This document shows, in pieces, positions 1 through 64,000 of a stretch of DNA of 64,000 nt; within the stretch, counting starts at the first letter, position 1; each line of letters starts with the position of its first letter. Origin of the DNA: Leucoraja ocellata. Taxonomy: Eukaryota. Made by a program: the position numbers and the translations under genes. The notes under the pieces were generated by a model. It saw nothing but the letters and a program-made list of their open reading frames with translations. It did no database searches and was not told the DNA's origin. Location of the stretch: positions 868,001 through 932,000 of the forward strand of contig JAWMAR010000562.1 in the NCBI GenBank assembly GCA_036785375.1. The letters run 5' to 3'.

Positions 1-232
1 TTGGAAAGATGCATGAATAGGTAAAGAAGAGGAGAATAAAAAAGTGACCAGTATAGATAGGCATCTCAACCAGTATGGATGAGTTGGGCCACAGAGACTG
101 ATTCCGTGCTGTACAACTGTGACTATGTGACCTATTGGCTTTGAATCTTGGCTTTGAATAGCTGATTAAGATATCTTTTAATTTACTTGCGGAAAACAGA
201 TTCTTCTTTCTATTAACATAACTGGACTGAAA

Positions 233-790
233 GAGTCACAGAGTCATAGATTCCTACGTAGTGAAACAGGCCCTTCAGCCTAACTTGCCCATACCGTCCA
301 ACATGTTCCAGTTACACTAGTCCCACCTGCCCATATCCCTCCAAACCTGTCCTGGTCCATATCCCTCCACACCTGTCCTATCCATTTACCTGTCTAACTG
401 CTTCTTACATGTTGGGATAGTCCCAGCCTCAACTACCTCATCTGGCAGCTTGTTCGATACACCCACAACCAGATACCTATTACATCTTTTCCCCTTCTTC
501 TTAAATTGATGTCCTCTGGTCCTTGATTCAAAGATCCTGGGCAAGAGACCCTGTGCATTTACACAATTTATTCCTCTAATGATTTTATACACCTCTATAA
601 GATCACCCCTCATCCTCATGCACTCCAGGGAACAGAGTCCCAGCCTACTCAACTCCATATAGCCGAGACCCTCTAGTCTTGGCAACATCTTCATAAATCT
701 TCTCTGTACCCTTTTCAGCTTGACAGCATCTTTCCTATAACATGGTGCCCAGAACTGAACACAATACTCGAAACGCAGTCTCACTGCAGT
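233..790 (-). mobile_element. CR1-clade LINE 3' fragment (copy at ~43502-44059)
   Basis: ORF 386-784 reads EYCVQFWAP..RVQRRF..RGDLIEVYKI..RTRGH, the CR1 ORF2 C-terminus, followed by a short tandem tail. Confidence 0.9.
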
Positions 791-962
791 GTCAGTTGCT
801 TTCCTACTTTCATTACTGTAGGCAAATAATTAGTGTGTGGGAAATGAACAGTGAAGTGGACCAGTTGCATTGTTTTTGAAGGCACTGTTGGGCTTGATGG
901 ACTGAATAGCCTAACTGCGTGGAATTAGCGTCTGATTCTGTGAGTACGTTTTCAGTGGGTAA

Positions 963-2560
963 GTGGCGGCATGTAGACGCAGCGTTAGAGTTGCTGACTT
1001 ACAGCTCTTGCAGTGCCAGAGACCCGGGTTTCATCCCGACTACGGGGGCTGTCTGTATGGAGTTTGTACGTTCTCCCCGTGACCGCGTGGGCTTTCTCCG
1101 CGATCTTCTGTTTCCTCACACTCTCCAAACACATACAGGTTTGTAGGTTGTGACTTGGTATAAGTGTAAATTGTCCCTAGAGTGTGTAGGATTGTGTTCA
1201 TTAGCTTGGTAAGATTTTAGAGTCCATTATCAAGGATGAAGGTATGGAGTACTTGGATGTTCACAATATAATAGGGCAAAGTCAGCAAGGCTTTGTCAAG
1301 GGGAGGTCTTGACTGACAAATTTGCAGGAATTCTTTGAAGAAGTAAATAGCAGGACAGACAAAGGAGAGTCAGTAGATGTTGTTTACCCAGATTTTCAGA
1401 AAGCCTTTGATAAGGTGCCACATGGGAGGCTGTTAAGGAAAATGAGAGCCCATGGTATCATAGATCTGGTACTAGCAGAGATATCAGGATGGCAGAAGGC
1501 AAAGTGTGGCTTTGGCTGCCAGTGACCAGCAGAGTTCCACAAGGCTCAGTGCTGGGACACTGCTCTTCACGTTGTACATTTATAATTTCGATGAGGGGAT
1601 TGAAGGCTTTGTGGCCAAGTTTGTGGCTAATACGAAAAAAGATGCAGGGGCAAGTAGTGTAGAGAAAGCAGGGATTCTGCAGAAGGACTTGGATAGGTTG
1701 AGAGAGTGGGCAGAGAAGTGGCAAATGGAACATAGTGTAGCAAAGTCATGCGCTTTGGTAGTAGTAATAAAGGTGTAGATTATTTTCTTAACTGGTGCAG
1801 GATTCCCAAAAAGTTAAACTGCAAGTCGAATCAGTAGTAAAGAAAGCAAACGCAATGCTAGCATTTATTTCGAGAGGGCTTGTATATAAAAACAGGGATG
1901 TAATGCTGAGGCTCTATAAGGTGCTGTCAGGCCGCATTTGGAATATTGCAAGCAATTTTGGGCACTATATCTGAGGAAGGATATGCTGGCTCTGGAGAGT
2001 GATCCCAGGAATGAGTAGGTTAACCTATGATGAGTGTTTGTCAGCACTGGGCCTCTACTCGCTGGGGTCTAGTGGAATGAGGGGGGACCTCATTGAAACG
2101 TACAGAATAATGACAGGCTTGGATAGTGAATGTGGAGAGGATGTTTCCACTAGAGGGGGAGTCTAGGACTAGAGGTCATAGCCTCAGAATTAAAGGTTGA
2201 TATTTCAGGAAGAGGATGAGGAGGAATTTCTTTAGTCAGAGGGTGGTGACTCTGTGGAATTCTTTGCCACAGAAGACTGTGGGGGCAAAGACAGTGGATA
2301 TATTTAAGGCAGAGAGAGATAGATTCTTGATTTGTACTAGTTTCAGAGGTTATGGGGAGGAGGCAGGAGAATGGGGTTAGGAGGGAGAGATAGGTCATTC
2401 ATGATTGAATGGCAGAGTAGACTTGATGGGCCGAATGGCCTAATTCTTCTCCTATCACTTATGATCTTATGAATCTATGGGGATCGCTGGTTGGTGCAGA
2501 CTCAGTGGGCCAACATGCCTGTTTCCGTTCAGTATCCTGAAACTAAACTAAACTAAAACT
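963..2560 (+). mobile_element. tRNA-derived V-SINE (HE1-like) split by a degenerate CR1 RT fragment (~1205-2475); copy at ~44239-45836
   Basis: tRNA-like head and V-domain 'ggagtttgtacgttctccccgtgaccgcgtggg' at 963-1200. CR1 motifs DFQKAFDKVPH and a 'ttatga' tail follow. The SINE tail 'ggggatcgctgg...(ctaaa)n' resumes at 2477. Confidence 0.85.
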
Positions 2561-2778
2561 GCTGGGTTTCAATGAAAGATCATTGATCTGAAACATTGAA
2601 TCTGTTTTCCTCTGTCCATGGTCGCTACCTGACTTATTGAGGATTTGTATTGTGCTTCCAGATACCCAGCATCTGATATCTTGTGTTGTTGCACCTCCTC
2701 ATCTTTGAAGCTGCTTTATTAAATCTCCTTTTTACCTTCCAATGCGGAGAGGCCAGATTGGGGGATTTGCGTAGGTTA

Positions 2779-3205
2779 TAATAATAATAATAAATTTTAT
2801 TCATGGGTGCCTTTCAAGAGTCTCAAGGACACCTTACAAAAATTTAGCAGGTAGAGGAAAAACATGTAAGGGGAATGAAATAAATAGTAGAGACATGACT
2901 AGTACACAAAGTAAAGACAGAATTCAATACAAAACACAATATGAGGCAATTCAAGCAGATGAAAAGGGAGGGGGACGTGGGGCTAAGGATAGGCAGAGGT
3001 GAAGAGATGGGTCTTGAGGCGGGACTGGAAGATGGTGAGGGACACGGAATTGCGGATCAGTTGGGGGAAGGAGTTCCAGAGCCTGGGAGCTGCCCTGGAG
3101 AAGGCTCTGTCCCCCAAACTGCGGAGTGGATGGACTTGTGGATGGAGAGGAGACCGGCTGATGTGGATTCTGAGGGACCGTGAGGGTTGGTAGGGGGAGA
3201 GGAGA
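2779..3205 (-). mobile_element. L2-clade LINE 3' end (copy ~46055-46485)
   Basis: The minus strand reads GDRAFSRAAPRLWNSLP..FQSRLKTHLF and ends in a (TTA)n tail. Confidence 0.8.
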
Positions 3206-4367
3206 GGTTAGGCATTGGTCCTTTTTTATATGCCCTTAAAGCCGAGAATCCGATATGTTTTATTAGCCTCGTCATTAACCTGGCCAGTCACCTTTACGGA
3301 TTGGTGAACATCACCAGATCTCTCTCTTTCAACAAGCCCTGTAAAATTATCCCATTTATATCTTCATAAATTGAACTTTTCTGCTTCTGCCGATCATTAG
3401 ATCGTATTCATAAAGGTTGAGTAGATCACCACAATCTATGTTTTTTTTTTTTTAATTTGAGAACCATAAAGGCTGGCATTGTTGAACCAATTAACGCAAA
3501 CTGTATTCAAGCATAATCACGATTTATTTATTTAAGGCAACATTTTGAATTAAGCTGTATAAATATATCCCGTGTGACAGGAGATGAAAAAGGCTCATCA
3601 GGTTTTCTTGAAACTTCACTGAGCAACATGATTAATGTGAAGAAGTTAATTATAATTCAATAGAACCATAAATATAAGTCAATGCTCCAGTAATTTAAGA
3701 CTCAATGCTTGACAATGAAAGGAGATGATGCAGGTACAATTCAGAACAGCTGATCCCAAATAAAAAGATTCTAATTAATAATGACCTACTACTTAAGGTG
3801 ACAATTACTTTACAAATTCTTAAGGTGTTTGGAATTCTGCAAATGATTCTAAACTCTGCTCCTGGCCTCAATAGAATTGGTGAATCAATGAGAATAAACC
3901 TCAGAGCCAGGCACAATGTTCGCACATGGGAGGATCACTTTGATCGGACTAATTCCATGGCCCTGCCAGTGGGGATAACTGACCTTTGACCTGGACAGGA
4001 AAGATGTGTGGCCCATAACTGCATATTTTCATACGTATCTGGGTCTGTTAGCTGGTAATCGATGTGAGCGGAGAGATATTACTACGCTAACGTAGTTATA
4101 TAAGATGATATCTCATGGCTTGGGCAGCACCTTTGCCGACTGTTCATCGATCGATTGTCTTGCTGAGGTGCTAAGTATTGAATCTGCAACCTCCATCTGC
4201 TGGGGGTGAATTTACACAGAGGTTGGAATTGGAGCATCCATTGTAAATTGTATTGTAGCCATGTACTTTCATTCACCTTTCAATATTGCAAGTCATATAC
4301 CATTTTGTTGCCTCCCACAGTGTTTTCTACTCTCTCCATTAGCCGAGGCCTTATTTCTAATTGATAT

Positions 4368-4462
4368 CTGAAGAAGGGTCTCGACCCGAAACGTTACCTA
4401 TTCCTTTTCTCCAGAGATGCTGTCTGACCGGTTGAGTTACTCCAGCTTTTTGTGTCTTTCTT
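4368..4462 (+). mobile_element. Penelope terminal-repeat remnant with minimal hammerhead motif
   Basis: CTGAAGA-AGGGTCTCGACCC-GAAAC-GTT, then 'ccagagatgctg...gagttactccagc'. Homologous to the 3' end of the Penelope at 51175-51310. Confidence 0.8.
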
Positions 4463-4807
4463 TCTTGATGGAGCTGGCCACTGCCATTAAGTGCCGTCCA
4501 CAGTCCGTAAACTCCGGCCTTTTCAAGGGTCACGTTCAGAGTGACTATCTCTGACTCTCTGTGCACTTCAGCTGGTTAGCTGGGTCCGAACATCGACTAA
4601 GTTTCAACAGGTATAGTGTGAAGACCCCAGCCTGACATGGTCAACAGTTTGGCCTTGACTGAAGGCAAAGCTATGGGACGAGCATTGGCTTTCTGCCAAA
4701 GCAGCCATAGATTCCCTTATTCCCATACAAACGTTATTCCCTTATCATCTATCTAAACGCTGTAAATGGCCCGATTGTAATTATGTATTGTCTTTCCGCT
4801 GACTGAC

Positions 4808-5237
4808 ACTTGGGCTTGTACACTCTGGAGTTTAGAAGGAAGAGAGGAGATCTCATTGAAACATATAAGATTGTTAAGGGTTTGGACACGCCAGAGGCAG
4901 GAAACATGTTCCCGATGTTGGGGGAGTCCAGAATTAGGGGCCACAGTTTAAGAATAAGGAGTAAGCCATTTAGAACGGAGACGAGGAAACACTTTTTCTC
5001 ACAGAGAGTGGTGAGTCTGTGGAATTCTTTGCCTCAGAGGGCCGCGGAGGCAGGTTCTCTGGATGCTTTCAAGAGAGAGCTAGATAGGGCTCTTAAAGAT
5101 AGCAGAGTCAGGGGATATGGGGGAGAGGGCAGGAACGGGGTACTGATTGGGGATGATCAGCCATGATCACATTGAATGGCGGTGCTGGCTCGAAGGGCCG
5201 AATGGCCTACTCCTGCACCTATTGTCTATTGTCTATT
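4808..5237 (+). mobile_element. CR1 3' fragment nested in a Rex1/Babar-like LINE tail (~4720-5300)
   Basis: ORF 4810-5166 reads LYTLEFRR..HFFSQRVVSLWNSLP, with a (ctattgt)n tail. In copy 2 it is flanked by a 'gcaaca' direct repeat. Confidence 0.85.
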
Positions 5238-5811
5238 GCAACAAAAAGCTTTTCACTGTATCTCGGTACACATGACAATAAACTAAACTGAACTGAACTG
5301 AAAGACGCTAACAATTTTAAATAATTTTGACTTTTGGAAACTTCTAAAAATATATATATATATTTTTTTCCCCATTTCAAGTCCGTGGGCAGCTGCCGAT
5401 TAAAAAAAAATTTTTTTTATTTTAAATGGAATAAATTAATTAAACAAAATCAATTAAACACATGAAATAATTTGAAAATAATTAAAAATATAAAATTACA
5501 CCAAAATAATAAAAAAGGAAAATATCTTTCCCTTTGCCTCCTGAGCAGGTGTAAAACATCAATTTATTCAGCAGGATTTTGGATCTCCTGCTATGTCTGA
5601 CATGCAAAACGTGAAAGGAAATTCTCTTAACATTCTCTTAATGCTGGAATGTCACAGCGAGGCTAAACCTACTGCTGGGCTCCATGTGGAGTCCAACAAA
5701 GGAATGTGGTGCTTGTGAACCTGTCAGCAAGGTCACAGTGAGAGCGTTGAGCATTTTCCCCAGTTCACATGGTCACCACAAACACCAAGGTTCAGCTCAT
5801 TCTGAACTGAG

Positions 5812-6290
5812 GGCGGCATGGTTACCATGCCCCTGGAGACCTCGGTTCAGAAGCCTGACTACGGGTGTTCTGTGGTGCCATGTGAATGTGAGGGGAACAT
5901 GCTCAACGCTCTCACTGTGACCTGCGTGGGTTTTCTCTGAGATCTTCGGTTTACTCCCACACTCCAAAGACGTACAGGTTTGTAGGTTAAATGGCTTGGT
6001 GTAAAAGCAAAATTATCCCTAGTGCATGTAGGATAGTGTTCTTATCGAGTCCACACACACAAGATTAGAAGTTGTTCAGCCAGAGCTGAACACACTTCTC
6101 GGCATCTGCACACAATGGTGTCTGTCTTGTGCTTCTTGTACGTGGTGGTGGATAGATTGGCGGAAACAGGGCCGCGACTTGAATGCCCTTGACTTGACCC
6201 TAGGATAGTGTTAATGTGCGGGATCGCTGGTCAGTGCGGACTCGGTGGGCCGAAGAACCTGTTTCCGCAATGTATCTCTAAACTAAACTC
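5812..6290 (+). mobile_element. V-SINE carrying a 160-bp insertion (6041-6200) with 12-bp TSD TAGGATAGTGTT
   Basis: SINE body and ctaaa tail. TSD at 6029-6040 and 6201-6212. Confidence 0.85.
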
Positions 6291-6299
6291 ATTCAACTC

Positions 6300-6402
6300 A
6301 TAGGTCTGAAGCAGGGTCTCGACCCGAAATGTCACCCATTCCTTCTCTCCGGAGATCCTGCCTGTCCCGCTAAGTTACTCAGCATTTTGTGTCTATCTTC
6401 AG
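6300..6402 (+). mobile_element. Penelope terminal-repeat remnant, degenerate hammerhead
   Basis: ATAGGT-CTGAAGC-AGGGTCTCGACCC-GAAATGTC-ACCCAT followed by terminal-repeat sequence. Confidence 0.75.
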
Positions 6403-6782
6403 CTCATTGCTTTCTTCACGGGTCTCAATATTGCTAGTTGGGGAAGGTGGAGCTAACACAAGCTGTGTTACTGACAAAAGTATGTCATGTCTGTTTGACT
6501 TGTTTGATGTGAGGTATTTCTGGGTTTATTAAAATACGCTTTACAGATGAATGAGAGTGGATGCGATTATTGAAGCAGGAAGGAATTGTTAACTTTTCTA
6601 CACTAGCCAGTCATCCTTCAACTTAACAATCGAGAGTTTAAAAGCATCTGACAAGTAAATGTGCTAACAGTGGGGAAAGTATTGAATCAACGGAGCTTTC
6701 AAATGCCCTTTCAGCGGTTAATAGTGCTCAATATAGACACACAAAGCTGTAGTAGCTCAGCGGGACAGGCGACATCACTGCA

Positions 6783-7056
6783 GAGATACAGCGCGGAAAC
6801 AGGCCCTTCGGCACGCTGAGTCCACACCTACCAGCGATCCCCGCACACTAAAACTATCCTACACACACTAGGGACAATTTTGCATTTACACCAAGCCAAT
6901 TAACCTACAAACCTGTACGCCTTTGGATTGTGGGAGGAAATTGAAGATCTCAGAGAAAACCCACGCAGGTCACGGGGAGAACGTACAAACTCCGTACAGA
7001 CAGCGCCCGTAGGCAGGATCGAACCCAGGTCTCCGGCGCTGCGCCACCGTGCCGCA
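6783..7056 (-). mobile_element. V-SINE (HE1-like)
   Basis: Reverse-complement head 'gcggcacggtggcgcagcg', B-box-like 'gggttcgatcc', and V-domain. Confidence 0.88.
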
Positions 7057-7299
7057 CTCAGTTTAGAATGAGCTGGACCGTGGTGTCTGTGGTGACCATT
7101 TGAACTGAGAAACATGCTCAATGCTCCCACTGTGACTTTGCTGACAGATTCACAGGCACCACATTCTTTTGTTGGACTCCACATGGAGTCCAGCATCAAT
7201 GATTGGGGGACAACGTGCCTTTAAAATGTGAAATATTAGAAGACCTCCAATCTGATGGCCCATATTTGGACAGGATTTGAAATGCAATCTTTGCACAAG

Positions 7300-7446
7300 A
7301 TTGTCTCCTCAGCCGCCCAAACAGTCATAGCGTCTCTTTCTGGTCACCGCTGGGTTTTCAACATGTTGAACATTTTCGGCGACCTGCAACGACCTGTGAC
7401 GGGTGCCGGCAGTTGCCGAAAAAGTTGCGTAAGTGGGACATGCCCT
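7300..7446. mobile_element. Half PIF/Harbinger-type MITE (right TIR only)
   Basis: Palindromic centre 'ttttcaacatgttgaa' and terminus 'agtgggacatgccct', shared with the MITEs at 14260 and 16699. Confidence 0.65.
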
Positions 7447-7830
7447 TAGGCAACACCTCCAACCCAAGTGGGTCATGTTGGTGAGAGATTCAATTTCAGA
7501 AGCTTAGTTCTCAGGGCAAGTCTGTAATGATTTTATATTTCACAAGATGTGTCAAGTTAAGACTCTTGCTTCACAGATTAGGTTCAGTTTTGGTTTTATG
7601 TCGGGCAGCAAGGTGCTGCATTAAATTAGGACCCTCATTGTTGCAATGTAGTGCCACAATTACAATGCCACATTGCCTGTATGGTCTGATTCTCTCTCCA
7701 TGTCTACGCTGGTTCATCTCCCTATCTCTCTCTCTGTCTCTGTAGCACTCTCCCTCTCCCTCTCTGTCTCTCTTTCTATTCACCACCCACCCCCCCACCT
7801 CCACCTCCACCACCCCACTATAATGCTAAA

Positions 7831-7933
7831 TTGGCCTATTTCCTTCGCTCCATAGATGCTGCCGCACCTGCTGAGTTTCTCCAGCATTTTTGTCTACCTT
7901 CGATTTTCCAGCATCTGCAGTTCCTTCTTAACC
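7831..7933 (+). mobile_element. Penelope terminal-repeat 3' fragment with TSD ATAATGCTAAA
   Basis: Direct repeat at 7820-7830 and 7934-7944. The sequence is homologous to the reverse complement of 51180-51277. Confidence 0.8.
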
Positions 7934-8379
7934 ATAATGCTAAACAGCTTGCTTGAAGAAAGTCATCCATGTCTTAAGATATAGACAGGGTTGTTCAGGG
8001 ATGCAATGAAGAGTTGCCATAACAAAGCAACTGTGATTGAAACAAATAGGGAGGCCCATCCATGATGGACACTGCTATCCCACCATGGACGGAGTTTCAC
8101 GATTCATTTCATGTTTATAAAGATGTTATTAAAAAAACAACCTCATTCTTTGGCCTCCAAACTTTAATCTCTGTTATAATACTTTTGTTATTGATAATGT
8201 CATACTTCTTCCCTTGGTTTTAACCCAAGATTACAAAATATTGTTTTGAACAAGTTCACGTCCCTGCATTTCCATTGACTGCCAACTCATGTAACCGGTT
8301 CTATCCACGAACATCCAAATTGTTGAATTCTTCATCTCTCAGTCATCCAGCTACTGTTTGAAGACTGATAATTGGGTTG

Positions 8380-8948
8380 GAGGATTGAGGGGTTGATTAG
8401 CGTGGGCAGTTGTGGGGCGGAAAGAGAGTGGGGAGGATGAGAGGGGCGTGGGGCGGGGGGGGGGGGGGGACAAGGTTCAGGAGTTGGGATACTGATGGTG
8501 GTGGAGCACTAACTGAGGGATGCGGATGGAGAATAGGGTGGGGATAAGGATAGGATGATGAGGTTAGTGATGGGGTGGGACACAGAGATGGGGGCGGGAG
8601 GGTGAATAATGAGGTCTGGGAGTTCAGATAGTGATGAGATGGGCACAAGGTGAGGGGGGATGAGACTGGAGAATGGGATAGTGATGAGGGTGGGGAGCAC
8701 GGCACAAACAAGGGTGAATGATGAGGCTTGGGGGTTGGGAAAGTGACCGGGTGGGCACCAACAGGCAGATAGGACTCAAGAATAGGGTGGGGATGAGGGT
8801 GGGATGATGAGAGTGATGGAGTGGGACCCAGAGCTGGGGGGATGAAGATGGAGAATAGGGTGTGGATTAGGATAGTGATCGGGTGGGACACAGAGCTGGG
8901 AGATTGAGGTGGAGAATAAGTCGGAGATGAGGGTAGCAAGATGAGATG
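8380..8948 (+). repeat. G/A-rich degenerate minisatellite
   Basis: Recurring blocks 'gatggagaatagggtg', 'gggtgggacacagag' and 'gatgatgag'. Similar sequence continues at 9250-9370 and 9849-9960. Confidence 0.7.
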
Positions 8949-8949
8949 A

Positions 8950-9245
8950 GTTTAGTTTAGTTTGGTTTAGAGATACAGCGCGGGCTGACCAGTGATCCCT
9001 GCACATTAACACTATCCTACACACTAGATGCTATTTTTACATTTTCTTTTAAAGCCAATTAACCTACAAATCTGTGCGTCTTTGGATTGTGGGAGGAAAG
9101 TGAAGGTTTTGGGAAAAACCCCACATAGGTCACGGGGAGAACGTACAAACTCCGTACATGCAGCCCCCGTAGTCGGGATCAAACCCGGATCTACGGCGCT
9201 GCATTCATTGTAAGGCAGCAACTCTACCGCTGCACCCATGTGCCA
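8950..9245 (-). mobile_element. V-SINE (HE1-like)
   Basis: (tttag)n tail, V-domain and tRNA-like head on the minus strand. Confidence 0.88.
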
Positions 9246-9370
9246 TAACCGTGAGTGATGGGGTGTGACGCAGGGCCGGGGGAATGAGGGTGAGCAGCAT
9301 TGGGATGGGGGTGGGGTAGATAATGCAGTGCAGATTGAGGACTGGGAGTCAGACTGTGCTGAGGGCAGGC

Positions 9371-9848
9371 TAGGGTTGCCAACATTGGGCTAATTGGTTT
9401 GTCCCATACGGGACCGCCCTTGTCCCGTATTTGGCTGCTACTACTCGGGTCCAGGAGACTGTCGGGTCGGAGGGCCGCGTCTGGCCCCGCCTCACCCATT
9501 CCGACGTAGTGCAGCCCATGGAGTGCAGCAGCAGCGCCTCGCCCGTGGCCCCGTCGGTCGGCAGGCCGGCCAGCTGTCCGACCTTCGGACCTTCGCTTAC
9601 CGCCAACACCACCGCCCCTCCTTCGTCGGTTCATGAGTTGGATGGTATGCTGGACTTTGCACGCGACATCGCGCGGGTCAAAACTCCTCAGCTGGCCCGC
9701 CGGCTGGGCTTTGTGTGCAGTCCAGCACCCGGGCCAACTCATCATTCTCCCAGCCACGGCCAAGTCGGTCAACGAATTGCCGTCGGGAATTTGTCCCTTG
9801 TTTTGACCTTTTCTTCCTTATTTGGGAGTGAGAAGGTTGGCAACCCTA
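9371..9848. mobile_element. Non-autonomous hAT-type DNA transposon (copy 54091-54568)
   Basis: 13-bp TIRs TAGGGTTGCCAAC / GTTGGCAACCCTA, an 8-bp TSD GGGCAGGC/GGGCAGGG (7/8 match), and a CpG-rich interior. Confidence 0.85.
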
Positions 9849-10585
9849 GGGCAGGGAGTGAGGCAGATAGTAGAATGGAGGATGAGCATAGGTTGGGAGA
9901 TGTTGAGGGTGAAGGTCGGGCATTGACAACAGCGGTATGTCAGTGATGGAGAGAAATGGGGGTCACCATGCAACGTTATGTCTGGCATGTGGCTGGAGGG
10001 AAATTGATGTCCCATATTCTTCGACAGATGCCAGGTCAAAGACAGGCCACTAACTAACAGTGATGTTGGCTTCAGTCCACTGTTTAAAACCCGATTCACT
10101 GTTCTCCTGGGCTATGTACGAGCAGCAGAATTTTACACAAGGTTGTCAAAGGAACACCATCTAACATCACTCAGACTGCTGAGTAGCCTTTGTATTGCTG
10201 TGCACCGCATACACAGAAGTGTTGGGAACAACATTCTCCTCTGTTGTCTGAAAATGATCCTCAAAACCCTGTGCTAAGTGGTCAGAAAGTGGTGGTCAAC
10301 AAACCACCTAATAATATGCAATGTGGCAGTTCAGATGACTGGTTATATTAGCACAAGATTTTCAGGTTATTATTAGGGTGAGTTGAGTGGGGACTAGATT
10401 AATTTTTCACTCACTACTTATGGTTAATATTCATGGACTAGTCAAGTTAAAAGAGCCATTTAATGTAACGATCTGTATTTGAGCACCAGGGTATTATGAT
10501 ACCTAGGTCTGCTGAGGTTTCTGCAAGTAATGCTTAAGAAATGTTTTCGTGTAGAACTGCATTACCATCCAGTACACGATGCCAT

Positions 10586-10599
10586 GTTGCCATGGTTAC
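10586..10599 (-). promoter_or_regulatory. RFX X-box motif (copy 55315-55328)
   Basis: Minus strand GTAACCATGGCAAC matches GTNRCC-N2-RGYAAC exactly. It lies in unique sequence that is nearly invariant between the two copies. Confidence 0.45.
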
Positions 10600-12065
10600 T
10601 CGACTCAAAGCTGCTCTCAGTGTGTGTGAAGATAAGGCCAGTTTCTATCTGACCTTACTGATACTCTAGTGCAACAAGGGAAAATTACACATCCCCACAA
10701 GCAGTGCTGTTAATATGTCTTCTTACCAGAGCCAATCTATCAGAGCTTGCCCACCGACAGGGCCCAAAACCCAGCTATCATTTAGCTGCAAACCTCAGGT
10801 CATGTTCATGTTGCTGCCATCATAAAGCTGAGAAATTCCACTCACGAAGCTTGATGGATTATTGGGCAGCGATTAGGATGTTGAATACTGAAGAGTTTTT
10901 TAATTTTGTTTTTAGCATGAAGCATCCAGAGGGATTTTAGCAGCTGCGTTTGTAATTGGTCACAAATCAGATTAATGATTCAACATTGAGTACGTGCATT
11001 TTAGGTCTGAATTCCAGCCTGATCTTCAAGCATTTAACTTAAAAACACAGCCACTGAATGTAAGCAACCTTAATACTCATGGTCATTGATACAATCCACG
11101 AATAATGTAAACGGCACATCTATCTGAAAGACATGGATATGCTGAGTTCAAGTAAATCACTTCTCCACTCTTAAAAAATCCTTGCTTTTACAGGATTTTA
11201 TCTGAACAAATTGCATAAGGGAATTGTGAACTTTCTCCCTGTTTATTTTTAATCAACCTGTTTCATCTTTCTTTTTTAAGAAAGCCTACTCCTTCTCTCC
11301 ATAGATGCTGCCTCACCCGCTGAGTCAGTTGCCTGAGTTTCTCCGGCAATTTCTGTCTACTTTCGAGAGTTCAAGGCCAACATGTTCCTGTTAGAGTGAA
11401 GGGTATAGCTGGAATAATTCAGAATATTGAGGTTACATTCAAGAAAAAGGAGGGAGTATAGGTGATGTAAGAGTACACCTCAGAGAGAAACCAGGGGGGG
11501 GGGGGGGGGGGGGGGGGGCTAAATGAGGACATGAGATAGCTTTTGCAGATCAGGCAAAGAGAATAATAAAAATTGTGTGAAGCATATGAAGATCATAAAG
11601 GTAACTTGGAAAATAATAGGTCCCCTTTAAAGATTTGATCCCGGTTTGATCCTGACCTTGGCTAATGACCAAGTTGGTTTCCTCTGGGTGCTCCAGTTTC
11701 CTCCCACATCTCAAAGACGTGCAGGTTTGTAGGTTAATTTCCCTCTGCAAATTGGCCCTAGTGTGTAGGGAGTGGGAGCTATAACACCAGGATAAGCGCT
11801 CAACTAAGAAAACCAAGCTCCAAGCCAAGGTACAATCTACACTGAATATTCGAACATGCTAAGGGCGATAACTAACTTCATATGCAGTAAACAGCTACCT
11901 ACATGTTTACAAGCTCATTAAAAACAAACTGACCTTGTAGATATCAAGTGGGCATCTCCCTTCACTGGTGTTTCGTTGAGTTAGGCCCACAACACCTCGG
12001 GAAGGATAACTAGTTAGTGTCAACATGATCTATTGGAAGTGAAATGTTTTATAATAGCATGTGGA

Positions 12066-12435
12066 GAGGATAGACAGAGTTGAATTGGACAAGCTTTTCC
12101 CTTTGAGAATAGGGAATAGGGAAGATTCAAACAAGAGGACATGACTTCAGAATTAAGGGACAGAAGTTTAGGGGTAATACGAGGGGGAACTTCTTTACTC
12201 AGAGAGTGGTAGCGGTGTGGAATGAGCTTCCAGTGGAAGTGGTGGAGGCAGGTTCATTGGTATCATTTAAGAATAAATTGGATAGGCATATGGATGAGAA
12301 GGGAATGGAGGGTTATGGTATGAGTGCAGGCAGGTGGGACTAAGGGGAAAAAAAGTTGTTCGGCACGGACTTGTAGGGCCGAGATGGCCTGTTTCCGTGC
12401 TGTAATTGTTATATGGTTATATGTCATATGGTTAT
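12066..12435 (+). mobile_element. 5'-truncated CR1/HER1-like LINE present only in copy 1
   Basis: Encodes RGH..GNFFTQRVVAVWNELP and ends in an (atatggtt)-type tail. TSD atgtgga/atgtgaa. Empty site 'gcatgtggacatttatag' at ~56781. Confidence 0.9.
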
Positions 12436-12769
12436 ATGTGAACATTTATAGTTATGAACACAGATACACTCATTTTGAATGTCACATTTTGTTGAGGAGA
12501 TGTATGTATTTAATATGATAGGGTGTATATCCACCAGCTGTCTGAAGGTTAGTAATTTGCTGTGACTTCAGAAATAGCCATATACAGATATCCCTCGTAG
12601 GAGTGGAGTGGTATCCATTATTGCCGATAGACAGCTCTAACTGAATAAGGGAGGGGTAAATATGTACAGTATTGGAAAAGCAACCACTAAATATTGACAC
12701 ACAATAAACAGGAATTGTCAAAAAACACATAATACTTAAAACATTGTAAATACATTTAAAAAAGTCAAA

Positions 12770-12893
12770 TAGACACAACATGCTGCAGTAACTCAGCAGG
12801 ACAGGCAACATCTTTAGAGAGAAGGAATGGGTAATGTTTCGGGTTGTGTCTATCTTCGGGTGAAAACCAGCATCTGCAGCTCGTTCCTTCACA
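12770..12893. mobile_element. Collapsed inverted pair of Penelope terminal-repeat remnants
   Basis: Minus arm 'agacacaacatgctgcagtaactcagc...gtttcggg' is fused to plus arm 'tgtgtctatcttc...cagcatctgcag'. Confidence 0.65.
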
Positions 12894-14259
12894 GGGGATT
12901 AAAGAATCCACATCTACAGACAAAAAGCTACACATGATACGGTGGCATAAATGGCACAAATATGATACATGGGGGAACTTAATGATTATGACCATTTAAA
13001 GGAGAGGTTCTTATTTATATGGAATGCTTGGATTGATCCTTCAAAGTCACCAATCAGCAGAACAAAATGCCGTGATCCAAGTGTGGAAGGAAGCAACTTT
13101 ATTAGTAAATGCAGGCTTGGCCACTTATGTGACACTATCTGGACCATCTGGAAAGATCATTGGAATGTTAAAAGCATACTTTAACCCAGCAGCAAATAAA
13201 ACCACATACTGGCCATCCCTGCGTTATAAACACCAGATTTAAGGACATCGTGACATACAATCAAACTCCCATAATATTCAAAACTCATACCAATGCAGAA
13301 CAAGTTCCCTTCTCACTCCCCATTTGATAATGATTATTCTTTCTTATCAGTTGCATGTGCTTTTGATACCATTCATTACAACACATGGAGGCATGGTAAC
13401 ATATTGAGTGATTTGTGTATATTTCCAACGCATGGAGAAAATCAAGTTATAGACGGATGTCTGTTCGTTACCAGGGGATGGCCTGTGTACACTGGTGCTT
13501 CTGTTAACGGCAATAAAGACATTTCATTTTCTTTTTATGTCGGGAGATGCTGCTGGGCTGAGATAAGATATAAATAACTGTGTGTTAAAGTTGTCTTTCG
13601 ATACAATAACTGTTAATGCAATCACTTGCCTGTTTGACATTTAGAAAGTCTGTGAACAATGACATGTGCATTGCGAGCTAAACTGCTAAATTGGAGGAGA
13701 TAAGAGGTTGTGGACAACTGTTCGCAGGTTGGGTATCTTCAGGAAGAACAGGGAGGCAAATGAGGGAGTGGAGAAACAGAAACAATTGAATGCAGACTTT
13801 TTGTTTGTAGAACAAGATAATTGTGGGATGTCAGACTGACGACCGGGAATTTAGACTGAATGTAATCAGGACATTTTCTGCCACATTTGAGAAGACAGAC
13901 CATGATCAAGAGAAAATAGCAAGAAATCGTTTAAATGTAACTTGTCCCTAGTGTGTGTAGGATAGTGTTAATGTGCGAGTATCGCTGGTCGGTGCAGGAA
14001 CACAGATTCCATTGCTAAGAGATAACTTAACACCATTGTTAATACTTGTATATCTATCTACTTCGTGCAGATGGATTAACACATCAGCAAAGAGAAATAG
14101 ATCTTGCAGAGGTGGGCTGAGGTTTTCACCTAACGTGTCCTAAATTGACCGCTTACAATTCAGTGTCATAATTATCAGGTGTGAAAGCTCCAGAAGCAGA
14201 TGTTATACCAACTAAAGATCTTATACCAACTAAAGTCTTCAAAGAAGGGACTCGCTTTA

Positions 14260-14594
14260 AGGGCCTGTCCCACTGTACGAGGTAATTCAAGAGTTCTCCC
14301 GAGTTTCTCCTAATTCAAACTCGGAGAATTACGGTAATAGCCGCTCGTAGGTACTCGGGGCTCTCGTGGACATTTTTCAACATGTTGAACATGTTGAACA
14401 TGTTGAAAAATCTTCACAAGTCCTCACGAGCTTACCGCGTTTCCTGAATACCTGCCGTTAGCGTTACGAGCCGCTGAGAGACGTCCCAAGCTCCAACGTA
14501 CCTGCTACGTACATTCTACGTACTTACCACGAGTTTGATTTTTGTTTAAACTGGGGAGAGCTCTTGGATTACCTCGTACAGTGGGACAGGCCCT
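14260..14594. mobile_element. PIF/Harbinger-type MITE (copy 58689-59028, right TIR clipped)
   Basis: ~47-bp TIRs starting AGGGCCTGTCCCACTGTACGAGGTAAT, with TTA TSD at 14257-14259 and 14595-14597. Confidence 0.9.
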
Positions 14595-14597
14595 TTA

Positions 14598-14918
14598 GTT
14601 TAGTTTAGTTTTAGAGATACAGCATGGAAACAGGGCCTTCGGCCCACCAAGTCCGCACCGACCAGCGATCCCCGCACATTAACACTACCCTACCCACACA
14701 TGGGACAATTTTACATTTTTTTAATATACCAAGCCAATTTATCTACAAACCTGTACGTCTTTGGAGTGTGGGAGGAAACCGAAGATCTCGGAGAAAACCC
14801 ACGCGGGACATGGGAAGAACGTACAAACTCCGTACAGACCGCGCCCATAACCAGGATCAAACCCGGGTCCACGGCATTTTAAGACAGGAGGTCTACCGCT
14901 ACACCACCGTGCTGCCCC
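14598..14918 (-). mobile_element. V-SINE (HE1-like)
   Basis: Head, V-domain and (tttag)n tail on the minus strand. Confidence 0.88.
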
Positions 14919-15619
14919 AAATGTTGAATGGGAAACTTACAGAGCAATGTCAGGTGCTAACGAGCAGAATACAAGCACCTCAGGACTTCAAGGACATCAC
15001 CATTATCTGCCTATGCAAGCATATGGGACATTGACAAGTTTGTGACAATCACAGATGAAACTCTTTATTTCCGACTGCTGGTAAAACCTGTGCCAGAGTC
15101 CTGTCAAACGCACTGTTCATTCACTCAGCTTGAACAGGGCTTACTCTCAGAGAGCCAATGTGGTTTTGTGAAGAGTGTGGAAGAGGAAACATGTCTTTGA
15201 AGCAAGGCAACTCCACGAGAAGTGCCAAGAACAAGACTGCAGCTTGTCCACCACCTTTTTGGATCTCATTAAAGCTTTAGCCACTGCTTGCCATGAAGGT
15301 CTTTGAAAAATTATGGCAGAGGAGGGTTACCCCAAAAATGTTCAGCACAATTCTCCGACAACTTCATGATGGTATAATGGCCAGGGAAGTGGATGACGGA
15401 GGGACATTAAACCAATTCCTTCTCACCAATGGTGTGAAGCAAAGCCTTGTGCTGGGCATCACAATGCTTGCTACAATATTCTCTACAATGCAACCTGATA
15501 CTTACCCTAATATGAAGATGGAATCATTCTGAGATACTCGACTGCTGGTTCTCCGAGGAGACTCTCAGCCAAAAGGAAATATAAGAAACATCCTTAAGTG
15601 ACGTCCCCTTTGTTGATGA

Positions 15620-16305
15620 CACGGTGGCACAGTGGTGCAGCGGTGGAGCTACTGCCTTACAGCGCTAGAGACCAGGGTTTAATCCTAACTACGGGTGCTG
15701 TCTGTACAGAGTTTGTACGTTCTTCCCGTGAACTGCTTTGTTTTCTCAGAAATCTTCGGTTTCCTCCCACATTCCAAAACCGTACAGGTTTGTACGTTAA
15801 TTGTACGTTAAAGATTGTTAAGGGCGTGGACACGCTAGAGGCAGGAAACATGTTCCCGATGTTGGGGGAGTCCAGAACCAGGGGCCAAAGTTTAGGAATA
15901 AGGAGTAAGCCATTTAGAACGGAGAAGAGGAAACACTTTTTCTCACAGAGAGTGGTGAGTCTGTGGAATTATCTGCCTCAGAGGGCGGTGGAGGCCGGTT
16001 CTCTGGATGCTTTCAAGAGAGAGCTAGATAGGGCTCTTAAAAATAGCGGAGTCAGTGGATATGGGGAGAAGGCAGGAACGGGGTACTGATTGGGGATGAT
16101 CAGCCATGATCACATTGAATGGCGGCGCTGGCTCGAAGGGCCGAATGGCCTACTCCAGCACCTATTGTCTATTGTCTAGTTGGCTTGGTTACAAATGTCA
16201 AATTGTCTCTAATGTGTGTAGGATAGTGTTATTGTGCGGGGATCGTTGGTCAGTGCGGACTCAGTGGGCCGAAGGGCCTGTTTCCGCGCTGTATCACTAA
16301 ACTAA
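15620..16305 (+). mobile_element. V-SINE split by a CR1 3' fragment (~15810-16177)
   Basis: ORF 15598-16089 is a SINE-CR1 chimera. The SINE resumes at 'ttggcttgg..aattgtc' after the ctattgt tail. Confidence 0.85.
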
Positions 16306-16698
16306 GACTGAAAAGACTGCACATGCAGTGCAAGTTCAGAAGCTGAGGAGCCACTAGACTTCGACAAATGCTCCTGTGCCTGGGATAACTTTCGCCTCAC
16401 AATTAGCACAAAAAAAACTAAATTTATGCAGCCCCCCGCAGCTGCACGCAGAACCAAAGATTCTTGTGAATGGTCAGAAGCTTCCAATATTGGACTCGTT
16501 TACTTATCTTGGCAGCACTCTCTTTCGAGATCAGTCAACACTGATGCTAAAGACAAGCTCTTTTTCAGGAAGACTAAGACATAACGTATGGGAGTAAAGA
16601 GGAATGAGCCTAAAGACCAAACTGAAAGTGCATCTTGCTGTTATTATCCCGACCTAACTATGTTTCAGTGTGTTCAGCAGACACGCCAAATAGCCTTA

Positions 16699-17028
16699 AG
16701 GGCCTGTCCCACTTTCCCGAGTTATTCACGAATTCTCCTGAGTTTTCAAACTCGCAGAATGTTCGTAACGAGTCTGCAGGAGGCTGTACGAGTTCGTGGA
16801 TGTATCGTAGCGCCAGCCGTAGGTACTCGGGGCATCAGGGAAGTCGGGACGTTTTTTCCAGCCTGATGAAAAATGTCCACGAGTAAAAAAATATCCCCGA
16901 GTACCTACCGCTGCAATAACGAGCCGCTACGATATATCCACGGATTCCAACGGCCTCGTTACGAACATTCTGCGAGTTTGAAAACTAGGGAGAATTTGTG
17001 AATAACTTGGGAAAGCGGGGCAGGCCCT
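16699..17028. mobile_element. PIF/Harbinger-type MITE, second subfamily (copy 61129-61458)
   Basis: TIR AGGGCCTGTCCCACTTTCCCGAGTTATTCAC with an imperfect right TIR. TTA TSD at 16696-16698 and 17029-17031. Confidence 0.88.
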
Positions 17029-17171
17029 TTAACCACTTCCACAAGACCCGCCTGCACAGAATACCTCATGTCAAATGGCAAGACTTCATACAGATTCTGC
17101 CCAATAAAACCTTATCAGCATCTACACATTGCTGAAAGAATGACAGATCAGGTGGGAGGATGCCAGAATGG

Positions 17172-17435
17172 CACAGAACACCATAGGAGATCCTTTTTCC
17201 CTGTGGCTATCAAACTGTGCAGCTCCTCCCCAACTTTGCACATCCCTCATCCTGGACTTTTCCACTCGATAATTTCATTCCATGTTTGTGCAATATTACA
17301 CATGTGCTATGCAATAACTGGCCACTTTAATGTCATTAGTCTTATAATGCAGGTGACACAACCTTTGTAACTGAATCTTTGGACTGTCGGCAGACCAGTC
17401 TCCCACTGGGATAAATAAATCTGTATCGTATCGTA
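17172..17435 (+). mobile_element. Rex1/Babar-like LINE 3' fragment
   Basis: Reads TEHHRRSFFPVAIKL and ends in 'ataaataaatctgtatcgtatcgta'. Confidence 0.6.
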
Positions 17436-18599
17436 GGGCTATGTCAGAAGAACGTCGGATCTCCGATGCCAAAACAGCCACTTTATTGGGAGCTGACTGA
17501 GGGCAAACAAGCAAGTAGTGGATGGAGAAAGAGATTCAAAGACTCTGTTCAAACATCCGTGAAGTGTTTTGACTTGACACGTTAAATGTTGTCAAGCAAT
17601 CCTTTGAGGGCGCTATTTGTATCAGAATTTCTGTTTAAAGGCAAAGCGTACATTTTATTGGACAGTAAAAAGGTTGCAGGAACCGCAATAGAACAGAAAC
17701 AGGGCACTGGATCAAAGGGGATTGTTGTTGTCAGTCAACTGGAAACCAAAGCAACACATTTCCTCCACTTGTGTACTAATTAATGAGCTGCAGAAGTGCC
17801 TTCGCTGGGTTTTCTCCAAGGGGCAAAATGGATCAAAATACCAAACAATGAGGCAAATGCAATGGATCTGCAATTACCAACTTTCAGTCAGTTCAGGTCA
17901 TCAAAGAGGCTCTGAAGTGTTACAGCAAGACCCAAATGGGCAGGAGTCAAGTCAAGTCAAGTCAAGTCAAGAGAGTTTATTGTCATGTGTCCCAGATAAG
18001 ACAATGAAATTCTTGCTTGCAATGAGATTGTGCTGAGAAATTCCAACCATGAGGTTGAAATTTCTCAGAACGAAGCAATGAAGTGGCAATCGACGAAGTG
18101 AAAATTGGAGCATTGGTGGTATTTCCTTTGAGACAACAGAGCAAAACTGTAAATGAACCTGTTACTCAAGATGCATTCTCGATCAAATAAGGTGAATGAT
18201 GGAGATGACTCCACAATGTAAAGGTACTATCATGGGAAAGCAAGCAGGACACAAGAGAAAAACAAGTCTACTAAGTGGAAAAGAACACCTCCTTGCAAAA
18301 ATGAGGAGAATTGTAGTGATCAGATTTCACCTTGCCTTAAAGATAACAGGGCATCGTGTTGAAATATCACATTCATCTAATATTGGTTAGCTTCTGAAAA
18401 ATAGGTCTCTCAAAACATTAAAGATTACTGGAAGAAGGAGTCAGAATCTTGAGTTTGAACGGAGGCAGACAATATCTTCAGCGTGTTTCCAACATTTTAA
18501 TGTATATTTTGTGCACCAATACAGAAAATGATGTAATTGAATGTACTTAGAAACTTATCAGTAATTTGATGTATTCTGAAGGAAGATATGACATTGGGA

Positions 18600-19135
18600 A
18601 AGGCTGCATTTGGAATATTGTGAGCAACTTTGGATACCATATCTGCGGAAGGTTGTGTTGGCTCTGGAGAGGGTCCAGGAATGAGTAGGTTAACATATGA
18701 TGAGCGTTTGTCGGCCCTGGGCCTGTACTCCCTTGAGTTTAGAAGAATGAGAGGGAACCTCATTGAATCATGGAATAGTGATAGGCTTGGATAAAGTGGA
18801 TGTGGAGAGGATATTTCCACTAGCAGGAGAGTCTAGGACTAGATGTCATAGCATCAGAATTAAAGGACATTCTTTTAGGGAGGAGATGAGGAGAAATGTC
18901 TTTATTCAGAGGGTGGTGAATCTGGAATTCTTTGCCACAGAAGGCCATGGAGGCCAAGTCAGTGGATATTTTTAAGGCAGAGATAGATAGATTCTTGATT
19001 AGTACGGGTATCAGTGGTTATGGGGAGAAGGGGTTAGAAGGGAGAGATAAATCAGCCATGATCGAATGGCGGAGTAGATTTGATGGGCCGAATGGCCTAA
19101 TTCTACTCGATCACTTATGACCTTATGAACTTATG
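18600..19135 (+). mobile_element. CR1 3' fragment (copy ~63030-63565)
   Basis: Reads GLDKVDVERIFPLAGESRTR..QRVVNL, with a ttatga tail. Confidence 0.85.
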
Positions 19136-21629
19136 ACATTGTTTATTTATTGTAGGATAGTCCATGATAGTTTATGTATATCAATAACAGCTATAAGGAT
19201 GCAGTGTGTGACCAAGCATTGCTTGCACAATGTGAACATAGTCTTGAATTAGGTATGATACCATCGCAGCTATCTGTGAGCCAAGCATGTGTGACTAGTA
19301 TTATTAACAAAGGTTCAAAACATCCATGTTGAATTCACAGCCAGCAAGCCCTGAAGTGAAGAATGGTAATGTAAAGGGTAGCATTCGTTATCAAGGATTG
19401 TGGGCTCTGCTAGATATCTTTTCTCATCAGCCAAATGGATAATGTGACATTAGTTGGGTGTAACTCATACATAAGTGGCCTCAGATGTAGACACCCATGA
19501 ATGTGAGATTGCAGTTTTGGCTGTACTGAAGGCAAGAATTAGAAGCGATGAGGTAGTTTCAGATGTAATGATCTCAGCAGGGAGAAACAGCAGCATTGCT
19601 AGGGAATACTTGCTCATATCATCATTATCATTTGCCCACAGCATCCTAGCCATTATTCTAATGGGTAAAATGATGTCTCAGCTGCAGGAACACTGTTCTT
19701 AATATTCCATTGAAGGCAACCACAACAACACTTCCAACAGCACCTGCCCATGCAGATGAAGGACACACTGAATGGTGAAAATAGTGATATTAAAAATGGA
19801 AGGTGCATGAAAACATTTAAACAGGGAATAACTTCAGAAAACAACCCTTTTTGCTCCTGAGAATGTTATCTCACTGATTATTACATTTCAAGACCTCAGT
19901 GACCTCACAGATAGATGGCAGTGTTGGCTTGAAAGAAGCATCAAGGAAATCATCTTCTCTCAAAGATGCATTCTGACAGTTTAATCACAGTGTCAGGTCA
20001 ATTGGAACAGAAAAGGGGGAAGACCTTCAGAAAAATCAGATTTCCAACCTAGCTTTTGTCAGCTTCAGGCATTTGATAAATTGTAGCATCTTAAGACTGA
20101 AACTCACAAGTAGACCAACATTACAGCGCTGTTCACCACAATATGAAAAAAACAAAATGGAATTAAAGATACTGCCCCGCTAACTCGTAACTAAAAACCT
20201 ACAACCTGATCTTAAGCACTCCAGATTTATCATTTTTAATTTTGGTTATATTAATGCTGACATATTTTCTATGCAGGACATTTTTTTGTTGTTTTTTATG
20301 CCTTGCGCTTCCAGCCAGGACCGATTTATCTTCAGGATGCTGCAAATGATACAGAGAAACAGCAAGACAAGGAGTCAGACAGAGGTGAAGTGTCCGTCAT
20401 CCTGTCTAAATGGCACCAATAGACCACCAAGAACTGCTTACTTGCTTGTTAATCAGAGTGCTGATTGCCATATCACTGATATCAGTGAGTAAAGATGCCT
20501 TTGTTATTCCATAACTCACTAAATTGATTGAATTCCAGCTTTGACAAGCAGCTACTGCAACATCTGCCAAAAGGAATGCATTTTGTTCATTTCCTACTGG
20601 ACATCCAAGTGCATGCCACTGTGAATACATCTTTTATTTGTCCACTCCAATAAACAGGTTTAATTCAATCCCTGGGCTGAAAAGCAGCTCAAAATATAAA
20701 TTGTGGTTATAAATATGCAATAATGTTAGAATGAATACTAATTAGATTTGACCCATATTATACTGACTTCTCTAATGGACAAAGGTTAACACTGAGTCCA
20801 ACCGAAAGAATTTATCATTAATAACACATAGTGTTTCGTTATCACTTGGTTGATAAATTGGTACTTTCTTCTTAATTGTAGAATGAAATAATTGGTAAGA
20901 AACTACTACTACTGATAGTATGTTTAAAAAAACTTGCCCCGCACATCTCCTTTCAACTTTGCTCCTCACAACTTAAAGCTACGCACTCTGGTATTTGATT
21001 TTTTCATCCAGGGAAAATGATTTTCCCTATCAACCCTATCTACGCCTCTCATAATTTTAATATACTCCTGCCAGGTCTCCCCGCAAACTCCGACATTCCC
21101 GAGAAAAGTATCCAAGTCTGCCCAACCTCGCCCTGTAGTTCTCCCCCGCATGCAGGCATCATTCTGTTATACATTCTCTGCATCCTTTACAAAGCCTCCA
21201 CTTCCTTCCTGTAATGGGGCAACCAGAACTGTATGCAATACTCCGAATGACTCACTGACCCTTACACTCAATGCCCCGATGTATGAAACCAAGCATACCA
21301 TAATGCCTTCTTCATCTGCAGCCTTCCTCCAATAGATAATAGTGAGCCTGCAGAGTCCTCTTACTGAAGTGTACAACCTCTCTCTTTCCATATTAACTCT
21401 ATTTGCCAAGTTTTCTTCCATCCGCTCAACCTATCTATATTCCTTTGCAGAATCCTCAGATATCCTCATTTTGAGATATCTTGTTGACAAACCTGCTTAC
21501 CCTACACTCTGCCCTGCTCCTCCAGATCATTGCTACAAACCTTAAATAATTACGGGTCAGGACCAGATCGTTGGGGCAACGCACTAGTTACATCCTTCCA
21601 AACTGGAAACATCCCTCTTTGTGATCATT

Positions 21630-22157
21630 CATTGTGATCATGGCTGATCGTCCCCTATCAATAACCCGTGCCTGCCTTCTCCCCATATCCCTTGATTCCA
21701 CTAGCCCCTCGAGCTCTATCTAACTCTCTCTTAAATCCATCCAGTGATTTGGCCTCCACTGCCCTCTGTGGCAGGGGATTCCACAAATTCACAACTCTCT
21801 GGGTGAAAAAGTTATTTCTCACCTCAGTCTTAAATGGCCTCCCCTTTATTCTAAGACTGTGGCCCCTGGTTCTGGACGCGCCTAACATTGGGAATATTTT
21901 TCCTGCATCTAGCTTGTCCAGTCCTTTTATAATTTTATATGTTTCTGTAAGGTGTTCCCTCATCCTTCTAAACTCCAGTGAATACAAGCCTAGTCTTTTC
22001 AATCTTTCCTCATATGTCAGTCCCCCCATCCCAGGGATCAATCTCGTGAACCTACGCTGCACTGCCTCAATCACAAGGATGTCCTTCCTCAAATTAGGAG
22101 ACCAAAACTGTACACAATACTCCAGATGTGGTCTCACCAGAGCCCTATACAACTGCA
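21630..22157 (-). mobile_element. Young CR1 3' fragment; an older CR1 remnant lies alongside at ~20930-21600
   Basis: ORF 21658-22200 reads LQLYRALVRPHLEYCVQFWSP...GYGEKAGTGY without interruption. Confidence 0.92.
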
Positions 22158-22929
22158 GAAAAATCTCTGGAGAAAAGAAATCGGTGATGATTTGGGTCAA
22201 GACCTTTCTTCAGACATCCCTGTTATTCTGATTGTGTTTTATCTTCAATCCATAGTAACACACGTCCTTTTGTACCGTGAGCTCTTGTGCACCTTTGCCC
22301 AAGGTTTTCACTAGGGCCTTCTCTAGCTGCTCTCAATATGATATCAGCTCACTCCTCCTACAATATTGTTGCCACAGTTGCCTTAGAACCCAAACCTTCC
22401 CAAATAATTTTAACTACCAAAACTACTGAAGCTTTTCACTGTGCTTCGGTGCCACATGTGACAATAGATTAAACTAAACCAAATTACCAGAACACACTCT
22501 GGGATGATCTGATCTCGTGAAATCTAGCACAGGTTTGAAGGTATCATTTTGCTTTGTTTTCAATGGACTTCGGCAACTAACAGGTAAAATGTTTAGCAAT
22601 GGACAGCTTCTGATTCGCTAGCCAAGACTACACGAGGACTAACATGAGCACGTCAGCTGTGATTAACCACAATTAACCAAGCTTTACCAAAGGATAATAA
22701 ATCAGCTTTCTTTTGACAGTTTCCAACTTCATTTTTAGCCACAGCTGCTGCCATAATTATACTGATTAGTCACACTAAATTATTTTCTAAAAAGCTAATT
22801 ACCACTGGACATCATCCGTCATCAGCTCTGTTGGGGAGGAGGAATGTGCCACCCTTTCTGAAATTAATTTGTTTTTAAAATCCTGTTTGCAAAATAAATA
22901 TCCGGAAAGACATTCACTTCATATTCAAC

Positions 22930-23840
22930 ATTTGGATAGACTCGGCTTGTACTCGCTAGAATTTAGAAGATTGAGGGGGGATCTTATAGAAACTTACAAA
23001 ATTGTTAATGGGTTGGAAAGGTTAGATGCAGGAAGATTGTTCCCGATGTTGGGGAAGTCCAGAACAAGGGGTCACAGTTTAAGGATAAGGGGGAAATCTT
23101 TTAGGACTGAGATGAGAATTTTGTTTTTCACACAGAGAGTGGTGAATCTGTGGAATTCTCTACCACAGAAAGTAGTTGCGGCCAGTTCATTGGCTATATT
23201 TAAGAGGAAGTTAGATGTGGCCCTTGTGGCTAAAGGGATCAGGGGGTATGGAGAGAAGGCATGTACAGGATATTGGGTTGGATGATCAGCCATGATCATA
23301 TTGAAGTGCCGAATGACCTACTCCTGCACCTATTTTCTATGTTTCTATGTTTCTATTTAATTCTGCACAAAATGAATTAAGAGAAGAGGGAGTTACTGAG
23401 TTGTACTTAACCTGACCATTTGCTTGAAGTTATTTCTAGATTGACATAAGCTTATTAACACTTAATATGTTGCTTCTGAACTCTTCTCCACCCTATTATT
23501 GCACGAGAGGAGTAGATTGGGTAGACGCACAGTCTCTTGCCCAGAGTAGGGGAATCAAGAACCAGAGGACATAAGTTTAAGATGAGGGTGGTAAAGATAT
23601 TATAGGAACCTGAGGGGTAACATTTTCACACAGAGTGTGGTGGGTGTATGGAACAAGCTACTGGAGGAGATAGTTGGGGCAGGGACTATTGCAACATTTA
23701 GGGAACATTTAGACAGATACTTAGGTCGGACAGGTTTAGAGGGATATGGGCCAAACACAGGCAGATGAGACATGTTGGTCAGTGTGGGTAAGTTGGGCAG
23801 AAGGGCCTGTTTCCATGCTGTATGACTCTCTGATTCTATG
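22930..23840 (+). mobile_element. Two CR1 3' fragments (~22930-23355 and ~23500-23840)
   Basis: LDRLGLYSLEFRRLRGDL with a (tttctatg)n tail. The second fragment has the SINE-shared tail 'gggcctgtttccatgctgtatgactct'. Confidence 0.88.
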
Positions 23841-24065
23841 AAAACAAAATCAAATTGAGCAGATGTTGAAAATCAGGAACAAATGTCTTAAAATTCTGGC
23901 AACGTCGGCAGCTATGGTGTCAGCTTCCAGCAGTTTCCTTTTGGAAAGTGAACTATTCAAATTTTAAAAACCATAATTACTTATTGACAGCACTGTGAGG
24001 TACAGAATGATGTATGATTCAAATGAAACAGTCCTTTATACAGTAAAGTCAATTTACTCAGAAAT

Positions 24066-24420
24066 CTGACTTGGTTTTCCAACACAGCGAGATGTCCAGA
24101 AGGGCATGTTACTGATAGTCCTGGTCCAGACTGCAGGAGTGTATGCTGAAGGATGCACGGAAGCTCGGTGCAGCTAATGAGAAACGAAGGCGACAGAGGG
24201 GAAAGATGGTTTTGGGGAAGACCACAGTCTCGGGTCCTTCCGCTGCTGGACATTGAGGGGCTGAGTCTGTGGGGATACCCCTCAACCAAATGAAGGGGCA
24301 TCACCCCAGGGGACCACATGAGTGGCTCAGGTGCTTGGGCCAGCACTGCCGAGTGTGACACTAACACTATTGAATGTAGAGAAACTAAGAATGTACTGAG
24401 AGATTTTGTTCTGTGTAGAA
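24066..24420 (+). mobile_element. Tx1/L1-clade LINE 3' fragment
   Basis: Frameshifted LVFQHSEMS..SRLQECMLKDARKLGAAN..GKTTV, which resembles the Tx1 ORF2 C-terminus (recognised from memory). Confidence 0.55.
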
Positions 24421-24893
24421 GATAAGACACTGGAGTAACTCAGTAGGACAGGCGGCATCTCTGAAGAGAAGGAATGGGTGAGGTTTTGGGTCGAGACCCT
24501 TCTTCAGTTGAATAAGAAGACCTTGAACGTCACCCATTCCTTCTCGCCAGAGACGCTGCCTGTCCCGCTGAGTTACTCCAGCATTTTGTGTCCATCTTTT
24601 TTTACACGGAGAGTGGTGAATCTGTGGAATTCTGAACTTCAGAAGGTAGTTGAGGCCAGTTCATTGGCTATATTTAAGAGGGAGTTAGATGTGGCCCTTG
24701 TGGCTAAAGGGATCAGGGGGTATGGAGAGAAGGCACGTACAGGATACTGAGTTGGATGATCAGCCATGATCATATTGAATGTCGGTGCAGGCTCGAGGGG
24801 CCGAATGGCCTACTCCTGCACCTATGCTCTATGTTTCTATGTCTATGTTTCTATCTTCACGGTAAACCAGCATCTGCAGTTCCATCCTACACA
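24421..24893. mobile_element. Inverted Penelope terminal-repeat pair with a CR1 3' fragment (~24597-24850) inserted in the right arm
   Basis: Minus arm 24421-24507 and plus arm 24526-24596. The plus arm resumes at 'tatcttcacggtaaaccagcatctgcagttcc' after the CR1 tail. Confidence 0.75.
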
Positions 24894-25361
24894 TATTGCT
24901 TTGCATATTTTTCATCATGAAAAAAGGTTTATTTTTGTAATTAAAAAAAAGAAACTGCAGAAAACGTTGTCAATAAAAGCAGGAAAGCGTCTGTAGAAAG
25001 ATGCAATCAGTGATGGAGGATTGCATACCAACTATGTGCATTAAAGCAATCAGAGTCATTCACAGCAATGTGGGGAACAGCCTTGATTCACCGGTGAACT
25101 ACCCAATAATCTCCACTCCGATTTGCTGCATTGTCACTATAAACAGCTCTCAAAACTAATAGCTAATTATTTCACCTACTTAAAGAAGAGAGAGAAACAC
25201 TTCAACAGGTCTTCATTGATTCCATTTATTTCCAGAGTAATGTCTGCAATGTTTACTATCCATACTGCAATGAAACAAACACAGTGCTGTTGCTAAATGA
25301 CAGGCAGGGAAGAAATGAGTGCAGCAAGGTTTGCATGCTTGGAGGCAACTGTGAAGAGCTG

Positions 25362-25561
25362 NNNNNNNNNNNNNNNNNNNNNNNNNNNNNNNNNNNNNNN
25401 NNNNNNNNNNNNNNNNNNNNNNNNNNNNNNNNNNNNNNNNNNNNNNNNNNNNNNNNNNNNNNNNNNNNNNNNNNNNNNNNNNNNNNNNNNNNNNNNNNNN
25501 NNNNNNNNNNNNNNNNNNNNNNNNNNNNNNNNNNNNNNNNNNNNNNNNNNNNNNNNNNNNN
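25362..25561. other. Assembly gap (200 N)
   Basis: Run of N. Confidence 1.
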
Positions 25562-25979
25562 CACAGTGATGGAAATGGGGGGGGGGGGGGGGGGGGGGGG
25601 TGGGAGTGAGTACGCAGGAAGAATGGCGTTCCCCTATTTTTTAATTTCCAGCTCGGGTTTAATGAGTACTGCAGAAAGATTCGAGTCGTTTATCACTTTA
25701 TTCAACTAAGACGAAAACGATTTGTTAACTGCCACTGTTAGCACTTGGTAACAGCCAGTAGTTAACAGGTAGTAATACAATGTGTCATCAATACATCGAT
25801 ACACATTCCTCAGTAAATGTAATTGTGTTTTTACCATGTATTAATGACACTGCGTTCCTTTGAATAAAATTCAAGGGAGAATATCTTAAACTCACTTTCA
25901 GGGCTACCGGACCACGAGCACAGGCTCAGGTAAAGACGTTATTTTATTATTCCACGTTATTTTATTTGACTCCTTGGTT

Positions 25980-26127
25980 CTCTGCCTCCCTGCCTTCCTG
26001 CCTCTGCCTCCGTGCCTCTCTGCCGCTCTTCGCTCTCTGCCGCTCTCTGCCGCTCCCTGCTATGCCCGCTCTCCCCGCTCTCCCTACTCTGCCCGCTCTC
26101 CCCGCTCTCCCCGTTCTGCCCGCTCTC
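25980..26127 (+). repeat. Pyrimidine-rich tandem repeat, ~9-bp unit (ctctgccgc/ctctccccg)
   Basis: Direct inspection. It produces the spurious LPA/RAG/PRS repeat ORFs. Confidence 0.85.
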
Positions 26128-26685
26128 GAAAACTCAATGATGTATTTTGGGAGGTATTTTGGAGAAAGGAGATGCATAAAATGTGCACATTTAAAAAATC
26201 AGGGTTCAGATATACAAACCTTCAAAAGCAAATTATATGCTACATTTTTAAATGGGGAATAATGCTTAAGAAGCTAATGGAAAACTTGTATAAATTATTG
26301 GTTGTGCCATAGTTAGAATATTGTGTTCATTTTTTCCTGGAACGATATGTCCTTCAGCTAACAAAAATAATGAATAATTAGTCTGAGTTTGTCAATTAGT
26401 TAATGGTGCATTAACGCTTGGCTAGCAGTCAACATTGAACGGTATTCGATATACAGGTTAAGAGGGAGAAGGGCAAGTCAGAAAACAAGGCTCTAAATAT
26501 AAGTAAACTTTGGGAAAGTGAGGCAGAAGAGTAGACTATGCTGAGCATTGATGAACAATGTGCAAAGTTCCAAGATCTTCTTGGTAATAGACCTGTACAT
26601 TTTGAATTGAATTGAAATTATTTGTCATTCAAAAATGAATAAAAATAAATGAATGTTATCCCTAACAACTAAGTTCAGGTAGACA

Positions 26686-27170
26686 GTAACATGGATAAGG
26701 GAGAGCCAGTGGATGTAGTGTACCTGGACTTTCAGAAAGCCTTTGATAAGGTCCCACATACGAAATTAGTGGGCAAAATCAGAGCACATGGTATTGGGGG
26801 TAGGGTATTGACATGGATGGAAAATTGGTTGGCAGACAGGAAACAAAGAGTAGGAATTAACGGTTCCCTTTCAGAATGGCAGGCAGTGACTAGTGGGGTG
26901 CCTCAAGGCTCGGTGCTGGGACTGCAGCTATTCACAATATATATATATTAATGATTTAGATGAAGGACTTAAAAGCAACATTAGCAAATTTGCGGATGAC
27001 ACAAACCTGGATGGCAGTGTGAACTGTGAAGAGGATGCTATGAGGATGTAGGGTGACTTTGATAGGTTGGGTGAGTGGGAAGATCCATGGCAGATGCAGT
27101 ATAATGTGGATAAATGCGAGGTTATCCCATTAGTGGCAAGAACAAGAGGCAGAATATCATATGAATGGCA
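26686..27170 (+). mobile_element. CR1 RT-domain fragment
   Basis: YLDFQKAFDKVPH..GVPQGSVLG..FADD, with a frameshift and a stop. Confidence 0.9.
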
Positions 27171-28900
27171 GGTAAACACAAAATGCTGGAGTAACTCAGC
27201 GGGTCAGGCAGCATCACTGGAGCAAAGGAATGGGTGACGCTTTGGGTCGAGACCGTTCTTCTGTATGGTGTCAGATAAAACCAGAAAATGGTGGAAATAC
27301 AGTTAGCGTCTGTGGAGAAAGAAACAGAGTTTAACATTTTTGGTCGATGGCCCTTCATCAGAGCTGGTAAAAATAGAAACCCGCATTGTTAAGGGAGGGA
27401 TGGATATTTACGAAGGAATGGAAATGTTAATAATTACTGTAGGTGGAAACCAAGTGTAACTTAAGACACACATGGTGTTGCTGGCAGTGAGAGAGTGGGG
27501 AAAGCCTGTTAATTGCAACTGAGCAGTCTGGAGGAGATGTAGATAGGGATCTTAAAGTTATGGGGATATGGGGAGAAGGCAGGAACGGGGTACTGGTTGT
27601 GGATGATCAGCCATGATCACATTGAATGGCGGTGCTGGCTCGAAGGGTCGAATGGCCGACTCCTGCCATTGTCTATTGTCTAAATCGACAGAGATGAATG
27701 AGTATGGAGGAGAGACAAAAAAAGTACATGGATTATGTGATAAAATGTGTGCATTTGCTGCAGTCTGATATGAAGGAATGGTGGAATTCTCAAGCTTTGA
27801 AAATAGAAAAAATTGAATTTACATTGCATGTCAGTGGCCTTTCATTAGCCCTCTTTTGTCTTCTGGATCAGAAGTGGCCAGTTCCCTCACAAACAGGAAT
27901 GGCTGGCTATCTGAAATGGAAGAGTCCTGAGGACAGTATTATATTTCACCAGACCATAACAATGTGTCAATTGAGCTGGCGTTAGACTTCATTGGCAGAG
28001 TGCAGGAGGTCAAAGGCTTTATGACATTTCCTTTTTCATAACTATCAAAACAATTCCACAGTCAAATGACACATAGGATCTGGTTCAGAAATGTAAAAAG
28101 AAACCAATATTATATAAACACAATCATTAATAACACACCAGTTTACAAAAGATTAATATGAATTGCTCTTGTCCATCATTATAACAGTTAGGACACTTAG
28201 CTCATTTGTTTTAAACAGGAAAACTAATGTTATTAATTTAATGGACAAAGTAATTAGGCTCATCCATATTAACATTTAGCATTCAGAGGTTTACATTTTT
28301 TCAATGCCCTTTGGGTTTTTTGCACAGTTAGGTTTGCAATCCAGTAGAAAACTATTCACTGGTAAATTAAAAGCAAATTGCAACAAAGCTATCAAACACT
28401 TTCCACTCTCAAGGTGGCAGTACCTCTTGCATCGTAATAGTTATCTTGTGTAAGCTAATTAGAAAATAGCAAGAATACAAGGGGGGTATTAAGGGAGGCT
28501 CACTGATTTTCATGTGCACTGTGTTTTACTTTCCAGACCGTTGTCAGAGTTTCAACACTTAGAAACATAGAAACATAGAAACATAGAAAGTAGGTGCGAG
28601 AGTAGACCACCAGGTCCGTCGAGCCCGCACCGCCATTCGCTCATGGCTGAACACTAAACAGACACACTTACCCACAAACAGTAGACACAAGACACAGAAC
28701 ACAAGACACTACCCTCCCCTTTATACCGCTATCACCCCTCTCCACCCCAAGAACCTCGTGATCTCCTGGGGGAGGCAAAAAAACGGATAAAAACCCAGGT
28801 CCAATTCGGGAAAAAAAAATGGGAAATTCCTCTCCGACCCCAATCCAGGCGATCGACACTTGTCCAGGAGATCACTCAGGTCTTACTATACTAACCATAC

Positions 28901-31792
28901 CTAGGTCCATATCCCTGCCCTCTCCCCGTAGCCCCTTATCCCCTTGGCAGCTAAAAAACCATCTATTTTAGTCTTAAATATATTTAAAGTTTCTGCTTCC
29001 ACTGCTCCCTGGGGCAGTGAATTCCATAAATTAACCACCCTCTGGGTGAAGAAGTTCTTCCTCATCTCAGTTTTAAAAGAGCCCCCCCTTATTCTGCAAC
29101 TATGTCCCTTAGTTCTAGTTTCCCCGATCATTGGGAACATCCTCGGTGCATCCACCCGATCAAGGCCCCTCACGATCTTATATGTTTCAATGAGATCGCC
29201 TCTCATTCTTCTAAACTCCAAAGAGTAGAGTTCCAGCCTACTTAACCTTTCCTCATATGTCAATCCCCTCATTGCAGGAATTAATCTTGTAAACCTTCGC
29301 TGCACTGCCTCCAGGGCTAGTACATCCTTTCTTAAGTATGGACCACAGAACTGTACACAGTATTCCAAATGTGGTCTCACTAATACTGTGTACAGCTGCA
29401 GCAAGACCTCCGTGTTTTTATACTCAATCCCCCTAGCAATAAAGGCCAAAACTCCATTGGCCTTCCTGATTGCTTGCTGCACCTGCATACTAACTTTCAG
29501 TGATTCATGTACTAACACCCCTAGATCCCTTTGCGTTGCATTACAATGCAGCTCCTCCTCATTTAGAAAATAACTTGCCCTATCATTTTTTTTCCCAAAG
29601 TGAATGACTTCACATTTATTAGTATTAAATTTCATCTGCCAAGTTGTTGCCCACTCACCTAGCTTATCTATATCCTTTTGCAGACTCTTCCTATCCTCCT
29701 CATCCCCTACTTTTCCTCCCATTTTTGTATCGTCCGCAAATTTTGATATATTACACTTGGTTCCCTCCTCCAAATCATTTATATAAATTGTGAACAACTG
29801 GGGTCCCAGCACCGACCCTTGCGGAACCCCGCTAGTTACCGGTTGCCATCCCGAGTATGAACCATTTATCCCCACTCTCTGCTTCCTATTTGTTAGCCAA
29901 TCCTCTACCCATGCTAATATATTACCCCCAATCCCATAATTTTTTATTTTTAGCAATAGTCTCTTATGTGGCACCTTGTCAAAAGCCTTTTGGAAGTCCA
30001 AGTATACCACATCCACCGGTTCCCCTTTATCCACCCGGGTTGTTACTTCCTCAAAGAATTCGAGCAGATTCGTTAAACAGGACTTCCCCTTCACAAAACC
30101 ATGCTGGTTCTGTCCGATGAAGTCATGTTTATCCAAGTGCCCCGTTAGTGTTTCTTTAATAATTGTCTCTAACATTTTACCCACCACCGATGTTAGACTA
30201 ACCGGTCTATAGTTACCCGCCTTCTGTTTACTTCCTTTTTTAAATATAGGTGTTACATTGGCCATTTTCCAATCCACTGGGACCGTTCCTGCCTCCAGGG
30301 AGTTTTGGAAAATTATCACCAATGCATCCACAATCCCCACCGCTATCTCCCTCAAGACCCTTGGATGTAATCCATCAGGCCCAGGGGATTTATCCTCCTT
30401 CAGTCTCATTAATTTCCCTAATACCACCTCCTTGGTGATCTTAATAGTATTTAGCTCCTCCATTCCTACCGCCCCCTGTTTATCCAGCGTTGGAATATTT
30501 TTTGTGTCTTCTATGGTGAAGACTGATACAAAATACTCGTTTAATGCCTTTGCCATTTCCATGTTCCCCACCAACAACTCTCCAGTCTCACCCTCCAATG
30601 GACCAACGTTCACCTTAGCCACCCTTTTTCTTTTTATATAGCTGTAAAAACTCTTACTATTAGTTTTTATGTTGTTCGCTAAATTCCTTTCATAGTCTAT
30701 TTTCCCCGTCTTAATTAATCTCTTAGTTATTTTTTGCTGACCTTTAAATGCTTCCCAATCCTCTACCCTCCCACTATCTCTGGCTACCTTATATGCCCTT
30801 GCCTTCAGCCGAATACTATCCTTTATAGTTTTACTGAGCCATGGCTGACTGTTCTTACCCTTACCCCTTTTTTTCTTCATAGGAATAAATTTTTCTTGAA
30901 GGTTATACAGTATACCCTTAAACGTACACCACTGCTCATGTACCGTCTTATTCTTGAGTCTGCTATCCCAGTCAACTTTGATCAGCTCAGTCCTCATACC
31001 TTCATAATCCCCCTTATTTAGACTAAGCACCCTAGCCTGAGTTTCAACCTGCTCCCCTTCTATTTGAATATGGAATTCGACCATATTGTGGTCACTTGTT
31101 CCCAACGAGTCCCTAACTATGACATTTTTAATTAATCCTGCTTCATTACACAGGACCAGATCCAAGATTGCCTCCCCCCTTGTCGGTTCTGTGACATACT
31201 GTTCTAGGAACCCGTCTCTAATACATTCTATAAACTCTTCCTCTAGTCTACCCTGCCCAGTTTGGCTTGCCCAATTAATATGAAAATTGAAGTCCCCCAT
31301 GATTACAGCAGTTCCCTTTTTACATGCGTCAACTATTTGCAGATTTATGTTCTGACTAACAGCATCACAGCTATTTGGAGGTCTATAAATTACACCCACT
31401 AGTGTTTTTTTCCCCTTATTATTCTCTATCTGTACCCAAGCTGTTTCACTATCCTGATCCTTCAACGCAATATCCTTCCTCTCTATTGCCGTTATTCCCT
31501 CCCTTATTAAAAGGGCCACCCCTCCTCCCTTTCTTTCCTGTCTATCTTTCCTAATTGTCGAGTACCCCTCTATATTTAACTCCCAGTCCTGATCCCCTTG
31601 CAGCCATGTCTCCGTAATGGCCACGATATCATAACTATATATACTTAATTGCACCGTTAATTCATTTATCTTATTACGAATACTCCGTGCATTTAGATAA
31701 AGCACTTTCAGATGATTTTTACTACCCTTCCTTTCCGTTTTTGCCCCTTTTACATCTAAAGCTTTATCTTCACACATTCTGTCTCCTGTCAC
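28901..31792 (-). CDS. CR1 ORF2: APE endonuclease plus reverse transcriptase, 963 aa, uninterrupted
   Basis: APE motifs LYLNARS, ITETW, GDFN, SDHN. RT motifs QHGF, YLDFQKAFD, GVPQGSVLGP, FADD. The true start codon is uncertain. Confidence 0.95.
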   Translation of the reverse strand: MTGDRMCEDKALDVKGAKTERKGSKNHLKVLYLNARSIRNKINELTVQLSIYSYDIVAITETWLQGDQDWELNIEGYSTIRKDRQERKGGGVALLIREGITAIERKDIALKDQDSETAWVQIENNKGKKTLVGVIYRPPNSCDAVSQNINLQIVDACKKGTAVIMGDFNFHINWASQTGQGRLEEEFIECIRDGFLEQYVTEPTRGEAILDLVLCNEAGLIKNVIVRDSLGTSDHNMVEFHIQIEGEQVETQARVLSLNKGDYEGMRTELIKVDWDSRLKNKTVHEQWCTFKGILYNLQEKFIPMKKKRGKGKNSQPWLSKTIKDSIRLKARAYKVARDSGRVEDWEAFKGQQKITKRLIKTGKIDYERNLANNIKTNSKSFYSYIKRKRVAKVNVGPLEGETGELLVGNMEMAKALNEYFVSVFTIEDTKNIPTLDKQGAVGMEELNTIKITKEVVLGKLMRLKEDKSPGPDGLHPRVLREIAVGIVDALVIIFQNSLEAGTVPVDWKMANVTPIFKKGSKQKAGNYRPVSLTSVVGKMLETIIKETLTGHLDKHDFIGQNQHGFVKGKSCLTNLLEFFEEVTTRVDKGEPVDVVYLDFQKAFDKVPHKRLLLKIKNYGIGGNILAWVEDWLTNRKQRVGINGSYSGWQPVTSGVPQGSVLGPQLFTIYINDLEEGTKCNISKFADDTKMGGKVGDEEDRKSLQKDIDKLGEWATTWQMKFNTNKCEVIHFGKKNDRASYFLNEEELHCNATQRDLGVLVHESLKVSMQVQQAIRKANGVLAFIARGIEYKNTEVLLQLYTVLVRPHLEYCVQFCGPYLRKDVLALEAVQRRFTRLIPAMRGLTYEERLSRLELYSLEFRRMRGDLIETYKIVRGLDRVDAPRMFPMIGETRTKGHSCRIRGGSFKTEMRKNFFTQRVVNLWNSLPQGAVEAETLNIFKTKIDGFLAAKGIRGYGERAGIWT

Positions 31793-31881
31793 ATTTTGAC
31801 TTTCCGCTTCCCCACTGATACCCTGCTCTATTTCCTCTACCCCTGCCGTTATTACCCCCCTTGATACCTCCCCCCCGCTAC

Positions 31882-32312
31882 TTAGTTTAAAGACCTCTCT
31901 ACTGCCCTAGTTATATGATTTGCCAGGACCCCAGTCCCAGCACCGTTCAGGTGAAGTCCGTCCTTACAGAACAGATCCCCCCTGTCCCAGTACTGGTGCC
32001 AGTGGCCCAAGAAACCAAACCCATTATTCCCACACCAGTCTTTGAGCCACGCATTTAGCTTTTTAATTTTATGTACCCTCGCCGATTTGGCCCGTGGCTC
32101 AGGTAGCAATCCGGAGATCAGTACCCTTGAGGTTCTGCTTTTTAATTTATTCCCTAACTGCTCAAACTCCTTCAGCAGATCCTCCTTCCTCGTCCTTCCT
32201 ATGTCATTGGTCCCCACATGGACCACGACCACTGGATCCTCCCCCTCCCTCTGCAAATTTCTCTCCAGCATCGCAGAAATATCCTTAACCCTAGCACCGG
32301 GTAGGCAACACA
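31882..32312 (-). CDS. CR1 ORF1 C-terminal SGNH/GDSL esterase domain (5'-truncated)
   Basis: CLPGARVKDI, VVHVGTND, DGLHLN. Confidence 0.9.
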
Positions 32313-32969
32313 GCCTACAATGTTACACAACACTTCCCCAATGTTAAGTGACACATGCAAGTGTTTGAATCTTCTATGGCCTGGCCAATTCTTATCTCCA
32401 CAAACGAGGAGAATATTTGCATTTACGGGTGCTGTCGGTATGGAGTTTATACGTTCACCCGTTTTCTCTAGGTGCTCCGCTTTTCTCCCACATTCCAAAG
32501 ACGTACAGGTTTGTAGGGTAGTTGAGGCCAGTTCATTGGCTATATTTAAGAGGAAGTTAGATGTGGCCCTTGTGGCTAAGGGGATCAGGTGGTATGGAGA
32601 GAAGGCAGGTACGGGATACTGAGTTGGATGATCAGCCATGATCATATTGAATGGCGGTGCAGGCTCGAAGGGCCGAATGGCCTACTCCTGCACCTAATTT
32701 CTATGTTTCTATGTTTCTAAGTTTGTGCAATGAGCTGCCGGAGGAAGTAGTTGAGGCAGGTATTATTGTAATGTTTAAAAAACATTTAGTCAGGTGCGTG
32801 GATAGGATAGGTTTGGAGGGATATGGACCAAACATAGGACTAGTGTTGATGGGGCATGTTGGTCGTTGTGGGCAGGTTGGGTCGAAGGGGCTGTTTCCTG
32901 TTTCTACATTGTATGACTCTATGACTGAGACCTGCCCTTCCCTGCCAGTCAATTAACAACCTACCAATG

Positions 32970-33258
32970 NNNNNNNNNNNNNNNNNNNNNNNNNNNNNNN
33001 NNNNNNNNNNNNNNNNNNNNNNNNNNNNNNNNNNNNNNNNNNNNNNNNNNNNNNNNNNNNNNNNNNNNNNNNNNNNNNNNNNNNNNNNNNNNNNNNNNNN
33101 NNNNNNNNNNNNNNNNNNNNNNNNNNNNNNNNNNNNNNNNNNNNNNNNNNNNNNNNNNNNNNNNNNNNNNNNNNNNNNNNNNNNNNNNNNNNNNNNNNNN
33201 NNNNNNNNNNNNNNNNNNNNNNNNNNNNNNNNNNNNNNNNNNNNNNNNNNNNNNNNNN
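32970..33258. other. Assembly gap (289 N)
   Basis: Run of N. Confidence 1.
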
Positions 33259-35246
33259 CCCTCATACCACTCTGCTGCTTTCCTTCTCCTTATCATTCTC
33301 TTTCTTTCCTACACCGCCCTCCAATCATAGCTTGTGGAAGAAGTAAAAAATTAGATGGAAAATCTTTCACCATTCCTGACTTCAGTACCCTATGAATTGG
33401 TAGCCATTTTCCCTACGAAATCTTTCAGCCAATTCTCTCTACTTATTTAACCTATGCCCATGTGCAGAGACCGAGGTAGTAATGCAGTGTTTAAAACCAT
33501 TGTGGTTGGCTATGTTAATGTAATCCTAAGTGCTTGTATTCACTTAGGAGGTTCTCTTTCCTAGCTAGAAATGTGTAGGAGGCCCGGGGAGCCATTGGAA
33601 CGAGAGGAGGAGTTACCTGGGCGGTGAGTTAAAAATCGAGTGCGGGGCTTGCCTTCACAGAGGCCGGGAAGCCGTTGGAGTGAGAGGAGGAGTTACCCAA
33701 ATCTGCAGCGTTTCATCTCACTTCCAGAGAAGGGGTCTGGTGGAAGCCTCTGATTGGTGGAAGAGGACCAGAGGAAGCAGCTGATTGGGTGCATCCCCAG
33801 GTTTGCATTTCTGATTTCAGGTTAAGGGTTCTGTGAGTTAAGGGTACCGTATTTATTAGTAAAGGTACAGTTTAAAGGATTAAGATTTTTATAGTGTGAG
33901 GGAGTTGATTTAATTTGGGAGTAAGCCATGTCAGTGGAGATTGGCCCCATGGTTTGCTCAGCCTGCAACATGTGGGAGATCAGGGATATGGTCGGTGTCC
34001 CTGGTGATTACGTTTGCAGGAAGTGTGTCCAGCTGCAGCTCCTGGCAGACCGCATTGAACGATTGGAGCTGCGGTTGGATTCATACTGGAGCTTCCACGA
34101 TGCTAAGAAAGTCGTGAATAGCACGTACAGTGAGTTGGTCACACCGCAGGTAAAAGGAAAGAGGACAGAAAGGGAACAGGTGGCCAATAGCCAGCAAAGC
34201 AGTAGGCAGGTAGTGCAGGAGTCTCCTGCGGTCATCTCCCTCCTAAACAGGTATACCATTTGGATACTGTTGGGGGAGATGGCTCATCAGGGGAAGGTAG
34301 CAGCAGCCAAGTTCATGGCACCATGGGTGGCTCTGCGGCACAGGAGGGGAGAAAAAAGAATGGAAGGGCAATAGTAATAGGGGATTCAATTGTAAGGGGA
34401 ATAGATAGGCGTTTCTGCGGCCGCAAACGAGACTCCCTGGTGCAAGGGTCAGGGATGTCACTGAACGGCTGCAGAACATTCTGGAGAGGGAGGGTGAACA
34501 GCCAGTTGGCGTGGTGCACATTGGCACCAATGATATAGGTCCTACAAGGTGAATTTAGGGAGCTAGGAGATAAACTTAAAAGTAGGACCTCAAAGGTAAT
34601 AATCTCTGGATTTCTACCAGTGCCACGGGCCAGTCAGAGTAGAAATAGGAGGATATTGCAGATGAATACGTGGCTTGAAAAATGGTGCAAGGGGGAGGGA
34701 TTCAAATTTCTAGGGCATTGGAACCAGTTCTGGGGGAGATGGGACCAGTATAAACAGGACGGTCTGCACCTGGACTGGAATGGAACCAATGTCCTTGGGG
34801 CAGTGTTTGCCAATGCTGTCGGGGAGGATTTAAACTAATGTGGCAGGGGGATGGGTGCAAGAGCAGAGAGGCAGAGGGGTGTAAAATGAAGGTAGAAGCA
34901 ATAGGTAGCAAGGTGAAAAGTAAAAGTGGCAGGCAGACAAATCCAGGGCAAAAATCAAAAAGGGCCACTTTTCAACATAATTGTATAAGGGGTAAGAGTG
35001 TTTTAAAAACAAGCCTGAGGCTTTGTATCTTAATGCAAGGAGCATTTGTAATAAGGTGGACGAGTTGAATGTGCAGATAGTTATTAATGAATATGATATA
35101 GTTGGGATCACGGAGACATGGCTCCAGGGTGACCAAGGTTGGGAGCTGAACATCCAGGGATATTCAATATTCAGGAGGGATAGACAGAAAGGAAAAGGAG
35201 GTGGGGTAGTGTTGCTGGTTAGAGAGGAGATGAACGCAATAGAAAG

Positions 35247-35432
35247 TGTGATGTATATGTAAATGCCTGTGCCCCTTTAATATAAAGGGCTTTGCCTCGT
35301 GATCGAGAGCAGGTGACCTTGGAGAAGTGTCCCTGGGTGGGGCAGAATAAATCAAACTTACAAGATGTCGGACGTGTTCTCCTTTTGCTTGTGCTAGTCA
35401 CAACAGGGCCTTACGTGGTCTCAAACATTACA
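35247..35432 (+). repeat. 5' LTR (186 bp)
   Basis: Two mismatches to the 3' LTR. Contains TATAAA and AATAAA. Confidence 0.95.
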
Positions 35433-35471
35433 TGGTGTCAAAGTAAAAAAAAAAAAAACCTAAAGAAAAGA

Positions 35472-36224
35472 ATGGCAGGACTCAAGCCACCGGGACCACT
35501 CTCCATGCAAGGAAACGTGGCCAAGAATTATAAGGACTGGATAAGGGCATTCCAGCTGTACGAGGCGGCAACAGAACTAACAAATAAACCAGATAATATT
35601 CGCTGTGCAACATTCCTCCACGTAGCCGGGCCGGCAGCTCAGGAGATTTGTGAGACCTTTGAGTTTACCCAGGAGGAAACTGACAAAATACAACCCCTGA
35701 AGGATAAGTTTCAGACATACTGTGATCCAAAAAAGAACTTAACTGTCTCAAGATATGTCTTTAATACACGTAATCAGCGGCGAGGGGAGACCTTCTCCAG
35801 CTACCTGACTGCAGTGAAGTCTTTAGCCAAAGATTGTGAGTTTGGCATTATCCATGACTCATTGCTACGAGACAGAATTGTCTGCGGCATCACCAGCCAG
35901 CCGCTCCGGGAAAAACTACTACATTGCGATGATTTAACACTAGAAAAATGCAGTGACATGTGTCTGATAGCTGAAGCAGCAGCCGAACAGATGAAGCAGA
36001 TTGCCCCAACCGCCATCGACACCGAAGAGACAGTTGATTATGTGAAACGGGACAGCGCCAGTCGGCCTTGGGGCCGAGGCAGGGATTCGCGACCCAGACA
36101 ACCACTGACAGAAATCCGTGATTCTGGTAAGGATACCGTCTGCCGGTCATGCACCCGCGCGCATAAAGGCAACTACTGCCCTGCTGTTGGTCATTGTTGG
36201 TCAGTGCACAGTAATTCTTACTGA
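35472..36224 (+). CDS. Gag, truncated after the first Zn knuckle
   Basis: MAGLKPPGPL..RYVFNTRNQRRGETF..LRDRIVCGI..CRSCTRAHKGNYC. Confidence 0.85.
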   Translation: MAGLKPPGPLSMQGNVAKNYKDWIRAFQLYEAATELTNKPDNIRCATFLHVAGPAAQEICETFEFTQEETDKIQPLKDKFQTYCDPKKNLTVSRYVFNTRNQRRGETFSSYLTAVKSLAKDCEFGIIHDSLLRDRIVCGITSQPLREKLLHCDDLTLEKCSDMCLIAEAAAEQMKQIAPTAIDTEETVDYVKRDSASRPWGRGRDSRPRQPLTEIRDSGKDTVCRSCTRAHKGNYCPAVGHCWSVHSNSY

Positions 36225-36287
36225 CCACAAGCCATTAGTAGGCTGCTCGCCAAGCCACTACACAAATTAAGCCCCAGACTCCAACGC

Positions 36288-37853
36288 ATGCGAATGCACC
36301 TGCTACGGTACGACCTGGAAATACGGTGGAAGCCGGGACGTGAAATGTTTGTCCCCGATGCCCTGAGCCGGCTGCCCAGTGCAAACACACCTGCGGAAGA
36401 GTACACCGCACTGCCGAACGTGATACATGCTGTAGAAGCCATCCTACACATGTCAGACGAGCGCCTTGCGCAGTTCAAGGCTGAAACAAAGAAAGATCGA
36501 ACCCTAACACTGTTGTGCGAGTGTATAAGGAAGGGATGGCCTAGTAACAGGCGTGATCTGCCCTCGGACTTGACTCCGTTTCATACATACCATGACGAGC
36601 TGGTTGAAGTTGACGGATTAGTCTTGAGGGAGAACCGAATCGTAGTCCCCCAAAGCATGCGGAGGCAGATGCTGAACGCGCTACATGAATCACATCTGGG
36701 AGTAGTGAAACTGAAACAACGAGCCCGCAATTTATTTGCGTGGCCAGGATTGAACGCACAGATTGAGGACACTGTGGGAAATTGCTCGATATGCCAGGCG
36801 ACAAGGAAAGCACAAGCAAGCGAGCCGCTCCAACCACACTTCATCCCCAGCAGACCTTGGTCTAAGGTCGGCGTAGACATCTTCCATCTGGATGGAGTTG
36901 ACCATTTGCTTGTAGTGGACTATTACTCCAAGTACCCAGAAATAGCGCAACTGATAGACATGACGTCACATTCGGTGATACGCGAGATGAAGGGCATGTT
37001 TGCCCGGAATGGCATTCCTGACTTGGTGATGACTGACAACGCGAGACAATTTGTCTGTGCTGAATTTCATAGGTTCCACGATGACTGGGAATTTGCCCAT
37101 GTCACCTCAAGTCCCATATATCCACAGAGCAACGGGCAGATAGAGCGCTGTGTGCAAACTATAAAAGGTATCATGAGGAAAGCCAAACGCAGCGGCCGTG
37201 ACCCGATGTACGCCATCCTCGAATACCGCAACACCCCACTTGATGGGACAGGCGGCTATGCCCCCTCACAGTTACTGAACAGTAGACTGTTAAGAAGCAA
37301 ATTGCCATCGCCTCTATCACTCTTACTGCCTCATCATGTCCCTCCCTTGGGACCACAACTGGCCATCCGACAAGAAAAACAGGCAGCATACTTCAATGTG
37401 AAGGCAAGCGTCGAGCCGCTGCCGCGCCTGGAACAACAACAACAGGTATGGTTTCATGCCAAACCAACTGAGTGGCAACGTGGCCGTATTGCAAGAGAAA
37501 ACCTGTCCCCTCGGAGCTACGTCATCTCTACACCGAGCGGTACAGAGTTCCGCAGGAACAGGAAGGACATACGACCTGCGCACGAAGCAGCTGAGCCATG
37601 CCCTGACAACACGCAGCAAACAAGTGCGAACACTCTCCCACAAGGAGGAACCCCTCACCCAGGAGGAGCTAGTCTCCCAAACTCAAGCAAACTATCACAG
37701 GCCGCACCACAAGGGTCTGTGGTGGGGGAATCGGCTCAAAGCGAGCCAAGCCACACTCGCACACAACACAAATATGACACAGAACGAGTTGGAAAGACGA
37801 CTTGCACGAGAAGTGGGCGATTGTCAAAACCCCCAACTCGACTTGTTATGTAA
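36288..37853 (+). CDS. RNase H C-terminal remnant plus complete integrase
   Basis: HHCC (HESH..CSIC), DDE triad (VGVDIF, MTDNA, GQIER) and C-terminal TRSGR motif. Confidence 0.9.
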   Translation: MRMHLLRYDLEIRWKPGREMFVPDALSRLPSANTPAEEYTALPNVIHAVEAILHMSDERLAQFKAETKKDRTLTLLCECIRKGWPSNRRDLPSDLTPFHTYHDELVEVDGLVLRENRIVVPQSMRRQMLNALHESHLGVVKLKQRARNLFAWPGLNAQIEDTVGNCSICQATRKAQASEPLQPHFIPSRPWSKVGVDIFHLDGVDHLLVVDYYSKYPEIAQLIDMTSHSVIREMKGMFARNGIPDLVMTDNARQFVCAEFHRFHDDWEFAHVTSSPIYPQSNGQIERCVQTIKGIMRKAKRSGRDPMYAILEYRNTPLDGTGGYAPSQLLNSRLLRSKLPSPLSLLLPHHVPPLGPQLAIRQEKQAAYFNVKASVEPLPRLEQQQQVWFHAKPTEWQRGRIARENLSPRSYVISTPSGTEFRRNRKDIRPAHEAAEPCPDNTQQTSANTLPQGGTPHPGGASLPNSSKLSQAAPQGSVVGESAQSEPSHTRTQHKYDTERVGKTTCTRSGRLSKPPTRLVM

Positions 37854-38032
37854 AATTGTTGGGCAATTTTTTTTAATAGTTTTGTAGTATGACGAGCACT
37901 GTGTTATTTGTGGTACTTTATCCACATTAAATTCATTAAAGTTCAAGTTATTAATTTTGACCAACGTTGAAGGGGGGGATGTAAGGTAATTTAAGGGAAG
38001 GGGGAGAATTGTAATTAAAGTAAAGGGGGAGA

Positions 38033-38218
38033 TGTGATGTATATGTAAATGCCTGTGCCCCTTTAATATAAAGGGCTTTGCCTCGTGATCGAGAGCAGGT
38101 GACCTTGGAGAAGTGTCCCCGGGTGGGGCAGAATAAATCATACTTACAAGATGTCGGACGTGTTCTCCTTTTGCTTGTGCTAGTCACAACAGGGCCTTAC
38201 GTGGTCTCAAACATTACA
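38033..38218 (+). repeat. 3' LTR (186 bp)
   Basis: tgtgatgtatatg...caaacattaca, matching the 5' LTR. Confidence 0.95.
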
Positions 38219-40881
38219 GAAAGGAAGGACATTAGCTTGGAGGATGTAGAATTGATATGGGTAGAGCTGCGAAACACTAAGGGGCAGAAAACGCTAGTGG
38301 GAGTTGTGTACAGGCTACCCACCAGTAGTAGTGAAGTTGGAGATGGCATCAAACAGGAAATTAGAAATGCGTGCAACAAAGGTAAAACAATTATAATGGG
38401 TGACTTCAATCTACATATAGATTGGGTGAATCAAATTGGCAGGGGTGCTGAGGAAGAGGACTTCTTGGAATGTATGCGGGATAGTTTTCTAAACCAACAT
38501 GTAGAGGAACCAACGAGAGAGCAGGCTATTCTAGACTGGGTATTGAGTAATGAGGAAGGGTTAGTTAGCAGTCTTGTTGTGCGTGGCCCCTTGGACAAGA
38601 GTGACCATAATATGGTTGAGGTCTTCATTAGGATGGAGAGTGACATTGTTAATTCAGAAACAAAGGTTCTGAACTGAAAGAAAGGTGACTTTGAGGGTAT
38701 GAGACGTGAATTGGCCAAGATAGACTGGCAAATGATTCTTAAAGGGTTGACGGTGGATATGCAATGGAAGGCATTTAAAGACTGCATGGATGAACTACAA
38801 CAATTTTTCATCCCAGTTTGGAAAAATAATAAATCAGGGAAGGTAGTGCATCCGTGGATAACAAGGGAAATCAGGGATAGTATCAAAACAAAATATGAAG
38901 CGTACAAATTAGCCAGAAAAAGCAGCCACAAGAGGACTGGGAGAAATTCAGTCCAGCAGAGGAGGATAAAAGGCTTAATTAGGAAAGGGAAAATAGATTA
39001 TGAAAGAAAACTGGCAGGGAACATAAAAATTGACTGCAAAAGTTTTTATAGATATGCAAAGAGGAAAAGATTAGTTAAAACAAATGTAGGTCCCTTGCAG
39101 TCAGAAACAGGCAAATTGATCATGGGGAACAAGGACATGGCAGACCAATTGAATAACTACTTTTGTTCTGTCTTCACTAAGGAAGACATAAATAATCTGC
39201 CGGAAATAGCAAATAGACCGGGGGTTAAATGAGATGGAGGAACTGAGTGAAATCCAGGTTAGCCGGGAAGTGGTGTTAGGTAAATTGAATGGATTAAAGG
39301 CCGATAAATCCCCAGGGCCAGATAAGTTGCATCCCAGAGTACTTAAGGAAGTAACCGCAGAAATAGTGGATGCATTAGTGATCATTTTTCAAAATTCTTT
39401 AGATTCTGGAGTAGTTCCTGAGGACTGGAGGGTAGCAAACGTAACCAAACTTTTTAAAAAGGGAGGGAGATAGAAAACGGGGAATTACAGACCAGTTAGT
39501 CTAACATCGGTGGTGGGAAAAATTCTGGAGTCAGTTATTAAAGATGGGATAGCAGCGCATTTGGAAAGTGGTGAATTCATTGGACAAAGTCAGCATGGAT
39601 TTATGAAAGGTAAATTATGTCTGACGAATCTTATAGAATTTTTCAAGGATTTAACTAGTAGAGTGGATAAGGGAGAACCAGTGGATGTGTTGTATCTGGA
39701 CTTTCAGAAGGCTTTCAACAAGGTCCCACACAAGAGATTTGTATGCAAACTGAAAGCACACAGTAATGGGGGGTTCAGTATTGATGTGGATAAAGAACTG
39801 GCTGACAGACAGGAAGCAAAGAGTAGGAGTAAACAGGTCCTTTTCAGAATGGCAGGCAGTGACTAGTGGGGTACCGCAAGGCTCAGTGCTGGGACCCCAG
39901 CTATTTACAATATATATTAATGATCTGGATGAGGGAATTGAATGCAACATTTCCAAGTTTGCAGATGACACGAAGCTGGGGGGCAGTGTTAGCTGTGAGG
40001 AGGATGCTAGGAGGCTGCAAGGTGACTTGGATAGGTTGGGTGAGTGGGCAAATGCATGGCAGATGCAGTATAATGTGGATAAATGTGAGGTTATCCACTT
40101 TGGCGGCAAAAACAGGAAAGTAGACTATTATCTGAATGGTGGCCGATTAGGAAAAGGGGAGATGCAGCGAGACCTGGGTGTCATGGTACACCAGTCATTG
40201 AAAGTAGGAATGCAGGTGCAGCAGGCTGTGAAGAAAGCAAATGATATGTTAGCATTCATAGCAAAAGGATTTGAGTATAAGAGCAGGGAGGTTCTACTGC
40301 AATTGTACAGGGTCTTGGTGAGACCACACCTGGAGTATTGCGTACAGTTTGGGTCTCCTAATCTGAGGAAAGACATTCTTGCCATAGAGGGAGTACAGAG
40401 AAGGTTCACCAGACTGATTCCTGGGATGGCAGGACTTTCATATGAAGAAAGACTGGATAGACTTGGCTTGTACACGCTAGAATTTAGAAGATTGAGGGGG
40501 GATCTTATAGAAATTTACAAAATTCTTAAAGGTTTGGACAGGCTAGATGCAGGAAGATTATTCCCGATGTTGGGGAAGTCCAGAACACAGTTTAAGGATA
40601 AGAGGGAAGTCTTTTAGGACCGAGATGAGAAAATCATTTTTTACACAGAGAGTGGTGAATCTCTGGAATTCTCTGCCACAGAAGGTAGTTGAGGCCAGCT
40701 CATTGGCTATATTTAAGAGGGGGTTAGATGTGGCCCTTGTGGCTAAAGGGATCAGGGAGTATGGGGAGAAGGTAGGGATGGGATACTGAGTTGGATGATC
40801 AGCCATGATCATATCGAATGGCGGTGCAGGCTCGAAAGGCCGAATGGCCTACTCCTGCACCTATTTTCTATGTTTCTATGA

Positions 40882-41123
40882 AAGAACTGCAGATGCTGGT
40901 CTAAACTGAAGGTAGACACCCAAAGCTGGAGTAATTCAGCGGGACAGGCAGCATCTCTGGAGAGAAGAAATAGGCAACATTTGTGTCGAGACCCTTCTTC
41001 AGAATGGTACGAACCAGTCTGGACCTGTCTGACGAAGGGTCTCAACCCAAAACGTCATCCATTTCTTCTCTCCAGAGATGCTGCCTATCCCGCTGAGTTA
41101 CTCCAGCTTCTTGTGTCTATCTT
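40882..41123. mobile_element. Head-to-head inverted Penelope terminal-repeat pair with degenerate hammerheads on both strands
   Basis: Minus arm 40882-41003, a ~23-nt spacer, and a plus arm from 41027 (CTGACGA-AGGGTCTCAACCC-AAAACGTC). Confidence 0.8.
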
Positions 41124-41871
41124 ATCTTTCCTAGCTCCATCTCTGCGTTTTGTACCTGTGTGGACCACAAAACTCCATCTTTCCTCTTGCTCTCCAAGTT
41201 GATCTCAAACCAAACGGAAATGTCCTCAACCCTGACACGCAGCCTTTGATGTGTCTGATGCCTATGGGATTCAACAAGGCTGGACTGTACCCCTTTGCTG
41301 CGCCATTCATCATACCCGTACAATTTCATTTCTAGGGCACTTTCTTTACTTGGGAAATGCATGATTTGTTGCTATGGAAATAGCTTTAAGCATGCAAAGC
41401 ACATTTGAAATCCACCAAACAGCATTTAATGCGTTCTAAAATCAAATGTTAAGGAGTATTTACCGTGACCTACTTGGATTCCTAGTATTTCTCGCTGTTT
41501 CACAATACAGTGCATGCTAAATTTAAAAGCACCCTGACATAAATAATAGTTTTACAATGCAGTTAATCAAATAAATACGTGAATAATGTTAAGTGATCTG
41601 ACTTCAATCACCTTTTTGCTAAGTTCTAGACAATAGTATTTTAATAAGTGAATGATTGCAACAAGTAAAATCAACACGCATTTACGAGTCCACTCAGTGT
41701 TCCCACGTTGACAACCTGCGGATATTAAAACGTATTTGTGTACAGAATGATATGCACTCCTGAAAAATAAATCCAGCTGGTTGGAAGGATTTCAAACTCC
41801 ACAACAGCATTGCAGACAAAAATCAACATATTGCTCGGTCAAAAACATTGTTGCATATGCAAAGATAAAAC

Positions 41872-42158
41872 ATGGCAGCACAGTGGTGCAGCGTTACTGC
41901 CTTATAGCGCCCGAGACCCGGGTTTGATCCTGACTGCGGGTGCTGTCTGTACGGAGTTTGTACGTTCTCCCTGTGACTGCGTGGGTTTTCTCTGGGTACA
42001 CCGGTTACTTCCACACTCCAAAGACGTACGTTTGACGGCTTCGGTCAAATTGTAAATTGGCCCTAGTGCGTATAGGATAGTGTTAGTGTGTGGGGGTCGC
42101 TGGTTGGCGCGGACTCGGTGGGCCGAAGGACTTGTTTCCGCGCTCAAAACTAAACTAA
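41872..42158 (+). mobile_element. V-SINE (HE1-like)
   Basis: tRNA-like head, V-domain and ctaaa tail. Confidence 0.88.
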
Positions 42159-42913
42159 TGTGTTTGTTGCTGATTTCCTATGGCTGGCATTTCTTTGATT
42201 TCAAACTTTAGACGTTGAAACCACAATTTGAGAAATTAATATATGACGTTGCCTTCTGCAGAATTTTGAACGAACGACAACTGCTTTTTATTTTAAACCA
42301 TTGGTTCACATAATGGGCAAATAAATATCTTATGAATGTTGAAAGGTCCAACGAGCTAATGTTACGAAATAAACTGGAGGCTATGCTTTTTATGTTAGCA
42401 TTATCTTATCTAAAATAATCCTATCTGATATTGGTGGTACATTCAACTAATTTATATTTATGATATTCTTTATGCCATCTTTAATATTACATGGCAATAA
42501 AATTTAGCATAGGGATTTGCAATTACAAGGATTTTAGGCTGAAATCCAAAGAAGCTGACACATCGCACATAATGATTGCAACGTAAGGATTCATTGCAGT
42601 GTGAGTTCCTGCTTAAAATTGCTGAATGAACATCTTATTCAATATCCTCAAAATCATTTTATGGGATGTCATTTTTGCAAGGAAAGAGACCGTGAGAAAA
42701 CGTAATGAGGCAAGAATGCACAAATATATTTTCAGCATTCGAACCCAGCATCAATATATCAGTCATGGTATGTAATAAGGAATGTGGCAGAAATGTTTGA
42801 GAAAAACAAGATAAGCCAAAAGGACTAAATAGTTTGATGAGACAAAATGTAAACAATTACGGAGTTTAAATGAATAAAAAGTAAAATAAATCCTAAGATA
42901 TTATAAGAAAATA

Positions 42914-43400
42914 GGGTGGCATGGTGACCCAGCGGTAGAGTTGCTGCCCTTTACAGCGTTCGCAGCACCAGAGATCCGGGTTCGATCCTGACTATGGGTG
43001 CTGGGAGGTCATGTTGTAGTTGTATAACACGTTGGTGAGGCCGCATTTGGAATATTGTATTCAGTTCTGGGAATCATGTTATAGGAAATATGTTGTCAAG
43101 CTGGAAAGGGTACGGAGAAGGTTTACGAGGACATGGGTATAAGGTGGAGGAGAAATACTTAAAGGAGACCTGAGGGGCAAAGTTTATTACACATGGAAAC
43201 ATGGGTACATGGAACAGGCTGCCAGAGGAGGTGATCGAGGCAGGTACAATCCCAGCCTTCAAAAAGCATTTGGAAAGATGCATGAATAGGTAAAGAAGAG
43301 GAGAATAAAAAATCGACCAGTATAGATAGGCAGCTCAACCAGTATGGATGAGTTGGGCCACAGAGACTGATTCCGTGCTGTACAACTGTGACTATGTGAC
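42914..43400 (+). mobile_element. V-SINE head fused to a degenerate CR1 3' fragment
   Basis: A/B-box head to ~43003, then LYNTLVRPHLEYCIQFW. The tail equals window positions 1-130. Confidence 0.75.
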
Positions 43401-46400
43401 CTATTGGCTTTGAATCTTGGCTTTGAATAGCTGATTAAGATATCTTTTAATTTACTTGCGGAAAACAGATTCTTCTTTCTATTAACATAACTGGACTGAA
43501 AGAGTCACAGAGTCATAGATTCCTACGTAGTGAAACAGGCCCTTCAGCCTAACTTGCCCATACCGTCCAACATGTTCCAGTTACACTAGTCCCACCTGCC
43601 CATATCCCTCCAAACCTGTCCTGGTCCATATCCCTCCAAACCTGTCCTATCCATTTACCTGTCTAACTGCTTCTTACATGTTAGGATAGTCCCAGCCTCA
43701 ACTACCTCGTCTGGCAGCTTGTTCGATACACCCACAACCAGATACCTATTAAATCTTTTCCCCTTCTTCTTAAATTGATGTCCTCTGGTCCTTGATTCAA
43801 AGATCCTGGGCAAGAGACCCTGTGCATTTACACAATTTATTCCTCTCATGATTTTATACACCTCTATAAGATCACCCCTCATCCTCATGCACTCCAGGGA
43901 ACAGAGTCCCAGCCTACTCAACTCCATATAGCTGAGACCCTCTAGTCTTGGCAACATCTTCATAAATCTTCTCTGTACCCTTTTCAGCTTGACAGCATCT
44001 TTCCTATAACATGGTGCCCAGAACTGAACACAATACTCGAAACGCAGTCTCACTGCAGTGTCAGTTGCTTTCCTACTTTCATTACTGTAGGCAAAGAATT
44101 AGTGTGTGGGAAATGAACAGTGAATGGACCAGTTGCATTGTTTTTGAAGGCACTGTTGGGCTTGATGGACTGAATAGCCTAACTGCGTGGAATTAACCTC
44201 TAATTCTGTGATTCTGTGAGTACGTTTTCAGTGGGTAAGTGGCGGCACGTAGGCGCAGCGTTAGAGTTGCTGACTTACAGCTCTTGCAGTGCCAGAGACC
44301 CGGGTTTCATCCCGACTACAGGGGCTGTCTGTATGGAGTTTGTACGTTCTCCCCGTGACCGCGTGGGCTTTCTCCGCGATCTTCTGTTTCCTCACACTCT
44401 CCAAACACATACAGGTTTGTAGGTTGTGACTTGGTATAAGTGTCAATTGTCCCTAGAGTGTGTAGGGTTGTGTTCATTAGCTTGGTAAGATTTTAGAGTC
44501 CATTATCAAGGATGAAGTTATGGAGTACTTGGAAGTTCACAATATAATAGGGCAAAGTCAGCAAGGCTTTGTCAAGGGGAGGTCTTGACTGACAAATTTG
44601 CAGGAATTCTTTGGAGAAGTAAATAGCAGGACAGACAAGGGAGAGTCAGTATATGTTGTTTACCCAGATTTTCAGAAAGCCTTTGATAAGGTGCCACATG
44701 GGAGGCTGCTAAGGAAGATGAGAGCCCATGGTATCATAGATCTGGTATTAGCAGAGACATCAGGATGGCAGAAGGCAAAGTGTGGCTTTGGCTGCCAGTG
44801 ACCAGCAGAGTTCCACAAGGCTCGGTGCTGGGACACTGCTCTTCACGTTGTACATTTATAATTTCGATGAGGGGATTGAAGGCTTTGTGGCCAAGTTTGT
44901 GGCTAATACGAAAAAAGATGCAGGGGCAAGTAGTGTAGAGAAAGCAGGGATTTTGCAGAAGGACTTGGATAGGTTGAGAGGGTGGGCAGAGAAGTGGCAG
45001 GTGGAACATAGTGTAGCAAAGTCATGCGCTTTGGTAGTAGTAATAAAGGTGTAGATTATTTTCTTAACTGGTGCAGGATTCCCAAAAAGTTAAACTGCAA
45101 GTCGAATCAGTAGTAAAGAAAGCAAACGCAATGCTAACATTTATTTCGAGAGGGCTTGTATATAAAAACAGGGATGAAATGCTGAGGCTCTATAAGGCGC
45201 TGTCAGGCCGCATTTGGAATATTGCAAGCAATTTTGGGCACTATATCTGAGGAAGGATATGCTGGCTCTGGAGAGTGATCCCAGGAATGAGTAGGTTAAC
45301 CTATGATGAGTGTTTGTCAGCACTGGGCCTCTACTCGCTGGAGTCTAGTGGAATGAGGGGGGACCTCATTGAAACGTACAGAATAATGACAGGCTTGGAT
45401 AGTGAATGTGGAGAGGATGTTTTCACTAGAGGGGGAGTCTAGGACTAGAGGTCATAGCCTCAGAATTAAAGGTCGATATTTCAGGAAGAGGATGAGGAGG
45501 AATTTCTTTAGTCAGAGGGTGGTGACTCTGTGGAATTCTTTGCCACAGAAGACTGTGGAGGCAAAGTCAATGGATCTATTTAAGGCAGAGAGAGATAGAT
45601 TCTTGATTTGTACGAGTTTCAGAGGTTATGGGGAGGAGGCAGGAGAATGGGGTTAGGAGGGAGAGATAGGTCATTCATGATTGAATGGCAGAGTAGACTT
45701 GATGGGCCGAACGGCCTAATTCTTCTCCTATCACTTATGATCTTATGAATCTATGGGGATCGCTGGTTGGTGCAGACTCAGTGGGCCAACGTGCCTGTTT
45801 CCGTTCAGTATCCTGAAACTAAACTAAACTAAAACTGCTGGGTTTCAATGAAAGATCATTGATCTGAAACATTGAATCTGTTTTCCTCTGTCCATGGTCG
45901 CTACCTGACTTATTGAGGATTTGTATTGTGCTTTCAGATACACAGCATCTGATATCTTGTGTTGTTGCACCTCCTCATCTTTGAAGCTGCTTTATTAAAT
46001 CTCCTTTTTACCTTCCAATGCGGAGAGGCCAGATTGGGGGATGTGCGTAGGTTATAATAATAATAATAATACATTTTATTTATGGGCGCCTTTCAAGAGT
46101 CTCAAGGACACCTTACAAAAAATTAGCAGGTAGAGGAAAAACATGTAAGGGGAATGAAATAAATAGTAGAGACATGACTAGTACACAAAGTAAAGACAGA
46201 ATTCAATACAAAACACAATATGAGGCAATTAATGCACAGATGAAAAGGGAGGGGGACGTGGGGCTAAGGATAGGCAGAGGTGAAGAGATGGGTCTTGAGG
46301 CGGGACTGGAAGATGGTGAGGGACACGGAATTGCGGATCAGTTGGGGGAGGCAGTTCCAGAGCCTGGGAGCTGCCCTGGAGAAGGCTCTGTCCCCAAAAC

Positions 46401-49400
46401 TGCGGAGGTTGGACTGGTGGATGGAGAGGAGACCGGCTGATATGGATCTGAGGGACCGTGAGGGTTGGTAGGGGGAGAGGAGAGGTTAGGCATTGGTCCT
46501 TTTTTATATGCCCTTAAAGCCGAGAATCCGATATGTTTTATTAGCCTCGTCATTAACCTGGCCAGTCACCTTTACAGATTGGTGAACATCACCAGATCTC
46601 TCTCTTTCAACAAGCCCTGTAAAATTATACCATTTATATCTTCATAAATTGAACTTTTCTTCTTCTGCCGATCATTAGATCGTATTCATAAAGGTTGAGT
46701 AGATCACCACAATCTATGTTTTTTTTTGTTTTAAATTCGAGAACCATAAAGGCTGGCATTGTTGAACCAATTAACGCAAACTGTATTCAAGCATAATCAC
46801 GATTTATTTATTTAAGGCAACATTTTGAATTAAGCTGTATAAATATATCCCGTGTGACAGGAGATGAAAAAGGCTCATCAGGTTTTCTTGAAACTTCACT
46901 GAGCAACATGATTAATGTGAAGAAGTTAATTATAATTCAATAGAACCATAAATATAAGTCAATGCTCCAGTAATTTAAGACTCAATGCTTGTCAATGAAA
47001 GGAGATGATGCAGGTACAATTCAGAACAGCTGATCCCAAATAAAAAGATTCTAATTAATAATGACCTACTACTTAAGGTGACAATTACTTTACAAATTCT
47101 TAAGGTGTTTGGAATTCTGCAAATGATTCTAAACTCTGCTCCTGGCCTCAATGGAATTGGTGAATCAATGAGATTTAACCTCAGAGCCAGACCCAATGTT
47201 CGCACATGGGAGGATCACTTTGATCGGACTAATTCCATGACCCTGCCAGTGGGGATAACTGACCTTTGACCTGGACAGGAAAGTTGTGTGGCCCATAACC
47301 GCATATTTTCATACGTATCTGGGTCTGTTAGCTGGTAATCGATGTGAGCGGAGAGATATTACTACGCTAACGTAGTTATATAAGATGATATCTCATGACT
47401 TGGGCAGCACCTTTGCCGACTGTTCATCGATCGATTGTCTTGCTGAGGTGCTAAGTATTGAATCTGCAACCTCCATCTGCTGGAGGTGAATTTACACAGA
47501 GGTTGGAATTGGAGCATCCATTGTAAATTGTATTGTAGCCATGTACTTTCATACACCTTTCAATATTGCAAGTCATATACCAATTTGTTGCCTCCCACAG
47601 TGTTTTCTACTCTCTCCATTAGACAAGGCTTTATTTCTAATTGATGTCTGAAGAATGGTCTCGACCCGAAACGTTACCTATTCCTTTTTTCCAGAGATGC
47701 TGTCTGACTGGTTGAGTTACTCCAGGTTTTTGTGTCTTTCTTTCTTGATGGAGCTGGCCACTGCCATTCAGTGCTGTCCACAGTCCGTAAACTCCGGCCT
47801 TTTCAAGGGTCACGTTCAGAGTGACTATCTCTGACTCTCTGTGCACTTCAGCTGGTTAGCTGGGTCTGAACATCGACTAAGTTTCAACAGGTAGTGTGAA
47901 GACCCCAGCCTGACATGGTCAACAGTTTGGCCTTGACTGAAGGCAAAGCTATGGGACGAGCATTGGCTTTCTGCCAAAGCAGCCATAGATTCCCTTATTC
48001 CCATACAAACGTTATTCCCTTATCATCTATCTAAACACTGTAAATGGCCCGATTGTAATTATGTATTGTCTTTCCGCTGACTGGATAGCACGCAACACTT
48101 GGGCTTGTACACTCTGGAGTTTAGAAGGGGATCTCATTGAAACATGTAAGATTGTTAAGGGTTTTGACACGCTAGAGGCAGGAAACATGTTCCCGATGTT
48201 GGGGGAGTCCAGAACTAGGGGCCACAGTTTAAGAATAAGGAGTAAGCCATTTAGAACGGAGACGAGGAAACACTTTTTCTCACAGAGAGTGGTGAGTCTG
48301 TGGAATTCTCTGCCTCAGAGGGCCGTGGAGGCGGGTTCTCTGGATGCTTTCAAGAGAGAGTTAGATAGGGCTCTTAAAAATAGCAGTCAGGGGATATGGG
48401 GGAGAGGGCAGGAACGGGGTACTGATTGGGGATGATCAGCCATGATCACATTGAATGGCGGTGCTGGCTCGAAGGGCCGAATGGCCTACTCCTGCACCTA
48501 TTGTCTATTGTCTATTGCAACAAAAAGCTTTTCACTGTATCTCGGTACACATGACAATAAACTAAACTGAACTGAACTGAAAGACGCTAACAATTTTAAA
48601 TAATTTTGACTTTTGGAGACATCTAAAAATATATATTTTTTTTTTTCCCCCATTTCAAGTCCGTGGGCAGCTGCCGATTGTTTAAAATTTTTTTATTTTA
48701 AATGGAATAAATTAATTAAACAAAATCAATTAAACACATGAAATAATTTGAAAATAATTAAAAATATAAAATTAAACCAAAATAATAAAAAAAGGAAAAT
48801 ATCTTTCCCTTTGCCTCCTGAGCAGGTGTAAAATATCAATTTATTCAGCAGGATTTTGGATCTCCTGCTAGGTCTGACATGCAAAACATGAAAGGAAATT
48901 CTCTTAACATTCTCTTAATGCTGGAATGTCACAGCGAGGCTAAACCTACTGCTGGGCTCCATGTGGAGTCCAACAAAGGAATGTGGTGCCTGTGAACCTG
49001 TCAGCAAGGTCACAGTGAGAGCGTTGAGCATTTTCCCCAGTTCACATGGTCACCATAAACACCAAGGTTCAGCTCATTCTGAACTGAGGGTGGCACGGTA
49101 GCGCAGCGGTAGAGTTGCTGCCTTACAGCGCTGGAGACCCGGGTTCGACCCTGACTACGGGTGCTGTCTGTGCGGAGTTTGTACGTTCTCTCTGTGACCT
49201 GCGTGGGTTTTCTCTGAGATCTTTACTCCCACACTCCAAAGACGTACAGGTTTGTAGGTTAAATGGCTTGGTGTAAAAGCAAAATGATCCCTAGTGTGTG
49301 TAGGATAGTGTTCTTCTTATCGAGTCCACACACACAAGATTAGAAGTTGTTCAGCCAGAGCTGAACACACTTCTCGGCATCTGCACACAATGGTGTCTGT

Positions 49401-51275
49401 CTTGTACGTGGTGGTGGATAGATTGGCGGAAACAGGGCCGCGACTTGAATGCCCTTGACTTGACCCTAGGATAGTGTTAATGTATGGGATCGCTGGTCGG
49501 TGCGGACTCGGTGGGCCAAAGAGCCTGTTTCCGCAATGTATCTCTAAACTAATTTCATTCAATTCATAAGTCTGAAGCAGGGTCTCAACCCGAAATGTCA
49601 CCCATTCCATCTCTCCGGAGATCCTGCCTGTCCCGCTAATTTACTCAGCATTTTGTGTCTATCTTCAGCTCATTGCTTTCTTCACGGGTCTCAATATTGC
49701 TAGTTGGGGAAGGTGGAGCTAACACAAGCTGTGTTACTGACAAAAGTATGTCATGTCTGTTTGACTTGTTTGATGTGAGGTATTTCTGGGTTTAATCAAA
49801 TACGCTTTACAGATGAATGAGATTGGATGCGATTATTGAAGCAGGAAGGAATTGTTAACTTTTCTACACTAGCCAGTCATCCTTCAACTTAACAATCGAG
49901 AGTTTAAAAGCATCTGACAAGTAAATGTGCTAACAGTGGGGACAGTATTGAATCAACGGAGCTTTCAAATGCCTTTTCAGCGGTTAATAGTGCTCAATAT
50001 AGACACACAAAGCTGTAGTAGCTCAGCGGGACAGGCGACATCACTGCAGAGATACAGCGCGGAAACAGGCCCTTTGGCACGCTGAGTCCGCACCGACCAG
50101 CGATCCCCGCACACTGACACTATCCTACACACACTAGGAACAATTTTGCATTTACACCAAGCCAATTAACCTACAAACCTGTACGCCTTTGGATTGTGGG
50201 AGGAAATTGAAGATCTTAGAGAAAACCCACGCAGGTCACGGGGAGAACGTACAAACTCCGTACAGACAGCACCCGTAGACAGGATCGAACCCGGGTCTCC
50301 GGCGCTGCGCCACCGTGCCGCACTCAATTTAGAATGAGCTGGACCGTGGTGTCTGTGGTGACCATTTGAACTGAGAAAAATGCTCAACGCTCCCACTGTG
50401 ACTTTGCTGACAGATTCACAGGCACCACATTCTTTTGTTGGACTCCACATGGAGTCCAACATCAATGATTGGGGGACAACGTGCCTTTAAAATGTGAAAT
50501 ATTAGAAGACCTCCAATTTGATGGCCCATATTTGGACAGGATTTGAAATGCAATCTTTGCACAAGATTGTCTCCTCAGTCGCCCAAAGAGTCATAGCGTC
50601 TCTTTCTGGTCACCGCTGGATTTTCAACATGTTGAACATTTTCGGCGACCTGCAACGACCTATGACGGGTGCCGGCAGTTGCCGAAAAAGTTGCGTAAGT
50701 GGGACATGCCCTTAGGCAACACCTCCAACCCAAGTGGGTCATGTTGGTGAGAGATTCAATGTCAGAAGCTTAGTTCTCAGGGCAAGTCTGTAATGATTTT
50801 AGATTTCACAAGATGTGTCAAGTTAAGACTCTTGCTTCACAGATTAGGTTCAGTTTTGGTTTTATGTTGGGCAGCAAGGTGCTGCATTAAATTAGGACCC
50901 TCATTGTTGCAATGTAGTGCCACAATTACAATGCCATGGTATGGTCTGATTCTCTCTCCATGTCTACGCTGGTCCATCTCCCTATCTCCCTCTCTGTCTC
51001 TCTTTCTATTCACCCCCTCCCCACCTCTACCACCCCACTATAATGCTAAACAGATTGGCCTATTTCCTTTGTTCCATAGATGCTGCCGCACCTGCTGAGT
51101 TTCTCCAGCATTTTTGTCTACCTTCGATTTTCCAGCATCTGCAGTTCCTTCTTAACCATAATGCTAAACAGCTTATTGTTTAAGAGGGAACTGCAGATGC
51201 TGGAAAATCGAAGGTTACACAAAAAAGCTGGAGAAACTCAGCGGGTGCAGCAGCATCTATGGAGCGAAGGAAATA

Positions 51276-51310
51276 GGCAACGTTTCGGGCCGAAACCCTT
51301 CTTCAGACTG
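51276..51310 (-). ncRNA. Minimal type I hammerhead ribozyme motif in the Penelope 3' terminal repeat
   Basis: RNA CAGU-CUGAAGA-A-GGGU(UUCG)GCCC-GAAAC-GUU-GCC has an intact core, a UUCG-capped stem II and a palindromic AACGUU stem III. Stem I is weak. Confidence 0.7.
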
Positions 51311-51422
51311 ATCGGGGGCAGGGGTGGGTGGGGACAAGAAAGGGAAAAGGAGGAGGAGCCCGAAGGCTGGGGGATAGGAGGAGACAGCAGGGGGGCTGAG
51401 GAAGGGGAGGAGACAGCAAGGA

Positions 51423-52592
51423 CTAACAAAATTGGGAGAATTCGATGTTCATGCCCCCGGGGTGCAGACTCCCCAAACGGAATATGAGGTGCTGTTCCTC
51501 CAATTTCCGGTGCTGCTCGCTGTGGCCATGGAGGAGACCCAGGACAGAGAGGTCGGAGACGGAGTGGGAGGGGGAGTTGAAGTGCTGAGCCACCGGGAGG
51601 TCAGCTTGGTTATTGCGGACCGAGCGGAGGTGTTCGGCGAAACGATCGCCCAACCTCCGCTTGGTCTCACCGATATAGATCTGCTGACATCTAGAGCAGC
51701 GGACGCAATAGATGAGGTTGGAAGAGATGCAGGTAAACCTCTGTCGCACCTGGAACGATTGCTTGGGTCCTTGAACGGAGTCGAGGGGGGAGGTAAAGGG
51801 ACAAGTGTTGCATCTCCTGCGGCCGCAAGGGAAAGTGCCCGGGGAGGGGGTGGACCGAGAGGGAAGGGAAGAATTGACAAGGGAGTTATGGAGGGTGCGG
51901 TCTTTGCGGAAGGCAGATATGGGGGGAGATGGGAAGATGTGGCGAGTGGTGGGGTCACGTTGGAGGTGGCGAAACTGACGGAGGATTACTTTTTGTATGT
52001 GACGGCTGGTGGGGTGAAAGGTGAGGACTAGGGGGACTCGGACCTTGTTGCGAGTGCGGGGATGGGGAGAGAGAGCAGTGTTGCGGGGTATGGAGGAGAC
52101 CCTGGTGCGAGCCTCATTTATGGTGGAGGAGGGGAACCCCCGTTCCCTGAATAATGAGGACATTTCAGATGTCCTGGTGTGGAACGCCTCATCCGTGGAG
52201 CAGATGCGGCGTAGACGGAGGAATTGGGAGTAGGGGATGGAGTCCTTACAGGAAGCAGGGTGGGAAGAAGTGTAGTCCAGATAGCCATGGGAGTCAGTGG
52301 GTTTATAGTGTATGTCGGTCAGAAGTCTATCACCTGCAATGGAGATAGTGAGGTCAAGGAATGGTAGGGAAGTGTCGGAAATGGTCCAGGTGTATTTGAG
52401 TGCCGGATGGAAGTTAGTGGTGAAGTGGATGAAGTCAGTCAGTTGTGTGCGGGTGCATGAGGTGGCACCAAAGCAGTCGTCGATGTAGCGGAGGTAGAGG
52501 TCGGGGATGGGGCCCTGGTATGTATTGAACAAGGATTGCTCGACGTAACCTACAAATAGGCAGGCATAGCTGGGGCCCATGCGTGTGCCCAT
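51423..52592 (-). CDS. Penelope RT (C-terminal half) plus GIY-YIG endonuclease
   Basis: MG..MGPSYA, YLRYIDD, FLDL, Cys linker CGRRRCNTC, and NLIY..IYIGET..RFAEH. The frame is uninterrupted. Confidence 0.93.
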   Translation of the reverse strand: MGTRMGPSYACLFVGYVEQSLFNTYQGPIPDLYLRYIDDCFGATSCTRTQLTDFIHFTTNFHPALKYTWTISDTSLPFLDLTISIAGDRLLTDIHYKPTDSHGYLDYTSSHPASCKDSIPYSQFLRLRRICSTDEAFHTRTSEMSSLFRERGFPSSTINEARTRVSSIPRNTALSPHPRTRNKVRVPLVLTFHPTSRHIQKVILRQFRHLQRDPTTRHIFPSPPISAFRKDRTLHNSLVNSSLPSRSTPSPGTFPCGRRRCNTCPFTSPLDSVQGPKQSFQVRQRFTCISSNLIYCVRCSRCQQIYIGETKRRLGDRFAEHLRSVRNNQADLPVAQHFNSPSHSVSDLSVLGLLHGHSEQHRKLEEQHLIFRLGSLHPGGMNIEFSQFC

Positions 52593-55500
52593 AGCTACGC
52601 CTTGTATTTGGAGGAAATGGGAGGAGTCGAACGTGAAGTTATTGAGGGAACAGTTCTAAACAGCTTGCTTGAAGAAAGTCATCCATGTCTTAAGATATAG
52701 ACAGGGTTGTTCAGGGATGCAATGAAGAGTTGCCATAACAAAGCAACTGTGATTGAAACAAATAGGGAGGCCCATCCATGATGGACACTGCTATCCCGCC
52801 ATGGACAGAGTTTCACGATTCATTTCATGTTTATAAAGATGTTATTAAAAAAACAACCTCATTCTTTGCCTCCAAACTTTAATCTCTGTTATAATACTTT
52901 TGTTATTGATAACGTCATACTTCTTCCCTTGGTTTTAACCCAAGATTACAAAATATTGTTTTGAACAAGTTCACGTCCCTGCATTTCCATTGACACGCAG
53001 ACACTTCGACTGCCAACTCATGTAACCGGTTCTTTCCACGAACATCCAAATTGTTGAATTCTTCATCTCTCACTCATCCAGCTACTGTTTGAAGACTGAT
53101 AATTGGGTAGGAGGATTGAGGGGTTGATTAGCGTGGGCAGTTGTGGGGATGGAAAGAGAGTGGGGAGGGTGGGGAGGGGCGTGGGGGGGGGGGTGACAAG
53201 GTTCAGGAGTTGGGATATTGATGGTGGTGGAGCACTAACTGAGGGGTGCGGATGGAGAATAGGGTGTGGATAAGGATAGGATGATGAGGTTAGCGATGGG
53301 GTGGGACACAGAGCTGGGGGCGGGAGGGCAAATAATGAGGTCTGGGAGTTCAGATAGTGATGAGATGGGCACAAGGTGAGGGGGGATGAGACTGGAGAAT
53401 GGGATAGTGATGAGGGTGGGGAGCATGGCACAAACAAGGGTGAATGATGAGGCTTAGGAGTTGGGAAAGTGACCGGGTGGGCACCAACAGGCAGATAGGA
53501 CTCAAGAATAGGGATGAGGGTGGGATGATGAGAGTGATGGAGTGGGACCCAGAGCTGGGGGATGAAGATGGAGAATAGGGTGTGGATTAGTATAGTGATC
53601 GGGTGGGACACAGAGCTGGGAGATTGGGGTGGAGAATAAGTCGGAGATGAGGGTAGCAAGATGAGATGAGTTTAGTTTAGTTTGGTTTAGAGATACAGCG
53701 CGGGCTGACCAGTGATCCCCGCACATTAACATTATCCTACACACTAGATACTATTTTTACATTTTTTTTTAAAGCCAATTAACCTACAAATCTGTGCGTC
53801 TTTGGAGTGTGGGAGGAAAGTGAAGATTTTGGGAAAAACCCCACGTAGGTCACGGGGAGAACGTACAAACTCCGTACATGCAGCACCCGTAGTCGGGATC
53901 AAACCCGGATCTACGGCGCTGCATTCATTGTAAGGCAGCAACTCTACCGCTGCGCCCATGTGCCATAACCGTGAGTGATGGGGTGTGACGCAGGGCCGGG
54001 GGAATGAGGGTGAGCAGCATTGGGATGGGGGTGGGGTAGATAAAGCAGTGCAGAGTGAGGACTGGGAGTCAGACTGTGCTGAGGGCAGGCTAGGGTTGCC
54101 AACATTGGGCTAATTGGTTTGTCCCATACGGGACCACCCTTGTCCCGTATTTGGCTGCTACTTCTCGGGTCCAGGAGACTGTCGGGTCGGAGGGCCGCGT
54201 CTGGCCCCGCCTCACCCATTCCCACGTAGTGCAGCCCATGGAGTGCAGCAGCAGCGTCTCGCCCGTGGCCCCGTCGGTCGGCAGGCCGGCCAGCTGTCCG
54301 ACCTTCGGACCTTCGCTTACCGCCAACACCACCGCCCCTCCTTCGTCGGTTCATGAGTTGGATGGTATGCTGGACTTTGCACGCGACATCGCGCGGGTCA
54401 AAACTCCTCAGCTGGCCCGCCGGCTGGGCTTTGTGTGCAGTCCAGCACCCGGGCCAACTCATCATTCTCCCAGCCATGGCCGAGTCGGTCAACGAATTGC
54501 CGTCGGGAATTTGTCCCTTGTTTTGACCTTTTCTTCCTTATTTGGGAGTGAGAAGGTTGGCAACCCTAGGGCAGGGAGTGAGGCAGATAGTAGAATGGAG
54601 GATGAGCATAGGTTGGGAGATGTTGAGGGTGAAGGTCGGGCATTGACAACAGCGGTATGTCAGCTAGGTGAGGGATGGAGAGAAATGGGGGTCACCATGC
54701 AACGTTATGTCTGGCATGTGGCTGGAGGGAAATTGATGTCCCATATTCTTCGACAGATGCCAGGTCAAAGACAGGCCACTAACTAACAGTGATGTTGGCC
54801 TCAGTCCACTGTTTAAAACCCGATTCACTGTTCTCCTGGGCTATGTACGAGCAGCAGAATTTTACACAAGGTTGTCAAAGGAACACCATCTAACATCACT
54901 CAGACTGCTGAGTAGCCTTTGTATTGCTGTGCACCACATACACAGAAGTGTTGGGAACAACATTCTCCTCTGTTGTCTGAAAATGATCCTCAAAACCCTG
55001 TGCTAAGTGGTCAGAAAGTGGTGGTCAACAAACCACCTAATAATATGCAATGTGGCAGTTCAGATGACTGGTTATATTAGCACAAGATTTTCAGGTTATT
55101 ATTAGGGTGAGTTGAGTGGGGACTAGATTAATTTTTCACTCACTACTTATGGTTAATATTCATGGACTAGTCAAGTTAAAAGAGCCATTTAATGTAACGA
55201 TCTGTATTTGAGCACCAGGGTATTATGATACCTAGGTCTGCTGAGGTTTCTGCAAGTAATGCTTAAGAAATGTTTTCGTGTAGAACTGCATTACCATCCA
55301 GTACACGATGCCATGTTGCCATGGTTACTCGACTCAAAGCTGCTCTCAGTGTGTGTGAAGATAAGGCCAGTTTCTATCTGACCTTACTGATACTCTAGTG
55401 CAACAAGGGAAAATTACACATCCCCACAAGCAGTGCTGTTAATATGTCTTCTTACCAGAGCCAATCTATCAGAGCTTGCCCACCGACAGGGCCCAAAACC

Positions 55501-58500
55501 CAGCTATCATTTAGCTGCAAACCTCAGGTCATGTTCATGTTGCTGCCATCATCAAGCTGAGAAATTCCACTCACGAAGCTTGATGGATTATTGGGCAGCG
55601 ATTAGGATGTTGAATACTGAAGAGTTTTTTAATTTTGTTTTTAGCATGAAGCATCCAGAGGGATTTTAGCAGCTGCGTTTGTAATTGGTCACAAATCAGA
55701 TTAATGATTCAACATTGAGTACGTGCATTTTAGGTCTGATTTCCAGCCTGATCTTTAAGCATTTAACTTAAAAACACAGCAACTGAATGTAAGCAATCTT
55801 AATACGCATGGTCATTGATACAATCCACGAATAATGTAAACAGCACATCTATCTGAAAGACATGGATATGCTGAGTTCCAGTAAATCACTTCTCCACTCT
55901 TAAAAAATCCTTGCTTTTACAGGATTTTATCTGAACAAATTGCATAAGGGAATTGTGAACTTTCTCCCTGTTTTTCTTTTATCAACCTGTTTCATCTTTC
56001 TTTTTTAAGAAAGCCTATTCCTTCTCTCCATAGATGCTGCCTCACCCGCTGAGTGCGTTGCCTGAGTTTCTCCGGCAATTTTTGTCTACTTTCGAGAGCT
56101 CAAGGCCAACATGTTCCTGTTAGAGTGAAGGGTATAACTGGAACAATTCAGAATATTGAGGTTACATTCAAGAAAAAGGAGGGAGTATACGTGATGTAAG
56201 AGAACACCTCAGAGAGAAACCAGGGGGGGCTAAATGAGGACATGAGATAGCTTTTGCAGATCAGGCAAAGAGAATAATAAAAATTGTGTGAAGCATATGA
56301 AGATCATAAAGGTAACTTGGAAAATAATAGGTCCCCCTTAAAGATTTGATCCCGGTTTGATCCTGACCTTGGCTGATGACCATGTGGGTTTCCTCTGGGT
56401 GCTCCAGTTTCCTCCCACATCTCAAAGACGTGCAGGTTTGTAGGTTAATTTCCCTCTGTAAATTGGCCCTAGTGTGTAGGGAGTGGAAGCTATAACACCA
56501 GGTTAAGCGCTCAACTAAGAAAACCAAGCTCAAAGCCAAAGTACAAACTACACTGAATATTCCAACATGCTAAGGACGATAACTAACTTCATATGCAGTA
56601 AACAGCTACCTACATGTTTACAAGCTCATTAAAAACAAACTGACCTTGTAGATATCAAGTGGGCTTATCAAGTGGGCATCTCACTTCACTGGTGTTTCGT
56701 TGAGTTAGGCCCACAACACCTCGGGAAGGCTCACTAGTTAGTGTTAACATGATCTATTGGAAGTGAAGTGTTTTATAATAGCATGTGGACATTTATAGTT
56801 ATGAACACAGATACACTCATTTTGAATGTCACATTTTGTTGAGGAGATGTATGTATTTAGTATGATAGGGTGTATATCCACCAGCTGTCTGAAGGTTAGT
56901 AATTTGCTGTGACTTCAGAAATAGCCATATACAGATATCCCTCGTAGGAGTGCAGTTGTATCCATTATTGCCGATTGACAGCTCTAACTGAATAAGGGAG
57001 GGGTAAATATGTACAGTATTGGAAAAACAACCACTAAATATTGACACACAATAAACAGGAATTGTCAAAAAATACATAATACTTAAAACATTGTAAATAC
57101 ATTTAAAACAGTCAAATAGACACAACATGCTGCAGTAACTCAGCAGGACAGGCAACACCTTTAGAGAGAAGGAATGGGTAATGTTTCGGGTTGTGTCTAT
57201 CTTCAGTGTAAACCAGCATCTGCAGTTCGTTCCTTCACAGGGGATTAAAGAATCCACATCTACAGACAAATAGCTACACATGATGCGGTGGCATAAATGG
57301 CACAAATATGATACATGGGGGAACTTGGTGATTATGACCATTTAAAGGAGAGGTTCTTATTTATATGGAATGCTTGGATTGATCCTTCAAAGTCACCAAT
57401 CAGCAGAAGAAAATGCCGTGATCCAAGTGTGGAAGGAAGCAACTTTATTAGTAAATGCGGACTTGGCCACTTATGTGACACTATCTGGACCATCTGGAGA
57501 GATCATTGGAATGTTAAAAGCATACTTTAACCCAGCAGCAAATAAAACCACATACTGGCCATCCCTGCGTTATAAACACCAGCTTTAAGGACATTGTGAC
57601 ACACAATCAAACTCCCATAATATTCAAAACTCATACCAATGCAGAACAAGTTCCTTTCTCACTCCCCATTTAATAATGGTTATTCTTTCTTATCAGTTGC
57701 ATGTGCTTTTGATACCATTCATTACAACACATGGAGGCATGGTAACATATTGAGTGATTTGTGTATATTTCCAACGCATGGAGAAAATCAACTTATAGAC
57801 GGATGTCTGTTCGTTACCAGGGGATGGCCTGTGTATACTGGTGCTTCTGTTAATGGCGATAAAGACATTTCATTTTCTTTTTATGTCGGGAGATGCTGCT
57901 GGGCTGAGATAAGATATAACTAACTGTGTGTTAAAGTGGTCTTTCGATACAATAACTGTTAATGCAATCACTTGCCTGTTTGACATTTAGAAAGTCTGTG
58001 AACAATGACATGTGCATTGCGAGCTAAACTGCTAAATTGGAGGAGATAAGAGGTTGTGGACAACTGTTCATTCGCAGGTTGGGTATCTTCAGGAAGAACA
58101 GGGAGGCAAATGAGGGAGTGGAGAAACAGAAACAATTGAATGCAGACTCTTCGTTTGTAGAACAAGATAATTGTGGGATGTCAGACTGACGACCGGGAAT
58201 TTAGACTGAATGTAATCAGGACATTTTCTGCCACATTTGAGAAGACAGACCATGATCAAGAGAAAATAGCAAGAAATTGTGTAAATGTAACTTGTCCCTA
58301 GTGTGTGTAGGATAGTGTTAATGTGCGGGGATCGCTGGTCGGTGCAGACTTGGTGGTCCGAAGGGCCTGTTTCCGCAGTGTATCTCTAAACTAAACTAAA
58401 CTAAACGTTTTCCCGGAGGTTTTCAGGAACACAGATTCCATTGCTAAGAGATAACTTAACACCATTGTTAATACTTGTATATCTATCTACTTCGTGCAGA

Positions 58501-61500
58501 TGGATTAACACATCAGCAAAGAGAAATAGATCTTGCAGAGGTGGGCTGAGGTTTTCACCTAACGTGTCCTAAATTGACCGCTTACAATTCAGTGTCATAA
58601 TTATCAGGTGTGAAAGCTCCAGAAGCAGATGTTATACCAACTGAAGATCTTATACCAACTAAAGTCTTCAAAGAAGGGACTCGCTTTAAGGGCCTGTCCC
58701 ACTGTACGGGTTAATTCAAGAGTTCTCCCGAGTTTCTCCTAATTCAAACTCGGAGAATTACGGTAATAGCCGCTCGTAGGTACTCGGGGCTCTCGTGGAC
58801 ATTTTTCAACATGTTGAACATGTTGAACATGTTGAACATGTTGAAAAATCTTCACAAGTCCTCACGAGCTTACCGCGTTTCCTGAATACCTGCCGTTAGC
58901 GTTACGAGCCGCTGAGAGACGTCCCAAGCTCCAACGTACCTGCTACGTACATTCTACGTACTTACCACGAGTTTGATTTTTGTTTAAACTGGGGAGAGCT
59001 CTTGGATTACCTCGTACAGTGGGACAGGTTTAGTTTAGTTTTAGAGATACAGCATGGAAACAGGGCCTTCAGCCCACCAAGTCCGCACCGACCAGCGATC
59101 CCCGCACATTAACACTACCCTACCCACACATGGGACAATTTTACATTTTTTTAATATACCAAGCCAATTTATCTACAAACCTGTATGCCTTTGGAGTGTG
59201 GGAGGAAACCGAAGATCTCGGAGAAAACCCACGCGGGGCATGGGAAGAACGTACAAACTCCGTACAGACAGCGCCCATAACCAGGATCAAACCCGGGTCC
59301 CCGGCGTTTTAAGACAGGAGGTCTACCGCTACACCACCGTGTTGCCCCAAATGTTGAATGGGAAACTTACAGAGCAATGTCAGGTGCTAACGAGCAGAAT
59401 ACAAGCACCTCAGGACTTCAAGGGCATCACCATTATCTGCCTATGCAAGCACATGGGACATTGACAAGTTTGTGACAATCACAGATGAAACTCTTTATTT
59501 CCGACTGCTGGTAAAACCTGTGCCAGAGTCCTGTCAAACGCACTGTTCATTCACTCAGCTTGAACAGGGCTTACTCTCAGAGAGCCAATGTGGTTTTGTG
59601 AAGAGTGTGGAAGAGGAAACATGTCTTTGAAGCAAGGCAACTCCACGAGAAGTGCCAAGAACAAGACTGCAGCTTGTCCACCACCTTTTTGGATCTCATT
59701 AAAGCTTTAGCCACTGCTTGCCATGAAGGTCTTTGAAAAATTATGGCAGAGGAGGGTTACCCCAAAAATGTTCAGCACAATTCTCCGACAACTTCATGAT
59801 GGTATAATGGCCAGGGAAGTGGATGACGGAGGGACATTAAACCAATTCCTTCTCACCAATGGTGTGAAGCAAAGCCTTGTGCTGGGCATCACAATGCTTG
59901 CTACAATATTCTCTACAATGCAACCTGATACTTACCCTAATATGAAGATGGAATCATTCTGAGATACTCGACTGCTGGTTCTCCGAGGAGACTCTCAGCC
60001 AAAAGGAAATATAAGAAACATCCTTAAGTGACGTCCCCTTTGTTGATGACACGGTGGCACAGTGGTGCAGCGGTGGAGCTACTGCCTTACAGCGCTAGAG
60101 ACCAGGGTTTAATCCTAACTACGGGTGCTGTCTGTACAGAGTTTGTACGTTCTTCCCGTGAACTGCTTTGTTTTCTCAGAAATCTTCGGTTTCCTCCCAC
60201 ATTCCAAAACCGTACAGGTTTGTACGTTAATTGTACGTTAAAGATTGTTAAGGGCGTGGACACGCTAGAGGCAGGAAACATGTTCCCGATGTTGGGGGAG
60301 TCCAGAACCAGGGGCCAAAGTTTAGGAATAAGGAGTAAGCCATTTAGAACGGAGAAGAGGAAACACTTTTTCTCACAGAGAGTGGTGAGTCTGTGGAATT
60401 ATCTGCCTCAGAGGGCGGTGGAGGCCGGTTCTCTGGATGCTTTCAAGAGAGAGCTAGATAGGGCTCTTAAAAATAGCGGAGTCAGTGGATATGGGGAGAA
60501 GGCAGGAACGGGGTACTGATTGGGGATGATCAGCCATGATCACATTGAATGGCGGCGCTGGCTCGAAGGGCCGAATGGCCTACTCCAGCACCTATTGTCT
60601 ATTGTCTAGTTGGCTTGGTTACAAATGTCAAATTGTCTCTAATGTGTGTAGGATAGTGTTATTGTGCGGGGATCGTTGGTCAGTGCGGACTCAGTGGGCC
60701 GAAGGGCCTGTTTCCGCGCTGTATCACTAAACTAAGACTGAAAAGACTGCACATGCAGTGCAAGTTCAGAAGCTGAGGAGCCACTAGACTTCGACAAATG
60801 CTCCTGTGCCTGGGATAACTTTCGCCTCACAATTAGCACAAAAAAAACTAAATTTATGCAGCCCCCCGCAGCTGCACGCAGAACCAAAGATTCTTGTGAA
60901 TGGTCAGAAGCTTCCAATATTGGACTCGTTTACTTATCTTGGCAGCACTCTCTTTCGAGATCAGTCAACACTGATGCTAAAGACAAGCTCTTTTTCAGGA
61001 AGACTAAGACATAACGTATGGGAGTAAAGAGGAATGAGCCTAAAGACCAAACTGAAAGTGCATCTTGCTGTTATTATCCCGACCTAACTATGTTTCAGTG
61101 TGTTCAGCAGACACGCCAAATAGCCTTAAGGGCCTGTCCCACTTTCCCGAGTTATTCACGAATTCTCCTGAGTTTTCAAACTCGCAGAATGTTCGTAACG
61201 AGTCTGCAGGAGGCTGTACGAGTTCGTGGATGTATCGTAGCGCCAGCCGTAGGTACTCGGGGCATCAGGGAAGTCGGGACGTTTTTTCCAGCCTGATGAA
61301 AAATGTCCACGAGTAAAAAAATATCCCCGAGTACCTACCGCTGCAATAACGAGCCGCTACGATATATCCACGGATTCCAACGGCCTCGTTACGAACATTC
61401 TGCGAGTTTGAAAACTAGGGAGAATTCGTGAATAACTTGGGAAAGCGGGGCAGGCCCTTTAACCACTTCCACAAGACCCGCCTGCACAGAATACCTCATG

Positions 61501-64000
61501 TCAAATGGCAAGACTTCATACAGATTCTGCCCAATAAAACCTTATCAGCATCTACACATTGCTGAAAGAATGACAGATCAGGTGGGAGGATGCCAGAATG
61601 GCACAGAACACCATAGGAGATCCTTTTTCCCTGTGGCTATCAAACTGTGCAGCTCCTCCCCAACTTTGCACATCCCTCATCCTGGACTTTTCCACTCGAT
61701 AATTTCATTCCATGTTTGTGCAATATTACACATGTGCTATGCAATAACTGGCCACTTTAATGTCATTAGTCTTATAATGCAGGTGACACAACCTTTGTAA
61801 CTGAATCTTTGGACTGTCGGCAGACCAGTCTCCCACTGGGATAAATAAATCTGTATCGTATCGTAGGGCTATGTCAGAAGAACGTCGGATCTCCGATGCC
61901 AAAACAGCCACTTTATTGGGAGCTGACTGAGGGCAAACAAGCAAGTAGTGGATGGAGAAAGAGATTCAAAGACTCTGTTCAAACATCCGTGAAGTGTTTT
62001 GACTTGACACGTTAAATGTTGTCAAGCAATCCTTTGAGGGCGCTATTTGTATCAGAATTTCTGTTTAAAGGCAAAGCGTACATTTTATTGGACAGTAAAA
62101 AGGTTGCAGGAACCGCAATAGAACAGAAACAGGGCACTGGATCAAAGGGGATTGTTGTTGTCAGTCAACTGGAAACCAAAGCAACACATTTCCTCCACTT
62201 GTGTACTAATTAATGAGCTGCAGAAGTGCCTTCGCTGGGTTTTCTCCAAGGGGCAAAATGGATCAAAATACCAAACAATGAGGCAAATGCAATGGATCTG
62301 CAATTACCAACTTTCAGTCAGTTCAGGTCATCAAAGAGGCTCTGAAGTGTTACAGCAAGACCCAAATGGGCAGGAGTCAAGTCAAGTCAAGTCAAGTCAA
62401 GAGAGTTTATTGTCATGTGTCCCAGATAAGACAATGAAATTCTTGCTTGCAATGAGATTGTGCTGAGAAATTCCAACCATGAGGTTGAAATTTCTCAGAA
62501 CGAAGCAATGAAGTGGCAATCGACGAAGTGAAAATTGGAGCATTGGTGGTATTTCCTTTGAGACAACAGAGCAAAACTGTAAATGAACCTGTTACTCAAG
62601 ATGCATTCTCGATCAAATAAGGTGAATGATGGAGGTGACTCCACAATGTAAAGGTACTATCATGGGAAAGCAAGCAGGACACAAGAGAAAAACAAGTCTA
62701 CTAAGTGGAAAAGAACACCTCCTTGCAAAAATGAGGAGAATTGTAGTGATCAGATTTCACCTTGCCTTAAAGATAACAGGGCATCGTGTTGAAATATCAC
62801 ATTCATCTAATATTGGTTAGCTTCTGAAAAATAGGTCTCTCAAAACATTAAAGATTACTGGAAGAAGGAGTCAGAATCTTGAGTTTGAACGGAGGCAGAC
62901 AATATCTTCAGCGTGTTTCCAACATTTTAATGTATATTTTGTGCACCAATACAGAAAATGATGTAATTGAATGTACTTAGAAACTTATCAGTAATTTGAT
63001 GTATTCTGAAGGAAGATATGACATTGGGAAAGGCTGCATTTGGAATATTGTGAGCAACTTTGGATACCATATCTGCGGAAGGTTGTGTTGGCTCTGGAGA
63101 GGGTCCAGGAATGAGTAGGTTAACATATGATGAGCGTTTGTCGGCCCTGGGCCTGTACTCCCTTGAGTTTAGAAGAATGAGAGGGAACCTCATTGAATCA
63201 TGGAATAGTGATAGGCTTGGATAAAGTGGATGTGGAGAGGATATTTCCACTAGCAGGAGAGTCTAGGACTAGATGTCATAGCATCAGAATTAAAGGACAT
63301 TCTTTTAGGGAGGAGATGAGGAGAAATGTCTTTATTCAGAGGGTGGTGAATCTGGAATTCTTTGCCACAGAAGGCCATGGAGGCCAAGTCAGTGGATATT
63401 TTTAAGGCAGAGATAGATAGATTCTTGATTAGTACGGGTATCAGTGGTTATGGGGAGAAGGGGTTAGAAGGGAGAGATAAATCAGCCATGATCGAATGGC
63501 GGAGTAGATTTGATGGGCCGAATGGCCTAATTCTACTCGATCACTTATGACCTTATGAACTTATGACATTGTTTATTTATTGTAGGATAGTCCATGATAG
63601 TTTATGTATATCAATAACAGCTATAAGGATGCAGTGTGTGACCAAGCATTGCTTGCACAATGTGAACATAGTCTTGAATTAGGTATGATACCATCGCAGC
63701 TATCTGTGAGCCAAGCATGTGTGACTAGTATTATTAACAAAGGTTCAAAACATCCATGTTGAATTCACAGCCAGCAAGCCCTGAAGTGAAGAATGGTAAT
63801 GTAAAGGGTAGCATTCGTTATCAAGGATTGTGGGCTCTGCTAGATATCTTTTCTCATCAGCCAAATGGATAATGTGACATTAGTTGGGTGTAACTCATAC
63901 ATAAGTGGCCTCAGATGTAGACACCCATGAATGTGAGATTGCAGTTTTGGCTGTACTGAAGGCAAGAATTAGAAGCGATGAGGTAGTTTCAGATGTAATG

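Follow-up and report, generated by a model that had tools for sequence, protein, structure and literature searches.

Short dispersed copies of a Penelope-like hammerhead motif in Leucoraja ocellata are probably insertions of uncut element RNA, likely inert where they now sit

Why does a hammerhead ribozyme motif recur about ten times within a 64,000-nt stretch of Leucoraja ocellata DNA (contig JAWMAR010000562.1, positions 868,001 to 932,000; here called the window), and are its copies working ribozymes? A preliminary description had listed ten sites, and a recognisable copy lies at each of them (10/10); the 4368/47648 and 6306/49572 pairs, however, fall within a segmental duplication of ~19 kb whose halves are on average 97.4% identical, so that 47648 and 49572 are duplicates and eight sites are independent. 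The motif as written there is intact at 4368 and 51306 and broken at the other eight of the ten. These two copies, on opposite strands and 47 kb apart, alone keep core and stem II: both have the CUGANGA and GAAA boxes, a stem II closed by G10.1-C11.1, an extra A after A9, the CG palindrome (15.2–16.2) and UU. A strict descriptor of core plus stem II matched twice in the window, whereas 200 dinucleotide shuffles gave 0.085 matches on average and never more than one; the motif sites are thus not due to chance. Long copies reached E values of 1e–26 to 1e–32 with an nhmmer model made from eight window copies, which match by construction. An Rfam scan returned no hammerhead family among eight matches (E up to 1); Rfam hammerhead models expect fuller helices. 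Those eight, of miRNA type and located at 51108–51228, were rejected, all being below gathering score and stemming from an inverted repeat formed by two insertions.

The intact copy at 51306 belongs to a young, 5'-truncated Penelope-like element (PLE) insertion (51175..52655, minus strand), comprising the 3' part of an ORF, a pyrimidine-rich 3' UTR, the minimal hammerhead (min-HHR) and a tail. The insertion is bounded by an 11-bp target-site duplication (TSD), CTAAACAGCTT, at 51164–51174 and 52656–52666, and its empty site survives at 7940–7950 in the duplicated block. The ORF fragment (51423..52655, minus strand; 410 aa without the stop) has reverse transcriptase (RT) motifs followed by a C-terminal GIY-YIG endonuclease (EN) match (E = 0.0024, below the Pfam cut-off), and between RT and EN, at residue 277, a linker CGRRRCNTC (C-x4-C-x2-C, of the CX2-5CxxC type). 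It is 54% identical over 99% of its length to RT plus GIY-YIG proteins (a separate comparison gave a score of 0.97), and 80 of 120 homologs match the linker plus GIY-YIG pattern. By this linker and GIY-YIG the ORF is classed from its sequence as Penelope-like, of putative Neptune/Nematis type. Such EN+ PLEs share with the window the C-terminal GIY-YIG, the CX2-5CxxC linker, 5' truncation, TSDs, head-to-head inverted pLTRs, a 30–40 bp tail and solo pLTRs (PMC8557442, PMC3846280), although the window has one truncated copy, placed by its linker.

The min-HHR itself (51277..51308, minus strand) consists of CUGAAGA (51306–51300), the extra A, stem II (GGGU/UUCG/GCCC, 51298–51287), GAAA, CG and UU, with the cut predicted at 51279|51278. 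Its stem I has two contiguous bp, and three more past a 2x2 loop, with TCAGT upstream. It lies 116 nt past the ORF stop within one TSD-bounded insertion, and 20 of 37 related loci have it in the corresponding place, which bears out the earlier claim of a minimal type I hammerhead, with ACGU palindromic helix III, tied to the 3' end of a PLE ORF. Past the motif, the first ATG lies downstream of the cut; when homologs were compared with the frame that this tail ATG opens, their N termini did not match it.

From 87 related loci we kept 37, excluding 50 in which the end of the ORF, or 350 nt of sequence past it, was missing. The motif occurred within 600 nt past the ORF match in 20 of the 37 and was not matched in 17; 19 of the 20 motifs were 83–131 nt from the ORF end, 13 had no core mismatch, and neither the ORF nor the antisense strand gave a single strict match. 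Five rows (L016, L074 and L082–L084) were left out of the covariation alignment, L074 as divergent and three of the 20 motif loci as (near-)identical to kept rows. In the 17 aligned rows 86.7% of cells pair, and six of eight pairs changed on both sides, including all four stem I pairs, for which the related-locus search had not selected; the covariation score was reached in 0 of 500 shuffles. Stem I measured 3–6 bp in 17 of the 20 relatives. Lack of covariation had been proposed as an observation that would speak against the ribozyme: it is indeed lacking among window copies (two-sided changes in 0 of 6 pairs), but across related PLE families stems I and II covary.

Metazoan PLE min-HHRs were described in 2014, within the pLTR and mostly as single dispersed motifs, and occur by the thousand per genome (~4,000 in coelacanth, 9,000 in Xenopus), according to the sections of that study (PMC4209133) on these elements. 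The form given there, with CUGANGA, one extra nucleotide, G10.1-C11.1, GAAA, a CG palindrome and UH, is the one found here; compared with the rows of its Fig. S3, a 2-bp stem I and 4-bp stem II are at the short end, and 2-bp cases exist among them. The dispersed family is a further case of the PLE min-HHR known since 2014, most of its copies being mutated at essential positions and likely inert, and not a reservoir of active ribozymes. One supplement of Cervera 2014 has no shark or skate entry, and its passages on these motifs do not chart copy boundaries, as is done here; the boundary detail and the TSDs belonging to some of the short copies are new.

The dispersed copies end 69 and 104 nt past the cut. 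The solo copy at 4367..4464 (plus strand) has core and stem II intact and a stem I of 1 bp; its duplicate at 47647..47744 (plus) has G10.1>U and a 6-bp TSD, TTGATG, abutting both ends. The solo copy at 6303..6402 (plus) and its duplicate at 49569..49668 (plus) share A9>C and CG>TG, the former with a likely 5-nt TSD, CTCAT. An older short copy without core (51054..51157, plus), which forms the inverted repeat with the young insertion, starts a few nt from the predicted cut site and has a 14-bp TSD; its paralog (7831..7933, plus), with an 11-bp TSD, is followed by the PLE empty site. Another core-less copy (11284..11367, plus; paralog 56013–56095) starts exactly at N1.1, and no TSD was found for it. 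Two head-to-head inverted pairs join 24507 (minus; G12>A, CG>CC) with a partial copy, 24519 (plus), starting inside stem II (24414..24603), and 41002 (minus; a tail, without G12, CG>TG) with 41029 (plus; G12>A) (40877..41129). Decayed copies, all on the minus strand, lie at 12759..12859 (solo, with an inverted tail fragment before it; paralog 57106–57209), 22162..22215 (G12>A, 3' side cut short), 27161..27264 (solo; U4>A, G10.1>C, G12>A, A15.1>G) and 27305..27362 (27361, the only window copy of another, probably older, family). The copies at 12859/57206 (minus), 22213 (minus) and 24519, the core-less ones at 7831/51054, 11284/56013 and 6786/50052 (minus), and a tail fragment at 24867 are absent from the earlier list. 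In each of the eight dispersed copies scored, position H17 holds U or C.

The term remnants, previously applied to these copies, does not hold in the sense of eroded elements, since the TSDs abutting 47648 and 51054–51157 and the likely one at 6306 mark discrete short insertions. Nor does the 6-bp ancestral stem I hold that had been composed of ATAGGT and ACCTAT flanks: part of its 5' arm comes from the target site, the ATA at 6300–6302 lying within a left flank CTCATA that recurs as CTCATT directly after the element, and the paralog having ATAAGT there; the ORF-linked stem I is that of 2 bp. The starts of two window copies fall close to the cut site and hint, weakly, at cleavage in vivo.

Where they now sit, the dispersed copies are likely inert. 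G12 is lost in five of eight and the palindrome in five of eight; within 3.5 kb of any copy there is no intact partner on the same strand, the closest same-strand pairs having at most one intact core each. Minimum-energy folds of the monomers are not hammerheads, and the ACGU self-duplex is worth –1.7 kcal/mol. Non-CpG changes affected 5 of 80 core against 46 of 440 tail positions (P = 0.31); with the right-hand duplicates the figures are 4/80 and 52/440 (P = 0.08), and by these the core seems somewhat better kept. This test omits the G12 column, where the majority letter is A, and G12 counts come from per-copy rows. G12>A occurs in four copies and C11.1>T in 0 of 8; plain CpG decay would predict C11.1>T alongside G12>A.

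Public read runs (X1, X4, X22 and X24), whose organisms may differ from the species of the window, show where family copies begin. Most stop 2–6 nt before C3, not at the cut site, the main 5' boundary being TCAGTCT (51305..51311, minus strand), which resembles either an initiator or a YAG 3' splice site; the initiator consensus is YYANWYY. In the RNA run X22 depth falls from 3,289 through 463 to 68 over 51298–51333, and over the cut site only from 5,211 through 4,781 to 4,300. Among the loose ends listed (six rows per run, with 1,449 more beyond them), those at 51308/51309 have low agreement (0.32–0.34) in X1, X4 and X22. Those at 51311/51312 have agreement of 0.42–0.64 and represent subfamilies with a 3' UTR that does not reach the 82% threshold; part of the upstream drop in depth is due to these, and true 5' junctions are only a share of it. 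An initiator-like motif at –3 was present in only 3 of the 20 relatives, which are of invertebrate type. At the other end, depth steps and loose ends fall at 51177 and 51216–51219.

Some further read observations stand apart. In 4/4 low-agreement rows listed the loose part opens with a G, read on the element strand, and among window copies this is so at 6306 only; an extra G at such a place can derive from an RNA cap, of which this is only a hint. We did not take a peak of loose ends at 51272 for a trace of the cut: its agreement is 0.67–0.74 and its letters continue the element, marking a 1-nt subfamily indel. Strand bias in X24 was not taken as expression, as it depends on library chemistry. 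The tail pattern had no match in viral or metagenome contigs, and no PLE relative was found in viral contigs.

We think it probable that the motif is a min-HHR at the PLE 3' end and that the scattered copies are short insertions, likely made from uncut RNA and likely inert. RT would prime at nicked DNA and start inside the RNA ~69 or 104 nt past the cut site, as the copy ends and an Anolis element suggest; the predicted RT start region is the segment 3' of the cut (51175..51278, minus strand), with its two 3' end points ~35 nt apart, i.e. an optional tail, and with depth steps, loose ends and copy ends there (PMC11167929). Poseidon of Anolis likewise has its HHR before two internal RT start sites giving an optional tail; in vitro uncut RNA is the dominant template and cleavage requires protein, and no RNA-seq reads were found to end at the cut site in Anolis (PMC11167929). 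It differs in belonging to another clade, the ORF here having the C-x4-C-x2-C linker, and in that its ORF begins in stem II. Since cutting would separate core from tail, copies with both should, by this geometry, derive from uncleaved RNA, and the short copies are likely complete cDNAs of such RNA. We lean towards taking the boundary before C3 as the RNA 5' end, at the initiator-like TCAGTCT. After insertion, a stem I of 0–3 bp, the lack of a nearby intact partner and the loss of G12 and the CG palindrome, mostly through CpG-type changes, would leave the copies silent. Cleavage would be confined to the source element RNA, as a dimer via ACGU and, to judge from the literature, probably helped by the PLE protein, and would trim tandem or read-through transcripts.

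A bolder interpretation, possible but doubtful, takes the copies as a record of the ends of element RNA: transcription would start 3 nt before the core, the element's own mRNA, with its barely formed ribozyme, would give the mass of head-to-tail solo insertions, and a minority of insertions would begin at the cut site, having been copied from self-cleaved RNA.

That the short unit is instead a non-autonomous SINE-like or retrozyme-like family, spreading from solo copies of its own, some of whose masters already had G12>A, seems to us unlikely. The common solo type and the ORF-linked copy do differ, namely at N1.1 and in loop II, and the four G12>A copies lack the matching C>T; non-LTR retrozymes derived from pLTRs are, moreover, also short non-coding type I HHR units that occur as dispersed monomers (10.64898/2026.07.22.740005). 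Those, however, are defined by tandem units each with a complete HHR, and the window has no tandem array of the unit, while reads join the common type to the pyrimidine-rich UTR (a loose end behind 51311, X24), so that it likely has ORF-bearing parents.

We consider it quite unlikely that the boundary is a 3' splice site (CAG|TCTGAAG), with spliced RNA gaining another and possibly longer stem I. A C/U-rich tract and CAG stand directly before U2.1 (51310–51308), the subfamily UTRs that show up as loose ends retain TCAGT, and passages of PMC4209133 and PMC2377424 give a precedent in an intron of Drosophila Penelope that ends at helix I. Yet the loose ends at 51308/51309, at their low agreement, have no common upstream exon, none of the 15 joints listed, beyond which there are 170 more, is a GT-AG skip ending there, the TSD of 47648 directly abuts the boundary, and none of the 20 relatives has a YAG within 16 nt of C3.

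We give little credence to eroded or randomly 5'-truncated leftovers, with the boundary marking only where a rapidly changing C-rich UTR stops aligning. Heavy 5' truncation of PLE copies has been described, the UTR differs among subfamilies, and most older window copies have no TSD that we could find; but eight independent window copies start a few nt from C3 with unrelated DNA upstream, TSDs abut 47648 and probably 6306, and in X22 the head is covered 8.6 times as deeply as the end of the ORF.

Finally, the large reservoir of working ribozymes implied at first, cutting host RNAs as monomers or trans dimers, is highly improbable: the family is very abundant in reads (8,962 of 7,335,232 in X22 and 24,417 of 17,596,208 in X24), so that trans partners could be plentiful, and 4368 has a complete core, stem II and palindrome, but the core is intact in one of eight independent dispersed copies, their losses and the lack of partners and window covariation are as given above, no pile-up of read starts or ends is listed (a weak sign in a high-copy repeat), and published min-HHR monomers did not cleave and dimers cleaved poorly.

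As a catalogue entry the family has little weight; its weight is as a handle on the role of PLE ribozymes, which has been termed unclear (PMC8557442). Paired empty and filled sites imply that the family moved recently, and hence that a live element probably exists in the genome. With so many family copies, DNA alone allows a count of where earlier template RNAs had their 5' ends, at the start or at the cut site, and if the copies do record the ends of element RNA, genome-wide junction counts would be evidence for cleavage by Penelope hammerheads in vivo.

A repeat of ~100 nt, with a hammerhead-like motif at its head, is present at each of the ten sites at which the preliminary description had placed a hammerhead ribozyme, and the window holds several further copies. 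The motif is intact at 4368(+) and 51306(-), 47 kb apart on opposite strands, the only window matches to a strict descriptor (CUGANGA, 4-bp stem II, GAAA and UH; expectation 0.085 from 200 shuffles); at each of the other eight the G10.1-C11.1 pair or a core residue has been lost, so the active ribozyme reservoir proposed for this family is not upheld. The copies at 47648 and 49572 repeat those at 4368 and 6306, because a tandem segmental duplication covers ~19 kb of the window at 97.4% identity (1-19570 vs. 43270-64000; offset 43-45 kb; blocks 96.4-99.4% identical). Two N gaps separate the duplicated blocks, which could thus be two haplotypes assembled in tandem. The repeat landscape points to a cartilaginous fish as the probable host.

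Among 12 window rows there was no two-sided pair change, only U-A/U-G swaps. Relatives of the parent Penelope-like element (PLE) were also used: from 87 related loci, the 37 with the ORF end plus 350 nt were kept for the motif count, and 20 of these have the motif downstream of the ORF (13 with no core mismatch), in 19 cases 83-131 nt from the ORF end. Controls in the related loci gave no strict match antisense or within the ORF, and two antisense at one mismatch. An alignment of 15 of the 20 positive loci with the two intact window copies (17 rows) had 86.7% of its cells paired, vs. 17-46% when partners were shifted, and changes on both sides at six of eight pairs; its covariation score was reached by none of 500 shuffles, a count that is not a probability as many rows are kin. 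Stem II was included in the motif search and stem I excluded from it; all four stem I pairs covary. Covariation in stems I and II, absent among window copies but present across related PLE families, together with the downstream-of-ORF position, bears out the Penelope-linked hammerhead identity; the layout agrees with the published minimal hammerhead consensus. At the level of sequence it is the relatives, not the window copies, that settle the motif as a hammerhead. Five related loci (L070, L081-L084) share a CCGACGA core (U4>C) with stems otherwise intact, possibly a tolerated core variant. The Penelope-like ORFs of L081-L085 (CBDDTI01 contigs) and L086-L087 (JABSON01 contigs) occur in two GTDB bacterial MAGs, and are most likely animal host DNA binned there.

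Contiguous stem I pairs number two in the ORF-linked copy and zero to three in dispersed copies; 17 of the 20 relatives have 3-6. The 6-bp ancestral stem I that had been assembled from ATAGGT and ACCTAT does not hold, the ATAGGT arm being partly target DNA, since the left flank CTCATA of the 6306 copy recurs as CTCATT 3' of the element and its duplicate at 49572 reads ATAAGT. Folding prediction placed the hammerhead fold at the energy minimum for neither intact copy, and the ACGU palindrome self-duplex reaches only -1.7 kcal/mol.

Among eight independent dispersed copies, five have lost G12 (four G>A, one deletion) and five the CG palindrome, both of which are CpG sites where the motif is intact. 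Outside CpG sites, changes affected 5 of 80 core cells vs. 46 of 440 tail cells (P = 0.31), or 4 of 80 vs. 52 of 440 using the other duplicates (P = 0.08); on these small numbers the copies give no clear sign of selection after insertion. As C11.1>T changes are absent, G12>A may already have been present in the source copies.

The parent PLE has a 410-aa open frame (51423-52655, minus strand), 54% identical to RT + GIY-YIG proteins over 99% of its length and with best language-model matches at 0.97 in a protein similarity search; Pfam gave a sub-threshold GIY-YIG match and nothing else. It contains the C-x4-C-x2-C linker that PMC8557442 assigns to Neptune and Nematis, and so shares their linker type. 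The motif begins 116 nt downstream of the ORF stop. The insertion (51175-52655, minus strand) is young, given its 11-bp TSD on both sides and the empty site at 7940-7950 in the duplicated block. It sits inside the TSD of an older, opposite-direction short copy, which suggests a target preference next to earlier copies; the resulting tail-to-tail hairpin (51040-51278) is the source of spurious miRNA-type Rfam matches.

Four sequence runs were compared with 51166-51525 at 82% likeness, yielding 87,343 and 107,866 contigs from two contig runs, and 8,962 of 7,335,232 and 24,417 of 17,596,208 reads from RNA runs X22 and X24. Loose ends flanked by unrelated sequence are most frequent at 51308/51309, and some of those at 51311/51312 are UTRs of other subfamilies that retain TCAGT. 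X22 depth goes from 5,211 through 4,781 to 4,300 over the predicted cut site, and from 3,289 through 463 to 68 over the core head. The 47648 copy has a 6-bp TSD directly beside the nucleotide preceding the core, and the 51054-51157 copy a 14-bp TSD; most older window copies searched had none. We lean slightly towards the main 5' boundary being the 5' end of the RNA. TCAGTCT (51311-51305) matches the initiator consensus; initiators are described in other PLE pLTRs, but of 20 relatives just three carry one at the corresponding offset.

That copy junctions record in vivo cleavage as well as the start site seems to us rather unlikely. Two independent core-less window insertions start at about N1.1, the first nucleotide 3' of the cut: 51054/7831 has 3-4 extra letters ahead of N1.1 and hence ends between -2 and +1, and 11284/56013 starts exactly there, possibly through a small deletion, as it follows AAGAAA and lacks a TSD. 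They are a hint only of cleavage, having been noticed post hoc with no step in the reads; the cut site is absent among the loose ends listed (six per run, with a further 1,449 outside the listing), and the read starts listed include no pile-up. TCAGTCT could instead be a splice acceptor; no upstream exon common to the reads was seen. In one related locus an inverted copy (L058:1403-1486(-)) starts 3 nt upstream of the core, a single case resembling the main 5' boundary of the window family.

In reads and contigs, 3' ends of family copies fall at two places separated by ~35 nt, in agreement with the pair of RT starts and the tail that PMC11167929 describes for an Anolis PLE. At 24867-24893 and 40877-40900, Penelope tail ends directly adjoin the (CTATGTTT)-type repeats found 3' in LINE/SINE copies, a hint that simple repeats of this sort are preferred. 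In the subfamily at 51068-51160(+) and 7844-7936(+), an ATG 3' of the cut site has a frame open across the entire tail (MLPHLLSFSSIF...) and could be the start of the ORF; the frame has stops in other copies, and no homolog of it was found.

Neighbouring elements include a presumably CR1/L2-like LINE with an uninterrupted 1001-aa ORF2 (28901-31906, minus strand; endonuclease and RT) and, upstream, part of a GDSL esterase-like ORF1 (31882-32322, minus strand), which looks potentially intact as far as the N gap at 32970. An LTR retrotransposon (35247-38218, plus strand; 186-bp LTRs 98.9% identical) is apparently inserted within a plus-strand LINE; it has an integrase ORF, and neither of its two ORFs showed an RT domain.

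We infer that reverse transcription would start internally in the element RNA and that copies would derive from uncut RNA, since a cut would separate core from tail; cleavage would be restricted to the source element RNA, as a dimer or with element protein. In PMC4209133, monomers failed to cleave and dimers did so at a low level; in PMC11167929, cleavage required protein, the main template was uncut RNA, and no RNA-seq reads were found to end at the cut site. A largely open-access literature search found no dedicated study of hammerheads from shark or skate PLEs, or of clustering of copy 5' ends; a preprint (10.64898/2026.07.22.740005) describes retrozymes in the one chondrichthyan it covers. 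If the duplicated blocks are two haplotypes, the Penelope insertion would be polymorphic. Hammerhead motifs of this kind are already known from PLEs, and the window copies are another instance.

Follow-up and report, generated by a model that had tools for sequence, protein, structure and literature searches.

A predicted three-way-junction RNA domain with U-rich loops in the 3′UTR of a Leucoraja ocellata CR1 element resembles ENE-type stability elements

A CR1 element with a long 3′UTR

The window, by which we mean the whole stretch of 64,000 nucleotides of Leucoraja ocellata DNA analysed here (contig JAWMAR010000562.1, positions 868,001 to 932,000), carries on its minus strand a LINE of the CR1 clade, whose features are collected in Table 1 and numbered from the first letter of the window. 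The CR1 label is based on an ORF2 with endonuclease and reverse transcriptase (RT), an esterase-type ORF1, the conserved 3′ motif, the microsatellite tail and 5′ truncation, that is, on features and not on a tree. This copy is 5′-truncated near 32330, and its ORF2 ends with a stop codon at 28903-28901.

Table 1. Positions in the window of the CR1 element, of the parts of its predicted RNA domain and of the truncation hotspot
Feature	Position	Strand	Basis
CR1 ORF1, 3′ part, esterase-like	31882..32322	-	146-aa frame; Pfam Lipase_GDSL_2 E 1e-12
CR1 ORF2, endonuclease and reverse transcriptase	28901..31906	-	1001 codons open; Pfam RVT_1 E 4e-33, Exo_endo_phos E 4e-11
3′UTR, 312 nt	28589..28900	-	tail begins at UTR nt 313
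P1 closing stem, 5′ strand	28864..28875, reaching about 28885	-	inverted repeat, folding
P2 hairpin GAUC(G)CC / GGGGUC, bulged G	28836..28854	-	stem invariant between lineages
P3 lower stem, 5′ strand	28829..28835; partner 28775-28770	-	compensatory changes relative to bird-like loci
Lower U-rich internal loop, 5′ side AAUUUC	28823..28828; opposite U tract and G 28783-28776	-	MFE, typical copies
Middle helix, 5′ strand; damaged in the window copy	28819..28822; partner 28788-28784	-	intact in 80/87 copies
Upper U-rich internal loop, 5′ side	28811..28819; opposite U5 28793-28789	-	MFE, typical copies
Apical helix and loop	28794..28810	-	pair probability
Arm 3′ strands: U5, middle helix, U tract, P3	28770..28793	-	sequence, folding
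P1 closing stem, 3′ strand	28758..28769, reaching about 28749	-	inverted repeat, folding
5′ truncation hotspot in family copies	28748..28817	-	11 of 99 sampled copies; genome-wide step
UAUAAA, possible variant poly(A) signal	28720..28725	-	sequence; RNA reads continue across
GU-rich tract	28649..28709	-	sequence
Terminal CR1 motif, common to other CR1 families; presumed RT recognition hairpin	28590..28650	-	role as given in the accessible text of PMC4316615
(TTTCTATG)n microsatellite tail	28561..28589	-	sequence

The preliminary description of this locus had singled out an unusually long 3′UTR, and the comparison within the window bears this out, since the tail begins at UTR nt 313 here, whereas of 18 other CR1 ends 7 are not scorable and the other 11 have it at nt 50-78, which amounts to about 235 nt of extra sequence. 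The perfect 12-bp inverted repeat reported in the extra sequence lies exactly at 28758-28769 / 28864-28875 and encloses 94 nt, and the inner motifs and the GU-rich tract described with it are likewise found in the sequence. With small bulges the repeat lengthens to about 17-19 bp. However, the window holds 11 perfect 12-bp inverted repeats with arms no more than 150 nt apart, compared with 0.8 in 20 shuffles, so that the inverted repeat by itself is unremarkable. The window also includes a large direct duplication (about 340-19100 and about 43600-63500), with the same CR1 ends and inverted repeats recurring at an offset of 43.3-44.4 kb.

The domain closed by the repeat is situated 170 nt from the tail, and downstream of it the longest A run inside the element is AAA. 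The UAUAAA and the 60-nt GU-rich tract, both upstream of the RT start motif, together resemble a bipartite poly(A) signal.

Predicted fold of the domain

Typical copies of the element are predicted to fold into a three-way junction, at which an arm bearing two symmetric U-rich internal loops meets a closing stem (P1) and an invariant GAUC/GGUC hairpin (P2). In intact copies the predicted order is the 12-bp P1, a 9-nt linker, the P2 hairpin and then the arm, in which P3 is followed by a U-rich loop, a helix of 4-6 bp, a second U-rich loop and the apical helix. A C-G pair closes the upper loop, and below each of the two loops there are G-C pairs no more than two steps away. The mean pair probabilities over 62 intact copies are 0.84 for P2, 0.83 for P3, 0.91-0.95 for the middle helix and 0.89 for the apical helix. 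One typical copy, L055, folds at a z-score of -3.2 and has the two U-rich internal loops, an arrangement seen in none of 500 shuffles, 29 of which have one such loop.

The window copy itself is atypical: its MFE structure differs from that of the family and is without the two-loop layout. It folds modestly (z -2.0 for the domain, z +0.66 for the whole 401 nt), because one strand of the middle helix is lost. This bears on the two pairings proposed from the window sequence. The pairing of GAGG with CCUC is supported, having a probability of 0.84 in L055 and two compensatory changes, whereas that of GGGUC with GACCU must be abandoned, as its probability is 0.01 in L055 and reaches 0.48 in the damaged window copy only; the conserved partner of GGUC is GAUC.

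A young family in the genome

The domain belongs to a CR1 family of about 1,700-1,800 copies, which we consider young because the sampled copies are 96-99.5% identical to the window copy. A search of the genome (3.44 Gb) returned 1165 candidates, of which the 40 scored are 99-100% identical, and a pattern for the hairpin has 1807 matches genome-wide compared with 183 for a control pattern. As an unbiased sample, not chosen for the domain, we used the 100 places at the head of the list of matches to a terminal probe, and the whole domain is present in 87 of them. Among these 87 copies the 5′ strand of the middle helix is kept in 80 and the full 3′ strand in 67, both strands being kept in 62. 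The broken middle helix of the window type occurs in 13 of 61 copies in a set biased toward the window copy, and in 0 of 87 in the unbiased set. Half of the sampled copies (50/99) reach beyond 1.5 kb, which is long for CR1. Other CR1 families in the window thrive without the domain.

Relatives outside the family

A metagenome scan gave eight matches, four of which are the module (L034, L035, L037 and L041, three of them from one accession series), one is doubtful (L038) and three are bacterial chance matches. We call the four contigs bird-like, since L034 holds a separate CR1 end of a type that we take to be avian. Their version of the module has P2 and P3 in common with the window family and a single U-rich loop, and 2 of 500 shuffles have such a loop. 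A covariance model built from the four bird-like contigs alone finds the window copy as its best match in the 64 kb (34.1 bits, E 4.2e-7; next match E 0.17), and gives 41.5 bits for L055, while none of 15 chance-match loci scores better than E 0.9. With a sequence-only model the window copy reaches 19.8 bits (E 5e-5), so that sequence and pairing both contribute to the match. The suggestion of a structured module, made initially from the window alone, thus gains support from similar sequence and fold in distant vertebrate DNA.

In an alignment fitted to the structure, 11 of 30 pairs are doubly changed and 92.6% of the cells pair, and the pair changes in P1 and the middle helix come from this fitted alignment. 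In a plain alignment 2 of 15 core pairs are doubly changed, and P3 shows two compensatory changes and one mismatch relative to the bird-like loci; RNAalifold run on the plain alignment did not recover the predicted fold. The double changes fall on one branch between two lineages, which is short of proving covariation. In P2 all six pairs are invariant in seven sequences, including a G-U pair and the bulged G, and the U tracts are kept while the helix sequences change between lineages.

At the bird-like loci no CR1 ORF2 precedes the module, and no CR1 tail follows it within the contigs. It sits in a shared multi-copy repeat of about 1 kb or more, with copies that are 77-95% alike and short frames that match nothing clearly in Pfam. 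The module is followed by tandem units, each about 175 nt long and decaying, in which the U-loop arm is kept and P2 lost.

Signs of a tie between the module and CR1 come from two further sequences. The first, L214 (G000:C25:4520549-4520939, minus), is a decayed match in the genome of the window (18 bits, E 0.003, a score biased by its having been found via a related pattern) located shortly after an old CR1 ORF2 end, and is probably the relic of a single-loop module; used as a query in that genome, it found no copy besides itself. The second is the CR1-2_XT consensus, which as printed in the supplement of PMC4316615 contains a 14-nt string identical to the 3′ strand of P3 and P1 in the bird-like loci. 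Through this remnant, the amphibian link that had been suggested for the motifs of the domain holds in part. From the alignment that accompanies PMC4316615, as far as it is accessible, its authors removed the ORF2/UTR boundary region, where the domain lies.

A possible distant version of the module at L038:680-850 has no match to the structure model and a sequence-only E of 0.31, which is not significant. This stretch precedes a tail that is presumably of a reptile-type CR1. Within the genome of the window, the bird-type pattern had 0 matches in other families (a pattern search, by which weak families may be missed), bird-like DNA used as a query had 0 matches, and a gapped pattern had 79, the 30 inspected being an unrelated repeat or chance. 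In viral contigs, 3 and 6 pattern matches were judged to be chance, with the downstream parts absent, and there were 0 matches for two fuller patterns and no ORF2 relative. Six pattern matches in prokaryote genomes were rejected, none being scored by the covariance model. L072-L100 and sequence on many small contigs belong to an unrelated AT-rich repeat family, which is common on small contigs and may be a satellite.

Truncations within the domain

The truncation sample comprises 99 copies (the 100 copies minus one that ends at the probe). In 49 of them truncation occurs within 1.5 kb, in 11 cases inside the hotspot given in Table 1. The truncation rate of 1.7 per kb in the hotspot compares with 0.47 overall, and with 0.09 immediately downstream and 0 immediately upstream. 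In a scan test p is 0.010 under a constant rate and 0.11 if the rate of the busiest stretch of ORF2 is assumed, and with the domain limits of the preliminary description there are 10 truncations against 4.4 expected (p 0.016). Genome-wide, four 23-mers placed successively upstream were counted 1818, 1779, 1665 and 1657 times, with one mismatch allowed and the sampled copies included. This corresponds to losses of 2.1% over 90 nt, 6.4% over 50 nt in the 3′ half of the domain and 0.5% over the next 73 nt. Within the sample the four 23-mers were detected in 99/99, 96/97, 87/89 and 85/87 copies, so that mutation noise of 1-2% cannot account for the step.

Reverse transcriptase travels 3′ to 5′ on the RNA, and stops at the entry of the domain therefore fit a stable fold. 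The pile-up of truncations in the 3′ half of the domain is consistent with a fold that stalls the enzyme, and would have left in the genome a trace of the RNA's likely folding in vivo. For some of the truncations, microhomology joining at U runs is a rival explanation. The 11 truncations have 11 separate positions across 70 nt, and such scattered stops argue against a single cleavage site. Three copies truncated in the domain (L154, L147 and L150) have a 5′ junction that shows short duplications or template jumps.

RNA reads across the 3′UTR

Three raw RNA runs, from a species labelled organism A that may differ from that of the window, span the UTR completely on both strands, for the most part in its intact form, and much of this coverage may come from host read-through. 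The bulk coverage continues across UAUAAA, and no sense-strand poly(A) end after it (28725-28720) is found among the loose ends listed for the three runs, to which 32 further loose ends add; the poly(T) loose ends derive from the opposite strand. An internal poly(A) site at UAUAAA is unsupported by the reads. No pile of molecule ends inside the domain is present among those listed for the three runs, and we infer that the template-switch ends at G runs in single-cell reads are artefacts. Single-cell reads also pile up antisense beside U tracts, with poly(T) ends (L055:1565-1610; window 28946-28976), as oligo-dT priming on the opposite, A-rich strand would be expected to produce.

Comparison with known stability elements

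According to the accessible parts of PMC7583470 and PMC13541005, ENEs and dENEs are defined by symmetric U-rich loops flanked by short G-C helices, single in the one and double in the other. The prediction for the CR1 domain has symmetric U-rich loops, adjoining G-C pairs and two loops split by a short duplex, so that its layout resembles that of a dENE, a likeness that stops short of established membership. ORF2 runs uninterrupted for 3 kb, in agreement with the intronless transcripts that carry ENEs and dENEs. The one-loop form of the bird-like loci and the two-loop form of the window family match the split into single and double ENEs, and the presence of the module also apart from any CR1 tail, within decaying tandem units, is as expected of a portable element. 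Regarding placement relative to a poly(A) site, the domain is followed by UAUAAA and the GU tract within its 170 nt to the tail, with no sense poly(A) end among those listed. The accessible text of PMC13541005, the review that is our one source for this feature, assigns to dENEs a conserved adenosine triad and a 3′-end pocket motif, and at this site the CR1 domain shows just AA ahead of the lower U tract, with a G behind the tract opposite. A strictly conserved sequence, as in P2 and the GGAA start, is not characteristic of ENEs, and in the window family the 5′ side of the lower loop has no more than three U.

With the dENEs of plant and fungal transposons, such as that of rice hAT TWIFB1 (as presented in the accessible parts of PMC7583470 and PMC13541005), the domain shares two U-rich loops with a short duplex between them, in the 3′ part of a transposon RNA, as well as a simple, symmetric upper loop and a lower loop with a neighbouring bulge. 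In contrast, its CR1 host is a vertebrate non-LTR element, its arm rises from a three-way junction that includes an invariant hairpin, and it is known here from a predicted fold. The single-domain ENE of KSHV PAN RNA differs in that its poly(A) site is defined and lies just downstream, and in that its triplex has been solved, P2 and the junction being extra in the CR1 domain. The 3′ strand of the upper loop may be similar to that of PAN. The MALAT1/MEN-beta blunt triple helix is, like the CR1 domain, found in vertebrates and has a U-rich internal loop, but the CR1 domain has neither a downstream genomic A-rich tract nor a tRNA-like cleavage element reported by Rfam, and a blunt triplex of the MALAT1 type is excluded by the longest downstream A run of three. 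The terminal CR1 hairpin described in the accessible text of PMC4316615 lies in the same UTR (28590-28650) and is a separate element, downstream of the domain.

The ENE of the Arabidopsis Copia93/Evade element comes close in setting, since it has four U tracts that form two internal loops, lies in an unusually long post-ORF spacer and belongs to an active retrotransposon; as in Evade, the CR1 domain sits in the 3′UTR of an intronless retroelement. Loss of the Evade ENE lowers RNA stability and insertions, as stated in the accessible part of PMC12501189, from which this comparison is taken. However, Evade is an LTR element with a tested function, whereas CR1 is a LINE with a microsatellite end.

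Proposed role and alternatives

On balance we favour the reading of the domain as an ENE-like stability element: its loops would hold the poly(A) tail within a triple helix, which would slow the decay of the intronless LINE RNA. The tail would have to come from downstream, because the element has no A tract of its own, and the RNA may be polyadenylated at the UAUAAA/GU site or in flanking DNA. The tail would then fold back into one or both loops as U-A-U triples, slowed deadenylation would provide more RNA and more ORF proteins, and these in turn more copies. The invariant P2 hairpin likely packs on the triplex or binds a protein. The cost would be that reverse transcriptase likely stalls on entering the fold, giving truncations. 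Weighing against this reading are the double changes confined to one branch, the lack of a sense poly(A) end among those listed, the sequence invariance of P2, the mere three U on the 5′ side of the lower loop, the copies whose middle helix is broken, and the success of other CR1 families that do without the domain.

The main rival to a poly(A) clamp, which we consider unlikely though deserving of attention, is a protein-binding platform for nuclear export, RNP assembly with ORF1p or translation control, with the U loops as flexible hinges. The conservation of P2 and the junction in sequence, with all six P2 pairs invariant, suggests recognition or tertiary contacts, and the lack of a poly(A) end among those listed in the RNA reads also speaks for such a platform. 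Nevertheless, it leaves the opposed U tracts on both sides of the two loops, and the doubling of the loop, unexplained, and the decayed second copies in the bird-like loci retain the U-loop arm and lose P2.

A broader model, which we regard as doubtful, places the domain in an ancient vertebrate class of poly(A) clamps on a three-way junction, which certain CR1 lineages would carry, from cartilaginous fish through to tetrapods, in forms with one loop, two loops or tandem units, and which could move into other repeats. Here, with the UAUAAA/GU site, it would give rise to two RNAs, a clamped, long-lived mRNA for proteins that ends without the RT start hairpin, and a longer read-through template.

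It is improbable that the domain is a passenger, that is, an old captured sequence without present use and with an incidental fold. Two lineages only are well supported, the window copy itself is broken and the copies within a young family say little about selection, all of which such a passenger would allow; yet sequence and fold are common to distant vertebrate DNA (E 4e-7), the helices have been rewritten with pairing kept, and the loop is doubled in an active family. Still less probable is a part of the ORF2p recognition site for starting target-primed reverse transcription. The domain does lie 170 nt from the tail in a LINE clade of the stringent type (as characterised in the accessible text of PMC3747384), and the probable relic L214 follows an older CR1 ORF2 end, but the terminal motif common to other CR1 families is intact and separate, those families are without the domain, and within the contigs no CR1 tail comes after the bird-like copies. 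A self-cleaving ribozyme or processing site is very improbable: despite a compact multi-helix fold, invariant junction bases and a possible pairing of the 5′ linker with the apical loop (a pseudoknot candidate that is weak, at -4 to -9 kcal/mol, and inconsistent in register), there is no Rfam ribozyme match even at E 10 or E 5, the truncations do not mark one cut site, no end pile-up is listed inside the domain, and a cut would separate the ORFs from the RT start site.

Of the three functions first proposed, a stability element is therefore the best fit, with the RT-binding domain and the ribozyme disfavoured. The accompanying view that the domain belongs to no named family is right in that Rfam has no match over it, either in the window or in six loci, although the module may be tied to a named kind, the ENE-like elements.

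Novelty and significance

ENEs have been described from viruses, from MALAT1/MEN-beta, from plant, fungal and slime-mold transposons and from stickleback retroviruses (accessible parts of PMC7583470), and the accessible parts of PMC7583470 and PMC13541005 name no LINE among the carriers. The literature, covered mostly through papers open without subscription, yielded no description of the module, nor of an ENE or triple helix in CR1 or a LINE. The rice hAT TWIFB1 dENE was reportedly described by Tycowski, Shu and Steitz in 2016, whose list is said to hold about 200 ENEs and may bear on novelty. We lean towards regarding the domain as a variant of the ENE-like layout that would be new for vertebrate non-LTR elements.

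Should poly(A) indeed be clamped by the module, vertebrate non-LTR elements would possess a defence against decay made of RNA alone, and a tail would still be needed by CR1 RNAs even though their DNA copies are without poly(A). If the model of two RNAs holds, translation and templating would be kept apart in a manner new for a LINE. The module is also a compact candidate stabiliser for synthetic RNAs, and it offers a handle on how CR1 transcripts end and survive, with a natural series of single versus double loops.
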